DNA of 64,000 nt from Nannocystis bainbridge (lineage in GTDB: Bacteria; Myxococcota_A; Polyangia; Nannocystales; Nannocystaceae), in assembly GCF_028368995.1 (NCBI RefSeq), contig NZ_JAQNDL010000004.1, positions 352,001 through 416,000 on the forward strand, given 5' to 3'. Numbering within the stretch: the stretch's first letter is position 1; each line of letters begins with the position of its first letter. Below are positions 1 through 64,000 of the stretch, in pieces. Both the position numbers and the translations under genes were made by a program. Below the pieces are notes generated by a model. It was given only the letters and a program-made list of their open reading frames with translations. It was not told the DNA's origin and searched no databases.

Positions 1-98
1 TGGTCGACGCCCGCGGCTCCGAGGTCCGCCTCGACGGGCCGACGTGGGGCCGGCTCATGCAACAGATCGAGGACCTCGGCGCGTCGTCCGACAGTTAG
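1..98 (+). CDS. 3' end of an unidentified CDS entering the window (partial)
   Basis: Open frame from 3 (VDARGSEVRLDG...SSDS) to TAG at 96-98 with GC3-rich codons, ending just before the ccsA start. Confidence 0.45.
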   Translation, partial: VDARGSEVRLDGPTWGRLMQQIEDLGASSDS

Positions 99-103
99 GC
101 CCC

Positions 104-913
104 ATGCTCGTCCTCTTCATCCTCGCTTCGCTCGCCTACGGGGCCGCGATCTTCGCGTACGCGCTCGACCCGCCCGCGAGCGAGGCGCGCGCAGATGCGC
201 TGCATCGCGAGACGCGCGCGGGGATCTTGCTGGCGATCGCGGCGGCGCTGCACGTGGGTTGCATCGGCGCGCAATGCGTCGCCGGCGAGCACCCGTTCAG
301 CTCGGTGTTCCTGGCGACCAGCTTCGGCGCGCTCATCGCGGTGGTCGGCGGCCTGGTGGTCGGACGGATCCGCCGGGCGGCGACGCTCGGCGCGATCGTG
401 GCGCCGGTCGGGCTGCTCGGGCTCTCGATCGGCGTGATGTTCGGAGCGGCGAGCGTGCACGACCCGCTGCCGGCGCCGACCAGCGCGCTGGCGAAGGCGC
501 ACATCGGCCTGGCGACGGCGGGCCTCGGCGGGTTCACGATCGCGGCGGGCATCGCCGCGCTTTACCTGACGATGGACCGGCGACTGCGGCTGAAACGCTG
601 GAAGCCCCAGCCTGGCGGCCTGTCGCTCACCGGCCTCGAGCGCCTGCACTACCATGCTGTGATGCTGGTCGTGCCGGTGCTGACGCTGACGATCGTCACC
701 GGGGTGCTGTGGACGGTCAAGTCGGGCGGCGTGGCGGCGATCGGCGGGCGCTGGATCGAGGTGGTGATGGCGGCGGCGGCGTGGCTGTGCGGCGCGGCGA
801 TCCTGGTGATGCGCGCGACGATGGGGCTGCGCGGGCGCAAGTCGGCGCTGCTCACCCTGGCCGCGTTCGCGTGCACGCTGCTCGTGCTGGTCTGGTACGG
901 GGTGCGGGCATGA
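104..913 (+). CDS. ccsA: Cytochrome c assembly protein (CcsA/CcmC family membrane protein)
   Basis: Multiple TM helices, conserved His (AKAHIGLA), IVTGVLW and GLRGRKSA motifs; directly upstream of hemA, a common pairing; ATG at 104. Confidence 0.75.
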   Translation: MLVLFILASLAYGAAIFAYALDPPASEARADALHRETRAGILLAIAAALHVGCIGAQCVAGEHPFSSVFLATSFGALIAVVGGLVVGRIRRAATLGAIVAPVGLLGLSIGVMFGAASVHDPLPAPTSALAKAHIGLATAGLGGFTIAAGIAALYLTMDRRLRLKRWKPQPGGLSLTGLERLHYHAVMLVVPVLTLTIVTGVLWTVKSGGVAAIGGRWIEVVMAAAAWLCGAAILVMRATMGLRGRKSALLTLAAFACTLLVLVWYGVRA

Positions 914-2235
914 CGGAGCTCGTGGCGGTCGGGCTCAATCACAAGACAGCCCCGGTCGAGCTCCGCGAGCGCCTGGCCTTTGGGACAGGTGACGTCGCGG
1001 CCGCGCTGTCGGCCCTGCGCGAGCGCGCGGGCCTCGGCGAGGTGATGATCGTGTCGACCTGCAACCGCGTCGAGGTCTACGCGGTCGCGCCGCACTGGGC
1101 CCGCGCCGGCGAGCGCGTGCTGCAGGCGCTGGCCGACACGCGCGCGGTGCCGCTGCCCGAGCTGGTGGCACACACGTTCGTGCGCGGCGAACGAGCGGCG
1201 GCGAGTCACATCTGTCGCGTGGCGGCCAGCCTCGAGAGCATGGTGGTCGGCGAGCCGCAGATCCTGGGCCAGGTGAAGGACGCGTTCGAGCTGGCGCAGC
1301 GCGAGGGCACCGTCGGCGGGGTGCTCGACCGCTGCCTCGGGACGGCCTTCCGCGCGGCCAAGCGGGTCCGCAGCGAGACCGAGGTGGCCCGCGGGGCGGC
1401 GAGCGTGCCGTCGGTGGCGGTCGACCTGGCGCGATCGATCTTCGGCGAGCTCACCGGCAGCGGCGCGTTGCTGGTGGGCGCCGGCGAGATGGCGTCGCAG
1501 GCCGGCGTGCACCTCAAGGCGGCCGGCGTGGCCGAGATCGCGGTGGTCAACCGCAGCGAGGCCCGCGGGCGCGCCCTGGCGGACGAGCTTTCAGCCCGCT
1601 TCGCGCCGTGGGACAGCCTCGACGCCGAGCTGCGCCGCGCCGACATCGTGGTGACGAGCACCGGGGCGCAGCGGCCGGTGATCGACCGCGCGCTGCTGCG
1701 ACCGGTGATGAAGGTCCGCCGCGGCAAGCCGATCTTCTTCGTCGACATCGCGGTGCCCCGAGACGTCGAGCCGGAGGTGGCGCGTCTCGAACAGGTGTTC
1801 CTCTACAACATCGACGACCTGCAAGGGATCGTGCACGACAACATGCGGGCCCGGGCAGCCGAGGCGGACCGCGCGGGGTCGCTGGTGGAGGAGGAGGTCG
1901 GCGAGTTCGTGGCCTGGCAACGGGCGCGGGCGATCGGGCCGATCGTGCAGGCGCTGCAGCAGCACGCGCGGGCGATCGCGGAGGCGGAGCTCGGCCGGAT
2001 CCGCGGCAAGCTGCAAGGGCTGGCGCCGGAGCAGCAGAAGGCCGTGGAGGCGCTGGCCAACGGGATCGTGCAGAAGCTGCTGCACAAGCCGATGACGGCG
2101 CTGCGCCAGGCCGCGGTGGGCGAGGGCGGCGAGGCCGACCTGGCCGGGGCGGTGCAGCAGCTGTTCGGGCTCGAGGTGCCGTCGGCGACCGCAGCGGCGG
2201 CAGCACTGCTGAAGCCCGAGCTCGTGCGCGAGTGA
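910..2235 (+). CDS. hemA: Glutamyl-tRNA reductase
   Basis: GLNHKTAPVELRERLAF, STCNRVEVY, ESMVVGEPQILGQVK, GAGEM, DIAVPRDV; ATGA overlap with the ccsA stop. Confidence 0.97.
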   Translation: MTELVAVGLNHKTAPVELRERLAFGTGDVAAALSALRERAGLGEVMIVSTCNRVEVYAVAPHWARAGERVLQALADTRAVPLPELVAHTFVRGERAAASHICRVAASLESMVVGEPQILGQVKDAFELAQREGTVGGVLDRCLGTAFRAAKRVRSETEVARGAASVPSVAVDLARSIFGELTGSGALLVGAGEMASQAGVHLKAAGVAEIAVVNRSEARGRALADELSARFAPWDSLDAELRRADIVVTSTGAQRPVIDRALLRPVMKVRRGKPIFFVDIAVPRDVEPEVARLEQVFLYNIDDLQGIVHDNMRARAAEADRAGSLVEEEVGEFVAWQRARAIGPIVQALQQHARAIAEAELGRIRGKLQGLAPEQQKAVEALANGIVQKLLHKPMTALRQAAVGEGGEADLAGAVQQLFGLEVPSATAAAAALLKPELVRE

Positions 2236-2274
2236 CGAGGGCCGGGCGCCGCGACGGGCGCGCTTGAAGCGAGG

Positions 2275-2338
2275 GACATGTCCCGAGGAGAATGTCCTGG
2301 GGGGCATGTCCCTGAGGACATGCCCGTGCGGACATGTC
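2275..2338. repeat. 14-bp-phased GACA/TGTC palindromic array (5 cores)
   Basis: Cores GACATGTC, AGAATGTC, GGCATGTC, GACATGCC, GACATGTC start at 2275, 2289, 2303, 2317, 2331. Confidence 0.9.
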
Positions 2339-2340
2339 CC

Positions 2341-2545
2341 TCAGGTCTTGTGGGCCAGGGCGGCGAGCACGGCGTCGGCGCCGAGGCGGAGCAGGAGCTC
2401 GGCGACCCCTCAGGGCTTGTGGGCGAGCGCGGCGAGTACGGCGTCGGCGCGGAGCGGAGCAGGAGCTCGGCGAGCCTCAGGTCTTGTGGGCGAGCGCGGC
2501 GAGCACGGCGTCGGCGCCGAGGCGGAGCAGGAGCTCGGCGACGGC
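2341..2545 (-). repeat. Tandem triplication (67-69 bp unit) of the hemC 3' end including its stop codon
   Basis: TCAGG(T/G)CTTGTGGGC...GCAGGAGCTCGGCGA starts at 2341, 2410 and 2477. Confidence 0.9.
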
Positions 2546-3475
2546 GGTGCCGAGGTCGGCGGCGTCGGCGGGCGGACCGACGCGGGCGGCGGTGAAGCAG
2601 GGGCGGCCGCTCGGGTCGGTGATGACGCCGCGGACGTGCAGGAGCTCGCCCTGCAGCTCGGCGTGGCAGCCCATCGGGACCTGGCAGCCGCCGTCGAGGC
2701 GGGCGAGGAAGGAGCGCTCGGCGGCGGCGACGGTGGCGGCGTGGGCGTCGTTCAGCGGGGCGACGAGGGCGCGCACGCGGTCGTCGTCGGCGCGGCTCTC
2801 GAGCGCGAGGATCCCCTGGCAGGCGGCCGGACAGAACTGTTCGGGGTCGAGGCGAGCGTCGATGCGCTCGCTCAGGCCGAGGCGGACGAGGCCGGCGGTG
2901 GCGAGCAGGATGGCGTCGTAGTCGCCGGCGTCGAGCTTGCGCAGGCGGGTGGGCACGTTGCCGCGCAGCGGGCGGATCTGCAGGCCAGGGTGGAGGCGCA
3001 GGGCCAGGGCGCCGCGGCGCAGGCTGGTGGTCCCGAGCGCGGCACCGGCGGGCAAGGACTGGATCGAGAGGTCGCTCGGGGCCTGTCCTTCGGGACAGAG
3101 AGCGGCGCGCAGGGCAGGGCCGAGGACGAGGGCGTCGCGGGCGTCCTCCCGCGGCGGGGTACAGACGATGGCGAGGCCGGGGTGCAGGCGCCCGGGCAGG
3201 TCCTTCATGCTGTGGACGGCGAGGTCGACTTCACCGGCGGCGAGTCGCTCCTCGATGGCGTTGACGAACAGACCCTTGCCGCCGATCTGGTTGAGCGGGC
3301 GGTCCTGGATCCGGTCGCCCTCGGTGGTGATGTGCACGAGCTCGACGGCGAGGCCGTCGCCCCAGACGGCGCGCAGCCGGTCGCGGATGTGGTGGGCTTG
3401 CCACAGCGCCAGCTCGGAGGCGCGAGTGCCGATCCGCAGCGGACGATCGAGGTCGGGCTTGGTCGAGGCGGTCAT
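2477..3475 (-). CDS. hemC: Porphobilinogen deaminase (hydroxymethylbilane synthase)
   Basis: RIGTRASELALWQA, GGKGLF, AVHSMKDLP, LRGNVPTRL, ERSFLARLDGGCQVP. Confidence 0.97.
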   Translation of the reverse strand: MTASTKPDLDRPLRIGTRASELALWQAHHIRDRLRAVWGDGLAVELVHITTEGDRIQDRPLNQIGGKGLFVNAIEERLAAGEVDLAVHSMKDLPGRLHPGLAIVCTPPREDARDALVLGPALRAALCPEGQAPSDLSIQSLPAGAALGTTSLRRGALALRLHPGLQIRPLRGNVPTRLRKLDAGDYDAILLATAGLVRLGLSERIDARLDPEQFCPAACQGILALESRADDDRVRALVAPLNDAHAATVAAAERSFLARLDGGCQVPMGCHAELQGELLHVRGVITDPSGRPCFTAARVGPPADAADLGTAVAELLLRLGADAVLAALAHKT

Positions 3476-3807
3476 GCCGGGCGGGGATGATAGCGCCTGC
3501 GCTCGCACGGGCGCCACCGGGGTCGGGCGCCCGGCCCCGGGGGCTCCGAGGGCCGGGGTCGGGCGGCGGGTGTCATCGAGGCGAGCAGGGCCGCGCGAAC
3601 GGCGAGCGCGCCGCCCTGGTGGCCGTCGACCTCGCACGCGGGGGATGCCGGCAATCCGTGACGGCGCTCGGGATCGATGAGGGGTCAGGCCTCGTGGCGT
3701 GCGTTGCCTTGGTGCGCAGTCGGTCGCGAGGCATGCTGGCCTCGGAGACCGGAGGCGGGCGGCAAGCAGTGCCCGCTCGGCGCAGGTCCGGCGAGAGGAC
3801 GAGGACG

Positions 3808-4143
3808 ATGATCCGCGTGATGTACTGGTGGAAGGTCGAGCCGGGCCAGGAAGATGCGTTCGCGGCGGCGTGGTCGCAGGTGACGCGGTGGATCCGGGAG
3901 CATAAACCGGGCGCTCGCGGCAGCTTGCTGCTGCGCAGCGCCGAGGACCCGCACGAGTTCGTGGCGATCGCCCGCTGGACCAGCCGCGAGGCGTGGGAGG
4001 CGTCGCCGCAGCTGGATGACGCCGAGATGCAGGTGCATCGGCAGACGATGCGGACGACGGCGGAACGCTCGCGCCCGGCCGTGTTCTTCGAGGAGGTGGC
4101 CGACCTGACGGTCAGCGACGAGGAGCGGGCAGGCGAGGCTTGA
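3808..4143 (+). CDS. Antibiotic biosynthesis monooxygenase (ABM)-like dimeric alpha/beta-barrel protein
   Basis: WKVEPGQEDAFAAAW...PGARGSLLLR...FVAIARWTSREAW pattern; GAGGA RBS upstream. Confidence 0.7.
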   Translation: MIRVMYWWKVEPGQEDAFAAAWSQVTRWIREHKPGARGSLLLRSAEDPHEFVAIARWTSREAWEASPQLDDAEMQVHRQTMRTTAERSRPAVFFEEVADLTVSDEERAGEA

Positions 4144-4199
4144 GGCGTGCCGGCGCTTCGCACGGCGCGGCGGGCACGTGGGAGACGCCTGGCGACAGG

Positions 4200-4263
4200 G
4201 ACATGTCGCTGAGGACATAAACCGAAGGACATGCCCATACGGGCATGTCCTCGAAAACATGTC
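4200..4263. repeat. 14-bp-phased GACA/TGTC array (5 cores)
   Basis: Cores at 4200, 4214, 4228, 4242, 4256 between convergent genes. Confidence 0.9.
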
Positions 4264-4265
4264 CT

Positions 4266-5126
4266 TCAGCGCTTGTCGGCCGGCGGGTCTTCGGGGGCGC
4301 CGCCGAGGCGGAACACGATCTCGCCGCGGATCTGGTCGGTCTCGACCCAGCCGATCGCCCGTGAGTCGCAGCAGGCGCCCTCGTCGCGGTTGTCGGCGAC
4401 GAGCAGGTAGCCGTCGGCGGGCATCTCGTAGGGGCCGCCGTCGGCGGGCACGCCCATGCCGGGCCAGGCGTCGGGGCCGGCGGTGCTGGCGAGGACCTGA
4501 TAGCGGCGATCGCCGATGATCTCGAAGGAGGTCGGGCGCCCGTTGGGCACGCCGGGGCCGTCGCCGGGCTTGTGCGCGAGCGGCTCGCCGTTGACGGCGA
4601 GGCCGAGGGCGCCGCGCGGATCGCCGAAGGTGACGGCGTCGCCGGGGAGGGCGAGGATCCGCGCGACCCGCAGGCTGCGCGGCGGCGGTCGCCCGGCGAC
4701 GCCGCTGCGCCGCTGGACCTTCTCCCACTCGTCGTCGAGGCCGAGCTCCTTGGCGTCGACGACGGCGGTGTTGCGCAGGCGATCGCGGGTGCCGGGCACG
4801 CGCGGACGCGCGTCGGGCAGGGGCCGCTCGCCGGGCAGCTCCTGCACGGGCGAGGGCTCGGGCGGCGGCGGCGGCGGCGTGGGGTCGTAGACGACGAGGT
4901 CGCCGCGGTCGAGGCCCCAGGTGCCGCGCACGAACAGGACGTGATCGCCGCTGCGGAGGTTGGGCGCCATGCCGTCGCCGTGGATCTCGACGACGGTGGC
5001 GAAGCTGCAGCGCAGCATCAAGAGAGCGGCGCCACCGACGAGCACGCCCCAGGCGAGCCGCGTCGGCCAGGTGCGATCCGGCGGCGCGGGGTAGTCGTCA
5101 GGCTCTGGTTCGCGGCGAAACAACAT
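4266..5126 (-). CDS. Signal peptidase I (S26)-like protein, catalytic Ser/Lys apparently substituted
   Basis: One N-terminal TM; box B-like IHGDGMAPNL; box D-like VARILALPGD; box E-like LVADNRD...DSR. Confidence 0.75.
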   Translation of the reverse strand: MLFRREPEPDDYPAPPDRTWPTRLAWGVLVGGAALLMLRCSFATVVEIHGDGMAPNLRSGDHVLFVRGTWGLDRGDLVVYDPTPPPPPPEPSPVQELPGERPLPDARPRVPGTRDRLRNTAVVDAKELGLDDEWEKVQRRSGVAGRPPPRSLRVARILALPGDAVTFGDPRGALGLAVNGEPLAHKPGDGPGVPNGRPTSFEIIGDRRYQVLASTAGPDAWPGMGVPADGGPYEMPADGYLLVADNRDEGACCDSRAIGWVETDQIRGEIVFRLGGAPEDPPADKR

Positions 5127-5781
5127 GCGAGGCGCGGAGCTGTTCGCTCAGCGCGGCGACATCTTGCTCGACCCGGGCGGGCGGACCAAAGAAGACGCCG
5201 ATCCCGGCGAGGGCCCGCGCGCCGGCGGCGAGGCAGGCGGCGGCGGTGGCCGGACCGACGCCGCCGAGGGCGACGAGGCAGGCGGCGGGCTCGGCGGCCC
5301 AGGCGCGCAGACCGTCGAGGCCGATCGGTCGCTTGCTGCCGAGCGGAGCGCCGGGCTGGGCGGTGGTCGGCGGGAAGACGGGGGCGACGAGGGTGTAGTC
5401 GACGAGGTGGTGGCCGGGCTGTGGGGGGCCGTGCACGGCCCGGCCGAGCAGGCCGGGCAGGCGCGGGCGCAGCTCGGCGAGGCGGACGAGCGAGGGGTCG
5501 CCGCGCAGGTGGAGGCCGTCGACGTCGGGCAGGCCGGCGGCGCGTAGGGCGTGCTCGGGATCGACGGCGAGCAGGATCGGGATCGCGCGCTCGCGGCAGC
5601 GGCGGACGACAGCGGCGAGGCGGCCGGCCGGATCGAGCAGAGCCTCCGGCGCGGCGCCAGGCTCGCGCAGGAGGACGGCCAGCGCGAGGTCGCCGGCACC
5701 GGCGCGCCAGCACCCGACGAGCTCGGGATCGACGGGGCCGGTCGGCGGGGTGATGGCGAGCAGATGGAAGGGCGGGGTCAC
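5098..5781 (-). CDS. thiE: Thiamine-phosphate synthase / TenI-like protein
   Basis: DGLHL, APVFPPTT, VALGGVGP, AAGARALAGI; downstream of thiG. Confidence 0.7.
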   Translation of the reverse strand: MTPPFHLLAITPPTGPVDPELVGCWRAGAGDLALAVLLREPGAAPEALLDPAGRLAAVVRRCRERAIPILLAVDPEHALRAAGLPDVDGLHLRGDPSLVRLAELRPRLPGLLGRAVHGPPQPGHHLVDYTLVAPVFPPTTAQPGAPLGSKRPIGLDGLRAWAAEPAACLVALGGVGPATAAACLAAGARALAGIGVFFGPPARVEQDVAALSEQLRASHVVSPRTRA

Positions 5782-5797
5782 GAGGACGCGCGCGCGT

Positions 5798-6574
5798 TCA
5801 CTCGATCATGCCCGCCGTCGGGCTCGAGGCGCTGCCGATCACGCGCGTGGGCATGCGGCCGGCGCGGAAGGCCTTGCGACCGGCGACGATGCCGTCGCGC
5901 ATGGCCTCGGCCATGAGCAAGGGGACCTGGGCGTGGGCCACGGCGGTGTTCATGAGCACGGCGGTGCAGCCGAGCTCCATGGCGATCGCGGCGTCGCTGG
6001 CGGTGCCGACGCCGGCGTCGACGATGACCGGGATCTTGGCCTGCTCGATGATGAGGCGGATGTTGTGCGGGTTGCGGATCCCGAGGCCGCTGCCGATCGG
6101 CGCCGCGAGCGGCATGACGGCGGCGCAGCCCATCGCCTCGAGCTTGCGGCAGACGATCGGATCGTCGGTGCAGTAAGGAAGGACGACGAAGCCCTCGTCG
6201 AGGAGGATCTTGGCGGCCTTGAGGGTCTCTTCGTTGTCGGGCAGGAGCGTGCGCGGGTCGCCGATGACCTCGAGCTTGACGAGGTCGGCGATGCCGAGCT
6301 CGCGCGCGAGGCGGAGCGTGCGAACGGCGTCGTCGGCGGTGTAGCAGCCGGCGGTGTTCGGCAGCAGCGTGTAGCGGCTGCGATCGATCCACGACAGCAG
6401 GTTGTCCTTGACCTTGAGGTCGACGCGGCGCAGCGCGACCGTCACGATCTCGGCGCCGCTGGCGGCCAGGCAGGCGCGCGTCTCCTCGGCGTCCTTGTAC
6501 TTGCCGGTGCCGATGATGAGGCGCGAGGTCAGGGTCCGACCGGCGAGGGTCCAGGTGTCGTGTGTATCGCTCAA
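5798..6574 (-). CDS. thiG: Thiazole synthase
   Basis: [46 protein letters not shown]. Confidence 0.97.
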
Positions 6575-6576
6575 TT

Positions 6577-6780
6577 TCAGCCTCCGCCGACGAAGGTGAC
6601 CACCTCGAGCCGGTCACCGTCGACCAGCTCGATCTGTGCGTAGGTGGCCCGTGGCACGATCTCTCGGTTGCGTTCGACCGCTACCTGCCGCGGATCCAGA
6701 CCCAGCGAGGCGACCAGCGCCGCGACCGTGGTCCCGGGCGCGAACGGGTGGGGCTCGCCGTTGAGCACGAGGGTCGGCAC
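6577..6780 (-). CDS. thiS: Sulfur carrier protein
   Basis: LVLNGE...[12 protein letters not shown]...EVVTFVGGG with C-terminal Gly-Gly; GTG start inferred. Confidence 0.93.
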
Positions 6781-6986
6781 GGGCGGAAAGGTACAACGAA
6801 CCGGGGGTGCGACGAGATGGCGCCATGTGCGCCGGCACGACATGGATCACAGCGTTGCCCAATTCACTCACCTGTGGCGATCGTGCAACAGGTACCCAGG
6901 GGCGCGATGATCGCCGTATTTTTGGAAGACTAATGGAAAATCAATGAGTTAGGCGTTTGACGCGCCGTGCCGGCGTTTGGCCCGCT

Positions 6987-7004
6987 TTGTGCTCACTCCC
7001 ACAA
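6987..7004. promoter_or_regulatory. Crp/MrpC-type palindrome TTGTG-N8-CACAA just before the mrpC-like start
   Basis: TTGTGCTCACTCCCACAA has TGT-N10-ACA spacing; ends 2 bp before the ATG at 7007. Confidence 0.45.
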
Positions 7005-7006
7005 GT

Positions 7007-7735
7007 ATGCACGTTGAGTCGGAATCCCGCCGTCCGAGCATCCCCCTGGAACGCATGGAAGCCCAGGATATCCTGTCCTGCGTCGAGCCCTTCACCGCTG
7101 CCCGCCCCGCCGAGTTGGAGGTGCTGGGGCGCACGGCCGTACGAGTCCGAAAGACGCCCGCCAGCATCCTCTGCCACGATGGGCAGCCGGCTGACGGCCT
7201 TTATATCGTGCTCCGTGGACGCATCAACCTGGTCCGCGCCGTCGATGGCAACCGCGACCTGATCCTGTCGAGCCTCGGGCCCGGCGAAGTGTTCGGCGAG
7301 AACTGCGCGATGCCCGGGATGGTGATGTCGACCACCGCCGTCGCCGCGGTGCAGAGCGAGATGCTGCGGATCCCCGGCGAGGCGCTCAGCGAGCACCTCC
7401 GGCGCGAGCCCGAGACCGTGGTCCGCTTGATGCGGATGCAGTACGAGAAGCTCCGCGAGGTCGAGGCGGTGGCGAGCGGCCTGGCGCTGTGTGACGTGGA
7501 GCAGCGGCTGCGCCGCACGCTCGCTCGCCTGGCGCGTCGGCAGGGCCGCCGCAACCCGGCGAGCGCCGGCTGGATCCTCGCGCCGGTGCCGACGCAGTCG
7601 GAGCTCGCGCGCATGGTCGGCTCGTGTCGTGAGACCGTGTCCCGCACGCTCAGCGCGATGGCCCGCAACGGCCTCGTCAGCGGCAGCGGCCGGCGCATGA
7701 TCCTCAACGACAGCCTCGTCAACGAGACGCCCTGA
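7007..7735 (+). CDS. mrpC: Crp/Fnr family transcription factor, MrpC-like
   Basis: cNMP-binding fold (LGPGEVFGE) plus HTH PTQSELARMVGSCRETVSRTL, closely resembling the Myxococcus MrpC recognition region as I recall it. Confidence 0.7.
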   Translation: MHVESESRRPSIPLERMEAQDILSCVEPFTAARPAELEVLGRTAVRVRKTPASILCHDGQPADGLYIVLRGRINLVRAVDGNRDLILSSLGPGEVFGENCAMPGMVMSTTAVAAVQSEMLRIPGEALSEHLRREPETVVRLMRMQYEKLREVEAVASGLALCDVEQRLRRTLARLARRQGRRNPASAGWILAPVPTQSELARMVGSCRETVSRTLSAMARNGLVSGSGRRMILNDSLVNETP

Positions 7736-7782
7736 AGCCCGCGGAATGTCGGCGAGGCCGGGCGCGTTGGGGGACGCGCCCG

Positions 7783-8994
7783 ATGCCACGTTCCCCGACT
7801 CCTCGTGCTAACTTCGGGCCCGTGGCTTATTCCGGGCCTGATCGTCGGGTCGCCGACCGCAGGCAAGCGCCGATCGTCGAAGTCCGGCCGACTTATGCGT
7901 ATGTCGACGCCGGCGCGATGGTCCACAACCTGCGCACCGTGCAGGCGGCCGTCGGTCCGCGCTGCCGCGTGCTCGCGGTGGTCAAGGCCGACGGCTACGG
8001 CCACGGCGCGATCGAGGCGGCCCGCACGTTCGTCGACGCCGGCGCGTGGGGCTGCGCGGTCAGCCTGGTCGAGGAGGGCGTCGAGCTGCGCCAGGCCGAG
8101 ATCCGCGCGCCGGTGCTGGTGCTCGGCGGGGTCCATCCGGGCTCCGAAGACGTGATCGTGCACCGCTCGCTGACGCCGGTGGTGTGGGCCCGCGAGCACC
8201 TGCAGCTGCTGTCCGCCGCGGTCCGTCGCAGCGGGGCGCCGCCGCTGCCGATCCACCTGAAGATCGACACGGGCATGTCGCGGCTCGGCGCGCTGCCCGG
8301 CCAGCTGCCGGAGTTCCTCGACTGGCTCGAGGGCGAGGACGGGCAGCACGTGCGGCTCGAAGGCGTGATGACCCACTTCGCCTGCGCCGACGAGCCGGAC
8401 GACGTGACGAGCCCGCGCCAGCTCGAGTCGTTCCGCGACAGCCTGGCGGCGCTGGCCAGCCGCGGGTTCCACCCGCCGATCCGCCACGTGTGCAACAGCG
8501 CGGGGCTGGTCCGCCTGCCGCACGCGCACTTCGACATGGTGCGCCCGGGCGTGGCGATCTACGGGGCGGCGTCGAGCCGCGAGGTCGAGCTGCCGGGGTT
8601 GAAGATGGCGATGAGCGTGCACTCGCGGATCCTCGGCATCCGCGAGCTGCCGGCCGGCGCGCGGGTGTCGTACGGGCACCGCATGGAGCTGACGCGGCCG
8701 TCGCGGCTCGGCATCGTCCCGGTCGGCTACGCCGACGGCTACCCGCGGCGCATGAGCGGGCAGGCGCAGGTGCTGGTCCGCGGGCACCGCTGTCGGGTGG
8801 TCGGCAACATCACGATGGACGTGTCGATGATCGACGTGACCGACCTGCCCGACGCCCGCGAGGGCGAGCGCGTGACGCTGCTCGGGGCCCAGGGGCGCGA
8901 CCGCATCGACGCCTACGAGCTGGCGCGTTGGGCTGATGTCATCCCGTACGAGATCCTGTGCGGGATCTCGAAGCGGGTGCCGCGGCGGGGGTAG
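7783..8994 (+). CDS. alr: Alanine racemase (start may be the GTG at 7822)
   Basis: AVVKADGYGHG PLP-Lys motif, HLKIDTGMSRLG, MTHFACAD, VPVGYADG, GNITMD, IPYEILCGI. Confidence 0.96.
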   Translation: MPRSPTPRANFGPVAYSGPDRRVADRRQAPIVEVRPTYAYVDAGAMVHNLRTVQAAVGPRCRVLAVVKADGYGHGAIEAARTFVDAGAWGCAVSLVEEGVELRQAEIRAPVLVLGGVHPGSEDVIVHRSLTPVVWAREHLQLLSAAVRRSGAPPLPIHLKIDTGMSRLGALPGQLPEFLDWLEGEDGQHVRLEGVMTHFACADEPDDVTSPRQLESFRDSLAALASRGFHPPIRHVCNSAGLVRLPHAHFDMVRPGVAIYGAASSREVELPGLKMAMSVHSRILGIRELPAGARVSYGHRMELTRPSRLGIVPVGYADGYPRRMSGQAQVLVRGHRCRVVGNITMDVSMIDVTDLPDAREGERVTLLGAQGRDRIDAYELARWADVIPYEILCGISKRVPRRG

Positions 8995-9005
8995 CGGAGC
9001 TTCGG

Positions 9006-9069
9006 GACATGTCGCGCAGGACATGTCCGTTCGGACAATGACGAAGGGACATGCTCTTTCGAGCATGTC
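9006..9069. repeat. 14-bp-phased GACA/TGTC array (5 cores)
   Basis: Cores at 9006, 9020, 9034, 9048, 9062. Confidence 0.9.
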
Positions 9070-9095
9070 CCTTGAGATAGCGACCAGCCCCGGGC

Positions 9096-10148
9096 TCAGT
9101 TGCCGGCGGGCGGGGGCGCGGAGGTGGTCGGCGGCTGGCTGCTGGCCGGGGGCTCGCCGCCGGCGGGCGGGGGCGCTCCGGCCTCGTTGCAGTCCTCGGA
9201 GCCGACGTAGTCCGGGTGGCATGGGTCGCTGATGTCCTGCACCTTGGGCGCCGCGGCGCCGCCGGTCTGGCTGACCGGCTTCGACCAGTTCACCTCGGTC
9301 TTGGCGAAGGTATTGGTGTTGCCGGCGTCGAAGATCTGCTCCTCGTTGACGTAGCTGTAGAGGTAGCGCTGGTCGGTGGCGAACAGGGCGGTGATCGTCG
9401 ACTGCTTCTTGACCTCGTGGCTGCCGCTCGAGGTGGTGGTGATCTCGGTCTCGTCGGTGTCGGTGATGAGCCGCGCGACGGTGATCGGCGGCTCGCCGGT
9501 CTGATAGAAGCCGTCGACCTTGCTGGTGACGGTGCCCTCGGAGTAGCGGCCGAGCTTGCCCTTGCGGCCGCGCTTCTTGTCGTCCTTCCAGGTGTCGCCG
9601 GCCTTGAGCGGGCGCGCGGGGACGGTGAGGAAGGCGGTCTCGAGGGCGTCCAGGGCCTGCTGGAGGACGACGCGGAGCTCGGCCGAGAGGTCCTCGGGGA
9701 GCTCGGGCATGTGGAGGATCTTGCCGGTGTCGTCGACGCTGAAGTCGACCTCGAGGCCCTGCAGCTGCTGGCCGGCGGTCCGGTTGAACTCGGCGACGCT
9801 GATCGGGAAGCTCGGCGGGAGGCTCCACTTGATCTGGACGGCGCTGAAGCGGGCAGTGACGGCGGTGCCGCCGTGGGCCTCGTCGGCGCCGCGCACGGTC
9901 AGCGTGAGATCGAAGCTGAAGCTCTGGGAGGAGCTGGTGGCGCTGGTGGCGGCGCGGATGGTGGCGCTGCGGCGCACGCTGCCCTGGTAGACCTGGCCCG
10001 CGGTGAGGTCGTAGCGCAGCGTGATGCCCTCGGCCGGCGCCTCGACCTTGGTGAGGCCGGGGCCGGTCTTGCACCCGGGCAGCGACGGAGCGGCACAGAG
10101 GACGAAGGCGAGGAGCCAGCGAGGGGCGCGAACCATGGCCCGGAACAT
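9096..10148 (-). CDS. Hypothetical exported protein / lipoprotein
   Basis: Signal peptide ending LPGC, beta-rich body, Pro-rich tail; normal codon usage. Confidence 0.7.
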   Translation of the reverse strand: MFRAMVRAPRWLLAFVLCAAPSLPGCKTGPGLTKVEAPAEGITLRYDLTAGQVYQGSVRRSATIRAATSATSSSQSFSFDLTLTVRGADEAHGGTAVTARFSAVQIKWSLPPSFPISVAEFNRTAGQQLQGLEVDFSVDDTGKILHMPELPEDLSAELRVVLQQALDALETAFLTVPARPLKAGDTWKDDKKRGRKGKLGRYSEGTVTSKVDGFYQTGEPPITVARLITDTDETEITTTSSGSHEVKKQSTITALFATDQRYLYSYVNEEQIFDAGNTNTFAKTEVNWSKPVSQTGGAAAPKVQDISDPCHPDYVGSEDCNEAGAPPPAGGEPPASSQPPTTSAPPPAGN

Positions 10149-10192
10149 ACGCGGGCGCGTATCGCACGGTCAACCGGCGGCGATCCGACGCC

Positions 10193-11632
10193 TCAGCCGC
10201 CCGCAGCCGCGGCCGGGACGAAATCCGCCGTGGCTGCAGCAGCTTCGGCCCGGCGCTCGTCGGCCTCCTCCAGCCTGCGCTTCTCCTCCTCGGGGTCGGG
10301 CGGGCCGATCGGCCGCTCCTGAAAGAAGGCCTGATCGGGCGGGAGGCTCGAGTCGCGGACGTGGACGACGACGCTGCGCTCGAGGTCGGCGGGCAGGTAA
10401 CCAGTCCAGCCGGCCGGCAGCGCGGGGGCGACCCACTCGAACAGCCAGCGGGCGTCGAGCGGGGCGAGGTTGACGCAGCCGTGGCTGCGCCGCTTGCCGA
10501 ACTGGTCGTGCCAGTAGGCGCCGTGGAGCGCGTTGTGACCCTGGAAGAGCATGACCCAAGGGACATGTTCGACCATGTACGGGTTGTCCTCGTAGTCCTG
10601 GTTGGCCATGGTCATGCTGGCGACCTTGGCCCAGATCGGGTAGTTGCCCTTCGGGGTCGGCGAACCCTTGCCCGAGCTGACGAGGGTGACGTAGACCGGC
10701 CGCGCGCCGCGGTAGGCGACGAGGACCTGCTCGCCGAGGTCGATGTCGATCCACTGGTCGTCGCCGCTGGCGAGCCGGTTGTCGCGCAGGGCACCTTCGG
10801 GGATCGGCGTGAACACGACCTCGTTGAGGTTCTTGGCCTGGACCCATCGACCCTCGCCGATCTTCCACCAGCGCGCGGGGTCGGCCTCACCTGACTCTTC
10901 GAGCAGGTCGACACGCTCGCGCAGGCCGAGAGTGCCGACCTGGGCGGCCTTGAGATCGGGCTCGGCGAGCACGGGGGTCTTGTCGCGCGAGGACCAGGCG
11001 AAGGCAGGGCCGACGCCGGCGTCGCCGGCGAGGAAGACGCCGCGCCAGGCCGAGCCCTGACCGAGCCAGCCGACCGCGGACTTGCTGACGAGCGCGCCGT
11101 CGACGGTCTCGACGTAGGCGCCGCCGTCGACCTCGAGGGTGCGCGCGACGGCGAGGTTCATGCCCTCGCTCAGGCTGCGCGCGGCGACGCCGGTGCGCAC
11201 GCCGTCGACGCCGCGGTACATGAGGGCGCCGTCCTCGCGGACCTTGGTGTAGTCGAAGGGCAGGCGACGCTCGCCACGCATGCGGTCGGCGAGCGCGTGG
11301 CCGACGGTCGGCTGGTCGCGCGCGGGTTTGACGTGCTCCGAACAGACGTAGCCGAACGGATAGACGGCGTACCACGGCTTGCCCTTGCAGCCGCTGCTGT
11401 CACGGCTGGCGATCTGCCCCCGCACGACCAAACGTGTCCCTTTGGACATGGTGGCGATCCGCTTGCTCGGCGCCCACGGGCGGGTGCGAATGCCGGTCTC
11501 GGGCCAGTGAGTCTCGACGATCGCGGCGGGCGCCGCGTCGACCTTGATGCCCTCGCGCGCCTCGTCCACGGGCTCGAGGCGGCCGAGCGCGGCGAGGGTG
11601 CGGAGGGCGGTCCAGGCGACGAGGAGCTGCAC
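10193..11632 (-). CDS. L,D-transpeptidase (YkuD family) with N-terminal SH3-like regions
   Basis: WIDIDLGEQVLVAY, VSSGK...TPKG, ALHGAYWH...SHGCVNL catalytic motif. Confidence 0.88.
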   Translation of the reverse strand: MQLLVAWTALRTLAALGRLEPVDEAREGIKVDAAPAAIVETHWPETGIRTRPWAPSKRIATMSKGTRLVVRGQIASRDSSGCKGKPWYAVYPFGYVCSEHVKPARDQPTVGHALADRMRGERRLPFDYTKVREDGALMYRGVDGVRTGVAARSLSEGMNLAVARTLEVDGGAYVETVDGALVSKSAVGWLGQGSAWRGVFLAGDAGVGPAFAWSSRDKTPVLAEPDLKAAQVGTLGLRERVDLLEESGEADPARWWKIGEGRWVQAKNLNEVVFTPIPEGALRDNRLASGDDQWIDIDLGEQVLVAYRGARPVYVTLVSSGKGSPTPKGNYPIWAKVASMTMANQDYEDNPYMVEHVPWVMLFQGHNALHGAYWHDQFGKRRSHGCVNLAPLDARWLFEWVAPALPAGWTGYLPADLERSVVVHVRDSSLPPDQAFFQERPIGPPDPEEEKRRLEEADERRAEAAAATADFVPAAAAGG

Positions 11633-11714
11633 GGCGAGACGCTACCACGGCCGCGCAGGCGGACCGCAAAGTCGACCACGCGCGAGGGGGCACGAGGTAT
11701 TCCAGCGCGCCGGC

Positions 11715-13298
11715 TCAGGAGCCGGAGCCGGCGCCAAGGACAGGCAGCGGGAACTTGTTGCGCCGCTCGGCCGCCTTGCCGCGCCGCCGCGCCCACGCGG
11801 CCTCGTCGCCGAACTTGAGCGGACGCGCGAGGGGAGGCGTGGCCTCGAAGGCACGGATCCAGTCGGCGTAGCGCGCGCCGGCTCGCACGGCCTGGATCGC
11901 GGCGTGGCCGGCGTCAGGGCCGCGCTGGGCCAGGAAGTACTCGATGTGGGCCCAGCGCGGCGACTGCGGCCGGATCTCGACCTTGCCGGCGAGACCGCTG
12001 CGGATCCGTCGCAGACGCTCCTCGGCCGCCTTGACGCCCATGAAGGCCTGACCGTCGAGCGGGGTGTTGCGCTTGGGGACGAAGGTGGAGAAGGTCAGCG
12101 CGAGACGGCCGATGCGGGCCAGCTCGCGGGCGAAGCGGATGAGCTCGTCGACGTCGGCGTCGGTCTCGCCGGGGGCGCCGATCATCTCGTAGACCTTGAG
12201 GCGGTGGAAGCCGTGCTCATGCACGAGCTTGGCGGCGCGCAGGATGTGCTCTTCCTTGATCTTGCGATCGAGCAGCAGCCGCATGCGCTCGCTGATGCCG
12301 TCGGAGGCGACGGTGATGGTGCGGTGACCGCTGCGCTGCATGTCGCGCAAGAAGGTGGGCGTGAGGCGATCGGCCCGCATGCTGGAGATGCTGACCGAGC
12401 GGCCCGACTCGACCAGGCTGGCGACCAGCGACTCGAGGTCGGGGTGATCGGTCACGGCAGCGCCGACCAGACCGACCTTGCGCGCTTGCTCGGGCACGAG
12501 GTCGAGGACGCGGTCGACCTCGACGAGGCGCATGCCGCCGCCCGGCTGGATCCGCATGACGCAGAAGGCACACTGACGCGAGCAGCCGCGCTCGGGCTCG
12601 ATCAAGAACATGTCCGCGAGCTCGGTGTCGGGCGTGAGGATCGCGGAGTACGCCGGGACGCGCTCCTTGCTCGCCCGCGCCGGCTCCGGCAACTCGTGGA
12701 ACAGGCCGGGGACGAGCTCGCCGACGATGGTGTGCGGCAACTCGGCGGCGGCGGCGATGGCGGGCTCGCGGCGTCGATGCGCGAGCAGTCGGTCGATGGC
12801 GTCGGGCAGGACGTCCTCGGCCTCGCCGGAGATCAAAAGATCGGCGAAGGGGAGCAGGCTGCTGGGGTTGGAGAAGGTGAGGGGGCCGCCGAAGATGAGG
12901 ATCGGGTCGTGTTCGCGGCGCTCGGCGGCGAGGACCGGGATACCGGACCCTTCGAGCAGGCGGACGAGGCCGGCGAGCTCGAGCTCGTAGGCGACCGAGA
13001 TGGCGACGACGCGGTACGACGACAGCGGTCGCTCGCCCTCGTAGGTGAGGATCTGTCGGCGCGGCTGCGGCCAGGGCAGCGCCATCGGCTCCCACGCGTC
13101 GGGCAAGAAGGCCCGGTGCGCGCCGAACTGCAGCTCGTGCAGCAGGCGGTAGAGGGTCTGGAAGCCCAGGCTGGACATGCCAGCGCGATAAGGGCTGGGA
13201 TAGGCGAAGGCGACCTCGGAAGGTCGCCCTACGCCCAGAGTCCCGATCTCACGGTCCAGACGAGCCCGCAGCAGGGCTCGCTCGTCGCTCACGGCCAT
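11715..13298 (-). CDS. Radical SAM protein with N-terminal B12-binding-like domain
   Basis: ERGCSRQCAFC (CxxxCxxC), FGGPLTFSNP, MIGAPGET, FVPKRNTP. Confidence 0.85.
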   Translation of the reverse strand: MAVSDERALLRARLDREIGTLGVGRPSEVAFAYPSPYRAGMSSLGFQTLYRLLHELQFGAHRAFLPDAWEPMALPWPQPRRQILTYEGERPLSSYRVVAISVAYELELAGLVRLLEGSGIPVLAAERREHDPILIFGGPLTFSNPSSLLPFADLLISGEAEDVLPDAIDRLLAHRRREPAIAAAAELPHTIVGELVPGLFHELPEPARASKERVPAYSAILTPDTELADMFLIEPERGCSRQCAFCVMRIQPGGGMRLVEVDRVLDLVPEQARKVGLVGAAVTDHPDLESLVASLVESGRSVSISSMRADRLTPTFLRDMQRSGHRTITVASDGISERMRLLLDRKIKEEHILRAAKLVHEHGFHRLKVYEMIGAPGETDADVDELIRFARELARIGRLALTFSTFVPKRNTPLDGQAFMGVKAAEERLRRIRSGLAGKVEIRPQSPRWAHIEYFLAQRGPDAGHAAIQAVRAGARYADWIRAFEATPPLARPLKFGDEAAWARRRGKAAERRNKFPLPVLGAGSGS

Positions 13299-13320
13299 GT
13301 GTGGAGTCTAGCCGCGCCGC

Positions 13321-14313
13321 CTAGAAGCGCAGCGCGAAGGAGCCCGCAGCGCCGCCGCCGGGCAGGGGCGCCGCGCCGAGGCCGGTGACCTCGAGCCGCT
13401 TCTTGCCGGCGTAGAAGCCCTTGCTCTTCTTCTTGTTGGAGCGATCGATGGCGATCATGGCGATGCCACCGACCAGCAGCGCGCCGCCCGCCGCGATGAG
13501 GATCGGCGTGACGAGGTTGAGGGTCTTCAGCGAGTTGAAGTCGTCGTCGACGTCGCTGTTGTACTGACCCTGCGGGAAGGTCGAGATGAGGTTGCCCGAA
13601 CCGGCGGCGGCCTCTTCGATGCCGGTGGCCCGATTCTTGGCGCCCACGAGGGTGCCGATGCCGCCGCCGACAGCGCCGACGCCGAGCACCGCGAGCACGA
13701 CGCCGCCGATGAAGAGACCGGAGACGCCGCGCTTCTTCGGCGCGTCGTCCTCGTCCGCGCTGCTGCTGTTGTTCTTGCGCTTCTGCAGCAGCGGGTCCTC
13801 TTCGTCGGTCGCCGGACGCGACGAAGTGTTGTTGTTATTGGTCGTCGGCGTGGGCGCAGCCGCAGAACCACCGGTGACGCACTCCGGGTTGTTCTCGGAC
13901 TTCTGCAGCAGGTCCTGGGCCTTCTTGCGCAGCTCGGCGTTGTTCTGCTCCTTGACGAGGAACAGCTCGAGGTACTGCTTTACGCGGGCGCAGTCCTTTA
14001 GCTCCCACGCGTCCTGGCCGATGTTGAAGGCGAAGATGTGCTTGTCGGGCGCGAACGCGTAGGCCTGCTCGAACCGGATGACCGAGTTGTAGTAGTCCTC
14101 GCGGTCGTGGGCCGCCTTGGCCTCGCCGAACAGCCGCTTCGCCCAGTTGAGCCGATCTTCCTGAGAGAGCGTGCTCGGGTCGGGCGGAGCTTCGGGCTGG
14201 ACGCCGTTGCCGCCCGGCGGCGGCGGCGGCGGCGGACCGGCCCAGGCGACCGAGGTGGGCAGCGCGAGGGTGGTGCAGAGGAGGGCAGACAGCGAGGCGC
14301 GCAGGATCGACAT
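13321..14313 (-). CDS. Exported TPR-like protein with C-terminal membrane segments
   Basis: Signal peptide, helical repeat (FEQAYAFAP..FAFNIGQ), two TM segments, C-terminal ...FALRF. Confidence 0.65.
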   Translation of the reverse strand: MSILRASLSALLCTTLALPTSVAWAGPPPPPPPGGNGVQPEAPPDPSTLSQEDRLNWAKRLFGEAKAAHDREDYYNSVIRFEQAYAFAPDKHIFAFNIGQDAWELKDCARVKQYLELFLVKEQNNAELRKKAQDLLQKSENNPECVTGGSAAAPTPTTNNNNTSSRPATDEEDPLLQKRKNNSSSADEDDAPKKRGVSGLFIGGVVLAVLGVGAVGGGIGTLVGAKNRATGIEEAAAGSGNLISTFPQGQYNSDVDDDFNSLKTLNLVTPILIAAGGALLVGGIAMIAIDRSNKKKSKGFYAGKKRLEVTGLGAAPLPGGGAAGSFALRF

Positions 14314-14338
14314 GGGCGGGTCGTTTCTCTCGGGTGGC

Positions 14339-14992
14339 TCAGCCGAACGGATCGGCGACTTCGCTCTTCTTCTTGGGCTCGGTCTTCTTGGCGCCGCCGC
14401 CACCACCGCCACCGCCGCCGGTCTTCTTGACCTTCTTGACCGTCTTCTTGGCGTCGGCGTTGGCGTCGGGATCCGGCTGGCCGGGCGTGACGCCAGGCTG
14501 CGCGGGCGGAGCGTTGGGATCGACGGGCTGGCCCGGCGTGCCGACGCCAGGCTGACCCGCGACGTTCGGCTGACCGGGGATCGGTTGACCCGGGACGTTC
14601 GGCTGGCCGGGAAGCGGCTGGCCGGGCTGATTGGGCGCGACCACCGGCGGCTGGACCGGCGTGGGCTCCTTGGTCTCGATCTTGGCCGGCGCGGGCGGAG
14701 GCGGCGGCGGCGGATCGGGCTTCAGGAACATCGCCAGCCCGACAGCGATGCCGGCCACTGCGAGACCACCACCGAGCGCGATCGCCAGGATCGGCTTCGG
14801 AGGCGGCGGGGCCTCCTGCACGGGCGCAGCGTAGGTCTCAGCCTGCGGGGGCGGCTCCGGCGGCGGAGGCGGCGGCGGAGGCTCGGGCTCCGGCACCATG
14901 GTCGGAGTCATTGCAAGCTCGTCGACGAGCTGCCCGAGCAGGTCGTCAAACGCATCGGCGTTGCCGGATGTGGTCTTCTTGGGTGCAGCCAC
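14339..14992 (-). CDS. Pro/Gln-rich single-pass membrane protein
   Basis: One TM, PGQP repeats, Lys-rich tail; AAGGAG RBS before the GTG. Confidence 0.65.
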   Translation of the reverse strand: MAAPKKTTSGNADAFDDLLGQLVDELAMTPTMVPEPEPPPPPPPPEPPPQAETYAAPVQEAPPPPKPILAIALGGGLAVAGIAVGLAMFLKPDPPPPPPPAPAKIETKEPTPVQPPVVAPNQPGQPLPGQPNVPGQPIPGQPNVAGQPGVGTPGQPVDPNAPPAQPGVTPGQPDPDANADAKKTVKKVKKTGGGGGGGGGAKKTEPKKKSEVADPFG

Positions 14993-15091
14993 GGTGCCTC
15001 TCCTTCAACGGAGCCGAGAGCGGTTGGTCGATGTTAGCCTCTCGGGCAGGAGCGATACAAGGGTTTGCAGAACCGCGGCGGCGAATGATGT

Positions 15092-16060
15092 TCACCGCGC
15101 GGCGGATTCACTGGCGAGGCCAAGGCCAGTCTGCGCGCTCGCCAGTGCGCAGACGAGGGATTCCACACGGTCGATGAGCGCGGTCAAACGCGGGCGGCTG
15201 GGCCGGATCGGCGCTCCGGCGGACGACGCGAACGCGGCGAGCTCCGGCCACACCGCGGATCTCGCCTCGTCCATGTAGAGCGCGCGATTCACCTCGAGCT
15301 GCAACGCGTGCTGACTGGCCTCCGGTCTGCCGAACGAGCGCACGAGTTCACCGCCGCGGTAGGGGTCGTTCAGGCGCACGGAGAGCGCTGGCCGACCGTC
15401 CGCAGACGCGTGCAGCGCCGCGAGCGCCCGCTGCTGCAGCGCCGGGCTGCACGCGCCGCCCTCGTAGGTGCCGAGGATCAAGTCGCCGGGGACGCTGCTC
15501 GGCATGCTGTGGGCGTCGAGCAGGATCGCGTGGCCGAAGCGGGCCCGCCGGCGCGCGAGCAACACGGCGAGCGCCCGGTGGTAGGGCAGGTAGTAGCGGC
15601 TGAGGCGCTGCGCGAACTCGGCGTACGACAGCGGGCGATCGAGGATGGGGATGTTGCCGACGGCGTTGCCCCACACGACGCCGCGGTTCCTGGCCTGGGG
15701 TCCGCACCAGCTGCGGCGATCGGGGCGCGGAGCGGGATGATCCGGGACGATCTCGGGACCCACGTCGTCGGGGGCTCGGTTGAGGTCGACGAGGAGCCGG
15801 CTGTACTCGGCGCGCACGACGGCGGCCCCGAGGGCGGCGGCGCGGCTGTAGAGCAGGTGGACCTCGTAGTCGGCGTTGCGGGCGAACTCCACCGGCGGAC
15901 GGGCTCGCGTGGCGTCGTTGGGCCAGGCGAGGCCGACGTGCGGGAGGCTGATGACGAGCGGGGTGATGCGCTCGGCCGGGATGAACCGAAATGGCAGCGG
16001 CGTGCCCGATGGGTGCCCGACGTCCTCGGGGCCGAGCTGCTCGAGCGCGGGTTCGGTCAC
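15092..16060 (-). CDS. N-formylglutamate amidohydrolase family protein
   Basis: SLPHVG, SRLLVDLNR, YLPYH, LDAHSMPS, NDPYRGG, HALQLEVNRALYMDE. Confidence 0.9.
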   Translation of the reverse strand: MTEPALEQLGPEDVGHPSGTPLPFRFIPAERITPLVISLPHVGLAWPNDATRARPPVEFARNADYEVHLLYSRAAALGAAVVRAEYSRLLVDLNRAPDDVGPEIVPDHPAPRPDRRSWCGPQARNRGVVWGNAVGNIPILDRPLSYAEFAQRLSRYYLPYHRALAVLLARRRARFGHAILLDAHSMPSSVPGDLILGTYEGGACSPALQQRALAALHASADGRPALSVRLNDPYRGGELVRSFGRPEASQHALQLEVNRALYMDEARSAVWPELAAFASSAGAPIRPSRPRLTALIDRVESLVCALASAQTGLGLASESAAR

Positions 16061-17898
16061 GAATCGCTCCAGCGCCGGCCGGACCAGGCTTCGAAGCGCC
16101 CGCGGGCGGCAAGATCGGCGTCGGCGATCCGCTCGATCTGCGGAGCCCCGCGCGCGGCGGCGAAGGCGAGCGAGATCGTCGACACGCGCTCGCGCCGGCT
16201 GACCAGCAACTCCGCGGGTGCGCCCGGTTGCAGGTGATCCCAGACGCGGGCGGCCCGGGCGGCTCGGACCCGCAGCCAGCTGCCGTCCTGGCGGCGCGCG
16301 GCCAACAGCTCGTCGCCGGAGGCCAGACCAGCGCGCTCAGCGGGCGAGTCGGTGCGCACGAATTCGACCCAGGCGCTGCCACCACGGTCCAGGATGGTGA
16401 AGCCGGGATCGACGAGGCCGGGCTGAACTGGCTTTTCGGACAGGCGAAGGCCGAGCAGCGCGAGCCCGGTGAAGTCCAGCTCGGTCGGTCGAGACCAGAG
16501 TGCGCGAATGGCGCCCGGGACCTCTGCGAGGCCGCTTTTCTCCCCTAGAATCTGCTCGAGAGCGTCCACCCTAAAGCCTGGATAGGAATAGGTATTTGTC
16601 GTGGAAGGTCCGCGTGTTTCACGGTCGCCGGGGCCGCGGCGCCAGAGCTCGGCGAGGACAGCATCGAGGCCGTTGCCGGAGGGTTGCAACTCGCGGAGCC
16701 AGAGGTCGAGGAGCAGGGCGACGAGGCTACCCTTGAGGTAGTAGCTGACCGAGGCGTTGGGGCTGTCGTCCTGTGGGCGGTACAGCTTGATCCACGCGTC
16801 GAAGCTCGACTCCTCGAGCGACTGGACCAGGCGGCCCGGGGTGTCGCGCAGGCGAGCGATGGAGTCGGCGAGCCGCTGGAGGTGGGCCTTGACGCTGATC
16901 TCGCCGCTGCGCAGGACGAGCAGGCCGTCGTAGTAGCTGGTGAAGCCTTCGGCGATCCACAGCTCACGGGTGTAGTTCTCGCGGCCGTAGTCGAACGGGC
17001 CGAGCGCGAGCGGGCGCAAGCGCTTGACGTTCCAGGCGTGGAACAGCTCGTGACTGGCGAGCTCGAGCAGGTCGTAGACGCCGGCCTCGCTGTCGTCGTC
17101 GCGGTCGAGCGTGCCGGCCTGGATGCGCCGCGCAGCGGGCGCCCACCAGTCCGGCTCGACGCCGAGGACGCTGCCGGAGAGGTGCTCGAGGCCGCCGCGA
17201 GCGCCGACGGCCGCGTGGACGAGGAAGGTGTAGTGGTCGTAGGGGCGCGCGGGCCAGAAGCGCTCGACCTGGTCGACGACGCGGGCCAGGCGTGGGAGCA
17301 CGAACTCGGGCAGCGGCTCGCCCCACACCGCCAGGCGCACGTGCTCGCACGGGGCCGGGAGGGTGGTGACGGCGAGCAAGCCGGCCTCGATCGGGGTGTC
17401 GAAAAGGGCGTCGAGGTCGGGGAGATCGAGCTCGAAGCGGCCGGGGCTGTGGCGCTCCTGGCGGGCGGGATCGGCGGCGAGGCTGATCGCGGACCAGCCA
17501 GGGAGCAGATCGACGGCGACGCGGAACGGGCCGGCGTAGCCCTCGGGCACCAGGAACAGCTGCGGCGGGTGGAGATAGGCGTGGCTGGCGTCGTGATGGG
17601 CGGTGCGGACGCTGAGGTCGTGGGCGTAGACGCTGTAGTCGACGACGATCCGCTCCCCCGGCTGGCTGGCGAGCTCGAACCGGTCCTTGGCGATCTTGCG
17701 GATCTCCCGCGGCGCGTCGTCGACGGTCGCGGCGATCGAGCGGACGTTGCGCGCGTACTCGCGGAGCACGTACGAACCGGGGCTCCAGGCCGGCATCCAG
17801 AGCTGGCAGATCTCCCCGCCCGCGGTCAGCTCCAGGCGGACGTGGACGAGGTGCGCCCCTGGCTGCGGAAACGTGATGCGGTAGGCGACGAGATCCAC
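16057..17898 (-). CDS. M61 glycyl aminopeptidase with C-terminal PDZ domain
   Basis: MPAWSPGSY, GGLEH, HELFHAWNVKRLRP, LWIAEGFTSYY, SYYLKG, SPAERAGL. Confidence 0.92.
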   Translation of the reverse strand: MDLVAYRITFPQPGAHLVHVRLELTAGGEICQLWMPAWSPGSYVLREYARNVRSIAATVDDAPREIRKIAKDRFELASQPGERIVVDYSVYAHDLSVRTAHHDASHAYLHPPQLFLVPEGYAGPFRVAVDLLPGWSAISLAADPARQERHSPGRFELDLPDLDALFDTPIEAGLLAVTTLPAPCEHVRLAVWGEPLPEFVLPRLARVVDQVERFWPARPYDHYTFLVHAAVGARGGLEHLSGSVLGVEPDWWAPAARRIQAGTLDRDDDSEAGVYDLLELASHELFHAWNVKRLRPLALGPFDYGRENYTRELWIAEGFTSYYDGLLVLRSGEISVKAHLQRLADSIARLRDTPGRLVQSLEESSFDAWIKLYRPQDDSPNASVSYYLKGSLVALLLDLWLRELQPSGNGLDAVLAELWRRGPGDRETRGPSTTNTYSYPGFRVDALEQILGEKSGLAEVPGAIRALWSRPTELDFTGLALLGLRLSEKPVQPGLVDPGFTILDRGGSAWVEFVRTDSPAERAGLASGDELLAARRQDGSWLRVRAARAARVWDHLQPGAPAELLVSRRERVSTISLAFAAARGAPQIERIADADLAARGRFEAWSGRRWSDS

Positions 17899-18102
17899 GC
17901 CAGGCAGGATAGCAAGGTGGTCCGGGCCGACGAATTTTTCGCGCCGGCGTCACCGTTCGGGTTCCCCGGAAAATCGCCGCGAAGCGGGTTCCAAGGAGAT
18001 ACGGCCGACGCTTCGACCCGCGCGCCCCCGAGCACCGTCGCTGGTGTCCGGGTGGGTCACCCGCCGGCCTGCTGGTCCTCCGACCTCAACGTGTGACCCA
18101 TC

Positions 18103-18137
18103 ACGCCGCAGCGAGCAGTCGCTGCGGCGTTTGTTTT
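18103..18137 (+). terminator. Intrinsic terminator hairpin on the + strand
   Basis: ACGCCGCAGCGA-gcag-TCGCTGCGGCGT followed by TTGTTTT. Confidence 0.7.
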
Positions 18138-18165
18138 GGGTCGCTCGGCGATGCGACCAAAAGGC

Positions 18166-18198
18166 GAAAGCCCTCAGCGGAGTGCGCTGAGGGCTTTC
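18166..18198 (-). terminator. Terminator hairpin downstream of the tRNA pair
   Basis: GAAAGCCCTCAGCG-gagtg-CGCTGAGGGCTTTC, 14-bp stem, followed by GCCTTTT on the minus strand. Confidence 0.7.
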
Positions 18199-18202
18199 TG
18201 AG

Positions 18203-18274
18203 TGACCCTGTCGGGACTTGAACCCGAGCTTTCGGCGTGAGAGGCCAACGTCCTAACCGCTAGACTACAGGGCC
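18203..18274 (-). tRNA. tRNA-Glu (CTC)
   Basis: Reverse complement GGCCCTGTAGTCTAGCGGTTAGGAC...anticodon loop CT-CTC-AC...GGGTTCAAGTCCCGACAGGGTCA folds as a cloverleaf; CCA not encoded. Confidence 0.92.
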
Positions 18275-18295
18275 AGAAACTCTCGGACGTGGTAG

Positions 18296-18366
18296 TTCGG
18301 GGACAGGGATTCGAACCCCGATAGGCGGTACCAGAAACCGCAGTCCTACCATTAGACGATCCCCGA
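18296..18366 (-). tRNA. tRNA-Gln (CTG)
   Basis: Reverse complement TCGGGGATCGTCTAATGGTAGGACT-GCGGT-TTCTGGT-ACCGC...GGTTCGAATCCCTGTCCCCGAA folds as a cloverleaf. Confidence 0.92.
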
Positions 18367-18454
18367 AGAAGGGCGAAGCGCCGGAGAGGGGGTGTTGGTG
18401 GGTTCGAACCTTTCGGTCTGAACCGCGCCCCTGGGCGCGTCCGAGGTGCGGGGG

Positions 18455-18483
18455 AAGATGCTCCAAGCCTCGGCGGGTGTCAA
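18455..18483 (-). promoter_or_regulatory. sigma70-type promoter of the tRNA operon
   Basis: Minus strand TTGACA-17 bp-CATCTT, upstream of tRNA-Gln. Confidence 0.7.
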
Positions 18484-18554
18484 GCATGATTTGGAAGCGA
18501 CGGCGATGTGCGGATGGCGCGACAGTCGGAGGGAGGCCATGTAAGGTTTCGGCC

Positions 18555-20372
18555 ATGTCCGCCCCGCTGAAACCGTCCGCATCCCTGGCCCTGACGCTCT
18601 GGCTCGTCGCGGGAGCGCTCGCGTGCAAACCCGCCGCACCTGCGGCGAGCCCGGCTCCCGGGCCCTCGGGTGCGCCTGGTGCGCAGGAATCGGACGCGCA
18701 GGGACCGGCGAGCGGGAGATCACTCCCCGCCAAGGATGCGGGCGATCCCGCGACGGCCGTGGGCATAAATGGCGCGGTGACCTCGGCCGAGCGCCACGCC
18801 AGCGAGGTCGGCGTGGCGGTCTTGAAGAAGGGCGGCAACGCGGTCGACGCGGCGGTCGCGGTCGGGCTGGCGCTGGCAGTGACCCACCCGAGCGCCGGGA
18901 ATCTCGGCGGCGGCGGGTTCATGGTGATCCGCATGGCCGACGGCCGCACCGCGGCGATCGACTACCGCGAGGTCGCGCCCGCGGCGGCGACGCCGACCAT
19001 GTACCTCGACGCCAAGGGCAACCCCACGCGCGAGAGCGTCGAGGGCCCGAAGGCGGCCGGGATCCCGGGCACGGTCGCGGGCTTGGCGCTGGCGCATGAG
19101 CAGTTCGGCACGCTGCCGTGGCGAGATCTCGTACTTCCCGCCGTGGCGCTCGCGCGCGACGGTCACGCGCTCGACAGCTTCCACGCCGAGGATTTGACCA
19201 CCGGCAGCGAGCGGATGCTGAAGCTGGGCTTCAAGGACGCGGCGGCGATCTACCGCCGACCGACGGGCGAGGCCTTCGTCACCGGCGACACGTGGAAGCA
19301 GCCCGACCTGGCGCGCACGCTCGAGGCGATCGCCGATCGCGGGCCGCGGGCGTTTTACGAGGGGCCGCTGGCGGACAAGCTGGCGAGCGAGGTCAAGGCG
19401 CTGGGCGGGATCTGGACCCCCGACGACCTCAAGGCCTACCGCGCGGTGGCTCGCACGCCGATCACCTTCACCTACCGCGACCACGAGGTGATCACGATGC
19501 CGCCGCCGTCGGGCGGTGGGGTGGTGCTGCGGCAGCTGCTGGCGGCGCGCGAGATCCTCAAGATCTACGAGAAGCCGTGGCTCAGCGTCGACGAGCTGCA
19601 CCTCTACGTCGAGTCGGCGCGGCGCACCTACGCCGACCGCAACTTCCTGCTCGGCGATCCGGCGTTCGTGAAGATCCCGCTCGAGCAGCTGACCGACTCG
19701 AAGTACCTGCAGGGGCGCCTGGCCGACATCGACCCGAACAAGGCCACGCCGTCGTCGAAGATCGCGGCCGGGATCGGCACCAAGACCTCGATGCAGACGA
19801 CCCACTACTCGGTCGTCGACGTGCTCGGCAACGCGGTCGCCAACACCTACACCCTCAACACCGGGTTCGGCGCCAAGGTGGTCGTGCCGGGCACGGGGGT
19901 GCTGCTCAACAACGAGATGGACGACTTCTCGGTCAAGCCGGGCTCACCCAACACGTTCGGGCTGGTGCAGGGCGAGCAGAACAAGATCGAGCCAGGCAAG
20001 CGCATGCTGTCGAGCATGAGCCCGACGATCCTGGTCAAGGACGGCAAGCTGCGCGCGGTGGTCGGCACGCCGGGCGGCTCGACGATCTCGACGACGGTGA
20101 CCCAGATCGTGCGCGCGCTGATCGACTACGGCGCGACCATCGACCAGGCCGTCAAGGCGCCGCGGGTCCATCACCAGTGGATGCCGGACCGCATCGTCAC
20201 CGAGCCGACGCTCGACCCCGCGACCGTCGAGGGGCTCAAGGCCAAGGGGCACACGATCGGCGAGTGGCCGTCGATCGGCCACGCCAACTCGATCGAGGTC
20301 GACCCGAAGACGCAGGGCTACCGCGCGGTCGCCGACATCGCCCGCGACGGCGGGGCCGCGGTCGCGTACTGA
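18555..20372 (+). CDS. ggt: Gamma-glutamyltransferase (lipoprotein signal)
   Basis: GGNAVDAAVA, GNLGGGGF, IDYREVAP, QTTHYSVVD (nucleophile Thr), LNNEMDDF, KRMLSSMSP. Confidence 0.95.
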   Translation: MSAPLKPSASLALTLWLVAGALACKPAAPAASPAPGPSGAPGAQESDAQGPASGRSLPAKDAGDPATAVGINGAVTSAERHASEVGVAVLKKGGNAVDAAVAVGLALAVTHPSAGNLGGGGFMVIRMADGRTAAIDYREVAPAAATPTMYLDAKGNPTRESVEGPKAAGIPGTVAGLALAHEQFGTLPWRDLVLPAVALARDGHALDSFHAEDLTTGSERMLKLGFKDAAAIYRRPTGEAFVTGDTWKQPDLARTLEAIADRGPRAFYEGPLADKLASEVKALGGIWTPDDLKAYRAVARTPITFTYRDHEVITMPPPSGGGVVLRQLLAAREILKIYEKPWLSVDELHLYVESARRTYADRNFLLGDPAFVKIPLEQLTDSKYLQGRLADIDPNKATPSSKIAAGIGTKTSMQTTHYSVVDVLGNAVANTYTLNTGFGAKVVVPGTGVLLNNEMDDFSVKPGSPNTFGLVQGEQNKIEPGKRMLSSMSPTILVKDGKLRAVVGTPGGSTISTTVTQIVRALIDYGATIDQAVKAPRVHHQWMPDRIVTEPTLDPATVEGLKAKGHTIGEWPSIGHANSIEVDPKTQGYRAVADIARDGGAAVAY

Positions 20373-20519
20373 GAGCCGGGCGCCGAGCGGCTGTCGTAGC
20401 TGCGCGAGAGCCCGCGCAGGGCCGCTCCGGGTGGCTTCTGCGACGGACCGCCGGGTGCGGACCCGGCCAGTCTTGGCGATCGGCAGCTGAAGGGGGCGCG
20501 CAGCGTAGCGTCCCTTCGG

Positions 20520-20584
20520 GACATGTCTAGGAGAGCATGTCCTTACGCACCTGTCGCTACGGGCATGTCCGAAAGGGAACGTTC
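20520..20584. repeat. 14-bp-phased GACA/TGTC array (4-5 cores) overlapping a stop codon
   Basis: Cores at 20520, 20534, 20548, 20562; weaker GAACGTTC at 20577. Confidence 0.8.
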
Positions 20585-22021
20585 GGCCACTACCTCGTCG
20601 CTGGCGCGCGCGCCAGGGGCCGCGGGCAGGCGGGCGGCGTCGAGGACGGCGACCGCGTCGTTGCGCCAGGCGCGGAGCTCGACCTCGGCGAGGCGGCCGG
20701 TGCTGCGGTCGCGGCGGACGACCAGGTGGGAGCCGTCGAGGAAGCAGCCGCTGTTGGCGTAGACCACCTCGTCGTTGCGGGCGATCGCGCCGTGGTGGCT
20801 GTGGCCCATCAGGACCAGCGGCACGCCCGTGGCCTTGCCGACGTCACAGGCGACACGGGCCATGTCGTCGGCCATCGCGCGCGGTCGCCGGCGCTTGCGG
20901 AGGCGGCGGATCGACAGCCAGCCCAGCAGCGCCCCCGCGGCCAGGCCCGCGAGCGTCGGGGCGCCGACCGCGGCGGCGAGGCCGACACCGATCCCGAGGC
21001 AGGCGAGCACGCTGAGGATCGCGTCGAGCGCGGTGATCCGCAGGACGCCGCCGACGGTCGCGGACGCCGGCGGCGGGGCCATCGACTGCAGCGCGGTCAG
21101 GGTGCTCATCTGCAGGCCGGCGGTGGCCGCGATCCGCTCGAGGCGCGCGGCGTGCATCGCCTGGCCGGCGCGGTCGACCCGGCCGGTGCGGGCCCACAGC
21201 GCCAGCAGGCGGAAGGCCATGCGGAAGTACAGCGTGATCGCGTAGAGGATGAAGCGCAGGCCGCGGGCCCAGGCCCAGCGGATGTAGTCCCACGGCGAGA
21301 TGAACTTGTCGGCCGCGTCGTAGTCGATCTCCGGCATCGCGTTGGTGAAGCTGCGCGTCGCCACCTCGGCCAGCGACTGGACCAGGCGGCCGCCGCGCGT
21401 CGGCGCCAGCATCTGGCCCGTGTGACAGGCGGCGTCGAACACGTGCCCGTGCTCGATCCACACCCCGCCGGCCTCGCACAGGAACCACGGCACGAACCGC
21501 ACCCGCGCCACCTGGTCGAGGCGCGGGCTGCCGGTGTGCGTGATCGTGAGCGAGGCCTCGCCCAGGCCGGCGTAGAGGCGTTCGGTGAGGGCGCGGCGGA
21601 CGCCGGGGTAGAGGAACTCGGCGTCGTGATTGCCGACCACGAACACGATGTTGTGGCCGGCCGCGAGGAAGCGGGCCAGCGCGTCCTCGACGCCCGGATA
21701 GGCGTCGAGCACGGCGTGCAGGCGATGGACCGCGAGGGCCTCGCCGACGAGGCGCTTCTCCTGGCCGACCTCGATGTTCCAGAAGTCGATGAAGTCGCCG
21801 TTGATGACGAGCTGCCAGCGACCGGGTCCGCGTGCGTAGTGGTCGAGGAAGCGAGGCAGGCCGCGGTCGATGTCGACGGCGAGGTGGACGAACTCGCCGC
21901 GCATCCGCGGTTTGAGGTGGGAGCCGAGGTGGAGGTCGCTGATGAGGAGCAGGTCGGGCGCACGGTCGCGGGGGCCGGGAGACGGCTCGCGGTCGGGGCG
22001 CTGATCGGACGGGTCCATCAC
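20543..22021 (-). CDS. Calcineurin-like metallophosphoesterase with membrane segments
   Basis: ISDLHLG, NGDFIDF, VGNHD, EHGH, MGHSH, YANSG. Confidence 0.85.
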
Positions 22022-22122
22022 GGGGGGAGCGGGAGATCTGGCCGGGGCGCGGTCTTGCGCGCAGGGACGAACGCTGGCCTCTGCCCTGTGGTATAGCGTG
22101 CTTGCCCCACGCCTGCCCTGCC

Positions 22123-24228
22123 ATGCTCAAGCAGATCGCCTTTGCCGCCGCCGTCGCGTTCTCGCTCGGCCTCTTCACCTACACCGTGTCGACGCTGGTG
22201 CGCACCGTCGCGCTCGGCCGCCCCTCCGACCTCAAAGAGACCTGGGCCCAACGGATCGCCAGCCTGATGGCGTTCTTCTTCGGCCAGGGCAAGGTCGTCG
22301 AGGAGAAGCGAAGCTGGCACCACCTGCCGATCTACTGGGGCTTTTTGATCCTCACGATCGCCACCGTCGACATGGGCCTCAGCGGCCTGTTCGGCCCCAG
22401 CGTCAACCTCTCGCTGGTCATGCCCGACGCGGCCTACCGGGCGGTCATGGCGACCGTCGACGTCGCCAACGTGATCGTGCTCGCCGCGCTGGCCTACGCG
22501 ATCACGCGCCGCTTCATTCGCCCGGCGTTCGTGCCGCTGAGCCTCGACGCGATGCTGATCCTGTCGGCGATCAGCCTGCTGTGCATCAGCCACTTCGGCC
22601 ACCACGCGTTCGAGATCGCGGGGGCCGGTCACTACGCCGGCGGCGCGCCGGTGTCGGCGGCGATCAGCGGCCTGTTCGCGGGGATGGACCCGCAGTTCGC
22701 CCACGTCGCCTCGGAGGTGTGCTGGTGGGTCCACATGGGCATCGTCCTGGCGTTCCTCAACTACTTGCCGTACTCGAAGCACATCCACGTGCTGACCTCG
22801 GCGCCGAACATCCTGCTGCGCCGCCAGGGCCAGCGCGGGGCGATGCCGAAGGCCCGGCTGTTCGACGGTGAGCCGACCGACCCCAACGCAGAGCCGCTGT
22901 TCGACAACTGGGGCGTGGGCAAGGTCGAGGACTTCACGTGGAAGAGCCTCCTCGACAACTACTCGTGTACCGAGTGCGCCCGCTGCACGATGTACTGCCC
23001 GGCGTTCGCGACCGAGAAGCCGCTGTCGCCGATGCACCTCATCCACGACCTCAAGGACGAGATGAAGGAGCGCGGCAAGCTGCTGGTGAAGCTGCAGAAG
23101 GCCGGCGGCACGGTGAAGGACGACGCGCCCGAGGGCCCGAACAAGTCGATCATCGACAAGATCAAGGCCGACCTCGAAGCGCTGCCGCCGATGGTCGGCG
23201 GGCGGGTCAAGGACGCGACGCTGTGGGCCTGCACGACCTGCGGGGCGTGCCAGGAGGTGTGCCCGGTGTTCATCGAGCACCCGCTGAAGATCCTGCAGAT
23301 GCGCCAGCACATCGTGCTCAACGACGAGTCGGGCCGCACGCCCGGCGAGGTCACGCGCGTGCTCGGCAACATCGAGGGCGCCGGCAACCCGTGGAGCCTG
23401 CCGCAGGACGACCGCATGAAGTGGGCCGAGGGCCTCGAGGTGCCGCTGGTCGAGGACGTGCCCGACGCCGAGTACCTGATGTTCGTCGGCTGCGCCGGCG
23501 CCTTCGACGACAACGCCAAGAAGACCACGCGCGCGCTGGTCAAGGTGCTGCACGCGGCGAACGTCAAGTTCGCGGTGCTCGGCAAGCGCGAGAAGTGCAC
23601 CGGCGACACGCTGCGCCGCCTCGGCGCCGAGATGGCGTTCCAGACGCTGGCGCAGGAGAACGTCGACACGCTCAACGAGGCCAAGGTCACCAAGGTGATC
23701 GCCTCGTGCCCGCACTGCTTCCACACGATCAAGAACGAGTATCCGCAGTTCGGCGGCAACTACGAGGTCATCCACCACTCGCAGCTCATCACGCACCTGC
23801 TGCAGGCCGGCAAGCTCAAGCTCGATCACACCAGCGAGCGCACGTTCACGTACCACGACTCGTGCTACCTCGGGCGCTGGAACGGGGTCTACGACGCGCC
23901 GCGCGAGATCCTCGAGCACGCGACCCGCGGCAAGGGCAAGGTCCAGGAGCTGCAGCGCAACCGCGAGCACGGGTTCTGCTGCGGGGCCGGCGGCGGTCGC
24001 ATGTGGATGGAAGAGGAGCCGGCCAAGCGCGTCAACATCAACCGCGCCAAGGAGGTCGCCGAGGGCGGCGCCAACGCGGTCGCGGTCGGTTGCCCGTTCT
24101 GCCACACGATGCTGACCGACGGCCTCAAGGCGCTCGGCAAGGACGAGACCGTCGAGGTCATGGACCTCGCGGTGGTGGTCGCGGCTCAGCTGCCGGCCGA
24201 GGCTCCGCGGCCCGAGGCGAGCGCGTGA
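22123..24228 (+). CDS. Membrane-bound Fe-S oxidoreductase (FadF/HdrD-like, CCG domains)
   Basis: N-terminal TMs, CTECARC...CP and [34 protein letters not shown]. Confidence 0.9.
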
Positions 24229-24563
24229 GCGAGGCTGTCCTTTCGGGCAGGCGAGCGCGGGCGCTGACGGAGGCGCTGACGACCGCGTTCGCGCCCGAGC
24301 ACCTCGAGGTGCGCGACGAGAGCCACATGCACGCGGTGCCGAAGGGCGCCGAGAGCCACTTCCGGGTGGTCGTCGTAAGCGCGGGCTTCACCGGCAAGTC
24401 GCTGGTCGCCCGCCACCGCGAGGTCAACGCCGCCGCGGCCGAGGAGCTGCGCGCGGGGCTGCACGCGCTGGCGATCGAGGCGCTGACGCCGGAGCAATGG
24501 CAAGCCCGCGGCGGGCAGGCAGCCAAGAGCCCGCCCTGCCTCGGCGGCAGCAAGGCCGGCTGA
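24225..24563 (+). CDS. bolA: BolA family protein
   Basis: [43 protein letters not shown]; GTGA overlap. Confidence 0.9.
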
Positions 24564-24583
24564 GCGGCGGCCCGCGGGTTACC

Positions 24584-24638
24584 TGTCGTTGAGGGCTTGG
24601 CCCTCGGGGCAGAGCATCGTCGCCTGTCCCGAGAGTCA
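24584..24638. repeat. Degenerate TGTC-N6-GACA-type sites
   Basis: TGTC-gttgag-GGCT-TGGC-cctcgg-GGCA and TGTC-ccgaga-GTCA. Confidence 0.55.
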
Positions 24639-24722
24639 GGCGGGCGCTCGACGAGTGGGCGAGCGCCTCGCATCGGTGTCTGACGCGTGACGCGGTGGCG
24701 AGCGCCTGCTATCGTGACCTCC

Positions 24723-25214
24723 ATGCGTCGGTCGGTGATGAGCGTGTTGCTGGTGATGGGGGCGTGCGAGTCCAAAGGCGAGCCGCCGCCGCCGGTCGTG
24801 TCGAAGGCCGAGGACGCGGTCGCGCACGAGATCGTGAAGACCGCCGAGGAACTGGCGAACCAGCAGCCGGCACCGATCCCCGCGGACACGAAGCGGGCGG
24901 CGATCGATCCGAAGGCGCTGCTCGGCACCTGGAGGATCAAGCACCTCGTCTACATCCGTGACGGCAAGCCCCTCGATCCGGAGGAGCCGGTCGTCGAGGG
25001 CACCTGGAGCTTCGAGGAAGGCGGTCGCTGGGTGAAGAAGGGCGGCAACGACCTCGAGGGGACGTTCGCGCTGACCCCGGACCGACTCGTCATCTCGGCG
25101 TTGGGCTCGCCGGTCGAGTACTCGGTCGACAAGGTGACGGTTTCCGAACTGGTGGTGACGACGGCGATCGTGGACGGCATGGGCACGACGACGGTGCTCG
25201 ATCGGGTGCCGTAG
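24723..25214 (+). CDS. Lipoprotein with a lipocalin-like beta domain
   Basis: Lipobox MGAC; LLGTWRI motif. Confidence 0.65.
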   Translation: MRRSVMSVLLVMGACESKGEPPPPVVSKAEDAVAHEIVKTAEELANQQPAPIPADTKRAAIDPKALLGTWRIKHLVYIRDGKPLDPEEPVVEGTWSFEEGGRWVKKGGNDLEGTFALTPDRLVISALGSPVEYSVDKVTVSELVVTTAIVDGMGTTTVLDRVP

Positions 25215-25248
25215 TCGACCCGCCAGCGCCGCGCGCCCAGACCGCCCA

Positions 25249-25328
25249 CACATGTCTCGAGGGACATGTGTGGCGGGCGATCACGATGTGTCTCTCGGGA
25301 CAGGATGAGCTGTCCAAATGGACAGCTC
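25249..25328. repeat. Three separate TGTC-N6-GACA palindromes
   Basis: TGTC-tcgagg-GACA, TGTC-tctcgg-GACA, TGTC-caaatg-GACA. Confidence 0.85.
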
Positions 25329-25329
25329 G

Positions 25330-26439
25330 CTACTCGGCCTCGACGGCGCCGCGCATCCAGGCTGCGCCCGCCAGGCGCACCTGCGGCGCGTCGGCGGCGG
25401 GGCGGGCGACCACACGGCCGAGCGTGTAGGGCTCCTCGCCGGTCGCGGTGAGCGCGGCGCGGACGACCTCGACGTGGGCCGGGTCGACGTAGAGCAGCAT
25501 GCCGACGCCGCAGTTGAAGGTGCGCAGCAGCTCGCGCACGCCGACGCCCTGACCGGCGACCGCGGCGAGCACCGGGGGAAGCTCGACCGACGAGAGATCG
25601 AGCTCGAGCGCGAGGTCGTCGGCGAGCGCACGCGCCGGGTTCTCGAGCAGGCCGCCGCCGGTGATGTGGGCGGCGCCGTGCAGCGGGGCGTGCTCGAGGC
25701 CACGCAGGGCCGCGAACGCGGGCTCGTAGATCCGCGTCGGCGTGAGCAGGGCGTCGCCGACGCTGCGGCCCGCGGGATCGCCGGGCAGCGGGTCCGCGAA
25801 CGACAGGCCTGCGTGCGCAGGGTCGAGCAAGGCCTTGCGCGCCAGGCTGTAGCCGTTGCTGTGGAGGCCGCTCGAGCGCAGGCCGAGCACGACGTCGCCG
25901 TCCTTCACGCGGGTGGGCCCGAGCATCTTGCTGCGGTCGACGACGCCGACGGCGAAGGCGGCGAGGTCGTAGTGGTCATGGGCGTAGAGGCCGGGCAGCT
26001 CGGCCGTCTCGCCGCCCAGGAGGGCGCAGCGCGACTGCTTGCAGCCGTCGACGATGCCGCTCACGAGCGCCTCGATGCGCTCGGGCACGACCCGGTCGCA
26101 GGCGATGTAGTCGAGCACGAAGAGCGTGCTCGCGCCGGTGACGAGCAGGTCGTTGACGTTCATCGCCACGAGGTCGATGCCGACGGTGTCGTGGCGATCG
26201 AGCGCGATCGCCACGAGCAACTTCGTGCCCACGCCGTCGGTGCAGGCGACCAGCACGGGATCGCCGACGCCGGTCGGTAGGCCCATCAGGCCAGCGAAAC
26301 CGCCGATGTCGCCGATCTGCTCGGGTCGGCGCGTTCCGGCCACGAGGCGCCGAATCCGCCGCACGGCTTCGTTGCCGGCGCTGATGTCGACGCCCGCGCC
26401 CTTGTAAGTGAGGGGGTCCTTGCGATCCTGCACGGGCAT
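25330..26439 (-). CDS. purM: Phosphoribosylformylglycinamidine cyclo-ligase (AIR synthetase)
   Basis: YKGAGVDI, TDGVGTKL, LGGETAELPG, SSGLHSNGYSL, HITGGGL, RTFNCGVG. Confidence 0.97.
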   Translation of the reverse strand: MPVQDRKDPLTYKGAGVDISAGNEAVRRIRRLVAGTRRPEQIGDIGGFAGLMGLPTGVGDPVLVACTDGVGTKLLVAIALDRHDTVGIDLVAMNVNDLLVTGASTLFVLDYIACDRVVPERIEALVSGIVDGCKQSRCALLGGETAELPGLYAHDHYDLAAFAVGVVDRSKMLGPTRVKDGDVVLGLRSSGLHSNGYSLARKALLDPAHAGLSFADPLPGDPAGRSVGDALLTPTRIYEPAFAALRGLEHAPLHGAAHITGGGLLENPARALADDLALELDLSSVELPPVLAAVAGQGVGVRELLRTFNCGVGMLLYVDPAHVEVVRAALTATGEEPYTLGRVVARPAADAPQVRLAGAAWMRGAVEAE

Positions 26440-26531
26440 GACGCGTACCAAGGCGCGGGCCTCGCGGCAACGGCCTTGAAAAGGTGCCCCGTCGCGGCGA
26501 TGATGCGCCCCGGCAAGGGAGCCCGATTCGC

Positions 26532-27425
<894 letters not shown>

Positions 27426-27431
27426 TCGGAC

Positions 27432-28658
27432 ATGTCCATGAAGACACCCCCGGCCTGGCAGCTGGCGCTGTTCGCCCGCCGCTCGCTCGGGGTGATCCGC
27501 GGGCTCGAGGCGGTGCGCGCGGCGTGGGAGGGCCTCGGCGAGCCCGGCAAGGGCGTGCCGGTGGTCCACGTGGTCGGCACCAACGGCAAGGGCTCGACGT
27601 CGGCGATGGTGGCGCACGCGCTGGGGCGCCGCGGTCGACGCGTGGGCCTCTATACGAGCCCGCACTTGCACCGCGTGGGCGAGCGGATCCGGATCGACGG
27701 CGTGCCGCTCGATGACGCCGCGATGGAGCGGTTGGTCGAGCGCGTGCTGCGGCTCGAGGGGCCGGCGCTGCCGCGGCCGCTGACGTTCTTCGAGGTGTTG
27801 ACGGCGGCGGCGCTGCTTGCGTTCGCCGAGGCCGGCGTCGAGACCATGGTCTTGGAGACAGGTCTGGGCGGGCGTCTCGACGCGACCGGGGTAGTGCCGG
27901 CGACGGCCACGCTGATGACGCCGATCGACCTCGACCATCAGATGTACCTCGGCGACACGATCGAGGCGATCGCGGGCGAGAAGGCGGCGGTGATGCGCGA
28001 CGGGGCGCCGGTGTGGTCGGCGCCACAACATCCGGCCGCGGCGGCGGTGCTGCAGGCGTCCGCGATGGAGCACGGGGTGCGGCTGCGGTTCGTCGAGCCG
28101 CTGGTTCGCGCGCCCGAGGGGCTGCCGGGCGCGCACCAGCGGATCAACGGCGCGCTGGCGCTGGCGGGGGCGCGCTTCCTCGATCCGGAGGTGTCGGTGG
28201 GCGACCTCGACGGGGTGCGCTGGCCCGGCCGCTGCGAGCGAGTGACGAGCGGCGGCGGGACGGTGGTGTTCGACGCGGGGCACAATCCGCACGGGCTCGC
28301 GGCGCTGGTGACCTGGCTCGAAGGACAGCCGCATCCGCGGCGGGCGATCGTGTTCGGTTGCCTGGCCGACAAGGACGGGCCGGGGATGGTGGCGCAGCTG
28401 CGTCGCTTGCAGGTTCCGCTGTGGTTGGTGACGCCGGGACCGGGCGGCTACGACCTGGCGTCGCTCGGGGCCGCCGATACGCGGTTGTTCCTGGATGGCA
28501 TGGGCCCCGAGTTCACTGCGGCGTGGCGCGAGCACCTGGCCGCGGGCGGCGAGCTGGTGGTGTGCGGCTCGCACCTGCTGGTGGGGCAGCTGCGCGAGGA
28601 CGTGCTCGGCGAGGTCACCGACGCGCTGCCGCTCACCGATCCGCTGCGCGGCCGCTGA
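27432..28658 (+). CDS. folC: Folylpolyglutamate synthase / dihydrofolate synthase
   Basis: HVVGTNGKGST, YTSPHL, ETGLGGRLDAT, LDH..YLG, WPGRCE, DAGHNPHG; follows accD. Confidence 0.95.
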   Translation: MSMKTPPAWQLALFARRSLGVIRGLEAVRAAWEGLGEPGKGVPVVHVVGTNGKGSTSAMVAHALGRRGRRVGLYTSPHLHRVGERIRIDGVPLDDAAMERLVERVLRLEGPALPRPLTFFEVLTAAALLAFAEAGVETMVLETGLGGRLDATGVVPATATLMTPIDLDHQMYLGDTIEAIAGEKAAVMRDGAPVWSAPQHPAAAAVLQASAMEHGVRLRFVEPLVRAPEGLPGAHQRINGALALAGARFLDPEVSVGDLDGVRWPGRCERVTSGGGTVVFDAGHNPHGLAALVTWLEGQPHPRRAIVFGCLADKDGPGMVAQLRRLQVPLWLVTPGPGGYDLASLGAADTRLFLDGMGPEFTAAWREHLAAGGELVVCGSHLLVGQLREDVLGEVTDALPLTDPLRGR

Positions 28659-28758
28659 GGCGCTCGCAGGCGAGGGCGAGCCGGCTGCGCGGCGATGGAT
28701 CGCGCGGGCGATTGCGCGTACAAGATCGTGAGGGCCCGCGCGGGCCAGCGAGACGACG

Positions 28759-29400
28759 ATGGCGCAGACGCGACCGCTCCCCTACGACACCGACGCTGCG
28801 GCGACTCACCTGCGCCGCAGTCACAAGGCGATGAAGCGGCTGATCGATCGGCTGGGGCCGATCACGCTGCGGCGCGACGCCGGGGCGAGCCCGTACGGGG
28901 CGCTGGCGCGGTCGATCGTGTTCCAGCAGCTCGCGGGCGCGGCGGCGTCGACGATCTACGGGCGCGCGTGCCTGCTCGGCGAGGGCGGCCAGTTCCCCGA
29001 GCCGGCGGCGTTGCTCGAGCTGCCGGCGGAGCGGCTGCGCGCGGCGGGGCTGTCGGCGGGCAAGCAGGCTGCCCTGAAAGACCTGGCCCAAAAGACACTC
29101 GACGGCGTGGTCCCGACGATGCGCGCGCTGGCGAAGATGGAAGACGCTGCCATCGTCGAGCGCCTGATCCAGGTCCGCGGGATCGGGCGCTGGACGGTGG
29201 AGATGATGCTGATCTTCCGCCTCGGCCGCCCCGACGTGTGGCCGGTCGGCGACTTCGCGGTGCGCAAGGGCTACGGGCAGACGTTCGGCCTCGACGAGTC
29301 GCCGACCCAGCGCGAACTCGAAGCGCTCGGGGACCCGTTCTCGCCGTACCGCAGCGCGGCCGCGTGGTACTTCTGGCGCTCGCTCGATACGCAGACGTGA
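28759..29400 (+). CDS. alkA: DNA-3-methyladenine glycosylase II (HhH-GPD family)
   Basis: SIVFQQL, LRAAGLS, VRGIGRWTVEM, RPDVWPVGD, PYRSAAAWYFW. Confidence 0.9.
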   Translation: MAQTRPLPYDTDAAATHLRRSHKAMKRLIDRLGPITLRRDAGASPYGALARSIVFQQLAGAAASTIYGRACLLGEGGQFPEPAALLELPAERLRAAGLSAGKQAALKDLAQKTLDGVVPTMRALAKMEDAAIVERLIQVRGIGRWTVEMMLIFRLGRPDVWPVGDFAVRKGYGQTFGLDESPTQRELEALGDPFSPYRSAAAWYFWRSLDTQT

Positions 29401-29535
29401 GGGCCGGCGGGGGGCGGCGGACTTCGGATGCCGCCCGACATCCTGCTGGGCCGGGACTCACTGCACGCGGCGCGGCGGTGATGCTCCGGGTCGCTGTACG
29501 CAGCGGTGTGGCGGATGTCGCTCGGCCGTCGCGGC

Positions 29536-29874
29536 TCACTCGCCGAAGCCGAGGCGGCGGCGGACGCGGGCCGCGAGGTCGCGGGCGCGGCTGGCGGGGC
29601 CGAGGGCGCGGGGAGGCGGGGCGCCGGGGAGGCTGTCCGATGGGACCTGTCGCTTGCGACCTGTCCGAAAGGACGTGGTCGCAAGGGCAGGTGCTTGCAT
29701 GAGCAGCTTGACGAGCGCTGTCACCAGCTCGACCGGGCTGTCGGCGCGGACCTCGAGGCCGACCTTGCCGCCTGGGTCCTCCGCGGCGCCGCGCGCGACC
29801 GTGCGCGTGCCATCGGAGCGGACCTCGATGACGATCCGGCTGACGATCGGGAGATCCTCGTCCGCGCTGCTCAT
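29536..29874 (-). CDS. Small hypothetical protein
   Basis: Well-formed N-terminal alpha/beta domain (RIVIEVRSDGTRTVARGA); the C-terminal part is encoded across a motif array. Confidence 0.6.
   Translation of the reverse strand: MSSADEDLPIVSRIVIEVRSDGTRTVARGAAEDPGGKVGLEVRADSPVELVTALVKLLMQAPALATTSFRTGRKRQVPSDSLPGAPPPRALGPASRARDLAARVRRRLGFGE
29634..29692. repeat. 14-bp-phased array inside a CDS (4 units)
   Basis: TGTC at 29634, 29648, 29662 and TGGT at 29676, each followed N6 later by GACC/GACC/GACG/GGCA. Confidence 0.8.
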
Positions 29875-29981
29875 GGCGGGAAGCTAGCACGCCGGGCCGG
29901 GGACCGCCGCCGCCACCGGCGCGCGGCCGAGCACCCGGAGCGTGACGTCGAGACGGACGCTGCGAGAGACTGGGCGGCGGG

Positions 29982-30557
29982 TCACTCGCGCGGCGGGAAG
30001 GGCCCCTTGTAGAGGATGTCGCAGCGCACGACGTACTTGCGGCCGGTGGCGACGGCGCGGCCCTGGTGCAGGTGGCGGTGCTGAAACAAGATGCCGAGCC
30101 CGGTGTGGGGGATGACGCTCTGCTCGAGGTGGAGGAAGTGGGTCTCGCCGCCGGTGTAGTCCTCGTTGAGATAGATCATGAAGGTGAGCAGGCTGCGCTC
30201 GTCGTCAGCGCGGACGCAGGCGCCGTCGAAGTGCGGGGCGAAGCGCTCGCCGGGGTCGTAGCGGTAGCAACGGAGCCGCTGGTGGATGCCGAGGACGGTC
30301 ATGCCGGCGATCTGCGGCGGCACCGCGGGCCGGACCCGCTCGAACAGCAGGTCCGCGAGCTCGGGATCGTCGAGGATGACGCGCTTGTTGTCGGTGAGCT
30401 CGGGGCGCAGCACGGGGGCGCGCAACATGGTGACGGGCGCGCGGGCCGGGCCGAGCGACTCGATGCGCTCGATCAGCGCCACGCACTCGCCGGCCGTCAG
30501 CACGTCGTCGACGGTCCAGACCGGCGGGTGTGACAGGTCGAGCGATCGGTGGTACAC
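29982..30557 (-). CDS. 2OG-Fe(II) oxygenase (prolyl-4-hydroxylase-like)
   Basis: RCYRYDPGERFAPHFDG (HxD), TFMIYLN..GGET.F, LHQG...GRKYVVR. Confidence 0.88.
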   Translation of the reverse strand: MYHRSLDLSHPPVWTVDDVLTAGECVALIERIESLGPARAPVTMLRAPVLRPELTDNKRVILDDPELADLLFERVRPAVPPQIAGMTVLGIHQRLRCYRYDPGERFAPHFDGACVRADDERSLLTFMIYLNEDYTGGETHFLHLEQSVIPHTGLGILFQHRHLHQGRAVATGRKYVVRCDILYKGPFPPRE

Positions 30558-30596
30558 CGCCCCAGGATACGCAAAAGCGCGACCCAGGAGCCTGCC

Positions 30597-31310
30597 GTGA
30601 CCCCACGAACCTTGCTCGCCCTCGCCCTCGCTCTGACCGCCTGTGACGGCGCCAAGCCGCCTGCTGCCGCCGGAACGCCGACCAAGACGCCCGCCGCCGA
30701 CGGCGAGGCGAAGGCCGCCGCCCCGACGCCGGCGCCGACCGCGAACCCGCTCGCCGATCCGGCCGCGGTCGCGGCGATCGGCAAGCCGGCCCCCGACTTC
30801 ACGCTGCCGACCGCCGACGGCAAGACGGTCAAGCTGTCCGACCTGCGCGGCAAGACGGTGGTGATCGAGTGGTTCAACCCCGAGTGCCCGTTCGTCAAGG
30901 CGGCGCACGACGCCGGACCGCTGAAGGATCTGGCGGCGCGCACGACGGCGGCGTCGCCGACGGTGACGTGGCTGGCGATCAACTCCGGCGCGCCGGGCAA
31001 GCAGGGCCACGGCGCGGACGCCAACCAGGCCGCGGCCAAGACGTGGTCGCTGGCCCACCCGATCCTGCTCGACGAGACGGGCGCGGTCGGCCACGCGTAC
31101 GGGGCCACCAACACGCCGCACATGTACATCGTCGACGCCGAGGGCGCGCTGGTCTACCGCGGCGGCCTCGACAACGCGCCGATGAACGAGGCCGAGGGCG
31201 GCACGCGCGTGGCGCTGTTCGAGGACGCGCTGGCGGCCGTGCTGGGCGGCAAGCCGGTCGCGCAGGCCGACACGCGCGCGTGGGGCTGCTCGGTCAAGTA
31301 CGCGAAGTGA
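30597..31310 (+). CDS. Redoxin / AhpC-TSA family lipoprotein
   Basis: Lipobox LTAC, APDFTL, VIEWFNPECPFV, YGATNTPHMY, WGCSVKY. Confidence 0.88.
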   Translation: MTPRTLLALALALTACDGAKPPAAAGTPTKTPAADGEAKAAAPTPAPTANPLADPAAVAAIGKPAPDFTLPTADGKTVKLSDLRGKTVVIEWFNPECPFVKAAHDAGPLKDLAARTTAASPTVTWLAINSGAPGKQGHGADANQAAAKTWSLAHPILLDETGAVGHAYGATNTPHMYIVDAEGALVYRGGLDNAPMNEAEGGTRVALFEDALAAVLGGKPVAQADTRAWGCSVKYAK

Positions 31311-31374
31311 GGCGGGCGGCCGCGCACGCGCGCGGCTGTACGTCGAGTCCGCGAACTGAAGCGAGCTGGCGGCC

Positions 31375-31550
31375 GCGCGCCAGCGTGAGCGGGGCGGTCG
31401 CTGCCGGGCGCGCCTGCGGGACGGTCGCTCGCTGTCGGGCCAGCGTGAGCGGGGCGGCCGCTCGCGCTGCCGGGCCAGCGTGAGCGGGACGGTCGCTCGC
31501 TGCCGGGCGCGCCAGCGTGAGCGGGACGGTTGCTCGCTGTCGGGCGCGCC
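31375..31550. repeat. Degenerate intergenic tandem repeat (about 35 bp unit)
   Basis: CAGCGTGAGCGGG at 31381, 31441, 31476, 31513, each followed by (G/A)CGGTCGCT(CGCT)GYCGG-like tails. Confidence 0.8.
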
Positions 31551-31577
31551 GCTGCGAGTCCACGGTCGCGGCAGGGC

Positions 31578-31725
31578 TGTCCTCGAGGACAGGCGCGGGC
31601 CCGCTCGGTGGACGCGACGCGGCTGTCCTCGGGGACATGTTCTTCGCGGCTGCGCCGAGATGGTCGAGGTCCCGGGACGTGGCTCTCAGAGCATGTTCAA
31701 AACGACATGTCTGAAGGGACATGCC
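31578..31725. repeat. TGTC-N6-GACA sites plus a 14-bp-phased array
   Basis: Single sites at 31578 and 31624; phased cores at 31676, 31690, 31704, 31718. Confidence 0.85.
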
Positions 31726-31795
31726 CGATCGCGGACGCACGAACGGCGCGGGCCCGAGGGGCGCCGCGCCGTTCGGGGGCCGCGGAGGGCGCGGC

Positions 31796-32539
31796 TCACT
31801 TGTTCTTGAGCTTGGCGGCCTCTTCGGCGGTCAGGCAGCGGTCGTCGACGACGTTGTTGCAGTCGTCGTCGAGGTTGTTGCAGATCTCCTGGCTCGGCTG
31901 GACATTGGCGACGCACTGGATCCGGCCGCCGAGGCACTGCATGACGCCCGGGGCGCACACGCCGACCTTGCCGGTCTGGCAGGCGACGCCGGTGCCCGGC
32001 ACGTCCTCGTCGATCTTGTCGTCGCAGTCGTTGTCGAGGCCGTCGCACACCTCGGCCTTGATCGAGGGCTGCGGGGCGTCACACGTGGCGCCCTTGCCGT
32101 CGGCGTTGCACTTCCACACGCCCGAGCTCTTGCACTCGCCCTTGCCGATCGTGCAGGTGGCGCCCTCGCGCTCGAAGTCGTTGTCGACGATGCCGTCGCA
32201 GTCGTCGTCCTTGCGGTTGCAGAGCTCCTTGATGGGCGTCACCTGACCGCTGCACTGGCCCCACGTCGCGTCGTCGCTGCAGGTGCGCGTGCCGTCCTTG
32301 CACAGGCCGCGGCCGGAGGTGCCTTGCGGGCCGTCGTAGCAGGACTCGAGGATCTTCGGCTTGCACTGCGCGGGCTTGCTGCCGGTCGAGTTGAGCTCCT
32401 CGAGGAGCCTCTTCTGCTCGAGGTTCTGGTCGGTATTGGCGCACGCGCCGACGAAGGCGCCGATCGCTAGCCCGGCGAGGCATCCCCGGCGGAGGATCCC
32501 TGTGCCGGAGGCGAAAAAGGACGCAGCGGGGTTTCCCAT
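31796..32539 (-). CDS. Cys-rich lipoprotein with myxobacterial E-x-C-[ND]-x2-D-[DN]-D-C-D repeats (MopE/Cu-binding-like)
   Basis: Lipobox VGAC; ELCNRKDDDCDG, EVCDGLDNDCDD, EICNNLDDDCNN. Confidence 0.8.
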   Translation of the reverse strand: MGNPAASFFASGTGILRRGCLAGLAIGAFVGACANTDQNLEQKRLLEELNSTGSKPAQCKPKILESCYDGPQGTSGRGLCKDGTRTCSDDATWGQCSGQVTPIKELCNRKDDDCDGIVDNDFEREGATCTIGKGECKSSGVWKCNADGKGATCDAPQPSIKAEVCDGLDNDCDDKIDEDVPGTGVACQTGKVGVCAPGVMQCLGGRIQCVANVQPSQEICNNLDDDCNNVVDDRCLTAEEAAKLKNK

Positions 32540-32581
32540 GGCCGGGACTATACACCGCCTGATATCATCCGCCGCATCAAA

Positions 32582-33055
32582 GTGTCCCTGCTGGGCAAAG
32601 TCTACCTTCTGGTCAGCCTCATCCTGCTCGCGCTGGGCCTCGTGTGGACGCTCGTCACGCTGGGTGCGAACACCGGATGGGTCGAGGTGGTGCTCTACCT
32701 GCCCGCCGCCGATCTTGCCCCGTCGTTCGTCCGCCGCCGCTTCGAGGTCCACGCCGCGGCGCTGCTGGCCGGATGGGTCGCCACCGCGGCGCTGCTGGCC
32801 GTGGCGGCCATCCGGGCGCCGTTTCGGATCCGGTCCGCGGCGATCGCGCAACGGCGCACCCGCGAGCTCGAGCGTGAAGTGCTCGAGCTCCGCACCTTGC
32901 CCCTGCGACAGGAGGACGAGGACGAATTGCTGGCCCGCGAGGCCCATCTCAGCGATACGCGCCGGCCCGTGATGCTCGGCGTGTCGGGCCCGAGCACGGC
33001 GGCGACGCGGTCATGGTCGGGCTCGCAGCCGCGACGCGAAGGGGACGTCGGGTGA
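32582..33055 (+). CDS. LapA-like small membrane protein
   Basis: Two TMs then a coiled coil (RTRELEREVLELRTLPL); upstream of a LapB-like gene. Confidence 0.6.
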   Translation: MSLLGKVYLLVSLILLALGLVWTLVTLGANTGWVEVVLYLPAADLAPSFVRRRFEVHAAALLAGWVATAALLAVAAIRAPFRIRSAAIAQRRTRELEREVLELRTLPLRQEDEDELLAREAHLSDTRRPVMLGVSGPSTAATRSWSGSQPRREGDVG

Positions 33056-34233
33056 GCGAGCTGCTGGCGTTCGTGGTCGTGGCCCTGGCCGCCGGCGGAA
33101 TCGGGGCTGCCCTGGCGTGGTGGCGGTTGGCGCCGCGGCGGGAGGCGATCGAGCGACTGGCCCGCCGCGGGCACGTGATCCGCGAGCTCGCCGAGGGCGA
33201 CGTCGAGAACGTGGCCGAAGAGCTCGAGCGGATCGCGGAGGTCGAGCCCAACGACGCGACCGTGTTCCTCGCCCTGGCCGCGCTCGACCGCCGTCGCGGC
33301 CGCGTCGAGCGGGCCAAGGCGCTGCACCGCACGGTCCTGGCGTCGGCCGAGCTGGCGCCCGAGATGCGGGTCGCGGGGCTGGTCGGCCTCGGGCGCGATC
33401 TGCTGGCGCAGGGCCACGAGCAGGCGGCCGTCGGGGCGCTGACGCGGGCGATCAGCCTGGCGCCGCAATCGGTGGCGACGCTCGAGTCGCTGGCGCAGGC
33501 GCTCGAGCAGGCCGGCGCGTGGGAGCGGGCGGCGGCGGCGTGGGAGCGCCACGAGAAGCTGGCGCCGGCGCGGCGGCGGAGGCAGTCGCGGATCGGTCGC
33601 GGGCACGCGGTCGCCGGTCAGGCGCTGGCGGCCCTGCACGAGGGCGATCCCTTCAAGGCGCGCAAGCTGGTCGAGCGCGCGCTCGAGCTGGCGCCCGACA
33701 GCGGTCACGTGTGGACCGCGCGGGCCCGCGTCGCCGTGGTCGCGGGGGCCCGCGAGGAGGCGCTCGAGGCGTGGCAGCGGGCCTGGGAGCTGGCGCCTGC
33801 GGGCGCGCACGCGCTGACGAGCGAGGCGTGGTCGTGGGCGAAGGAGGAGGGCGCGCAGGACGAGCTGCTCGAGCGCATGCAGGCGAGCTTGCGCACGGCG
33901 AACGCCAGCAGTCTGGTAGTGGCGCTGGCCGAGCGCGTGGCTCGGCGTGACCCCGACCAGGCGGCCCAGGCGCTCGGCAGGGTCGCGTCACGCTCCCCCG
34001 CGGCGGCGCTCGGACTGATACGCTTGCGCCTCGCTCAGGCGCCGCGCGATGCGGCGCCCGATGCCACGGTCCGCGACGCTGCGATGAATTACAACACGCC
34101 CCCCACGCTCGTGTGCCGGCTGTGCGCCGCGCCGATGGCCAGATTCGGCTTCCGCTGCAGCTGCGGGGCCTGGGACAGCGCCGTCGCGGTCGAGGACCTG
34201 AGCCCGCGTTCGGGCGCCAGGAGCCGCACATGA
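33052..34233 (+). CDS. LapB (YciM)-like TPR protein with C-terminal Cys4 metal site
   Basis: N-terminal TM, RRRGRVERAKALHR, TPR helices, CRLC...CSCGAWDS. Confidence 0.72.
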   Translation: MSELLAFVVVALAAGGIGAALAWWRLAPRREAIERLARRGHVIRELAEGDVENVAEELERIAEVEPNDATVFLALAALDRRRGRVERAKALHRTVLASAELAPEMRVAGLVGLGRDLLAQGHEQAAVGALTRAISLAPQSVATLESLAQALEQAGAWERAAAAWERHEKLAPARRRRQSRIGRGHAVAGQALAALHEGDPFKARKLVERALELAPDSGHVWTARARVAVVAGAREEALEAWQRAWELAPAGAHALTSEAWSWAKEEGAQDELLERMQASLRTANASSLVVALAERVARRDPDQAAQALGRVASRSPAAALGLIRLRLAQAPRDAAPDATVRDAAMNYNTPPTLVCRLCAAPMARFGFRCSCGAWDSAVAVEDLSPRSGARSRT

Positions 34234-35620
34234 ACGACTCGACGCCGACACGCAAGCACGAGCTGCTCGGGTCGATCGGGCGGTTCCTCCGGCTGTGGGG
34301 CTTCCTGCTGTTCCCGGTGGTGCTCGCCATCATCTTCCGCGAGGTGATGGTCCCGTTCGTGTTCGCGTTCGCCCTGGCGTACCTGATGGCGCCGGTGATC
34401 AACCGGATGCAGGTCCGGCTCGGACGCGTGCTCTCGGTCATCCTCGTCTATCTGTCGCTGTTCGGGCTGATGACGGCGTTTTTGACGCTGTTCTTGCCGG
34501 CGCTCGTGGCCGACTTCTCGCGCCTGCGCGACACGGCCCCGGCGGCGATCGAGTACCTCGATCAGAACGTGCTGCCGCAGGCGTCGCGGTGGGTCGACGG
34601 CTCGCTCGGCACGCTCCACCAGCTCGACGAGGCGGTGACGACGGGACCGATGGAGCCGCCGAAGCCGTCGGAGCTGCTGGCCAAGCCGAACCGCGACGGC
34701 TCGTGGTCGATCAGCCTCGAGGGCGCGCGGCTCCACGTGGCCGACGCTGGCGACGGCCGCTACACGATCGCGGCCCCGAGCTCGACCGAAGAGAAGAAGC
34801 TGACCGACACGCTGCGCAAGCTGGTGGTGTCGAAGGGCACCGAGTACACCGGCCAGATCGCCGGGTTCCTCCGCAGCCTGGTCAGCGGGGTCACGACCTT
34901 CCTGACGAACTTCACGATCACGCTGATGCTGGCGGCGTTCATCCTCGTCAACCCGCAGCGGGTGACGGGCTTCGTGCGGGCGATGGTGCCGATCCAGCAC
35001 CGCCGCACCTACGACGAGATCATGGGCCTGCTCGACGTCGGCCTCGCCGGGGTCATCCGCGGCCAGCTGCTGATCTGCCTGGTCAACGGCGTGCTGACCT
35101 ACATCGGCCTCGTCATCTTCGACATCAAGTACAGCTTCCTGCTGGCGGTGGTGGCGGCGGCGTTCAGCCTGGTGCCGATCTTCGGCACCATCATCTCGTC
35201 GATCCCGATCCTGCTGGTGGCGCTGGTGTCGAACGAGAACGGCCTGTCGTTCGGGCCGCCGCTGCTGATGCTGGCGTGGATCGCCGGCATCCACCTGCTC
35301 GAAGCCAACGTGTTCAACCCGAAGATCATCGGCGACGCGGCGCACATGCACCCGGTCGTGGTGATCTTCGCGCTGCTGGCGGGTGAGCACGTCTACGGGC
35401 TGACCGGGGCGCTGCTGGCGGCGCCGGTGGCGAGCATGCTGCAGACGCTGTTCCTGTTCGCGTTCCGCCGCTCGCGCTGGCACCACGGGCCGAGCACGTC
35501 CGGCGACGTCGTGCCGGCGATGCAGTCGGTGACGACCTCGGTCGAGGCGTCGCGCGTGGCCGCCGACTCGGGCAGCTTCGTCGCCGCCGACAGCGACGCC
35601 TCGGACCGCTTCACCGGGCC

Positions 35621-35624
<4 letters not shown>
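34230..35624 (+). CDS. AI-2E family transporter
   Basis: PFVFAFALAYLMAP, IRGQLLI, LVPIFG, LEANVFNPKIIG, MHPVVVIFALLAG. Confidence 0.88.
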
Positions 35625-40867
<5,243 letters not shown>

Positions 40868-40878
40868 GCGTCGCGCCT

Positions 40879-40925
40879 GCCAACCTCGTTGGCGATTTGG
40901 TCCCTGGTCGCCATCGGGGTTGCGA
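40879..40925. promoter_or_regulatory. Candidate enhancer (UAS) pair for the sigma54 activator
   Basis: GCCAAC-ctc-GTTGGC at 40879 and GCCATC-ggg-GTTGCG at 40910. Confidence 0.45.
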
Positions 40926-40964
40926 GGCCGCTGGGCTTTATCCAGCGATCACGCCCTTGGCGGC

Positions 40965-40981
40965 TTGGTGTAAGCCTTGCA
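40965..40981 (+). promoter_or_regulatory. sigma54 -24/-12 promoter
   Basis: TTGGTGTAAGCCTTGCA: GG-N10-GC with TTGCA at -12. Confidence 0.65.
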
Positions 40982-41047
40982 CAATGAGACCGTGGTCGCA
41001 GACCCACGGTGCTCGCCGTGCGTCGCAGCCGCCTGGAGCTCCGACCC

Positions 41048-41479
41048 ATGCACTTCCGCGTCCTCCTCGCCGCCGTCCTCGTCGTCCTGAGCGCCTGCAA
41101 CACGCACCTGCCTACGCGCACCGACCGGCCGTTCACCGGGCAGTTCGGGATCTCCGTGCCGGTCCCGCCGCCGAGCCTCAAGGCGGCCCCTGTGCAGTAC
41201 GTGCGAGTGCAGGGCAACCTCGAGGTCGAGGCGCCGCAGGCCGACACGCGGGTGTTCGTGTACGACAGCTCCGGCGATCGGGGCTTCTTCGTGTTCGCCG
41301 ACCAGTACGGCCAGTTCGAGTTCGACGCGGTGAAGCTCGACCTCACCGACAACTGCCTCGAGGTGTGGTTCGAGGAGCCGGGTCTCGACGGACCGGCGAG
41401 CCAGCACCGGTTCTACGTCGCCGGCATCGAGGCGGACGACGCGACCGTGGCGACGATGGAGCAGGCCGACGAGTGCTGA
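41048..41479 (+). CDS. Small lipoprotein of unknown function
   Basis: Lipobox LSAC; GGAG upstream; beta-sandwich-like sequence. Confidence 0.7.
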   Translation: MHFRVLLAAVLVVLSACNTHLPTRTDRPFTGQFGISVPVPPPSLKAAPVQYVRVQGNLEVEAPQADTRVFVYDSSGDRGFFVFADQYGQFEFDAVKLDLTDNCLEVWFEEPGLDGPASQHRFYVAGIEADDATVATMEQADEC

Positions 41480-41703
41480 GCCCGGCGCCCGGAGTGAGCT
41501 GGCCCGAAGGACAGGTCGTCGAGACGACGCGCGCGGCTCGACGCGTGCGGTGTGCATCGGTCGGGCGGCGACTCTGCCGTACGGGCTTCGTGGCGCTCCT
41601 CCACGGCTGTCACGAAGCCCTCACGCCGACAGCAGCGCCCGAAAGCACCAGAGCCCGCCAGCGAAGCTGACGGGCCCTGCGAGGACTCGACCGGGAGGCG
41701 CGC

Positions 41704-42675
41704 TTACTGGGTCTTGACCGCCTTGCCGCCGACCTTGAGCACGGAGCGCTTGGCCTTGGGCGGGAGGTAGAACGTGACGCCGAGCGAGAACATCACGTTG
41801 TGGTTCCAGTTGGCGTCCTGGCGGTCGACCTTCGGCGGCACGTCCGTCGTGGTCGAGTTGAGGCCGGCCGCGTTGTTGTAGGTCATGATGTCGTGGACAT
41901 CGAGGTTGAGCGAGGCGAAGTCGGCGAGGAAGATGTTCACGCCGCCGCCGAAGCTCGGACCGACCTTGAGGCCCGTGTCGGGCTTGACCGGGTGCAGGTA
42001 ACACTCGCGGTTGGTGCTGTCCCCGTCGCGGCAGTACGTCGGGCTGCCGTTCGCCGTGTCGAGGCCGAGCAGGTCGCTGGTCGACCGGGCGTTCGGGTAG
42101 TGACGCCCGAAATTGGCCAGGCCGAGGCCGGCGAACAGGTACATGTCGTACTCGGTGAAGATGCCCGAGAACAGGCCCAGCTTGCCGCTGAAGGGCTTGA
42201 ACACAACGTCGAAGCTGGCCAGCCAGTTGTTGCGCGTGAGGCCCGACTGGAAGTCGTGGAGCAGCGGCGCGGGGCTGTTGAAGTCGGCCAGCGTACGGAC
42301 GGGCGCGAGGGACTGGTTCTCGGGCGTACCCGTCGGGATGCCGCGCGGGAGGCCGCCGGACTCGTCGTTGAGCGCCTTGAGCAGCTTGGCGTCGCGGTTG
42401 ATCACGCCGTACGCGAACTTCGCCTGGATGCCGATCCAGTCGGTGAAGTCGAAGTGGAGCTTGCCGCCGACGTAACCCTTGTGGACGAAGGTCTGCGACA
42501 GGCTCATGCCGACGAACGGCGTGATGCCGAAGCGAAGCTTGCGCAGCTCGAGCTTGCGGACGACGACCGGCTTGCCTTCGAGCGGGCTCTTCCGCTTGGC
42601 ATGCGCGACGTCGGGGAGCAACGAGATGGCGACCAGGGATGCCGCCAGAACAGTGAGCGATCGAATCCGGTGCAT
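41704..42675 (-). CDS. Myxobacterial outer-membrane beta-barrel protein (GltA/GltB-like)
   Basis: Signal peptide, VVRKLELRKLRFGITP, KPFSGKLGLF, C-terminal FSLGVTFYLP. Confidence 0.7.
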   Translation of the reverse strand: MHRIRSLTVLAASLVAISLLPDVAHAKRKSPLEGKPVVVRKLELRKLRFGITPFVGMSLSQTFVHKGYVGGKLHFDFTDWIGIQAKFAYGVINRDAKLLKALNDESGGLPRGIPTGTPENQSLAPVRTLADFNSPAPLLHDFQSGLTRNNWLASFDVVFKPFSGKLGLFSGIFTEYDMYLFAGLGLANFGRHYPNARSTSDLLGLDTANGSPTYCRDGDSTNRECYLHPVKPDTGLKVGPSFGGGVNIFLADFASLNLDVHDIMTYNNAAGLNSTTTDVPPKVDRQDANWNHNVMFSLGVTFYLPPKAKRSVLKVGGKAVKTQ

Positions 42676-42687
42676 GTCGAGGTGCTC

Positions 42688-43686
42688 TTAGCGGCGGGTG
42701 GTGTACTGGAAGGAGGTGGGGAAGTAGAAGCTCAACCCCAGGAAGAAGACCACGTTGAAGGCGAGCTTCTTGACCGCGGCATCCTTGGCAGCGTCGGCGG
42801 AGTCGAGGCTGTCGAGCTGATTGGGGCCCGGGCCACGCTCCGTCGGCTCGAGCTTGTCCTGGTAGATCCAGGTGCGAACGCCGAAGTTGACCGAGATCCA
42901 GTCGACGCGCGGGCCGTAGAAGCGGGCGCCGATGGCGAAGTTGCCCTGGCCGGTGAGGTGGCGGAACGGCTCGTGGATGGCCTCGTACCGCGGAATCACC
43001 TGGGTCTGGATCGCGCCGCCGCCGACCTGGACGTACGACTCCCAGTGCATCAAGGCACGGTTGAACACCGCGATCTTGCCGTAGAACGGGTTGTAGAGGA
43101 AGTTGACGCTGGCCTGCCACAGCGTCTTGTTCGCGGTCAACAGCACGCTCTCCTGGAAGCGGATGTTGGTGTACCGCGAGGTCTTGTTGCCGAAGAAGGC
43201 CGTGCCCGTGATACCGACCGCCATGCGGTTGGTGATCCAGTAGTTGAGCTCGGCGCCGACGGTGAAGTGGCGGACGAAGGGATCGTTGACCGTGATGCCG
43301 ATCTGCGGCTGCAGCTCGAAGCGCTTCTTCTTGAGGAAGCGCTGGCGCTGCACGACGGTAATGAACGCCTTGTCCTGCTTCAACTGGTCGGCTTCGGAGG
43401 TCGCGCTGACCTTGCCGGTCTCGCCCGAGGCCGCCGCCTTGCCCTTGTTCGCGTCGCCGAACAGGTCGGTCGAAGCACCGGCCTCACCACCTGCCTTGGC
43501 TTCGCCCGCGGGCTTGGCCGGGGTCTCGCTCTCGGCCTCGTCGAGGACGATCGTGTCGTCGTCGGCCGGGGCCGCAGGCGCGGCAGGAGCGGGGGCGGGT
43601 GCCGCGAGGGCCGCGGCGGCGGTTCCAGGAGCAGTGAAGGCCCAGGCTGCCAGGAGAACAGCCGAGCCGGTCAAAGAACGTCGCAT
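42688..43686 (-). CDS. Myxobacterial outer-membrane beta-barrel protein (GltA/GltB-like)
   Basis: VVQRQRFLKKKRFELQP...VNDPF, NPFYGKIAVFN, FLGLSFYFP; GAGGTG RBS. Confidence 0.75.
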   Translation of the reverse strand: MRRSLTGSAVLLAAWAFTAPGTAAAALAAPAPAPAAPAAPADDDTIVLDEAESETPAKPAGEAKAGGEAGASTDLFGDANKGKAAASGETGKVSATSEADQLKQDKAFITVVQRQRFLKKKRFELQPQIGITVNDPFVRHFTVGAELNYWITNRMAVGITGTAFFGNKTSRYTNIRFQESVLLTANKTLWQASVNFLYNPFYGKIAVFNRALMHWESYVQVGGGAIQTQVIPRYEAIHEPFRHLTGQGNFAIGARFYGPRVDWISVNFGVRTWIYQDKLEPTERGPGPNQLDSLDSADAAKDAAVKKLAFNVVFFLGLSFYFPTSFQYTTRR

Positions 43687-44176
43687 GCTCACCTCAAGGT
43701 CGACTGGCACGTGGGTATCTCGGAGGTCAGGCCCAGCGGCCTGTGGAGAGGCCCTGCAGGGCCGTAGGAGGCAGGAACTCAAGTGGCCGGGAAGGCCGGG
43801 TCTCAGCAGGCCCGAAGGCCGTTGGAAGCAGAATCGCAGAGCCGGGGTAGAAAATCATCAGGCCCAGAGGGCACCCGGCAACCGAAGCGATAGACACCGG
43901 TTTAGGGGTGTCGGACGGTATCACAGCCAACCACTAGGTCACAACAGGACAAGCGCTGTTTGATGGCGGGCGCTGTTTGGAGCAAAGGCACGCGGGGCGG
44001 CTCGTAGGCCCCAAGGCTGCCAAATTCGCAGGTGACGCCCCGACACGCGCCCGCCGGCTGCCCGGCGAAGTTGTGGAAGACGATCTCCGCGGCGGGGGTT
44101 GGGTGACCCGTCACGACCCGCCTGGCCGTGCGAAGGCGCAATTTCAAACACGGCCCCATGGCGTAGAAAGTGCCAG

Positions 44177-45352
44177 TCACGCCCTGGCGTCGTCCGGGTC
44201 GCCGAACATGGCCTCGACGAACGCGTCGGCGTCGAACGGCCGCAGGTCGTCGACCTTCTCGCCGATGCCGATGAAGCGGACCGGCACCCGCAGCTCGTCG
44301 CACACGCCGAGGACCACGCCGCCCTTGGCCGTGCCGTCGAGTTTGGTCAGCACGAGGCCGGTGAAGTCCATCGTCTCCTTGAACAGGACCGCCTGGGCGA
44401 GCGCGTTCTGGCCGATGGTGGCGTCGAGCACGAGGAAGGTGTCGTGCGGGCCGCGGACTTCGGTCTCCACGACCCCGCGAGCGCGCGCGAGGGCCTTGGC
44501 GCACGAGCGGCGGATCTTCTGCAGCTCGTCCATCAGCTCCTTCTTGGTGTGGAGCCGGCCGGCGGTGTCGCAGAGGACCACGTCGAAGCCCTCGCGGGCG
44601 CCGCGGGCGATGCCGTCGTGGATGACGCTCGAAGGATCGGCGCCCTCCTTGCCGAGGTGGATCTCGCAGCCGACGCGGCGGGCCCAGATCTCGAGCTGCT
44701 CGCCGGCGGCGGCGCGGAAGGTGTCGCCGGCGACCAGCAGCACGCGGCGCCCCGCGGCCTTGTGGAAGGCGGCCAGCTTGCCGAGCGTGGTCGTCTTGCC
44801 GACGCCGTTGACGCCGATCATCAGCAGCACGTAAGGCGGCGGGTTCGGGCTGTAGTCGAGCGGGTCGGCGGGGACGGCCAAGATCTGGCGCGCGGCGGTG
44901 CGGATGACGGCCCACACCTTGTCGGCGTCGGCGACGTCGCTCTTGTCGAGGAGGTCGGTGACCTGCTCGAGCAGCTTCTGCGCCGCCTTGGCGCCGATGT
45001 CGGCGGTGAACAGCACGCTCTCGACCTCTTCGCGCAGCTCGGCGCTGACGCGCGGGCGGCCGCGGAACAGGCGGGCGAGCTTGGCGACGAAGCCGCCGCG
45101 GGTGCGCGCGAGGCCGGCGACGTAGCGCTCCTGTTCGGCGGCGCGGGCCAGCTCCTCGGCGGTGAGCGGCCGGACCGGGACCTCGGGGGCGCGGCGGGTC
45201 GCCCCCTCGAGGGCGCGTGCGGGCGGTTCGCCGGTCAGCTCGGCCGGCGTCTTGGCCGGCGGGAGGGCGCGGCGACGCGCGAGGACGACGCCGCCGGTGA
45301 CGACGAGGACGCCGAGGATGGCGAGGAGCAGGTAGATCTCGGTCGAGGTCAT
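44177..45352 (-). CDS. ftsY: Signal recognition particle receptor FtsY with N-terminal TM anchor
   Basis: [48 protein letters not shown]. Confidence 0.96.
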
Positions 45353-45586
45353 CGGCGACGGCCACTGCAGCGGTAGCACAGCTGGCGCCGATCCTGAAGG
45401 GTTCGGGCGTAGCTCCGCGAGATCTGCGAGATCTCGGGGGCGCGGGGCGCGGGCGCCGGCGGGGCGGGGTGAGCCCGCGACATCCGATTCGGGCCCCGGC
45501 CCCGGGAGATCGTCACCGCGGGCTTTTCCGGGGCGGCGGGTGGTGCTATCTCGCGGACGCCAGCGTTTTTTTGCGCGCGCCGTTCG

Positions 45587-48500
45587 ATGCGAATCAAGAA
45601 GATCGAGGTCAACGGGTTCAAGTCCTTCGCCGACCGCGAGGTCATCCACGTCGACGACCACGTGACCGCGATCCTCGGGCCCAACGGCTGCGGCAAGTCG
45701 AACGTCGTCGACGCGATGCGCTGGTGCCTCGGCGAGCAGCGGGCCAAGCACCTGCGCGGCCAGGGCATGGCCGACGTCATCTTCGCCGGCTGCTCGACGC
45801 GCGGCCCCGGCAACGCCGCCGAGGTGACGCTGACCTTCCAGAACAACGGCCAGGTCCCGGCGGCCTACCTCAATTTCGCCGAGATCGCGGTCACCCGCCG
45901 GCTGTACCGCGACGGCACCAGCGAGTACCTCATCAACAAGGTGCAGTGCCGCCTGCGCGACATCCAGGAGCTGATGGCCGGCACCGGCGCGGGCACGCGC
46001 GGCTACTCGATCATCGAGCAGGGCCAGGTCGGCCGGATCGTCAGCTCCAAGGCCGAGGAGCGCCGCTACATCATCGACGAGGCGGCCGGCATCACCCGCT
46101 TCAAGGCCCAGAAGCAGGCCGCCGAGAAGAAGATCGAGCAGACGCAGCAGAACCTGCTGCGGGTGTCGGACGTGCTGACCGAGCTCGAGGCGCGGGTCGG
46201 CAACCTGCGCCGGCAGGCGCAGAAGGCCGAGCGCTACAAGCGCTACCGGTCCGAGCTGCGCGACCTCGATCTGTGGATCGCCAGCCATCGGTTCCTCGAG
46301 CTCGAGGCGACGCGGCGCGTGCTCGAGGTCCGCAAGGGCGAGCTCGGGGTGCAGGTCGACGACATGCGGGCCAACCTGGCGGCCGCCGACGCGCGCGGCG
46401 AGGCCCAGCGGACCGAACTGCTGCAGCGCGAGCAGGAGCTGCGCGCGGCCCAGACGACGGTGTTCGACCTCGACAACCGCATCAAGCTGGCCGAGAGCGA
46501 GGGCCAGTTCCGCCGCCGCGAGCAGGAGGGGGCCCGCCAGGCGGTCACACAGGCCCGCGCCGAGGCGGCCGCGGCCGAGCGCTCGCTGACGGCCCTGCGC
46601 GGGGAGCTCGAGCAGGTCACGTCCCAGCTCGAGGATCTGCGCGCCGGCGCCGACGAGGGCCACGCCGAGGTCGCGGCGCGCCTGCAGGAGGAGCACGACG
46701 GGCTGACGGCGCGGCTGCGCGGCGAGGTGTCCGAGTTCGAGCGCGGGCGCTCGCAGCTGGCGCGCCTGCAGCAGCGCGAGGCGACCGCGTCGGCTCAGCT
46801 GCAGGCCCGCGCCGAGGGCCTGTCCGACCTCGAGCAGCGGATCTCGGGCCTGGCCCAGGAGACAGAATTGCTGGTGATCCAGCTCGAGCGCGACCGCGAG
46901 GATCTCGAGGTCGCCGAGTCCGCCCGCGAGGCCGCGGCCGAGCGGGTCGCGGGCCTCAACGACCGTCGCAGCGCCGGCGACCGCGAGAAGCAGGCGCTCA
47001 AGGGCCAGATCAAGTCGGCCGAGCAGACCCACGACGGCGTGCGCACGCAGCTGCAGCGGACCCAGTCGCGGGTGCAGTCGCTCGAGGAGATCCAGAAGCG
47101 CTACCGCGGCTGCGCCAGCGGGGTGCAGACGGTGATCCAAAACCGCGAGGCGATCGCGGCGGAGGCCGGCGGGGCGATCCTCGGCATCCTCGCCGACCAC
47201 GTGGCCGCGCCGGCCAAGTTCGAGCCAGCGCTGTCGGCGGTGCTCGGCGACCGCCTGCAAGGGGTGGTCGTCGACGGCGTGCGCGCCAGCGCCAGCGCGG
47301 TCGCTTTGCTCAAGGCCAAGCAAGAGGGTCGGACCTCGTTCCTGCCGCGCGAGTGCCGGCCGCGCCGCTCCGAGCATGGCTCCCAGGACATGTCCGATGC
47401 GCCAGGTGCTTACGGACCTGGCCTCGAGGACATGCTCCAGAGGCCAGGCGTGGTCGGCCGCCTGGTCGACGCGATCGACGTGCCGGGGGAGCTGCGGCCG
47501 CTGGCCCGCGCGCTGCTCGGCGACACGGTGGTGGTCGAGGACCTGCCCCAGGCGCTCGAGCTGTGGCAGGCCGGGGCGACCGCGCCGCTGGTGACCCTGG
47601 CCGGCGACCGCGTCGAGCCCTCGGGGGTGGTGATCGGCGGCTCGGCGCAGGGGCTCGACTCGGCGCTGCTGCAGCAGAAGCGGGAGATCCGCGAGCTGCA
47701 CGAGCAGGCGGCCACGCGCGAGGTCGAGGTCGCGGCGGCGTACGAGCAGGTGCAGGTGCTGGCCGAGCGCCAGTCGCAGCTCGAGGCCGAGCGCGAGATG
47801 AGCGAGGCGGAGCTGCTCGAGTCGGAGAAGGTCCGGCTGGCGCGGGTGCAGGAGGTCAGCCGGCTGCAGCGGGAGATCCAGCAGCTGGGCCAGCGGATCG
47901 ATCAGCTGACGCGCGAGCGCGCCAAGCTGCAGGCGTCGCTCGGCGGCCGCGAGGAGGAGCGGGCGCGCCTGACCGAGGAGCTGGGGCAGGTGCGCGAGGA
48001 GCTGCCGGGGCTGCAGCAGACGATCGTCGACGCCGAGGCGCGCATCGAGCTGCTGCGCGAGCAGCAGGCGCAGGTGTCGGAGATGTTGACCGAGGCCAAG
48101 GTGGCGCTGGCGCGCTTCCAGCAGCAGCTCGGGGCGCTGACGGCGGCCGAGGGCCGGCTGTCGCGCCAGGTCGCGGCCGAGGACGAGCGCCTGCAGCGGC
48201 TCGGGCAGACCCAGATCGAGGGCGAGGCCAAGATCGCGGCGCTCGAGGAGGCGCTGCAGGCGGCCGAGGCCGAGCGCGAGCAGCAGCTCGAGGCGCACCG
48301 CGTGGCGACCGCGACGCTGCAGGCCGCGCGCGAGGCCCACGACGCGGTCCGCCTGGCCACCGACGAGCTCGACCTGTCGGTCCGCAAGCTGCGCAACGGG
48401 CTCGACGAGCAGCGCGAGCGCCTGGCCGAGGTCGAGAGCGTGCTCAAGGAGCAGCGCATGGAGGCGCAGCACCTGAGCGCCGACATCCGCGAGCGCTTCG

Positions 48501-49219
48501 ACGCCGAGCTCGAGCTGTCGCTGTGCGACTTCCACGACCGCCCGCTGGCCGGGCCCGACTCGTCGGCGCGCCAGCAGGAGCTCAAGCGCGTGCTGGCGCG
48601 CATGGGCGAGGTCAACCTGACGGCGATCGAAGAGTTCGAGGAGGTCTCGGGCCGCTGCGACTACCTCTCGACGCAGAAGCGCGACCTCGAGTCGGCGATC
48701 GCCCAGCTGCAAGAGGCGATCGACAAGATCAACAAGACCACGCGCGAGCGCTTCCTCGAGACGTTCCGCGAGATCAACGAGAAGTTCCAGCAGGTGTTCC
48801 CGCGCCTGTTCAACGGCGGCCAGGCGCTGCTCCGGCTGACCGACGCCAGCGACCTGCTCGGCACCGGCGTCGAGATCCAGGCCCAGCCGCCCGGCAAGCA
48901 GGTCCGCAACCTCGAGCTGCTGTCCGGCGGCGAGAAGGCGCTCACCGCGGTCAGCCTGATCTTCGCCATCTTCCTCATCAAGCCGAGCCCGTTCTGCCTC
49001 CTCGACGAGGTCGACGCGCCGCTCGACGAGGCCAACGTCGGCCGCTTCGGCGCGATGGTCCAGGAGATGGCGCAGAACACCCAGTTCATCATCATCACCC
49101 ACAACAAGCGGACGATGGAGATCGCCGACCGCCTGTACGGGGTGACGATGGAGACCCGCGGCGTGTCGAAGCTGGTCAGCGTCAACATCAAGCGCGCGGT
49201 CGAGATGGCGGTCGCCTGA
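45587..49219 (+). CDS. smc: Chromosome segregation protein SMC
   Basis: GFKSF, GPNGCGKSN, long coiled coils, hinge, LSGGEK, LLDEVDAPLD, ITHNK. Confidence 0.97.
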   Translation: MRIKKIEVNGFKSFADREVIHVDDHVTAILGPNGCGKSNVVDAMRWCLGEQRAKHLRGQGMADVIFAGCSTRGPGNAAEVTLTFQNNGQVPAAYLNFAEIAVTRRLYRDGTSEYLINKVQCRLRDIQELMAGTGAGTRGYSIIEQGQVGRIVSSKAEERRYIIDEAAGITRFKAQKQAAEKKIEQTQQNLLRVSDVLTELEARVGNLRRQAQKAERYKRYRSELRDLDLWIASHRFLELEATRRVLEVRKGELGVQVDDMRANLAAADARGEAQRTELLQREQELRAAQTTVFDLDNRIKLAESEGQFRRREQEGARQAVTQARAEAAAAERSLTALRGELEQVTSQLEDLRAGADEGHAEVAARLQEEHDGLTARLRGEVSEFERGRSQLARLQQREATASAQLQARAEGLSDLEQRISGLAQETELLVIQLERDREDLEVAESAREAAAERVAGLNDRRSAGDREKQALKGQIKSAEQTHDGVRTQLQRTQSRVQSLEEIQKRYRGCASGVQTVIQNREAIAAEAGGAILGILADHVAAPAKFEPALSAVLGDRLQGVVVDGVRASASAVALLKAKQEGRTSFLPRECRPRRSEHGSQDMSDAPGAYGPGLEDMLQRPGVVGRLVDAIDVPGELRPLARALLGDTVVVEDLPQALELWQAGATAPLVTLAGDRVEPSGVVIGGSAQGLDSALLQQKREIRELHEQAATREVEVAAAYEQVQVLAERQSQLEAEREMSEAELLESEKVRLARVQEVSRLQREIQQLGQRIDQLTRERAKLQASLGGREEERARLTEELGQVREELPGLQQTIVDAEARIELLREQQAQVSEMLTEAKVALARFQQQLGALTAAEGRLSRQVAAEDERLQRLGQTQIEGEAKIAALEEALQAAEAEREQQLEAHRVATATLQAAREAHDAVRLATDELDLSVRKLRNGLDEQRERLAEVESVLKEQRMEAQHLSADIRERFDAELELSLCDFHDRPLAGPDSSARQQELKRVLARMGEVNLTAIEEFEEVSGRCDYLSTQKRDLESAIAQLQEAIDKINKTTRERFLETFREINEKFQQVFPRLFNGGQALLRLTDASDLLGTGVEIQAQPPGKQVRNLELLSGGEKALTAVSLIFAIFLIKPSPFCLLDEVDAPLDEANVGRFGAMVQEMAQNTQFIIITHNKRTMEIADRLYGVTMETRGVSKLVSVNIKRAVEMAVA
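47373..47446. repeat. In-frame 14-bp-phased array in the SMC hinge
   Basis: Cores AGCATGGC 47373, GACATGTC 47387, GCCAGGTG 47401, GACCTGGC 47415, GACATGCT 47429, GCCAGG 47443. Confidence 0.8.
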
Positions 49220-49233
49220 GCCGCGGGCGCGGG

Positions 49234-49303
49234 TGTCCGCGAGGGCATGTCCACAAGGGCATGTCCGAAGGGGCATGTCCGCGAGAGCATGTCCTTGGGG
49301 GCA
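49234..49303. repeat. 14-bp-phased array, 5 complete TGTC-N6-RGCA units
   Basis: TGTC at 49234, 49248, 49262, 49276, 49290. Confidence 0.92.
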
Positions 49304-49370
49304 CCCGGCCGTGGCCCGGCTCACGGCGGCGGCGCTGCCGCGGACGCGGGAAACCGGGCATCGTCGCGGC

Positions 49371-50162
49371 ATGAGCATCTTTCGCGCGGACGCGCTGCAG
49401 GGACTGGTCGCCCTCGTCACCGGCGGGGGTTCGGGCATCGGGGCGGCGATCGCGGTGACGCTGGCGGAGCACGGGGCCCGCGTGGCGGTGTGCGGGCGGA
49501 CGCAGGCCAAGCTCGAGGCGACGGTCGAAGCGATCGCGGCGGCCGGCGGCGAGGCGCTGGCGGTCGCGGCCGACGTGCGCAGGCCGGAGCAGGTCGAGGC
49601 GGTGATGCAGGCGATCGAGGCCCGCTGGGGCCGGCTCGACGTGCTGGTCAATTCGGCCGCGGGCAACTTCCTGTGCCCGGCCGCGAGCCTGTCGCCGAAC
49701 GGCTTCGGCACCGTGGTCGACATCGATCTCAAGGGCACGTTCAACGCCTGCAAGGCCGCGCTGCCGCTGCTGTCGCGGGCGGGCGGGACGATCCTCAACA
49801 TCTCGGCGACGCTGCACTACGGCGGCACGCCGCTGCAGATCCACGCGGCCAGCGCGAAGGCGGGGATCGACGCGCTGACGCGCACGCTGGCGGTCGAGTG
49901 GGGCGCGGCGGGGATCCGCGTCAACGCGATCGCGCCGGGGCCGATCGACAACACCGAGGGGATCACCCGGCTGTTGCCGCCCGAGCTGCGCGCCAGGGCG
50001 GAGCGGGCGATCCCGCTGCGGCGGTTCGGCCAGCCGCGCGAGATCGCCGACGCTGCGGTGTTCCTGGCCTCGTCCGCCAGCGCCTACACGACCGGCGCGA
50101 CGCTGGTGATCGACGGCGGTCACTGGCTGACCGGGATGGGCCTGATGAGCCTCGCCGAGTGA
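49371..50162 (+). CDS. SDR oxidoreductase, 2,4-dienoyl-CoA reductase-like
   Basis: TGGGSGIG, NSAAGNFLCP...LSPNGF..VVDIDL.GTF, HAASAKAG, NAIAPGPI. Confidence 0.88.
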   Translation: MSIFRADALQGLVALVTGGGSGIGAAIAVTLAEHGARVAVCGRTQAKLEATVEAIAAAGGEALAVAADVRRPEQVEAVMQAIEARWGRLDVLVNSAAGNFLCPAASLSPNGFGTVVDIDLKGTFNACKAALPLLSRAGGTILNISATLHYGGTPLQIHAASAKAGIDALTRTLAVEWGAAGIRVNAIAPGPIDNTEGITRLLPPELRARAERAIPLRRFGQPREIADAAVFLASSASAYTTGATLVIDGGHWLTGMGLMSLAE

Positions 50163-50229
50163 CGGGGCGCGGTCGCGCGGCGGTTCGCCGGTCAGACGCC
50201 CGCGGTTCTGCGTTATCGTGGCGGCTCGC

Positions 50230-52320
50230 ATGAGTGCGAGCGCGAGCGCGGCTCACTACGTGCAAGAGGTCGGCGCGATCCTCGGGACCGCGGCCGTGAC
50301 CAGCTTGCTGTCGCAGCGGCTGCGTCAGCCGCCGGTGCTCGGCTACCTGGTCGCGGGCATGATCCTCGGCCCGCACGTGCCGGGCATCATCATCGGCGGC
50401 GAGGGCAGCGTGCAGCTGGCCCACGCGCTGTCCGAGTTCGGCGTGATCCTGCTGATGTTCACCATCGGCATCGAGTTCAGCCTGCGGAAGATCGTGAAGA
50501 TCGGGCTGCCGGCGGCGCTGACGGCGGTGATCGAGGTCGGGCTGATGATCTCGCTCGGCTACATGATCGGGGGGCTGTTCGGCTGGAGCTCGACCGCGAG
50601 CCTGTTCGTCGGCGCGTGCCTCGGCATCTCGTCGACGATGCTGGTGGCCAAGGCGTTCGAGGAGCAGCGGCTGCGCGGCGGCTTCGTCGAGGTCGTGTTC
50701 GCGGTGCTGGTGTTCGAGGACATGATCGCCATCCTGCTGCTGGCGATCCTCACCGGCCTGGCCTCGGGGACAGGTCTGTCGCCGATCGACTTCGCGCTGA
50801 CCGTGGGCAAGCTGCTGGCGTTCCTGCTGGCGATGCTGGCGGCGGGCCTGCTGGTGGTGCCGCGCTTCATCCGCGGGGTGGTCCGGATCGGGCGCGCCGA
50901 GACGACGCTGATCGCGGGCATCGCGGTGTGCTTCGGTATGGCGGCGTTCGCCTCGGCCTCGGGCTACTCGGTCGCGCTCGGGGCGTTCCTCGCCGGCATG
51001 CTGGTGTCGGAGTCGGGCGAGGGGCCGAAGGTCGAGCACGTGATCCAGCCGCTGCGCGACCTGTTCGCCGCGGTGTTCTTCATCTCCATCGGGATGACGA
51101 TCGACCCGGTGCTGGTGGCCCAGCACTGGTTGCCGGTGGTGGTGCTGACGGCGGTGGTGCTGGTCGGCAAGGTCGTCGGCGTGTCGTTCGGGTCGTTCCT
51201 GGCCGGCAACGGGCTGCGCCGCTCGGTCCGCGCCGGCATGAGCCTGGCCCAGATCGGCGAGTTCTCGTTCATCATCGCCGGCCTCGGCCTGCAGACCGGC
51301 GCGATCCCGGACTACATCCTGCCGATCATGGTGGCGGTCTCGATCCTCACCTCGATCACCACGCCGGTGATGGTCCGCCGGTCCGAGCGCGGAGCCGAGG
51401 CGATCGATCGCTGGCTGCCCGATCGCGTGCAGACGTTCGTGACGTTCTACGACGGGTGGATCGAGCAGCTGCGCGCGGCGCCCCGCAGCGCGACCGCCGG
51501 TCGCCGGGTGCGCGGGCCGCTGTTGATGCTGACCGTCGACGCGGCGCTGCTGGTGGCGCTGCTCGCCGGCTCGAGTCTGGTCCACTGGCAGGCGGTCGAG
51601 GCGATGTTCCAGGCGACGCGGCTGTCGCCGACGGTGATCGAGATCTTGTACGTCGGCGCGACGCTGACGCTGGCGGGCGTGCTGTTCGTCGGCGTGCTGC
51701 GGCGGGCGGCGGCGCTGGCCCGCGCGCTGGCGACGGTGGTCCTGCCGACCCGCGACGACGGCAAGCTCGACCTCGGCTCGGCGCCGCGGCGGGCGTTCAC
51801 GGTGGCGATCGAGCTGGCGCTGTCGCTGGTGATCGGGCTGCCGCTGGTCGCGGTGCTGCAGCCGTTCCTGCCGCTCAGCTCGGGCTTCGCGGTGTTCGTG
51901 CTGGTGGTCGCGGCGCTCGGTTACAACGTGTGGCGCAGCATCGGCAACCTCGATGGCCACGTGCGCGCGGGCACCGAGCTGATCGTCGAGGTGCTGGCCC
52001 GCCAGGGCCGCCAGGGCAGCGGCCCGGCCGCCCACCAGTCGCTGGTCGAGGTGGCGCCGATGCTGCCCGGCTTCCCCGACATGACGCCGGTGACGCTGGC
52101 GGCCACGAGCCCGGCGATCGGGCAGACGCTGGCGGAGCTCAACCTGCGCGCGCGCACGGGCGCGTCGGTGCTGTCGATCAACCGCGCCGGCGCGGGCGTG
52201 GTGCTGCCCGAGGCCAACGAGCGGCTGCAGGTCGGCGACACGCTGACGCTGGCCGGCGGCCACGAGGCGGTCGAGCGCGCCTCGGCGCTGCTACAGCGCG
52301 GGATCTCCCCCGGCGATTGA
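50230..52320 (+). CDS. CPA2 cation:proton antiporter with C-terminal TrkA-C domain
   Basis: PVLGYLVAG, LVFED, LGAFLAG, RDLFAAVFF, AQIGEFSFII; GQTLAELNLRARTGASVL. Confidence 0.9.
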   Translation: MSASASAAHYVQEVGAILGTAAVTSLLSQRLRQPPVLGYLVAGMILGPHVPGIIIGGEGSVQLAHALSEFGVILLMFTIGIEFSLRKIVKIGLPAALTAVIEVGLMISLGYMIGGLFGWSSTASLFVGACLGISSTMLVAKAFEEQRLRGGFVEVVFAVLVFEDMIAILLLAILTGLASGTGLSPIDFALTVGKLLAFLLAMLAAGLLVVPRFIRGVVRIGRAETTLIAGIAVCFGMAAFASASGYSVALGAFLAGMLVSESGEGPKVEHVIQPLRDLFAAVFFISIGMTIDPVLVAQHWLPVVVLTAVVLVGKVVGVSFGSFLAGNGLRRSVRAGMSLAQIGEFSFIIAGLGLQTGAIPDYILPIMVAVSILTSITTPVMVRRSERGAEAIDRWLPDRVQTFVTFYDGWIEQLRAAPRSATAGRRVRGPLLMLTVDAALLVALLAGSSLVHWQAVEAMFQATRLSPTVIEILYVGATLTLAGVLFVGVLRRAAALARALATVVLPTRDDGKLDLGSAPRRAFTVAIELALSLVIGLPLVAVLQPFLPLSSGFAVFVLVVAALGYNVWRSIGNLDGHVRAGTELIVEVLARQGRQGSGPAAHQSLVEVAPMLPGFPDMTPVTLAATSPAIGQTLAELNLRARTGASVLSINRAGAGVVLPEANERLQVGDTLTLAGGHEAVERASALLQRGISPGD

Positions 52321-52328
52321 AGACGGCG

Positions 52329-52402
52329 GGCATGCTCGATCGAGCATGTCCGATGGAACATGGCAAATCGGACATGTCGTGAGCGACATGTCCGAAGACG
52401 CA
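52329..52402. repeat. 14-bp-phased array (5-6 cores)
   Basis: Cores at 52329, 52343, 52357, 52371, 52385, (52399). Confidence 0.9.
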
Positions 52403-52408
52403 GCCGGG

Positions 52409-52900
52409 TCAGGCGCGCGCGAGCTCGGCGGTGGCGGCGACGATGCGGTCCAGCGAGCGGGCGAGCACGTGGGCGTCGTCGACGACCTCGAGGCGGACGG
52501 CGGGGTGGGCGGCCGCCCAGGCCTCGACGGCGGCGACGGGGATGAGCTCGTCGTCGCGGCCGTGGATGGCGATCGTCGGGCAGGGCGGCGCGAGGTCGAG
52601 GGCGTCGGCCGGCGGCTCGTGCACGATCAGGGCCGGGGCGGCGAGCACGAGGCCGTGCACGCGACCGCCGGCGCGATGGTGGAGGATCGCGCCGCACAGG
52701 GCGGTGAGGCCGCCGTAGCTCGAGCCGACCAGGACGCAGCCGTCGTGGGCGGCGAGCTCGGGCAGCAGCGCGGCGACGCGCGCGGCGAGGTTCATGCCGG
52801 TGAAGTCGGGGGCCACGAGGTCGAGACCGGCGGCCCGCAGCGCCTGCGCCTTGCGGCCCTGCGGGCTGCCCTCGAGACCGTGGCAGAAGACGACCTTCAT
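52409..52900 (-). CDS. Small alpha/beta hydrolase (YqiA-like esterase)
   Basis: HGLEGSP, GSSYGG nucleophile elbow, HGRDDELIP, DDAH. Confidence 0.85.
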   Translation of the reverse strand: MKVVFCHGLEGSPQGRKAQALRAAGLDLVAPDFTGMNLAARVAALLPELAAHDGCVLVGSSYGGLTALCGAILHHRAGGRVHGLVLAAPALIVHEPPADALDLAPPCPTIAIHGRDDELIPVAAVEAWAAAHPAVRLEVVDDAHVLARSLDRIVAATAELARA

Positions 52901-52942
52901 CGCCGGACAGGATACGCGGCGGGCCGGCGCTCGTGGTAGGCC

Positions 52943-54070
52943 ATGGCCATGCCGGTGTTCGCGCTGACGGACGAGCTGGTGTTCCCGGACCCGGGGCAGG
53001 CCGAGCCGGACGGGCTGCTGGCGCTCGGCGGCGACTTGCGGCCCGAGCGGGTGCTGCTGGCGTACGCGCACGGGATCTTCCCGTGGAACAGCGAGGACGA
53101 GCCGCTGCTGTGGTGGTCGCCGGCGCCGCGGGCGGTGCTGGAACCGGGGGCGATCGCGGTGCCGCGCTCGCTGGCCAAGGCGATCCGTCGCCGGCCTTAC
53201 CGCATCACCCTCGACCTGGCCTTCGAGGCAGTCATCGCCGCGTGCGCCGAGACGCCGCGGCCGGGCCAGGACCGCACGTGGATCACGCCGGCGATCCGGG
53301 CGGCGTTCACCGATCTTCACCGCCGCGGATTGGCCCACAGCGTCGAGGCGTGGGACGGCGAGGAGCTGGTCGGCGGGCTGTACGGGCTGGCGCTGGGGTC
53401 GGTGTTCTGCGGCGAGAGCATGTTCGCCCGCGCCGACGATGCCTCGAAGATCGCGTTCGTGGCCCTGGCCGAGCAGCTGCGGCGGTGGGAATTCTCGATG
53501 ATCGATTGCCAGGTCGAGTCGGACCACCTGCGTCGCTTCGGGGCGACGCCGCTGGAGCGCGTGGCGTTCATGCGCCGGCTGGCGGCCGGGGTGGCGCAGC
53601 CGTGGCGGGTCGGGCTGTGGACGCTCGACGAGGAGCTGGCCGGCCGCGCCGAGGGCGGGCCGCCGGCGCACACCGCCGGGCCGCCGGTGATGTGGAGAAT
53701 GTCCCAAGAGACAGGTGATGCGTCCGCCGGCGAGGGGCGGAGCCGGCGCAAGCGGCGAGGCCGCGGCGACTGCGAGCTGGCGCGAGGGACAGGTGCTTCG
53801 ACGGGGCGCGCGGCCGAGGCCGCGAGTGAGATGTCTCGAGGGACAGGTGGATCGGCGGGGTCCGGGGCAGAGGCTGCGCCCGCGAGTGAGGCGTCCCGCG
53901 GGAAGAAGGACGCGCCCGAGCCCGACCTGCCGCGCGGGACAGATCCAGGGGTGGTCCGCGGGGCCGCGGAGGGCACGATGGGCGCAGAGACCGAGGACAC
54001 GAACATGTCTCCGGGGACAGGTGGCGAGGGCGCCGCTGCTTCGGGCTCCTCGGGCCGGCGGGAGCCCTGA
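52943..54070 (+). CDS. aat: Leucyl/phenylalanyl-tRNA--protein transferase with a long low-complexity C-terminal extension
   Basis: GLLALGGDL, AYAHGIFPW, WWSP.PR, AHSVEAW, LVGGLYG, FCGESMF, ASKIAF, IDCQ. Confidence 0.93.
   Translation: MAMPVFALTDELVFPDPGQAEPDGLLALGGDLRPERVLLAYAHGIFPWNSEDEPLLWWSPAPRAVLEPGAIAVPRSLAKAIRRRPYRITLDLAFEAVIAACAETPRPGQDRTWITPAIRAAFTDLHRRGLAHSVEAWDGEELVGGLYGLALGSVFCGESMFARADDASKIAFVALAEQLRRWEFSMIDCQVESDHLRRFGATPLERVAFMRRLAAGVAQPWRVGLWTLDEELAGRAEGGPPAHTAGPPVMWRMSQETGDASAGEGRSRRKRRGRGDCELARGTGASTGRAAEAASEMSRGTGGSAGSGAEAAPASEASRGKKDAPEPDLPRGTDPGVVRGAAEGTMGAETEDTNMSPGTGGEGAAASGSSGRREP
53696..54022. repeat. Five dispersed TG(T/G/C)C-N6-GACAG sites in the aat tail
   Basis: GACA at 53710, 53788, 53842, 53938, 54016, all in the same reading frame. 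Confidence 0.8.
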
Positions 54071-54183
54071 ACCGCTGCGGGGCCGCGGGCCCGGGGAGCG
54101 ACGGCGCCGCGACGTCACGGGGCCATCGGCTGCGACGGGCGTGACGCGCGGGAAGGCGCGAGGTATCCTTCGCGCCCTCTCGC

Positions 54184-57567
<3,384 letters not shown>

Positions 57568-57594
57568 ACTGATCGCGGGCGCGGCACCCCGACG

Positions 57595-57626
57595 CGCATG
57601 AACGAGAGAACATGTCTCGAGAGACA
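57595..57626. repeat. Short 14-bp-phased array
   Basis: CGCATGAA 57595, AACATGTC 57609, GACAG 57623. Confidence 0.65.
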
Positions 57627-57740
57627 GACATTATGCGCTGACTGCGCGTGTGGTCGATGTCTTCCAGGCGCGCGAGCGGCCGTACGCCCGGTGCGAGGTC
57701 GAGTGACGGAGGCGTGGGGCTGGAGTAGATTTCTCCCCGA

Positions 57741-58826
57741 ATGTCCTCGCCCGCATGGTTCATTCGCTCCGTCTCGGTGCAGAAGTTCGGGTGCCTCAAG
57801 GACGTGAACGCAGCGTTGACGCCGCTGCACGCGTTCATCGGGCCGAACGATAGCGGCAAGAGCACGCTGCTGCGCGCGCTGCGGACGGCGATGCACCTGG
57901 TTCGAAGGTCATTTATTCGCGCGCCGAATGACGAAATTCAGCCCTTTGATCCGGGACCACTCTGTAGCGGGACGGCCATGCAGCTCGCCTTCGGGCCAGA
58001 TCGTGCAAAGAGCCATTTCAACTTGAAGATCCTCGATGAGGGTAACTTCGCGGAGTCCGGTGGGTCGAAGCCGTTGCTGGCGTCTCAGCGAAGCTGGATC
58101 GGGCCGCGGTCGACCAAACGAGGTTCAACGCTAACGTGGCCTCCGGAGATTTTGCCGCTGCTCGACTCGGGCGCTCGGCTCGTGCACCTAAACCCGAGCT
58201 CGCTGCGTGAGCCGAGCGAGCTCATCCCTGAGGGCGGTGGAAACGAGCTCATCGACGAGTACGGGCGGGGGCTGCCGGCCATTTACGACGCAATCCTCAA
58301 TCGCGGGGATGATGCATTCTTGCGCATGGTCGAGGGCGTTCGTCGTTTGTTTCCGACGATCAAGGCAGTCCGCCTCAAGGTGATGTCGAAGAGCACTAAG
58401 GCGCTGGAGGTGGAGCTTGTTTCGGGGGAGCGAGTGCCCGCGGCATTCCTCAGCGAGGGGCTCCTGTTCTATCTCGCCTTCGCGGCGTTGCAGCACCTCG
58501 ATCCGGTCGCGCTGTTGCTGATCGAGGAGCCCGAGAATGGGCTGCACCCGGCGCGAATCGCCGACGTCATGCGGATCCTGCGGGAGATCTCGAGTACGAC
58601 GCAGGTGGTGCTGACGACCCATAGTCCGCTCGTGATCAACGAGATGCAGGGCGACGAGGTCAGCGTGGTCACGCGCGATCGAGACAAGGGCACGATGGTC
58701 CGTCGCCTCGACTCGACCCCGAACTTCATCGAGCGCTCGAAGGTCTACGCCCTCGGAGAGCTGTGGCTGAGCTACGCGAACGGCGACGACGAGGGGCCGC
58801 TGCTCACCGCGCAGGTCGTGACATGA
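57741..58826 (+). CDS. ABC-type (AAA_21/AAA_15-like) ATPase, putative defence component
   Basis: Walker A GPNDSGKST, signature LSEG, Walker B LLIEEPENGLHP, H-loop TTHSP; more AT-rich codons than flanking genes. Confidence 0.88.
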   Translation: MSSPAWFIRSVSVQKFGCLKDVNAALTPLHAFIGPNDSGKSTLLRALRTAMHLVRRSFIRAPNDEIQPFDPGPLCSGTAMQLAFGPDRAKSHFNLKILDEGNFAESGGSKPLLASQRSWIGPRSTKRGSTLTWPPEILPLLDSGARLVHLNPSSLREPSELIPEGGGNELIDEYGRGLPAIYDAILNRGDDAFLRMVEGVRRLFPTIKAVRLKVMSKSTKALEVELVSGERVPAAFLSEGLLFYLAFAALQHLDPVALLLIEEPENGLHPARIADVMRILREISSTTQVVLTTHSPLVINEMQGDEVSVVTRDRDKGTMVRRLDSTPNFIERSKVYALGELWLSYANGDDEGPLLTAQVVT

Positions 58827-59437
58827 AGCGCGTCGTCCTCGGCGGGGAAGGGCCGAACGAGCTCGGCGGCTGGTGCAACCTGCCCCCGTATCGCGCAGAA
58901 ACACCGGTTCCGGGGGTGCTCGAGGCGCTGTTGCGGCACGTCCGTCCTGACGGATGGATCGTCATCGACGCCGTAGTTTGGAGCTCGATCCGGAAGTATC
59001 GCGCCGGAGGTCACGCGGACGCCGAGGAGCGCAACGTGCTCGGTCTGGTCTTGAAGGCGCGAGAGCGCGGCGCCGACATCGTCGCCTTCGCGCGCGACTG
59101 CGACGGCGACGGAGCGCAGCACCGCCGCCGAATCGCCTCGATCGACGTCGGGCTCGCGCGCGCGCGCGAAGAGTTTCCGCAGGGTCCAGCCGTGATTGGT
59201 GGGAGCGCCGTGCGCATGCTCGAGGCTTGGGTCCTCGCTATCGGCGGCGAGCGACGGACCGAAGAGATGGGTCGAGAGGGACTTGAGACGGGATTTCAGC
59301 GGTTCCAGATCCCGCTCAAGAAGACCCCTGCGCTGGTCGACTTTGTTCAGAAGGCGGACCTCGGCAGGATTCCCGCCGATGCCGTGTCGCTGACGAAATG
59401 GTTGGCGCGAGCGCGTGAGGTCCTCGCTCCGTCTTGA
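58823..59437 (+). CDS. TOPRIM-like (DUF4276/RloB-type) putative nuclease partner
   Basis: N-terminal strand then EGPNE, FARDCDGD (DxD), MLEAWVL; ATGA overlap with the ATPase. Confidence 0.65.
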   Translation: MKRVVLGGEGPNELGGWCNLPPYRAETPVPGVLEALLRHVRPDGWIVIDAVVWSSIRKYRAGGHADAEERNVLGLVLKARERGADIVAFARDCDGDGAQHRRRIASIDVGLARAREEFPQGPAVIGGSAVRMLEAWVLAIGGERRTEEMGREGLETGFQRFQIPLKKTPALVDFVQKADLGRIPADAVSLTKWLARAREVLAPS

Positions 59438-59455
59438 GCACGCCTCGATCCGCTG

Positions 59456-59625
59456 GGCATGTCCGAACGGTCAGCAGCGATGAACGCTCGGGACATGTCG
59501 CTCGCGGTCTAGACCCCACTCGTCCGGCGCGAATGGCTGGCACTCGGGACATGTCCTGTCGGTCAGACTGGTTGACCGATCTCTGGCGCTAGCGAGCGGC
59601 TGGCACTCGGGACATGTCCCTCGCG
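59456..59625. repeat. Cluster of GACATGTC sites including a 22-bp direct repeat
   Basis: Cores at 59456, 59492, 59548, 59611; GGCTGGCACTCGGGACATGTCC at 59535 and 59598. Confidence 0.8.
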
Positions 59626-59626
59626 G

Positions 59627-59974
59627 CTAGTCCCACTCGCACACGCGGTGCTTGCACTTCTGGCCGGCGGCGCAGTCGGCGGCGGTGCTGCAGGCGTAGA
59701 AGCAGCGCTTGTGCTCGCACAGCAGGCCGGCGGGGCACTCGGCGTCGGCCTCGCACTCGAAGGTGCACATGCCGCCGTCGCACTCCTTCTTGTCGCAGCA
59801 GTGGCCGGAGCTGCACTCGTCGTCGTCGTCGCAGAAGGCCCCGATGCCGCCGGGGCAGTTGGGGTCGTAGCGGCAGTCGCCTCCAGGGAGGCCCGGGGGT
59901 CCGCAGGTGACGCTCAGCAGGGCGCCGATGGAGAGGCCGAGGAGGGTGTGAAGCCAGCCGGGCGATCGGTGCAT
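59627..59974 (-). CDS. Small Cys-rich exported protein
   Basis: Hydrophobic signal then many Cys in C-x4/5-C repeats (CDDDDEC, CEADAEC, CSTAADC). Confidence 0.7.
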   Translation of the reverse strand: MHRSPGWLHTLLGLSIGALLSVTCGPPGLPGGDCRYDPNCPGGIGAFCDDDDECSSGHCCDKKECDGGMCTFECEADAECPAGLLCEHKRCFYACSTAADCAAGQKCKHRVCEWD

Positions 59975-60012
59975 GGAGCGAGGATCGACGGGGACGCGGA
60001 GGACGTCAACGG

Positions 60013-60567
60013 TCAGGGCTGCGGTCCGGAAGCCCCGGCCGTGAGCAGGGCCGCGTCGAGCCGGGCCTCGAGATCGGCGCCGGGCAGGGCCCACACGCCG
60101 ATGAGGCCGGCCGCGCGGGCGGCGTCGATGTTGCCGCGCTGATCGTCGATGACGACGACGTCCGAGGCGAGGCCGCGGAGGTGCGCCCAGAAGCGCGGGT
60201 CGGGCTTGGCGACGCCGAGTTCGCCGCTGCAGAGCCAGTGATCGACGAGGCCGGAGTCGCCGATCTGGTCACGCACGAGGGGCAGCCAGGCGCGGGCGAA
60301 GTTGGTGGCGAGGGCGATCCGGTGGCCCCGCGCGCGCAGGCGCGAGACGAGCGCGAGCCGGTCTGTCCGCAGGCGCAGGCAGGCGCGGTAGGCGGCGGCG
60401 GTCGCCGGGTCCCAGAAGTCGTCTTCGTCGATCGCGCCGACCCGCAGGCGGTGCCAGCGGTCGCGGTCGGGGGCGCCGTCGAGCTCCCGCCACGACGGCT
60501 CGGCGAGCACGCCGATCAGGTCGAAGGCGACGAGCGGGAGGGCGGACGAGGAGGTCGGTTCGGACAT
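60013..60567 (-). CDS. HAD-superfamily phosphatase (YihX-like)
   Basis: Motif I VAFDLIGVL, ALATN, SGELGVAKPDPRF, VIDDQRGNIDAARAAG. Confidence 0.85.
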   Translation of the reverse strand: MSEPTSSSALPLVAFDLIGVLAEPSWRELDGAPDRDRWHRLRVGAIDEDDFWDPATAAAYRACLRLRTDRLALVSRLRARGHRIALATNFARAWLPLVRDQIGDSGLVDHWLCSGELGVAKPDPRFWAHLRGLASDVVVIDDQRGNIDAARAAGLIGVWALPGADLEARLDAALLTAGASGPQP

Positions 60568-60678
60568 GGTTAAAAAAGGGTCGGGCTTCAGGACGTTCAC
60601 GTCTAGCGAGCCGCTCGCGGGACGGAGGTCGACGAGGCCCGGGCCGTCGGCGGGGACCGTAGCTCGTCGCGCCGCGAG

Positions 60679-60784
60679 GAGATGTCCGAACGCACATGCT
60701 CGTATGAACATGCGCATATGGACATGTACAAACAGACATGCGCTTTTGGACCTGCGCGTTCGGACATGTCCTTCACAGCAGGCC
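60679..60784. repeat. Longest 14-bp-phased array (8 cores)
   Basis: Cores at 60679, 60693, 60707, 60721, 60735, 60749, 60763, 60777. Confidence 0.9.
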
Positions 60785-61780
60785 GTAGCGGACCAGGTGG
60801 TCGGGGGAGCGCTGCCACAGGTGGCCGACCACGGCGGTGGCGGCCTCGTCGAAGCGCTCGGCGCCGGCGCGCAGGCGGCGGTACACCGGGGAGGCGTCCC
60901 GGACGTCGTAGGCGAGGAGGTCGAGGGCGCGGCGGGTGTCGGGCTCGGCGAGGGCGGCGAGGAAGGCGTCGTAGGCGGTGACGAGGCCGGCGCACAGGGG
61001 GAGGCCGTCCAGCGGGCGCAGGGCGTCGGCGATCCGCAGCAGCGGCGGGCGGGGCAGCTGCTCGGCGAGCCAGCCGTCGCGGGCCTCGTCGGGCAGCAGC
61101 GCGGCGCGGCAGAACACGGCGAGGTTGGCGAGGTGCCACAGCTTGCGCGAGTGACGGAGCTTGAAGTAGCGGATGGCCCAGTGCTTGCCGGCGTTCTCGA
61201 CCTTGAACCGGTAGTCGACGCAGATCGTGCGGTAGTAGCGGTGGAGGTCGTTGCTCAGCGAGGTGAGGTAGCGGCCGCGGGTGATGGCGCCGGCCGTGTA
61301 GGCGCCGAACACCTGCTCGACGATGGCGGCGGCGTCGCCGGCGTTGGCCAGCCAGGCGCCCTCGGTCAGCAGGAGGGCGCGGTAGGTCAGGTGATCGTTG
61401 CTGTCGTCGCGGCCGCCGATGTCGCCGAGCAGGTCGTCGAGGACGACGGCGCTGTGGAAGGTCTTGTCGGGGACGTCGAGGCCGCGGGCGCGCAGGGCGG
61501 CGGCCAGGGCCTCGCGCGCGCCGTCGGCGTCGACGGGGGCGATGGCGCCGCGGCGGTAGACGACGGCCAGGTCGAGGTCGCTGAGGGCGCTCGACTCGTG
61601 GCGGCCGAGCGAGCCGAGCGCGAAGGCGGCGCAGCCTGGCGGGACGGCGCCGACGAGGGCGCGTCGCAGCTCGGCCAGGCGGGCGTGCGAGCCGGCGGCG
61701 GCGGCGAGCACGTGGGACGCGTCGGCTGCGGTCAACCCGAGCTCGGCGAGCAGCGGCGCGTAGTCGACCGGTCCGCGCAT
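60773..61780 (-). CDS. Pol-beta superfamily nucleotidyltransferase, HalB (Hailong)-like
   Basis: GSLGRHE...SDLDL, IGGRDDSN..LTYR.LLL.E, NDLHRYYRTICVDY..K, W.IR..KL..SRKL, C-terminal RYGLL. Confidence 0.75.
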   Translation of the reverse strand: MRGPVDYAPLLAELGLTAADASHVLAAAAGSHARLAELRRALVGAVPPGCAAFALGSLGRHESSALSDLDLAVVYRRGAIAPVDADGAREALAAALRARGLDVPDKTFHSAVVLDDLLGDIGGRDDSNDHLTYRALLLTEGAWLANAGDAAAIVEQVFGAYTAGAITRGRYLTSLSNDLHRYYRTICVDYRFKVENAGKHWAIRYFKLRHSRKLWHLANLAVFCRAALLPDEARDGWLAEQLPRPPLLRIADALRPLDGLPLCAGLVTAYDAFLAALAEPDTRRALDLLAYDVRDASPVYRRLRAGAERFDEAATAVVGHLWQRSPDHLVRYGLL

Positions 61781-61781
61781 G

Positions 61782-62879
61782 TCAGATCTCCGGGCCCTCG
61801 GCGCCGGGTATGACTGTCCATCGGGACATGTCCTCATGGACATGGTCGTCGAGCGTGATCGGCAGGGTCAGCTGGGCCGCGGCGTGGCGCGGGCTGACGA
61901 ACGCGAGCTGACGGCTGTGACGGTAGCGGCGCGACCACTGCGGGCGAGCGAGGCCGTGCGGACCGGGGGCGACGGTGGCGTCGACGAAGTAGCGCTTGTG
62001 CACGCGCGGGACCACGTCGTCGCCGCCGGGCGGGGGCACGCGGGTGCTCTGGAAGCGGTCGTCTTGCCCTTCGGACAGGCCGCTGCGGCGCGCGTGAGTC
62101 TCGACCAGGCCGCGCAGGGCGGCGTCGTCGAACTCGGCGAAGCGGGCGAAGATCCGGTGGTCGAACGCGTCGGCGACCGCGCGCGACAGCTCGGCCTCGC
62201 ACACGATGTTGGAGGGCAGGTTGATGACCTCGCTGTAGATCCGGTCCTTGAGGTTCCAGAAGCGGTCGATGACGGGGAGCGCGTCGGGGTCGATGAGCAG
62301 CTCGCGGCCGCGGCGGACGAACACGGCCCGCGGCAGGCGCACGCCGGCGCGGCCGAAGGTGCGGGCGGTGCGGACGATGCCGTCGAGGGTGTCGAGGTTG
62401 ATCGGGGCGAGCAGCAGGGCCGAGAGGTCGAGCGCGAGGCCGTCGCCGCGGCCGCCGATGATGGCCCACACGCGCTCGGGGTCGAGGTCGACGCTCTGCA
62501 GCACGGGGCGCAGCGAGAGGGCCTCCGGGATCGCGCCGTTGCCGAGGACGATCCACTCGCTGACGCCGTGGTGGGCGACGCCGAGGGCCCGCTCGAAGCC
62601 CGGCTCGGCCGCGTGCGACAGCGGGAAGTGGCCGATGTCGTGCAGCAGGCAGGCGGCGACGAAGTGGCGCAGATCGGCCTCGGCGAGGCCCAGCGCGGCG
62701 CCGAAGCGGTGACCGAGGGTGGCGACGCCGAGCGAGTGGTCGAGGCGGGTCGCGGGGTCGTGGCTGCGCGGGTGCCAGTCGAGGGTGCCGAGGAAGCTGA
62801 CCCGACCGAGGCGCTGCACCCACGACGAGTCGAGCAGCGGAGCGCCGAGCAGACGGACGAGGGCCGGGGGGGGAGGCAC
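61782..62879 (-). CDS. HD-domain phosphohydrolase (dNTP triphosphohydrolase-like)
   Basis: VQRLGRVSFLG, RLDHSLGV, LLHDIGHFPLSH, INLDTLD; GTG start inferred. Confidence 0.82.
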   Translation of the reverse strand: MPPPPALVRLLGAPLLDSSWVQRLGRVSFLGTLDWHPRSHDPATRLDHSLGVATLGHRFGAALGLAEADLRHFVAACLLHDIGHFPLSHAAEPGFERALGVAHHGVSEWIVLGNGAIPEALSLRPVLQSVDLDPERVWAIIGGRGDGLALDLSALLLAPINLDTLDGIVRTARTFGRAGVRLPRAVFVRRGRELLIDPDALPVIDRFWNLKDRIYSEVINLPSNIVCEAELSRAVADAFDHRIFARFAEFDDAALRGLVETHARRSGLSEGQDDRFQSTRVPPPGGDDVVPRVHKRYFVDATVAPGPHGLARPQWSRRYRHSRQLAFVSPRHAAAQLTLPITLDDHVHEDMSRWTVIPGAEGPEI

Positions 62880-63050
62880 GGCCCTCGGACGCTGGCACAG
62901 GCCCGCGGTGCTGCCAAGGGGGGACGCCGCGGCGCTCGCCGCAGCGTCACGCAGACAGGCCGTGAGGTGCGGGTCGGATCGCCGCGTGTCGGCCTGCGTC
63001 GGGCCCGCTTGCAAACCGGCGCGCGCTCTGCGAAGCCATGCGGCGACGGC

Positions 63051-63554
63051 ATGACGAAGAAGTCCGCGAAGATCCGCTGTTGGCTGATGAAGAGCGAGCC
63101 GGACGTGTTCTCGATCGACGATCTGCAGCGGCTCGGCAAGACCGCCTGGGAGGGCGTGCGCAACTACACCGCCCGCAACTCGATGCGCGACGACATGAAG
63201 ATCGGCGACCTGGTGATCTTCTACCACTCGAGCGTCGAGCCCGCCGGCGCGGTCGGGCTCGCTCGCGTGTGCAGCGCGCCGTACCCCGATCCGACCCAGT
63301 TCGACGAGAAGAGCGAGTACCACGATCCCAAGGCGACCCGCGAGGCGCCGCGGTGGATCCTCGTCGACGTCGAGTTCGTCGAGAAGTGGCCGGCGATGGT
63401 GACGCTGCAGGCGCTCAAGGCCGACAAGAAGCTGAAGGACATGCTGGTGGTGCAGAAGGGTCAGCGGCTGAGCGTGCAGGCGGTCGAGCCGCGCCACTTC
63501 GTGCACGTGCTGCAGCTGGCCGGCAGCGCGCAGGGCGAGGCGGTGTCGGCGTGA
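63051..63554 (+). CDS. EVE domain protein
   Basis: WLMKSEPDVFSIDDL, WEGVRNYTARN, FYHS, YPDPTQFD, QRLSVQ. Confidence 0.93.
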   Translation: MTKKSAKIRCWLMKSEPDVFSIDDLQRLGKTAWEGVRNYTARNSMRDDMKIGDLVIFYHSSVEPAGAVGLARVCSAPYPDPTQFDEKSEYHDPKATREAPRWILVDVEFVEKWPAMVTLQALKADKKLKDMLVVQKGQRLSVQAVEPRHFVHVLQLAGSAQGEAVSA

Positions 63555-64000
63555 GCGCGGCCCGCAACATCGAGCTCAAGGCCCGCTGCCCCGACCTGGC
63601 GGCGGCCCGCGCTGCCGCCGAGCGCCACGGGGCCCGCTTCGTCCGCGTCGAGCACCAGCGCGACACGTTCTTCCACGCCCGCACCGGTCGCCTCAAGCTG
63701 CGCGAACGGACATGGCGCGAGGGACAGGACGCAGAGGACAGGTCGGACGCGGAGCTGATCCCGTACGAGCGCTCGGACACCGGCGGGGCGCGGGAGAGCC
63801 GCTACCACGTGGTGCCGGTGATCGAGCCTGCCGCCCTGATCGCGGGGCTGGCGGCGGCGCTCGGGATCCGCGGGGCGGTGGTGAAGCGGCGCGAGCTGTG
63901 GATGTGGCACAACGTGCGGATCCACCTCGACGCGGTCGAGGGGCTGGGGGCGTTCGTCGAGTTCGAGGCGGTGATGCTGCCCGGCGAGACGGACGCCGAG
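63551..64000 (+). CDS. CYTH / class IV adenylate cyclase family protein (partial, runs off the window)
   Basis: RNIELKAR, QRDTFF..GRLKLRE, VVKRREL, RIHLDAVEGLGAFVEFE; not in the ORF track because there is no stop in the window. Confidence 0.88.
   Translation, partial: MSAARNIELKARCPDLAAARAAAERHGARFVRVEHQRDTFFHARTGRLKLRERTWREGQDAEDRSDAELIPYERSDTGGARESRYHVVPVIEPAALIAGLAAALGIRGAVVKRRELWMWHNVRIHLDAVEGLGAFVEFEAVMLPGETDAE

Follow-up and report, generated by a model that had tools for sequence, protein, structure and literature searches.

Why do short palindromic sites recur at intervals of exactly 14 bp in Nannocystis bainbridge, and what keeps them in place? We addressed this question in a 64,000-nucleotide stretch of the genome, referred to here as the window, in which TGTC-N6-GACA matched 21 times compared to 0.46 expected (mean of 100 dinucleotide-preserving shuffles; maximum 2). 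A previous sequence-only reading of the window had described about 20 clusters of such sites. Every cluster that it listed was found where it had placed it, but the number was 26 when cores were required to agree with GGACATGTCC in at least 7 of 10 positions and to chain at 14 bp, made up of 14 arrays of at least 3 units and 12 two-core pairs. Genes were called with a crude home-made caller, and 20 of about 50 window genes were checked against Pfam. The arrays and single units, all without assigned strand, are as follows.

2274-2339: 5 units between the convergent genes for glutamyl-tRNA reductase (910-2235, +) and porphobilinogen deaminase (2477-3475, -); orthologous arrays in 4 of 4 congeners.
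3084-3097: isolated unit, TGTCC-TTCG-GGACA.
4199-4264: 5 units ending 1 nt short of the signal peptidase stop codon (4266-5126, -), which is convergent with 3808-4143 (+); 3 of 4 congeners yielded an orthologous array-bearing segment, and the anchor failed in the fourth.
9005-9070: 5 units with a degenerate middle core, 11 nt past the alanine racemase stop (7918-8994, +), convergent with 9096-10148 (-).
20519-20570: 4 units between a gamma-glutamyltranspeptidase gene (18759-20372, +) and 20543-22021 (-), overlapping the final codons and stop of the latter.
29643-29694: 4 units of a CCTG/CAGG-junction variant, within a weakly supported ORF (29536-29874, -) that had no match in the Pfam scan.
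31675-31726: 4 units flanked by the convergent genes 30612-31310 (+) and 31796-32947 (-), with single units nearby at 31578-31591 and 31624-31637.
36411-36448: 3 units within a long ORF (35636-40867, +).
36772-36809: a second, weaker array inside the same ORF.
38097-38176: 6 units, again in the open frame 35636-40867 (+), in a stretch of approximately 300 bp where the GC3 coding signal collapses, beside 54-bp tandem repeats.
47386-47437: 4 units within the coding sequence of SMC (45587-49219, +), where they fall in the variable hinge loop and are translated as ...SQDMSDAPGAYGPGLEDMLQ...
49243-49294: 4 full cores with half-sites at both ends, equal to 5 inverted-repeat units (49234-49300), in a tandem gene context and starting about 15-24 nt past the stop codon of SMC.
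52328-52393: 5 units starting 8 nt past the Na+/H+ exchanger stop (50260-52320, +), convergent with 52409-52900 (-).
60678-60771: 7 units that stop 1 nt short of the stop codon of 60773-61780 (-), in minus-strand tandem with 60013-60600 (-); the locus has just 0-2 units in the 4 congeners.
63708-63745: a weak 3-unit array, close to where the sequence-only reading ended the system.
11435, 25253, 25289, 25311, 27433, 53700, 53832, 54006, 57613, 61815 and 61829: further isolated or paired units.

The system was genome-wide, as had been proposed from the window. Across the 11-Mb genome, 3736 CATG-CATG distances were 14 bp, compared to 72 at 13 bp and 262 at 15 bp. Further peaks stood at 28 (2073), 42 (1586), 56 (751) and 70 bp (383) and at no other spacing, which bears out the sharp 14/28/42-bp autocorrelation that the window had led one to expect. 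Pairs of GACATGTC were similarly phased (223 at 14 bp, 1 at 13 bp, 0 at 15 bp), and chaining of at least 3 cores produced 1198 arrays at 14 bp compared to 0-10 at control periods of 12, 13, 15, 16, 17 and 21 bp. In total, the genome contained 1547 arrays of 3-12 units each, on all 5 contigs and at densities of 100-217 per Mb. Array length varied along the chromosome: those of at least 8 units peaked at 16 per Mb in the region of the GC-skew switch of contig C3, compared to 0.7-2.8 per Mb elsewhere.

The repeating unit is a 14-bp inverted repeat, TGYCC-N4-GGRCA, and head-to-tail joining places GGRCA directly against TGYCC. In the motif matrix this leaves a conserved 10-bp palindrome, GGRCATGYCC, and 4 free positions per unit, with CATG at 94-97% in the cores. 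The decamer GGACATGTCC was present in 956 genome copies, compared to 0-26 for each of five control decamers. The spacer was rigid, since TGTCC-Nx-GGACA occurred 1987 times with N4, 16 times with N3 and 5 times with N5. Across 1602 array ends, the outermost TG(Y)CC half-site was retained while its CA partner was close to background. The N4 excess and the retained half-sites place the centre of the unit on the spacer and not on CATG, and together with the 956 GGACA/TGTCC head-to-head junctions in the whole genome and 493 isolated single units they uphold the earlier view of a spacer-centred 14-bp inverted repeat as the true unit. The isolated units had the consensus RSC-TGTCC-N4-GGACA-GSY and usually carried CTG...CAG instead of CATG, with C at position -1 in 76%.

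Arrays mostly started -3 to +20 nt from stop codons, and the array-to-stop distance was 30 nt or less in 58%. At least 2 in-phase cores were found in 723 of 1286 convergent intergenic regions (56%), compared to 862 of 3508 tandem (25%) and 205 of 1457 divergent regions (14%); the divergent regions housed only 61 of the 1547 arrays. This placement at stop codons, with convergent regions ahead of tandem and divergent ones, fits a role at gene ends. About 300 arrays lay inside real reading frames, including that of SMC. Arrays avoided tRNA genes, as they followed only 5 of 102, and the tRNA genes that were inspected ended in ordinary hairpin-plus-T terminators. The arrays themselves are not intrinsic (Rho-independent) terminators: a G+C-rich hairpin is present, but the U/T-run directly after it is absent, with T at 11-23% over the 14 positions beyond the 1602 array ends. 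A terminator scan of window positions 44001-64000 returned 5 sites compared to 4.4 expected, none of them at an array, and the only window matches to Rfam 15 at gathering score were two tRNAs. The sequence-only reading had overlooked the stop-codon and convergent placement, as well as the stable RNA hairpins on both strands and the PadR operator geometry described below.

Orthologous arrays in four congeners kept position, phase and CATG, with scrambled spacers. At three loci, every CATG core was the same in 5 of 5 genomes (4 cores in the 9005 array, 4 in the 49243 array and 3 in the 47386 array), while the intergenic DNA on either side could not be aligned. Phase was retained in orthologues with substitution-saturated spacers. 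Conservation of core and phase is independent of the spacer within the genome, as previously claimed, and also between species. The SMC hinge array occupied the same place in distant congeners despite a differing peptide and was found in 0 of 3 sister-genus loci examined; orthologues of the 49243 array had 4-7 cores, one with a fresh one-unit duplication. Among the genomes searched, the array system is restricted to Nannocystis, and the pattern was also not found in 2.9 million viral contigs.

Slippage is present but minor, since neighbouring 4-nt spacers were identical in 129 of 3455 pairs (3.7% compared to 1.2% expected). Of 1890 distinct three-spacer strings, 8 were common to more than one array, all at coordinates near contig ends. 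These counts agree with the earlier statement that slippage or tandem duplication does not explain the arrays, which are not copy-paste mobile and show no recent copy-paste spread. The genome contained 82 self-matches of at least 500 bp at 95% identity or more (41 if each was reported in both directions). An origin from a MITE or other transposon was rejected, as spacer strings were essentially unshared and no insertion sequence with TGTCC...GGACA ends was found among the 600-4000 bp repeats examined.

The claim that the sites match no known system stood for membership, in that the arrays resemble no described repeat family closely enough to belong to it, but not for resemblance, as REP/BIME and PadR-type operators are close analogues. 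Like the arrays, REP/BIME elements (REPINs) are short imperfect palindromes in hundreds to thousands of copies, clustered past stop codons or between convergent genes, and genus- or species-specific. They can act at the RNA level, in 3'-end protection and attenuation, and at the DNA level, through binding of gyrase, IHF and Pol I, and a REP element has a conserved GTAG/CTAC head beside its hairpin. The arrays differ in their unit of just 14 bp, their strict zero-gap 14-bp phasing, their presence in approximately 300 reading frames and the absence of near-identical copies save for the 8 shared spacer strings; different copies of the arrays have their stems in common, but not their loops. Moreover, the genome had no match to the RAYT/Y1 IS200-like transposase (PF01797) in an assembly estimated at 90% complete, using a search that matched 6 reference genomes as a control. 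Membership of the REPIN-RAYT family was therefore rejected: extragenic clustering was found, but a RAYT and near-identical copies were not, nor was a GTAG/CTAC head in the motif matrices of array units and ends.

PadR-type operators match the unit itself. An excerpt of PMC3506622 gives the canonical PadR operator as ATGT/ACAT with an 8-10 nt spacer, and the unit shares this geometry (ATGTC-N6-GACAT, equal to TGT-N8-ACA and ATGT-N8-ACAT). At 5 actinobacterial loci, three GACATGTC cores lay exactly 14 bp apart between a PadR-family regulator gene (PF03551 in 3 of 3 tested) and a divergent gene, which we take to be carotenoid-oxygenase-like from its N-terminal sequence alone. In these operators, too, overlapping inverted repeats that share ACATGT are phased at 14 bp. 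However, they lie in promoters, number one or a few per genome and have exactly 3 cores each, whereas the 1547 arrays lie at gene 3' ends. PadR (PF03551) had 0 matches in the genome, with a best tblastn E-value of 0.26. Within Nannocystis, 4 of 10 genomes encoded PadR, as did 4 of 5 array-free sister genera of the same family, so PadR presence and arrays do not co-vary. Thus, the arrays were not assigned to PadR operators, as the inverted repeat is shared but the protein and the promoter location are not. matS sites were also rejected: MatP (PF06303) had no match in the genome, and the arrays are spread over all 5 contigs rather than being a few tens confined to the terminus.

Other systems share single traits. 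HIP1 of cyanobacteria and DUS/USS are, like the arrays, over-represented lineage-specific short words in genic and intergenic DNA with conserved orthologous positions, and DUS pairs often lie at gene ends as inverted pairs; they are not known to form phased head-to-tail arrays with a fixed spacer, and DUS/USS are non-palindromic. On MetJ, Arc/omega and TubR-type operators, dimers polymerise on short repeats of fixed period with adjacent dimers touching. Unlike the arrays, these have periods of 7-12 bp and occupy only a few promoters or partition loci in each genome. The genome searches for RAYT, PadR and MatP returned no candidate for a polymerising DNA-binding protein, and the earlier statement that no cognate protein is evident in the window held for the 20 Pfam-scanned genes. 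As completeness is estimated at 90%, the cognate gene may be among those missing.

We tentatively favour, at a probability of roughly 0.4, the reading of the arrays as REP/BIME-like 3'-end punctuation, maintained in place by a putative trans-acting, sequence-specific protein found only in the genus. One symmetric dimer would bind each TGYCC-N4-GGRCA unit; the TGT-N8-ACA geometry is used by winged-helix dimers such as PadR. On abutting units, neighbouring dimers would share the CA/TG junction and polymerise over 3-12 units. The resulting nucleoprotein cap at or after stop codons, chiefly between convergent genes, could stop or insulate transcription or manage supercoils, while RNA copied from the array, whichever strand is transcribed, would form very stable hairpins that protect the mRNA 3' end. 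Hairpin stability alone does not account for so rigid a geometry, given the N4 excess and the 14-bp phase kept in orthologues, and the same core in all 1547 independent arrays calls for a common reader. The three-core actinobacterial PadR loci provide a precedent for the array architecture, and the placement at gene ends and the variation of array length along the chromosome also speak for this reading. We infer on these grounds that a protein reads the sites, as double-stranded DNA, and likewise infer the array function. The arrays within reading frames count against a protein cap, as a strong roadblock there would be expected to be harmful, as does the lack of PadR, MatP or RAYT matches in the genome.

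Several results point instead to the RNA level. Stacked hairpins behind the terminating ribosome could end transcription without a U-tract and/or block 3'-to-5' exonucleases, bidirectionally between convergent genes, a possibility that we regard as somewhat doubtful but serious; a hairpin-specific RNA-binding protein would additionally account for the fixed sequence and 4-nt loop. The order of placement at stop codons suits this explanation, ribosomes would melt hairpins and so render in-frame arrays harmless, and tRNA genes have canonical terminators in place of arrays. Predicted array folds reached -41 to -52 kcal/mol per approximately 80-100 nt (z -5 to -7, both strands tested; -51.3 kcal/mol, z -6.2 for the 49243 array), with G+C-rich stems of 10-12 bp. 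In tandem contexts, sense-strand cells of the G·U type exceeded those of the A·C type (728 compared to 542) and fully pairable inner stems were in excess (433 compared to 332), which flank composition does not explain, as the flanks lacked G/C skew (0.492). The inner stem pair covaried across the spacer (odds ratio 1.43), as did the outer pair of the 10-bp stem (1.37, compared to 1.16 and 1.06 for direct-repeat controls). The G·U excess, outer-pair covariation and tRNA-gene avoidance all argue against the favoured reading. However, the covariation is weak, C·A mismatches occupied 690 of 3018 cells (23%) at the variable pair, and only 433 of 1562 inner stems (28%) were fully pairable. A hairpin has no need of an invariant CATG or a rigid N4 loop, arrays have no trailing T-run, and the 4-nt loops were strand-symmetric without GNRA or UUCG enrichment. 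Nor does an RNA-level role explain the array-length gradient towards the skew switch. Base pairing is thus weakly selected, and the conserved feature is the sequence itself, beyond pairing.

Two further explanations are less likely. An ancestral mobile or templated REPIN-like process, its enzyme since lost, could have seeded units in the Nannocystis ancestor, leaving a frozen relic with no dedicated present-day reader that persists because each palindromic core pairs with several neighbours, so that single changes are selected against. The genus-restricted distribution among the genomes searched, the lack of RAYT, occasional slippage copies and residence in tolerant sites (intergenic DNA on the 3' side of genes, and variable loops of proteins, like the SMC hinge) agree with a relic. 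We nevertheless consider it improbable: spacers are saturated while 1-nt loop indels are nearly absent (N3 and N5 total 21 compared to 1987 for N4), which requires ongoing selection on geometry. CATG is kept at every core of three loci in all five genomes despite differing spacers, spacer strings are shared only near contig ends, and no insertion sequence with matching ends was seen among the 600-4000 bp repeats. The arrays could alternatively serve as a self-recognition or epigenetic signature, either a DUS/USS-type uptake sequence or a HIP1-like palindrome with a CATG- or RCATGY-specific methyltransferase. The abundance of GGACATGTCC over control decamers, its genus-only occurrence among the genomes searched, its presence in coding and non-coding DNA alike, the RCATGY within the core and the lack of the pattern in viral contigs would all suit this role. 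It is very unlikely, since isolated units chiefly carry CTG...CAG, so CATG methylation is no common denominator, and DUS and USS are asymmetric single words that are not known to have a fixed dimer geometry or phasing.

Two minor observations concern the core. The optimal form of the p53 response-element half-site, RRRCATGYYY, is GGACATGTCC letter for letter, and the top-ranked literature containing this string is p53 work; we regard this as sequence coincidence, since p53 does not exist in bacteria and the array unit has its spacer, not CATG, at its centre. The 42-bp CATG peak lies somewhat above the otherwise smooth decay, and 42-bp tandem duplications, visible in two of the largest arrays, may contribute to this excess.

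Every cluster listed by the sequence-only reading was found in the window, where TGTC-N6-GACA occurred 21 times against 0.46 expected. The 14-bp autocorrelation it had predicted was also borne out. Across the Nannocystis bainbridge genome (11.05 Mb, 72% G+C, five contigs, with the window at 352001-416000 of contig C4), distances between CATGs peaked solely at 14, 28, 42, 56, and 70 bp, with 3736 pairs at 14 bp versus 72 at 13 bp and 262 at 15 bp. Cores that agreed with GGACATGTCC in at least 7 of 10 positions were chained in 14-bp steps. This gave 3940 chains genome-wide, 1547 of them spanning 3-12 units; the same chaining at control periods of 12-21 bp gave 0-10 chains with at least three cores. 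The window held 14 arrays of at least three units plus 12 pairs, and Tandem Repeats Finder reported 14-bp arrays there at 2274, 38125, 49234, 52337, 60694, and 60735.

The motif matrix read GGRCATGYCC and then four free positions with some A/T enrichment; CATG stood at 94-97%, GG and CC at 70-78%, and R as A in 58% and G in 30%. Genome-wide, TGTCC-N4-GGACA occurred 1987 times compared to 16 for N3 and 5 for N5 (chance, about 13), while the head-to-head junction, GGACA abutting TGTCC, occurred 956 times. Across 1602 array ends, the terminal TG(Y)CC half-site was kept (T 51%, G 69%), with the C and A needed to complete a core near background. A further 493 lone units without flanking cores had the consensus RSC-TGTCC-N4-GGACA-GSY. 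Given the rigid N4, the half-site ends, and the lone units, the unit is a spacer-centred 14-bp inverted repeat joined with zero gap, in agreement with the earlier proposal that such a repeat had been polymerised. Spacers differed between units, as had also been proposed, adjacent ones being identical in just 129 of 3455 pairs. Some arrays carried a CAGG/CCTG junction variant, and a few were plain tandem duplications. Variant arrays were seen at C3:1054304-1054411 and C3:1085840-1085947; one had a GGACAGGYCC core, which is directional since it is non-palindromic, and the other was a plain 8-copy tandem repeat, attributed to slippage because its spacers are identical.

Gene calling relied on a home-made caller based on codon bias, which gave 8139 genes and a coding share of 83-86%. 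Calls flanking the arrays of the window were checked by Pfam, with a match for 8 of 10, including glutamyl-tRNA reductase, porphobilinogen deaminase, alanine racemase, gamma-glutamyltranspeptidase, a Na+/H+ exchanger, and an enoyl reductase-like SDR.

Genomic context of arrays and in-phase cores
Arrays between convergent genes: 573 of 1547
Arrays in tandem contexts: 480 of 1547
Arrays in divergent regions: 61 of 1547
Arrays inside called genes: 433 of 1547
Convergent intergenic regions: at least 2 in-phase cores in 723 of 1286 (56%), at least 3 in 40%
Tandem intergenic regions: at least 2 in 862 of 3508 (25%), at least 3 in 12%
Divergent intergenic regions: at least 2 in 205 of 1457 (14%), at least 3 in 4%

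Most arrays started between -3 and +20 nt relative to the stop codon, with 58% of 1626 distances at 30 nt or less. Some 300 arrays, most with 3-4 units, were truly within reading frames (GC3 >0.85 on both flanks), one of them in an SMC hinge loop. Among tRNA genes, 5 of 102 had a unit within 120 nt downstream and 97 had none; in 4 of those 5, a G+C-rich hairpin and then a T-rich stretch lay directly 3' of the tRNA. A terminator scan of window positions 44001-64000 returned 5 sites (expected, 4.4), and no gene end had one.

Other features of the window
2338-2542: 67-bp unit, 3.0 copies (90% matches), directly adjoining the 2274 array; it duplicates the final codons and stop of the porphobilinogen deaminase gene (minus strand)
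18203-18366, minus strand: two tRNA genes
24735-25214, 41009-41479, and 58823-59437: three small predicted proteins of 159, 156, and 204 aa, none matching Pfam at E 0.01 or below
31375-31550: about 5 tandem copies of a 35-37-bp unit, convergent intergenic, just upstream of the 31675 array
37860-38160, within the 1743-codon open frame 35636-40867: collapse of the third-position G+C signal over about 300 bp that include a 6-unit array and, at 37909-38053, tandem repeats of 54 bp; the frame stays open, then resumes (a low-complexity linker that is translated, or else a mis-assembly or mis-call at a junction)

Four congeners were syntenic with the whole window, with an identity of about 92% over aligned DNA and 82% at four-fold degenerate sites, and the alignments were interrupted at array-bearing intergenic regions. 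Flank-anchored comparison with these genomes showed that the arrays are orthologous, with position and phase kept; all 5 genomes shared identical CATGs at the 9005, 47386, and 49243 arrays. Orthologous spacers were scrambled (36-50% identity per position), and the adjoining intergenic DNA was unalignable. Unit number varied among orthologues (4 cores versus 7 at 49243; 7 units versus 0-2 at 60678), and a single orthologue carried a fresh one-unit duplication. The SMC array was also present in distant congeners despite a different peptide there, and was absent from 3 of 3 sister-genus loci examined. Cores and phase are under purifying selection and spacers drift freely, which makes the arrays a clean natural experiment for telling apart selective constraint on geometry and on sequence. 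Copy-paste mobility was rejected: strings of three or more spacers were common to different arrays in just 8 cases, all at coordinates near contig ends, and no IS had matching ends, array half-sites bounding none of the 600-4000 bp repeats examined in this genome. Long repeats were few.

Array length varied along the chromosome. The region C3:1.0-2.0 Mb makes up 9% of the genome, yet it held 16 of the 28 arrays of at least 8 units (16 per Mb versus 0.7-2.8 per Mb elsewhere). Arrays of at least 6 units reached 60 per Mb there, compared to 42 on the rest of C3 and 14-24 on the other four contigs. Density of convergent regions was equal throughout the genome. The same region contains a plus-to-minus GC-skew switch, presumably the replication terminus, while dnaA lies at C1:4.353 Mb, where skew turns from minus to plus.

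Arrays were also found in public Nannocystis records (N. punicea, N. pusilla, N. exedens, N. radixulma, and MAGs). A two-core pattern occurred 223 times in N. bainbridge and in 10 of 10 congeners (1-147 matches), compared to 1 of 14 other genomes of the family (2 matches) and 0 of 16 of the class; a reversed-pattern control gave 0 in all genomes. Four in-phase CATGs occurred at 869 places in N. bainbridge versus 0 in 17 same-family genomes of other genera. They were present in 4 of 133 same-class genomes, at 1-6 places each, mostly plain tandem repeats whose spacers are identical or near-identical. Two array patterns had 0 matches among viral contigs, and small (60-kb) samples of four sister genera contained no analogous system with another motif. 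Scanning one genome per species for three exact in-phase cores retrieved 40 loci: 22 from Nannocystis or Nannocystaceae, 9 from Rhodobacteraceae, 6 from Actinobacteria, and 3 simple repeats. The Rhodobacteraceae loci (L006, L008, L024, L028, L030, L032, L035, L036, and L039) have a three-core, 14-bp-phased site with A/T spacers, several per genome in Roseovarius and Sulfitobacter. This site twice adjoins the 5' end of what we take, from N-terminal sequence, to be an enolase gene.

The earlier claim that the sites match no known system held only in part: the arrays fail the defining tests of REP/BIME elements, but these are their closest counterpart in working. A RAYT/REPIN mechanism was rejected, with no match in the N. 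bainbridge genome to PF01797, the family of the Y1 transposase RAYT; MatP, which binds matS, likewise had no match in this genome. Rfam returned tRNAs only. PadR fits the arrays in geometry and by actinobacterial precedent. At five actinobacterial loci (L009, L013, L014, L020, and L041), three TGACATGTCA-like cores lie exactly 14 bp apart, with a PadR-family gene on one side and on the other a divergent gene, presumably carotenoid-oxygenase-like by its N-terminal sequence alone; 3 of 3 regulators tested had PF03551 and PF10400. The three-core site probably represents a conserved operator for PadR, with two dyads that overlap. Since these PadR-adjacent cores share the array geometry, winged helix-turn-helix dimers probably use this overlapping architecture. 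The canonical PadR operator, as given in PMC3506622, has the geometry of the array unit. As the cognate protein, however, PadR was rejected, with no PF03551 match in N. bainbridge (best tblastn E 0.26); among congeners it is present in just 4 of 10, and sister genera have it as well. LtmA of M. smegmatis is reported to bind GGACA-NN-TGTCC, a geometry unlike that of the arrays, and the p53 half-site matches the array decamer in letters by coincidence. A preprint lists histone homologues for Nannocystis and for the myxobacterial genera Plesiocystis and Enhygromyxa. Searches of full-text literature outside subscription journals and supplementary files retrieved no account of the arrays.

Collectively, these findings establish the arrays as real, strongly non-random, under selection, and confined to one genus among the genomes searched. 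We hypothesize, as the likeliest mechanism, that a putative dimeric protein reads TGYCC-N4-GGRCA and polymerises at gene ends, to which we assign a probability of roughly 0.4. A protein that reads a fixed geometry is suggested by the rigid N4 and 14-bp spacing, though spacers are saturated, and by CATG being invariant over 1547 independent loci. The main rival, an RNA-hairpin function of transcribed arrays, is a serious contender that we nonetheless consider somewhat unlikely. It would account for placement at stop codons, avoidance of tRNA genes, and tolerance of in-frame arrays, and predicted folds reach -41 to -52 kcal/mol per array (both strands tested). Sense-strand G·U cells also exceed A·C cells (728 versus 542) with no G/C skew in the flanks, and the outer stem pair covaries (odds ratio 1.37; direct-repeat controls 1.16 and 1.06). 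Across the spacer, however, covariation had an odds ratio of 1.43 (z 4.4), and C·A occupied 690 of 3018 cells with just 433 of 1562 inner stems fully pairable, so selection for pairing is weak, which favours a protein. The loops were strand-symmetric with no enrichment of GNRA or UUCG tetraloops, and array length depends on chromosome position, both of which point the same way. A search of public runs retrieved metagenome contigs only, each with at most 0.22 of the sampled words and mostly scored 'probably DNA'. The DNA and RNA readings are compatible with each other, and E. coli BIMEs act at both levels.

In a broader form of the protein hypothesis, which we regard as rather improbable in its entirety, a putative Nannocystis-specific protein would polymerise along (TGYCC-N4-GGRCA)n at the stop codons of more than 1000 protein genes, forming end-of-gene caps and contributing to chromosome organisation. 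Such caps may terminate or insulate transcription in both directions and would replace intrinsic terminators at the mRNA genes of this 72% G+C genome; U-tract terminators are scarce in very G+C-rich genomes. Since arrays lengthen towards the presumed replication terminus, the polymer would also join in organising the chromosome. If a protein does read the arrays, Nannocystis marks the 3' ends of more than 1000 transcription units by dedicated, sequence-specific means, which would represent a novel way for very G+C-rich genomes to achieve termination or insulation. If they are relics instead, they document a REP-like expansion without RAYT. In practice, the arrays serve as a genus marker, likely cause assembly and PCR problems, and could provide off-the-shelf insulators, working in both directions, for the engineering of myxobacteria that produce natural products.

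A second type of repeat built on array half-sites, without 14-bp phase, lies at C1:364585-365100 (locus L097, 9560-10080). A CRISPR-like reading was rejected for this intergenic sequence, which consists of 80-bp units in tandem, has a 40-bp sub-period, and carries a CCTGTCC-GCAA-GGACAGG hairpin in every copy.

Follow-up and report, generated by a model that had tools for sequence, protein, structure and literature searches.

The stretch of the Nannocystis bainbridge genome analyzed here (64,000 nucleotides; hereafter, the window) carries arrays of a short palindrome that gather at the 3′ ends of genes, above all where two genes converge. On balance, their anatomy and placement point to a new, untagged, Nannocystis-specific family of REP-like elements, most likely transcribed as 3′-end hairpins that would serve in bidirectional termination or as a block to RNA decay. 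The motif is a perfect 10-bp palindrome, GGACATGTCC, repeated head to tail in arrays with a strict 14-nt period (detected with TRF). The window contains 36 sites with at most one mismatch against 1.52 expected, a count matched by 0 of 100 shuffles; for the 8-mer GACATGTC, 19 copies were counted where 0.64 were expected. In 1.05 Mb, a distance of 14 nt separates 324 site pairs, while distances of 13 and 15 nt separate 2 pairs each, and the spacing is strict even where adjacent units do not pair. Each unit reads the same as its reverse complement, so that two neighbors base-pair into a hairpin (10-bp stem, 4-nt loop) identical on both strands. The resulting unit-loop-unit module measures 24 nt, inside the 20- to 40-nt range of REP-type palindromes, and the 13 strict arrays in the window and 199 in 1.07 Mb mark the family as dispersed and high in copy number. 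A pattern scan placed it in a single genus, with 74 of 87 loci from Nannocystis among the matches listed.

Gene orientations in the window were taken from Pfam matches and a codon-usage gene caller. Of the intergenic regions there, strict arrays were present in 6 of the 10 convergent ones, 2 of the 33 tandem ones, and none of the 10 divergent ones (Fisher's test, p=0.011 for convergent versus divergent and p=8e-4 for convergent versus tandem). The comparison set, about 1 Mb of loci from other Nannocystis genomes chosen by a pattern scan for arrays, yielded 83 of 162, 38 of 460, and 2 of 178, respectively, which brings the pooled occupancy to 89/172 convergent, 40/493 tandem, and 2/188 divergent spacers. 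Since the loci had been selected for arrays, spacers lacking the match that had selected the locus were counted separately; 29 of 107 convergent, 26 of 448 tandem, and 2 of 178 divergent spacers remained occupied (p=7e-12 and 3e-9), so that the placement bias still stands once the selecting arrays are removed. The ascertained arrays themselves numbered 55, 12, and 0, versus 10.9, 33.9, and 22.2 expected by length. These counts bear out the claim of the first-pass annotation that the motif marks convergent junctions, although not a confinement to them: the 199 arrays divide into 101 convergent, 44 tandem, 2 divergent, 48 within called open reading frames (ORFs), and 4 at locus edges. This is the REP pattern of convergent and tandem, rarely divergent, placement, the 48 ORF copies notwithstanding.

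Position within spacers follows stop codons. The median distance from array start to the nearest stop is 12 nt at convergent junctions, and a stop lies at most 15 nt from the first strict unit at 97 of 246 adjacent 3′ ends. In tandem spacers, arrays sit a median of 21 nt past the upstream stop and 197 nt ahead of the next start (p=3e-4). Arrays are present in 33 of the 52 convergent spacers with less than 50 nt of non-array DNA; an array is often the sole sequence between two converging genes. The earlier statement that this is not a classical operator agrees with such avoidance of promoter-bearing spacers and proximity to stop codons. An array of operators or transcription factor sites was accordingly rejected as a candidate, both on the near absence of arrays from divergent spacers and on the compensation of deviations in neighboring units. 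The divergent intervals listed in the first-pass annotation hold no array, as it had claimed, save that a single one-mismatch site (18551-18560) touches the edge of 18367-18554. Motif density is 0.17 per kb in genes versus 2.9 to 9.6 per kb in convergent spacers, an unevenness unexpected of a DNA uptake sequence, as are multiunit arrays in strict 14-nt phase. That a competence system recognizes the 10-mer as a genus-specific tag, in the manner of the Neisseria DUS, whose paired copies accumulate in terminators, is therefore very improbable, even though the motif is genus specific and strongly over-represented, frequently forms paired 3′ hairpins, and is tolerated in some ORFs; the likeness to DUS/USS comes down to over-representation and genus specificity.

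All the junction sites reported earlier exist. Five-unit arrays separate hemA from hemC (2274-2339; stops at 2235, plus strand, and 2477, minus strand), the ABM gene from the S26 peptidase gene (4199-4264; ABM stop at 4143, plus; S26 stop codon at 4266-4268, minus, in the spacer directly past the last unit), alr from a lipoprotein gene (9005-9070; stops at 8994, plus, and 9096, minus), and an antiporter gene from an alpha/beta hydrolase gene (52328-52393; stops at 52320, plus, and 52409, minus). Units 3 and 4 of the hemA/hemC array (GGGCATGTCC/GGACATGCCC) are exactly complementary, and its RNA folds at -52.0 (plus) and -49.5 (minus) kcal/mol, with z about -6.2 on each strand. Fold z scores were -7.9 and -6.6 for the ABM/S26 array, -5.6 and -6.2 for alr/lipoprotein, where hairpins arise from units 1-2 and 4-5 and unit 3 has decayed, and -5.3 and -4.6 for antiporter/hydrolase, an array that fills its spacer with two near-perfect hairpins. 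Between ggt (stop at 20372, plus) and a phosphoesterase gene, a four-unit array (20519-20570; z -3.4 and -2.4) contains the phosphoesterase stop codon (20543, minus).

The remaining junctions carry weaker versions. Degenerate hairpins under the strict array threshold, ACACATGTCT-cgag-GGACATGTGT and GAGCTGTCC-aaat-GGACAGCTC, lie between a lipoprotein gene (stop at 25214, plus) and purM (stop at 25330, minus) at 25248-25329, with fold z scores of -4.8 and -4.2. At 31574-31726, a redoxin gene (stop at 31310, plus) and a Cys-rich gene (stop at 31796, minus) are separated by scattered units, two of which form a strict array (31703-31726). Four sites out of 14-nt phase (59455-59619) lie between a gene ending at 59437 (plus) and another Cys-rich gene (stop at 59627, minus), and two of them belong to a 63-nt repeat, GGCTGGCACTCGGGACATGTCC. 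The site placed at 41500 is weak, a single unit with two mismatches (GGACAGGTCG, 41509-41518) between a lipoprotein stop (41479, plus) and the stop of the next gene (41704, minus). As for the array said to lie inside a hypothetical gene next to alkA, the units are there, four in phase with two to three mismatches each (29643-29694), 3′ of alkA (stop at 29400, plus). The surrounding ORF (29536-29874, minus) is doubtful: its coding score of 24 is poor and a Pfam search of it returned no match, so it may not be a gene, and the interval from alkA to a 2OG oxygenase gene may simply be convergent spacer.

Several arrays were absent from the earlier list. Two occupy tandem spacers: a four-unit array (49243-49294; z -5.1) between smc and an SDR gene, 23 nt past the smc stop (49219, plus), and, in a spacer between minus-strand genes, a seven-unit array (60678-60771; z -5.4) that lies 1 nt past the stop of the gene at 60773-61780 and upstream of a HAD hydrolase gene. 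Others fall within ORFs. Three (36411-36448, 37397-37420, and 38097-38176, plus strand; 36411-38176 overall) lie in a 1744-codon kinase/GAF/sigma-54 activator ORF, whose coding-frame signal runs on across them, with dips, and a two-unit array (61824-61847) sits 42 nt inside the 3′ end of an HD-domain gene (61782-62879, minus). In smc, in-phase units at offsets 0, 28, and 42 (47386-47437, plus) translate as QDMS...EDML within the hinge linker, the length of which varies in all relatives, with a DMS motif present again in distant ones; the hinge shares 91% identity with the SMC hinge of Nannocystis sp. RBIL2, and comparison with relatives could not demonstrate an insertion event in the linker. 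Overall, ORF arrays are shorter and pair worse (65% Watson-Crick versus 77%), and 3 of 71 strict-pattern arrays lie inside ORFs.

Base pairing between neighboring units is evident from their covariation. Across the 22 arrays of five units, complementarity exceeded that of re-paired controls for pairs (1,2) and (4,5) (the observed value was reached in 5 and 3 of 2000 shuffles), whereas pairs (2,3) and (3,4) were no better (1275 and 1734 of 2000). Decay is greatest in unit 3, and the common five-unit element is two hairpins with a decayed unit between them. Positions 3 and 8 covary between neighboring units (odds ratios, 1.75 and 2.0; p=0.02 and 0.004) and not within a single unit (odds ratio, 0.66), while variants at positions 5 and 6, in the center of the unit, spread as direct copies, uncompensated. 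Arrays in the window fold with z scores from -2.4 to -7.9, counting both strands. Convergent spacers without strict arrays are structured too (median z of -2.05 versus -0.16 for divergent spacers; p=4e-6), which suggests that a hairpin is wanted there. A test specific to RNA, the excess of G-U over A-C pairs (66 versus 45) in arrays of tandem spacers read as the sense strand, fell short of significance (p=0.057).

These data bear on whether the signal is instead read on DNA. In that case each unit would bind a putative dimeric protein, the 14-bp phase setting three dimers over four helical turns, which we regard as unlikely; equally unlikely is that arrays so bound form roadblocks or insulators, or offer sites to gyrase or a nucleoid protein, between converging polymerases. 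The perfect palindrome, a CATG center that is 91 to 98% invariant, spacers that vary freely between units, and a spacing that stays strict even where units do not pair all fit protein binding, and E. coli REP clusters have been reported to bind gyrase and IHF. Deviations, however, are compensated in the neighboring unit and tend to anticorrelate within the unit, asymmetric units (AC and GT types, n=236) outnumber symmetric GC-type ones (n=38), and the middle unit of five-unit arrays is free to decay. The idea of an independent string of protein sites is accordingly disfavored, although a DNA-binding protein on the arrays may be compatible with compensation between units. The invariant CATG center is not required by pairing alone and counts against the hairpin reading. 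A more specific version, slightly less probable still, has a dimeric Nannocystis protein mark the ends of transcription units by sitting on the CATG palindromes in 14-bp phase, three dimers per four turns, with the hairpins as a by-product. Were the signal indeed read on DNA, the arrays would be insulators or topological barriers between converging polymerases.

Among the options offered in the first-pass annotation, an mRNA 3′-end element or termination signal is the best supported, because stop distances are short, arrays in tandem spacers lie asymmetrically, and the hairpins are very stable on both strands. Its remark that U-tailed hairpins are mostly absent holds as well: of the 202 flanks facing outward from convergent arrays, just 16 had at least four T residues in 8 nt, and a terminator scan flagged 1 of 3 arrays in the first 20 kb. 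The hairpin is there and the U-tract is scarce, and the arrays were rejected as intrinsic (Rho-independent) terminators; canonical U-tailed hairpins in the window (18103-18130 and 18166-18198) adjoin tRNA genes. For the favored 3′-end hairpin we infer the following course from sequence. Arrays would be transcribed as the 3′ ends of mRNAs, and their hairpins would stop or slow read-through from both sides without a U-tract, probably with the assistance of Rho by analogy to E. coli REPs. The same hairpins may also block 3′-to-5′ exonucleases, and selection would purge copies landing in promoters or in most coding DNA. The 48 ORF arrays are awkward for a strong terminator.

Sequence turnover brings in a strong rival, that of a selfish or neutral repeat copied by transposition, gene conversion, or slippage, whose 3′-end placement would reflect purging by selection elsewhere; we hold this possible but doubtful. 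At orthologous junctions (86 to 98% overall identity), array spacers differ at 0.323 of positions versus 0.115 for other intergenic DNA (p=6e-8), whereas cores diverge at 0.101, next to 0.104 at third codon positions. Cores thus change at a near-neutral rate, with no extra stem constraint detectable. Unit number and loops are replaced wholesale at the same junction across species, and CCTG and CAGG sub-variants propagate as direct copies; so rapid a turnover, with units gained, lost, or replaced, is in keeping with a repeat family presumably still being copied. Restriction to one genus and the arrays in permissive parts of ORFs agree with this. Yet the arrays persist across species at the same junction despite turnover, favor the shortest convergent spacers rather than the roomiest, and leave unexplained the structure of array-free convergent spacers. 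In REPIN systems the repeats flank a gene for RAYT, an IS200-like tyrosine transposase; a search of 1.07 Mb of loci for genes with arrays on both sides found six, assigned by Pfam to DUF294, VIT, cyclase, Hsp70, and VWA, with one lacking an assignment; none of the six, a very small sample, was transposase-like. A selfish origin is compatible with a 3′-end role, both being ascribed to E. coli REPs.

The first-pass annotation, partly supported in its overall reading of the motif, had missed this known behavior of REPs and stem-loops. REP/BIME elements of E. coli and other proteobacteria are likewise short hairpin palindromes, arrayed, species or genus specific, and present in hundreds to thousands of copies. 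The Nannocystis elements differ in that each arm of the hairpin is a perfect 10-bp palindrome in its own right, and the units recur at a strict 14-nt period. Like the Rickettsia palindromic elements and other repeats inserted in frame, some copies occupy permissive linkers of intact ORFs, although here ORF copies are a minority and shorter. One preprint (bioRxiv 10.64898/2026.03.23.713779) puts about 60% of E. coli REPs in convergent, 40% in tandem, and 1% in divergent spacers, close to the 69/30/1.4% of the 147 intergenic Nannocystis arrays, and counts 207 of 704 convergent spacers as occupied; most REPs are described there as lacking poly-U, a shared absence, and as partial Rho-dependent terminators that block exonucleases. 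E. coli REPs are "all extragenic," whereas a larger share of the Nannocystis arrays (48/199) lies in called ORFs; some REPs are intragenic as well, according to Di Nocera 2013 (PMC3733652). The REP superfamilies defined there bear a conserved GTAG or CGTC tetranucleotide tag at one end of the palindrome, which the Nannocystis arrays lack: GTAG and CGTC densities are 0.19 and 2.1 per kb across arrays with 6 nt of flank on either side, versus 1.3 and 9.2 in array-free spacers. Stable stem-loops in general concentrate between converging genes and within the first tens of nucleotides past stops (Petrillo et al. 2006, PMC1590033), the placement seen here for hairpins that all derive from one shared sequence family. 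Bidirectional terminators share it too, and the symmetric Nannocystis hairpin would be usable from either side as they are, albeit without the U-tract or A-tract of bidirectional and intrinsic terminators. As bacterial REP elements are already well known to sit in this way, the pattern in Nannocystis is real but ordinary.

The sites reported by the first-pass annotation share a perfect 10-bp palindrome, GGACATGTCC, arranged head to tail every 14 nt (10-mer plus 4-nt spacer). The G+C content of the window is 72%; allowing up to one mismatch, 36 sites were found where 1.52 were expected, and 0 of 100 shuffles reached 36. In 1.05 Mb of related sequence the phase was sharp: 324 site pairs lay at 14 nt versus 2 each at 13 and 15 nt, with more peaks at 28 nt (146), 42 nt (102), and 56 nt (34). 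Extrapolated from the window, a Nannocystis genome of 12 Mb would carry roughly a few thousand arrays. Window genes were mapped with Pfam and our own codon-usage caller, trained on Pfam-supported window genes, and tRNAs with ARAGORN. On this map all 10 convergent junctions carry motif-related sequence, consistently with the claim that the motif marks such junctions; six hold strict arrays (threshold-passing units in phase) and seven have one or more sites within a single mismatch of the palindrome. The single site proposed at a lipoprotein/barrel junction is present at 41509 but weak, and motif-related sequence does occur at the alkA/hypothetical junction (29643), but the hypothetical gene said to enclose it is doubtful. 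Divergent spacers, described as avoided, indeed hold no array in the window; a lone site just reaches the edge of 18367-18554. Array occupancy was thus 6/10 for convergent, 2/33 for tandem, and 0/10 for divergent spacers (Fisher tests, convergent versus divergent, p=0.011; convergent versus tandem, p=8e-4). The original list proved incomplete, as it lacked the tandem-spacer arrays at 49243 and 60678 and five arrays within ORFs, of which a kinase/sigma-54 activator ORF alone has three; the others lie in smc and at 61824. The observation itself is real and strongly non-random.

The enrichment was then assessed in a wider sample, in which 74 Nannocystis loci were merged into 68 segments and the 63 segments of at least 3 kb were used together with the window, for a total of 1.07 Mb with 917 gene calls and 199 arrays. 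Megablast detected no overlap between the window and the fetched loci. With genes on the loci called by our own caller without validation there, and with ten orthologous segment pairs through which some junctions count in two species, 101 of the 199 arrays lay in convergent spacers, 44 in tandem and 2 in divergent ones, while 48 fell within called ORFs and 4 at the edges of loci. Arrays occupied 89/172 convergent (52%), 40/493 tandem (8%), and 2/188 divergent (1%) spacers; the numbers of arrays per kb of spacer outside the arrays were far from equal (3.5, 0.58, and 0.04, respectively), so that the bias claimed for the window extends to the wider sample. Because the loci had been chosen for holding an array, the test was repeated on spacers without the ascertaining match, and arrays were found in 29/107 convergent, 26/448 tandem, and 2/178 divergent spacers (p=7e-12 and 3e-9). 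Among the arrays used for ascertainment, 55 were convergent, 12 tandem, and 0 divergent, where spacer lengths predict 10.9, 33.9, and 22.2 (p=2e-47). A DNA uptake sequence, a reading that the abundance of the motif brings to mind, is very improbable.

The arrays are also linked to gene 3′ ends, as expected for the mRNA 3′-end element that had been suggested: in tandem spacers the median distances are 21 nt from the preceding stop and 197 nt to the following start (p=3e-4), and at convergent junctions the median distance to the nearer stop is 12 nt. The shortest spacers are the richest, with arrays in 33/52 convergent spacers that have less than 50 nt of non-array DNA. At 97/246 array-adjacent 3′ ends, no more than 15 nt separate the stop codon from the first strict unit, with distances peaking at 6 nt and 11-13 nt. 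At such offsets TGA falls within the decayed unit that comes next, where GGA or TGT reads as TGA; stop codons are thus embedded in the outermost array units, and some genes stop inside the array, e.g., at 20543. The remark that most junctions lack a U-tailed hairpin was borne out, since only 16/202 outward flanks of convergent arrays had four or more T within 8 nt. Canonical terminator-like sites, consisting of a hairpin and a T tract, adjoin the tRNA-Glu and tRNA-Gln genes (18202-18366, minus strand) at 18103-18130 (plus strand) and 18166-18198 (minus strand), which show that putative classical intrinsic terminators are also present in the organism. In a survey of up to 40 spacers per class (40-160 nt, mononucleotide shuffles), convergent spacers without a strict array were also structured (median z, -2.05; 16/32 below -2) as compared with divergent ones (median z, -0.16; 4/40 below -2; p=4e-6), which suggests that a hairpin is generally wanted at convergent junctions. 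A 3′-end element or termination signal is the best supported of the three options raised by the first-pass annotation, with a protein roadblock and supercoil handling as predicted alternatives.

Neighboring units can pair with each other because each is its own reverse complement. The window arrays fold with -27 to -56 kcal/mol (z, -2.4 to -7.9) on both strands. In five-unit intergenic arrays (n=22), pairs (1,2) and (4,5) exceed partner-swapped complementarity, with only 5 and 3 of 2000 shuffles reaching the observed values, whereas pairs (2,3) and (3,4) are not above swapped partners (1275 and 1734 of 2000), and unit 3 is the most decayed (2.86 deviations versus 1.2-1.9 in the other units). 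The variable positions 3 and 8 covary between neighboring units (odds ratios, 1.75 and 2.0; p=0.02 and 0.004) and show the opposite tendency within one unit (odds ratio, 0.66). Three results limit the hairpin reading: the CATG center is 91-98% invariant, which pairing alone does not demand; variants at the central positions 5 and 6 spread as direct copies, without compensation; and the strand test for RNA versus DNA, based on G-U against A-C mismatches (66 versus 45), was suggestive but not significant (p=0.057). No dominant GNRA or UUCG tetraloop was found among the array spacers, which are diverse. A DNA signal read by a protein is the rival that the invariant center calls to mind; set against the covariation between neighboring units, we consider it unlikely. 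We lean, though not strongly, toward a putative mechanism based on hairpins transcribed at 3′ ends.

Orthologous junctions in sister species retain the array, while unit number and loops diverge far more than the flanks. Across the ten orthologous segment pairs, mismatch rates were 0.104 at third codon positions (3787/36340), 0.115 in other spacer DNA (1503/13081), 0.101 in array cores (37/368), and 0.323 in array spacers (31/96), the last differing from other spacer DNA at p=6e-8. As array cores change at about the rate of third codon positions, extra constraint on them is not detectable. The fast change of the array spacers points to whole units being replaced or to shifts of register, not to point mutation. 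In one orthologous junction (positions 8001-8066 of both L050 and L070, loci of species 96.5% identical overall) a loop reads gcag versus tctc, differing at 4/4 positions; both stems are kept despite the loop change, and a T-to-C change converts a G-U pair into G-C. Simple 14-nt tandem duplication was ruled out as the origin: successive spacers are unrelated (1.07/4 positions identical), and the arrays are therefore not fresh 14-nt duplications. The turnover and the lack of detectable extra constraint on the cores would also suit a purely selfish repeat, a serious rival that we regard as less likely. As to a possible RAYT link, the six genes with arrays on both sides in the 1.07-Mb sample are all ordinary.

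A two-unit pattern scan of a species-representative genome collection yielded at least 87 loci, at least 74 of them from Nannocystis (N. exedens, N. pusilla, N. punicea, N. radixulma, sp. RBIL2, and several MAGs); among the matches listed, the 13 non-Nannocystis loci are single matches in unrelated taxa. Rfam at the gathering threshold returned two tRNAs only over the whole window, and no match at E ≤1 within 1-10000. Among the papers listed for Nannocystis palindromic or intergenic repeats and for myxobacterial repetitive extragenic palindromes (REPs), no title or abstract opening describes such a family, and those listed for RAYT in myxococcal literature are unrelated; among the records listed for the motif string, most are p53 work and none is bacterial.

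Some motif sites have other repeats as neighbors. Immediately next to the 2274-2339 array, a 67-bp tandem repeat (2338-2542; 90% matches) carries the final ~60 nt of hemC and its stop in three copies, of which the innermost copy alone ends the ORF (stop at 2477). Part of the redoxin/Cys-rich convergent spacer, upstream of the motif units, is taken up by another tandem repeat of ~5 copies of 35-37 nt (31375-31550). In the kinase/GAF/sigma-54 activator ORF, a 54-bp repeat (37909-38053; 2.7 copies, 86% matches) adjoins the 38097-38176 array, and the coding-frame signal falls across both. At 59533-59620 the motif is embedded in a different, longer unit, GGCTGGCACTCGGGACATGTCC, with two copies 63 nt apart and off the 14-nt phase. 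Nearby, 57741-59437 encodes an ABC-type ATPase with PADLOC matches to the candidate defense families HEC-01A, AriA, and GajA/Old (best E, 7e-32), followed by a 204-aa gene without PADLOC or Pfam match; this stretch has a G+C of 0.66, below the rest of the window, and may be a defense island. The smc array (47386-47437) falls in the hinge, where in Nannocystales proteins (P0002-P0114 in our set) FLPR and PGVVGRL are joined by a linker whose length varies greatly. The Nannocystis linker is short, and the motif in it is translated as QDMS...EDML, the window hinge being 91% identical to that of sp. RBIL2; the DMS motif recurs in more distant relatives. As all relatives compared have a variable linker here, an insertion event is not demonstrable.

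With arrays in about half of the convergent junctions sampled, our data suggest a reliance of this very G+C-rich genus on hairpins without a U tract at the ends of its genes. The family would be a convenient system for how such hairpins end or protect transcripts, and its arrays are a practical marker for 3′-end annotation in Nannocystis genomes. The placement rule is an established signature of REP elements and 3′ stem-loops and nothing new by itself. In the available excerpts of a recent preprint (bioRxiv 10.64898/2026.03.23.713779), E. coli REPs are ~60% convergent, 40% tandem, and 1% divergent, occupy 207/704 convergent spacers, and mostly lack poly-U, acting as partial Rho-dependent terminators and exonuclease blocks. 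Excerpts from Di Nocera et al. 2013 (PMC3733652) report the same placement bias across many genomes, REPs also inside genes, and GTAG or CGTC tags, and those from Petrillo et al. 2006 (PMC1590033) that in all bacteria stable stem-loops favor convergent spacers and the first 50 nt past stops. The Nannocystis repeats thus behave like a REP family, but one outside the GTAG/CGTC-tagged superfamilies because both tags are depleted. What is new, and modestly so, is threefold: an abundant family, apparently genus-specific as judged from the scan matches listed and described in none of the papers listed; the possible reliance on U-less hairpins; and an unusual build, with palindromic hairpin arms, a strict 14-nt phase, no GTAG/CGTC tag, and stops embedded in the outermost units.

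What the first reader, a model, noticed from the sequence alone, without database searches (positions are those of the whole stretch)
60013..62879. HD phosphohydrolase plus HalB-like nucleotidyltransferase (plus HAD): Hailong-like system with a soluble enzymatic effector
Seen: the HD gene stops 1 bp before the NTase start. The NTase has the Pol-beta GS..R/SDxD motif, ND..RY.RT..VDY..K and KL..SRKL motifs and a C-terminal Tyr (RYGLL). A co-oriented HAD phosphatase follows. Established: Hailong HalB makes oligo-dA primed on a C-terminal Tyr, and this holds the membrane effector HalA inactive; HD dNTPases defend by depleting nucleotides. Assignment to the HalB family is from motif recall. No membrane HalA is encoded here. 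Inference: a guard-type system in which an NTase-made oligonucleotide gates a dNTP-degrading HD enzyme, with the HAD trimming the signal or products.
Basis: partly seen in the sequence, partly recalled or inferred. Interest (0 to 1): 0.8.

Follow-up and report, generated by a model that had tools for sequence, protein, structure and literature searches.

The report
SAMHD1-like dNTPase with partner nucleotidyltransferase

Summary
The three genes are real and lie where stated. They are HD 61782-62879, NTase 60773-61780 and HAD 60013-60567, all on the minus strand, and the HD stop is 1 nt from the NTase start.

The Hailong assignment does not hold. The NTase is 335 aa and adopts the GlnE/DrrA adenylyltransferase fold (Z 13.2-13.9). 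HalB aligns only weakly (TM 0.22). The C-terminal Tyr is Phe in 12 of 16 relatives. No HalA-like gene is present.

The HD belongs to the SAMHD1/EF1143 clade of dNTP triphosphohydrolases (Z 21-24). Clover's CloA scores Z 13.8. The HD keeps the HD...H..E catalytic signature.

HD-NTase adjacency is conserved: 23 of 25 informative metagenome loci and 27 of 29 Nannocystaceae genome loci. A homologous pair is the only cargo gene pair found on a 4.5-kb E. coli plasmid. The HAD is a clade-specific accessory.

The NTase is a relative of PADLOC candidate PDC-M70A. Its relatives pair with other hydrolases: a TIM barrel, or a DEDDh exonuclease.

Best reading: an effector-regulator module with Clover-like logic, in which a dNTPase is restrained by its NTase. 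The chemistry of the restraint (free nucleotide or covalent nucleotidylylation) is open. The idea is already published as Clover, so this is a new variant of a known kind.

The parts
61782..62879 (-). HD gene, 365 aa: a SAMHD1/EF1143-clade dNTP triphosphohydrolase-like protein. The C-terminal tail (residues 334-365) is predicted disordered and ends in a conserved E-x-P-E-[ILF].
   Evidence: Pfam HD scores 2e-8. Invariant residues in 16 sequences are H48, H80, D81, H84, H89, E92 and D163. The model has pLDDT 87. VIA-align gives 2hek Z 23.8, SAMHD1 21.7-22.8 and EF1143 22.7, against CloA 9p8s Z 13.8. The family profile against PDB sequences gives 2q14 1.2e-10, 2hek 8.5e-10 and 2o6i 1.1e-9. The tail motif is seen.
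60773..61780 (-). Nucleotidyltransferase, 335 aa, with a GlnE/DrrA-type fold. It is a relative of PADLOC candidate PDC-M70A. The catalytic motif is GSxGRxE...SDLD (D68, D70).
   Evidence: Pfam DUF294 scores 6.1e-5. PADLOC PDC-M70A scores 1.5e-37 over profile positions 16-338 of 355. The invariant motif residues are listed. The model has pLDDT 90.6. VIA-align gives DrrA Z 13.9, GlnE 13.3 and 13.2, and the next hit 6.0.
60568..60772 (-). NTase-HAD spacer of 205 nt. It carries inverted repeats built on GTTCGGACAT and one copy of the palindrome GGACATGTCC (60762-60771).
   Evidence: Sequence. Inverted repeats I3 and I4.
60013..60567 (-). HAD-IA-type hydrolase, 184 aa. Motif I reads FDLIGVL. It is an accessory third gene found in only one sub-clade.
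   Evidence: Pfam Hydrolase scores 2.2e-10. NCBIfam HAD-SF-IA-v3 scores 29.7 bits against a cut-off of 29.4. The gene lies downstream of the NTase in 20 of 25 informative metagenome loci and in 15 of 29 genome loci.
59627..59974 (-). Small Cys-rich protein with a signal-like N-terminus. It is co-oriented and starts 39 nt after the HAD stop. It is conserved in the HAD-bearing clade. Whether it belongs to the module is uncertain.
   Evidence: ORF. tblastn synteny. There is a weak DUF7107 match below Pfam's cut-off (4.3e-4).

Best explanation
HD and NTase form a self-contained two-gene effector-regulator module.

- **Effector.** The HD protein is a SAMHD1-family dNTP triphosphohydrolase whose unrestrained activity would drain dNTP pools.
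- **Regulator.** The NTase, encoded directly downstream, is its dedicated negative regulator. Most likely it makes a small nucleotide product that binds the HD oligomer and holds it off. The brake is then lost or overridden when the nucleotide pool or the NTase is perturbed, for example by phage. This is the logic shown experimentally for Clover (CloA/CloB).
- **Accessory.** The HAD phosphatase occurs in only one sub-clade. I infer that it turns over the phosphorylated signal or nucleotide products.

Shown here: the gene content, the folds, the conserved catalytic residues, the conserved linkage, the spread across phyla, and partner swapping in the NTase family.

Inferred: the dNTPase activity, the toxicity, the inhibitory product, and a role in defence or addiction.
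For: **(1) The HD looks like an active dNTPase.**
- It has the dNTPase catalytic signature HD-x7-H-x2-E (H80 D81 ... H89 ... E92). The spacing is the same as CloA H117 D118 H126 E129.
- Its fold is the full-length SAMHD1/EF1143 fold, Z 21-24.

**(2) The NTase looks active.** GSxGR, D68 and D70 are invariant in 16 sequences.

**(3) Linkage is conserved.**
- HD lies directly upstream of the NTase in 23 of 25 informative metagenome loci, down to 41% NTase identity.
- It does so in 27 of 29 genome loci from the family. One further locus has an HD piece about 1.3 kb away, and one has none within 1.5 kb.

**(4) The pair moves as a unit.** Both genes, in the same order, are the only cargo gene pair found on the 4,499-bp Rop-type E. 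coli plasmid NZ_CP092257.1. The plasmid HD scores 114 bits and the plasmid NTase 192 bits against the Nannocystaceae profiles.

**(5) The NTase family swaps hydrolase partners.**
- Canonical PDC-M70A pairs with the TIM-barrel protein PDC-M70B.
- Ten genomes of the phylum sample (401 searched) carry such an NTase. The partner is a DEDDh exonuclease in 5, a TIM barrel in 1, the HD in 1, a TPR protein or unknown in 1, and a Cof-type HAD in 1. In the last genome the contig is too short to see a partner.

**(6) The HD is not the genome's only dNTPase.** A canonical dGTPase above the TIGR01353 cut-off lies elsewhere in the genome.

**(7) The logic has experimental precedent.** Clover establishes dNTPase + NTase operons as defence systems in which the NTase product inhibits the dNTPase and NTase mutants are toxic. 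I read sections 2, 4 and 5 of PMC12265719.
Against: - No biochemical data exist for this family.
- The HD is in the SAMHD1 clade, not CloA's Dgt clade. CloA scores Z 13.8 over 232 residues, against 21-24 over 302-317 residues for the SAMHD1 clade. The CloA ligand pockets therefore cannot be transferred.
- Homology of the NTase to CloB could not be tested. No CloB structure is deposited, and the preprint's supplement held only 77 readable characters.
- As far as I recall, all characterised members of the NTase's fold class (GlnE, DrrA) modify protein tyrosines. That favours the covalent rival.
- The distribution in Nannocystaceae is clade-structured rather than patchy. A strong orthologue is present in 40 of 73 genomes. 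It is in all genomes of genera g1 (10/10), g264 (5/5), g265 (7/7) and g269 (11/11), and in none of g2 (0/11) or g256 (0/8).
- The locus sits at a syntenic chromosomal site beside a core EVE gene. This looks more like vertical inheritance than defence-island turnover.
- No homologue was found in phage records or viral contigs.
Confidence: 0.35

Rival explanations
1. Covalent control. The module has the same effector-regulator architecture, but the NTase neutralises the HD by nucleotidylylating it on a hydroxyl side chain. GlnE does this to glutamine synthetase, DrrA to Rab1, and the MNT antitoxin to its HEPN toxin (type VII toxin-antitoxin). A signal-dependent loss of modification would release dNTPase activity.
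For: - The NTase's only strong structural relatives are the protein adenylyltransferases DrrA (Z 13.9, 250 residues aligned) and the two GlnE domains (Z 13.3 and 13.2). The next hit scores 6.0.
- Pfam gives DUF294 for the NTase, and GlnE or SidM_N for some homologues.
- MntA-HepT complexes appear among the Foldseek hits.
- The HD has invariant or nearly invariant tyrosines inside basic motifs (R292 K295 R296 Y297, and R318 Y319). It also has a conserved motif at the end of a disordered tail, which could serve as a docking or target site. K-R-Y is also present in the E. coli plasmid HD.
- That the characterised GlnE, DrrA and MNT enzymes all modify tyrosines is recalled knowledge, not a call result.
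Against: - A shared fold does not fix the acceptor.
- The NTase family pairs with at least three unrelated hydrolase folds. A covalent mechanism would need a new protein-protein recognition each time.
- Clover and Hailong, the two characterised 'NTase restrains effector' systems, both use free or protein-primed nucleotides rather than effector modification.
Confidence: 0.25
2. Housekeeping nucleotide metabolism. HD, NTase and (where present) HAD act as ordinary enzymes of nucleotide turnover or dNTP-pool control in a sub-clade of Nannocystaceae, for instance during development. They are inherited vertically and have no conflict or defence role.
For: - Presence is all-or-none by genus. 40 of 73 family genomes have a strong orthologue, and whole genera have it or lack it.
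- There is a single copy per genome.
- Synteny EVE-HD-NTase-HAD-Cys-rich gene-peptidase is conserved across Nannocystis and related metagenome contigs.
- G+C content matches the flanks.
- The neighbours are an EVE gene, found in 5 of 5 family genomes that lack the pair, and often a CYTH gene. I recall CYTH enzymes as triphosphatases that could clear the PPPi released by a dNTP triphosphohydrolase.
- NTase and HD identities fall together, from 94/93% to about 47/47%.
Against: - A canonical dGTPase already exists elsewhere in the genome.
- The homologous pair is the only cargo gene pair found on a 4.5-kb E. coli plasmid.
- The gammaproteobacterial NTase relatives, 720 hits spread over many genera, suggest horizontal spread.
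- The NTase matches a PADLOC defence-candidate model, and its relatives pair with nucleases in islands that hold SIR2, AbiEii-like and IS genes.
- A variable AAA_21 ATPase pair is inserted 1 kb away in only 2 of 6 Nannocystis loci.
Confidence: 0.25
3. Hailong-like. The NTase is a HalB homologue that makes protein-primed oligo-dA on a C-terminal Tyr, and this DNA holds the effector (here the HD) inactive.
For: - The NTase has the Pol-beta DxD core.
- HalB chains appear low in the Foldseek list: 9dbj_F at rank 10 with E 0.12, and 9dbh_B and 9dbi_A lower still.
- In the window the NTase ends in RYGLL.
- Five other tyrosines are invariant (Y133, Y161, Y182, Y183, Y190), so self-priming on another Tyr is not excluded.
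Against: - There is no sequence match to HalB with a 16-sequence profile at E <= 10.
- TMq to HalB is 0.19-0.22, against Z 13-14 for GlnE and DrrA.
- The NTase is 335 aa, whereas the solved HalB chains are 216-222 aa.
- The C-terminal Tyr is Phe in 12 of 16 relatives and absent in the E. coli homologue.
- No HalA-like membrane gene is adjacent.
Confidence: 0.03

Closest known systems
Clover (CloA dGTPase + CloB NTase; Yamaguchi et al., preprint PMC12265719, cited as published in 2026 by review PMC13434031)
   Same: Both are two-gene operons of an HD-superfamily dNTPase with the HD...H..E dyad plus a DxD nucleotidyltransferase. The predicted logic is the same: the NTase restrains a potentially toxic dNTPase.
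   Different: The HD here is of the SAMHD1/EF1143 clade, 365 aa (Z 21-24). It is not CloA's Dgt clade, 453 aa (Z 13.8). SpdGTPase 9p8w matches only around the HD motif (E 1e-4). CloB homology was not testable. Part of the clade has an extra HAD gene. In Nannocystaceae the pair follows genus lines and keeps one chromosomal site; the Clover preprint describes its systems as found in defence islands. The signal and the trigger are unknown.
Hailong (HalA channel + HalB NTase; known here from review passages, and PDB titles)
   Same: In both, an NTase acts as negative regulator of an effector, and both NTases share the Pol-beta core.
   Different: There is no HalA. The NTase is 335 aa with a GlnE/DrrA fold, against about 220 aa for HalB. 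There is no sequence match, and TMq is 0.22. The proposed priming Tyr is not conserved.
PADLOC candidate system PDC-M70 (A = NTase, B = xylose-isomerase-like TIM barrel); untested candidate. No paper holds the term 'PDC-M70'.
   Same: The NTase matches PDC-M70A over its full length at 1.5e-37.
   Different: Canonical A proteins score 1e-126 to 1e-146 and sit beside PDC-M70B, which scores 1e-78 to 1e-106. Here the partner is an HD encoded upstream, and no B protein is present.
GlnE / DrrA (SidM) / GlnD-type protein nucleotidylyltransferases
   Same: These are the best structural matches over the whole NTase (Z 13.2-13.9). The G-S-x-G-R-x-E ... S-D-x-D motif is shared. That the motif typifies this group is recalled, not tested.
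   Different: There is no glutamine synthetase, PII or Rab context. The NTase is a stand-alone 335-aa protein tied to a dNTPase.
SAMHD1 / EF1143 / Aquifex O67745 (2hek) dNTP triphosphohydrolases
   Same: The fold matches over the full length, and the metal and catalytic residues are conserved.
   Different: The HD is shorter (365 aa), has a disordered tail with a conserved terminal motif, and is obligately linked to an NTase.
MNT-HEPN type VII toxin-antitoxin
   Same: In both, an NTase is encoded beside a potentially toxic hydrolase. MntA appears among the Foldseek hits.
   Different: The NTase sub-fold and size differ, and the partner is an HD rather than a HEPN protein. The match covers the NTase core only (TMq 0.23).

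Membership tests
Hailong (HalB/HalA) | NTase related to HalB beyond the shared Pol-beta core | tested here: inconclusive
   The profile finds no HalB in PDB sequences at E <= 10. Foldseek aligns HalB 9dbj_F at E 0.12, probability 0.54, TMq 0.22 and TMt 0.29. HalB is not among the 50 rows shown by VIA-align, whose top hits are DrrA and GlnE at Z 13-14.
Hailong (HalB/HalA) | Adjacent HalA transmembrane effector | tested here: not met
   The neighbours are the HD (upstream) and the HAD (downstream). No channel-like gene is present.
   The Tyr of RYGLL is present in 4 of 16 sequences and is Phe in the other 12. The E. coli homologue ends ...SLIF. Other invariant tyrosines exist, so priming elsewhere is untested.
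Hailong (HalB/HalA) | Template-independent oligo-dA synthesis | not testable with these tools
   This needs biochemistry.
Clover (CloA/CloB) | dNTPase with HD metal motif and H..E catalytic dyad | tested here: met
   H48, H80, D81, H89, E92 and D163 are invariant in 16 sequences. The spacing equals CloA H117/D118/H126/E129.
Clover (CloA/CloB) | Effector is a CloA-type (Dgt-clade) dGTPase with a C-terminal helical bundle | tested here: not met
   CloA 9p8s_A scores Z 13.8 with 232 residues aligned (model residues 8-261). It groups with Dgt-type enzymes at Z 12-14.5. The SAMHD1-clade structures score Z 21.0-23.8 with 302-317 residues aligned.
Clover (CloA/CloB) | Adjacent NTase with catalytic DxD | tested here: met
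   D68 and D70 are invariant. Adjacency holds in 23 of 25 and 27 of 29 loci.
Clover (CloA/CloB) | NTase homologous to CloB | not testable with these tools
   No CloB chain was found in the PDB. The preprint's Supplementary Table 1 was unreadable, with 77 characters held. The SA20044414 plasmid carries no Clover genes, and the chromosome is not held. One lead only: gammaproteobacterial relatives have DxD at positions 60-64, and the preprint quotes CloB mutants D61/D63 and D71/D73.
Clover (CloA/CloB) | p3diT signal inhibits the effector, dTTP activates it | not testable with these tools
   This needs biochemistry.
PADLOC PDC-M70 | PDC-M70A NTase | tested here: met
   1.5e-37 over profile positions 16-338 of 355. 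This is much weaker than canonical members, which score 1e-126 to 1e-146, so it is a relative and not an orthologue.
PADLOC PDC-M70 | Adjacent PDC-M70B TIM-barrel protein | tested here: not met
   No PDC-M70B match was found among the window's neighbouring proteins. The partner is an HD.
GlnE/DrrA-type adenylyltransferases | NTase domain plus following helical domain in the GlnE/DrrA arrangement | tested here: met
   6yx5_B scores Z 13.9 (250 aligned), 3k7d_B 13.3 (256) and 1v4a_A 13.2 (275). These cover model residues 17-335, and the next hit scores 6.0.
GlnE/DrrA-type adenylyltransferases | Protein tyrosine as acceptor | not testable with these tools
   The complex prediction gave no answer. 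Mass spectrometry is needed.
SAMHD1/EF1143 dNTP triphosphohydrolases | Full-length fold and H...HD...D metal site | tested here: met
   
SAMHD1/EF1143 dNTP triphosphohydrolases | dNTP to deoxynucleoside + triphosphate activity | not testable with these tools
   This needs an enzyme assay.

The most novel reading that the evidence does not exclude
The PDC-M70A-like NTases are GlnE/DrrA-type protein nucleotidylyltransferases that switch off a toxic partner hydrolase by covalent modification. In different lineages the partner is a SAMHD1-type dNTPase, a DEDDh exonuclease or an endonuclease-IV-like TIM barrel. This would make them a large, unrecognised superfamily of type-VII-like toxin-antitoxin or defence modules. 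In Nannocystaceae the dNTPase version has been fixed as a chromosomal dNTP-pool switch, with the HAD and the neighbouring CYTH triphosphatase clearing products.
Probability: 0.2. Interest if true: 0.75.

Novelty: new variant of a known kind. Interest (0 to 1): 0.45.

Why it matters
- If the module works as proposed, the Clover principle (a nucleotide-depleting effector held off by its own NTase) extends from Dgt-type dGTPases to the SAMHD1 clade. That is the clade of the human antiviral enzyme.
- It would link an untested PADLOC candidate family (PDC-M70) to a concrete mechanism with interchangeable hydrolase effectors.
- The 4.5-kb E. coli plasmid version gives a directly testable, compact pair in a laboratory host.
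- The long vertical retention in Nannocystaceae raises the question of whether such modules become addictive or are domesticated for cellular dNTP control.

Tried and rejected
- **Complex prediction.** The HD + NTase job gave no answer: score 0.00 in two runs, and the controls were not run. It was sent only after seven hand-ins that the tool did not accept because its queue was full.
- **Clover preprint supplement.** Only 77 characters were readable, and there were no hits for Nannocystis, Myxococc or a motif. CloB homologue sequences therefore remained unseen.
- **Hailong primary paper (PMC12360457).** It is not held. Hailong facts come from review passages and PDB entry titles.
- **NTase against phage records.** No match at E <= 1.
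- **Gammaproteobacterial NTase alignment against viral contigs.** 55 pattern hits, none confirmed.
- **E. coli plasmid NTase DNA against 5,426 complete E. coli genomes.** It found only the plasmid itself.
- **Salmonella SA20044414 plasmid NZ_CP030210.** Both halves were read, and no dGTPase or NTase pair is annotated.
- **Enterobacterial genome survey.** Centring a genome survey on the E. coli plasmid was not possible, because W handles have no relatives.
- **'Empty site' test.** EVE is present in 5 of 5 family genomes that lack the pair, but it has different neighbours there. Insertion versus loss could not be told apart.
- **NCBIfam.** There is no family for the NTase, and only sub-threshold dGTPase hits for the HD.
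- **Literature.** 'PDC-M70' occurs in no held paper. Searches for dNTPase + NTase operons found only the Clover preprint and reviews.

Full report
**What is there**

The window is about 72% G+C. It belongs to a Nannocystis genome: five named Nannocystis species carry the NTase at 88-94% identity.

Three co-oriented genes lie on the minus strand.
- **HD, 61782-62879 (365 aa).** The GTG start gives the length of the annotated orthologue P0121.
- **NTase, 60773-61780 (335 aa).**
- **HAD hydrolase, 60013-60567 (184 aa).** It follows a 205-nt spacer.

Pfam gives HD (2e-8), DUF294 (6.1e-5) and Hydrolase (4.7e-10). The tight spacing is not conserved even within the genus. It is 4 nt from the last HD codon to the NTase start in the window and L005, and 68-359 nt in L001-L004.

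**The NTase is not HalB-like**

- phmmer of the NTase against all PDB sequences finds nothing at E <= 10.
- A 16-sequence family profile finds only weak NTase-core matches: minimal NTase 1wot at 0.0058 and GlnE 3k7d at 0.17. It finds no HalB.
- The AlphaFold model is confident, with pLDDT 90.6 and pTM 0.90.
- Foldseek ranks DrrA (E 3e-3, TM 0.46) and GlnE 1v4a first. HalB 9dbj_F comes at rank 10 with E 0.12 and TMq 0.22, and the solved HalB chains are 216-222 aa.
- VIA-align against 48,161 representative chains gives DrrA Z 13.9 (250 aligned), GlnE C-domain 13.3 (256) and GlnE N-domain 13.2 (275). The next hit falls to 6.0.
- No membrane-channel gene is adjacent.

**The HD is a SAMHD1-clade dNTPase-like protein**

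In a 16-sequence alignment H48, H80, D81, H84, H89, E92 and D163 are invariant. The HD-x7-H-x2-E spacing equals CloA's H117 D118 H126 E129.

The family profile hits PDB sequences 2q14 (1.2e-10), 2hek (8.5e-10) and EF1143 2o6i (1.1e-9) over about 220-250 positions. The defence dGTPase 9p8w matches only around the HD motif (1e-4).

The model has pLDDT 87, with residues 334-365 disordered. VIA-align gives two tiers.
- **SAMHD1 clade:** 2hek Z 23.8, fungal SAMHD1 22.8, EF1143 22.7, 2q14 22.6, human SAMHD1 21.7 and C. elegans 21.0, with 302-317 residues aligned.
- **Dgt clade:** 2dqb 14.5, 2pgs 14.0, CloA 9p8s 13.8, and others 12.2-13.6, with about 225-234 aligned.

Foldseek agrees.

The genome has a separate canonical dGTPase above the TIGR01353 cut-off, so this HD is an extra enzyme. 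All 22 HD sequences read from loci end in a conserved E-x-P-[ED]-[ILF] at the tip of the disordered tail. I have no explanation for this motif.

**Linkage is conserved**

*Metagenome loci.* Of the 32 found with the NTase alignment, 7 have under 200 nt upstream and are uninformative.
- Of the other 25, 23 have the HD directly upstream, down to 41% NTase identity.
- L032 has a VanY-like gene there instead. L035 has no HD within 2 kb.
- The HAD is downstream in 20 of 25 loci with enough downstream sequence.
- L033, L034, L038, L039 and L040 lack it.
- L038, L040 and L064 carry a different 384-aa third gene with no Pfam match.

*Reference genomes.* All 73 genomes of the order belong to one family.
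- 40 have a strong orthologue (E < 1e-100).
- The pattern follows genera: 10/10, 5/5, 7/7 and 11/11 in four genera, against 0/11 and 0/8 in two others.
- In the 29 loci returned, the HD is directly upstream in 27. It is present about 1.3 kb away in L051 and not seen within 1.5 kb in L067.
- The HAD is present in 15 of the 29.

Within Nannocystis the order EVE - HD - NTase - HAD - Cys-rich gene - 1127-aa peptidase is syntenic.

**The pair also occurs outside the phylum**

tblastn of the NTase against 72,556 plasmids finds four records. One is the 4,499-bp circular Rop-type E. coli plasmid NZ_CP092257.1.
- Its annotated NTase (711-1706) is preceded by an unannotated 350-aa ORF that crosses the record origin (4131 to 684).
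- That ORF carries ISFLGAIDY, AALLHDIGHMPLSHSAEP and INADTIDGIVR.
- It scores 114 bits against the Nannocystaceae HD profile, with blastp at 28.6% over 224 aa and E 1e-24.
- The NTase scores 192 bits.
- Apart from rop, this pair is the plasmid's only evident cargo.

The E. coli NTase has 720 relatives at E <= 0.001. The named ones include Enterobacter, Pantoea, Pectobacterium, Dickeya, Klebsiella, Salmonella, Citrobacter, Serratia, Pseudomonas and Aliarcobacter. Their alignment is homologous to the Nannocystaceae family over its full length: hhalign probability 100%, E 1e-42, 307 columns. I could not see their gene neighbourhoods.

**The NTase family swaps partners**

The window's NTase matches PADLOC PDC-M70A at 1.5e-37. 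Canonical PDC-M70A proteins (1e-126 to 1e-146) are followed by PDC-M70B. This is a xylose-isomerase-like TIM barrel scoring 1e-78 to 1e-106, and it sits on rhizobial plasmids among SIR2, AbiEii-like and IS genes.

In a 401-genome sample of the phylum, 10 genomes have such an NTase. Their partners are listed below.

| Partner | Genomes |
|---|---|
| DEDDh exonuclease directly upstream | 5 |
| PDC-M70B TIM barrel | 1 |
| The HD (this genome) | 1 |
| TPR protein or unknown | 1 |
| Cof-type HAD | 1 |
| Contig too short to see | 1 |

Two of the five exonucleases match PADLOC's 'Effector Exonuclease' model at 1e-36 to 1e-38.

A constant NTase with interchangeable hydrolases is the architecture of effector-regulator conflict systems.

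**Comparison with the literature**

I read the abstract and main text sections 2, 4, 5, 7, 23 and 26, and passages of section 28, of preprint PMC12265719. I also read passages of review PMC13434031.
- CloA is a dGTPase activated by dTTP.
- CloB makes p3diT, which inhibits CloA.
- CloB mutants are toxic.
- More than 650 dNTPase-NTase systems are reported.

The present pair shares the logic and the catalytic motifs, but its HD is from the sister (SAMHD1) clade. Its NTase could not be compared with CloB. No CloB structure was found, the supplementary sequences were unreadable, and the Salmonella plasmid of the source strain lacks the system.

**Verdict on mechanism**

I rank the explanations as follows.
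1. Clover-like restraint of a SAMHD1-type dNTPase by a small NTase product: 0.35.
2. The same architecture, but with covalent nucleotidylylation of the HD. The GlnE/DrrA fold and conserved Tyr-containing basic motifs favour this: 0.25.
3. Housekeeping nucleotide metabolism. The genus-structured, syntenic, single-copy distribution beside a core EVE gene favours this: 0.25.
4. Hailong-like protein-primed oligo-dA: 0.03.

The complex prediction gave no answer and carries no weight.

The finding is a real, conserved module. The Hailong label is wrong, and the concept is already in print, so I score interest at 0.45 and class it as a new variant of a known kind.

Noticed in passing
window 2274, 2330, 9019, 27428, 37411, 47386, 59547, 59610, 60762, 61824: The palindrome GGACATGTCC occurs 10 times, against 0.09 expected. 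Four copies lie in 59.5-61.9 kb. One is just after the NTase stop, and one is inside the HD 3' end, 40 nt before the NTase start. The NTase-HAD spacer holds related inverted repeats. In L001 the HD-NTase gap carries an insert of about 250 nt, and the HD frame reads on for 80 aa. This could be a REP-like element or an operator.
   Followed up: partly
window 57741-58826 (+) and 58763-59437 (+): An AAA_21 ATPase (Pfam 1.3e-27; PADLOC HEC-01A, AriA and MAD3-like) is followed by an overlapping 224-aa protein with no family match. The pair is present in only the window and L001 among 6 Nannocystis loci. This looks like a variable defence-type insertion beside the operon.
   Followed up: partly
window 63051-63554 (+) and about 63560 to the window end (+): An EVE-domain gene (7.3e-52) is followed by a CYTH-domain gene (8.8e-11), and both are divergent from the HD. 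CYTH follows EVE in L001-L005, L016, L017, L019, L033 and L039, but not in L018, L022 or L023. EVE is present in 5 of 5 family genomes that lack the pair. I recall CYTH enzymes as triphosphatases, so one could clear the PPPi released by a dNTP triphosphohydrolase. That idea is untested.
   Followed up: partly
window 59627-59974 (-): A small Cys-rich protein with a signal-like N-terminus and a weak DUF7107 match starts 39 nt after the HAD stop. It is conserved in the HAD-bearing clade.
   Followed up: no
L038 5267-6421, L040, L064: In a clade without the HAD, a 384-aa protein with no Pfam match overlaps the NTase stop and replaces the HAD as third gene.
   Followed up: partly
HD residues 334-365 (window about 61785-61880): The HD has a disordered C-terminal tail. 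It ends in a conserved E-x-P-[ED]-[ILF] in all 22 Nannocystaceae HD sequences read. The motif is absent from the E. coli plasmid HD. Its function is unknown.
   Followed up: no
L048 (NZ_CP092257.1) 4131 to 684 across the record origin: A 350-aa HD ORF is not annotated in the plasmid record, apparently because it crosses the start of the circular sequence.
   Followed up: yes
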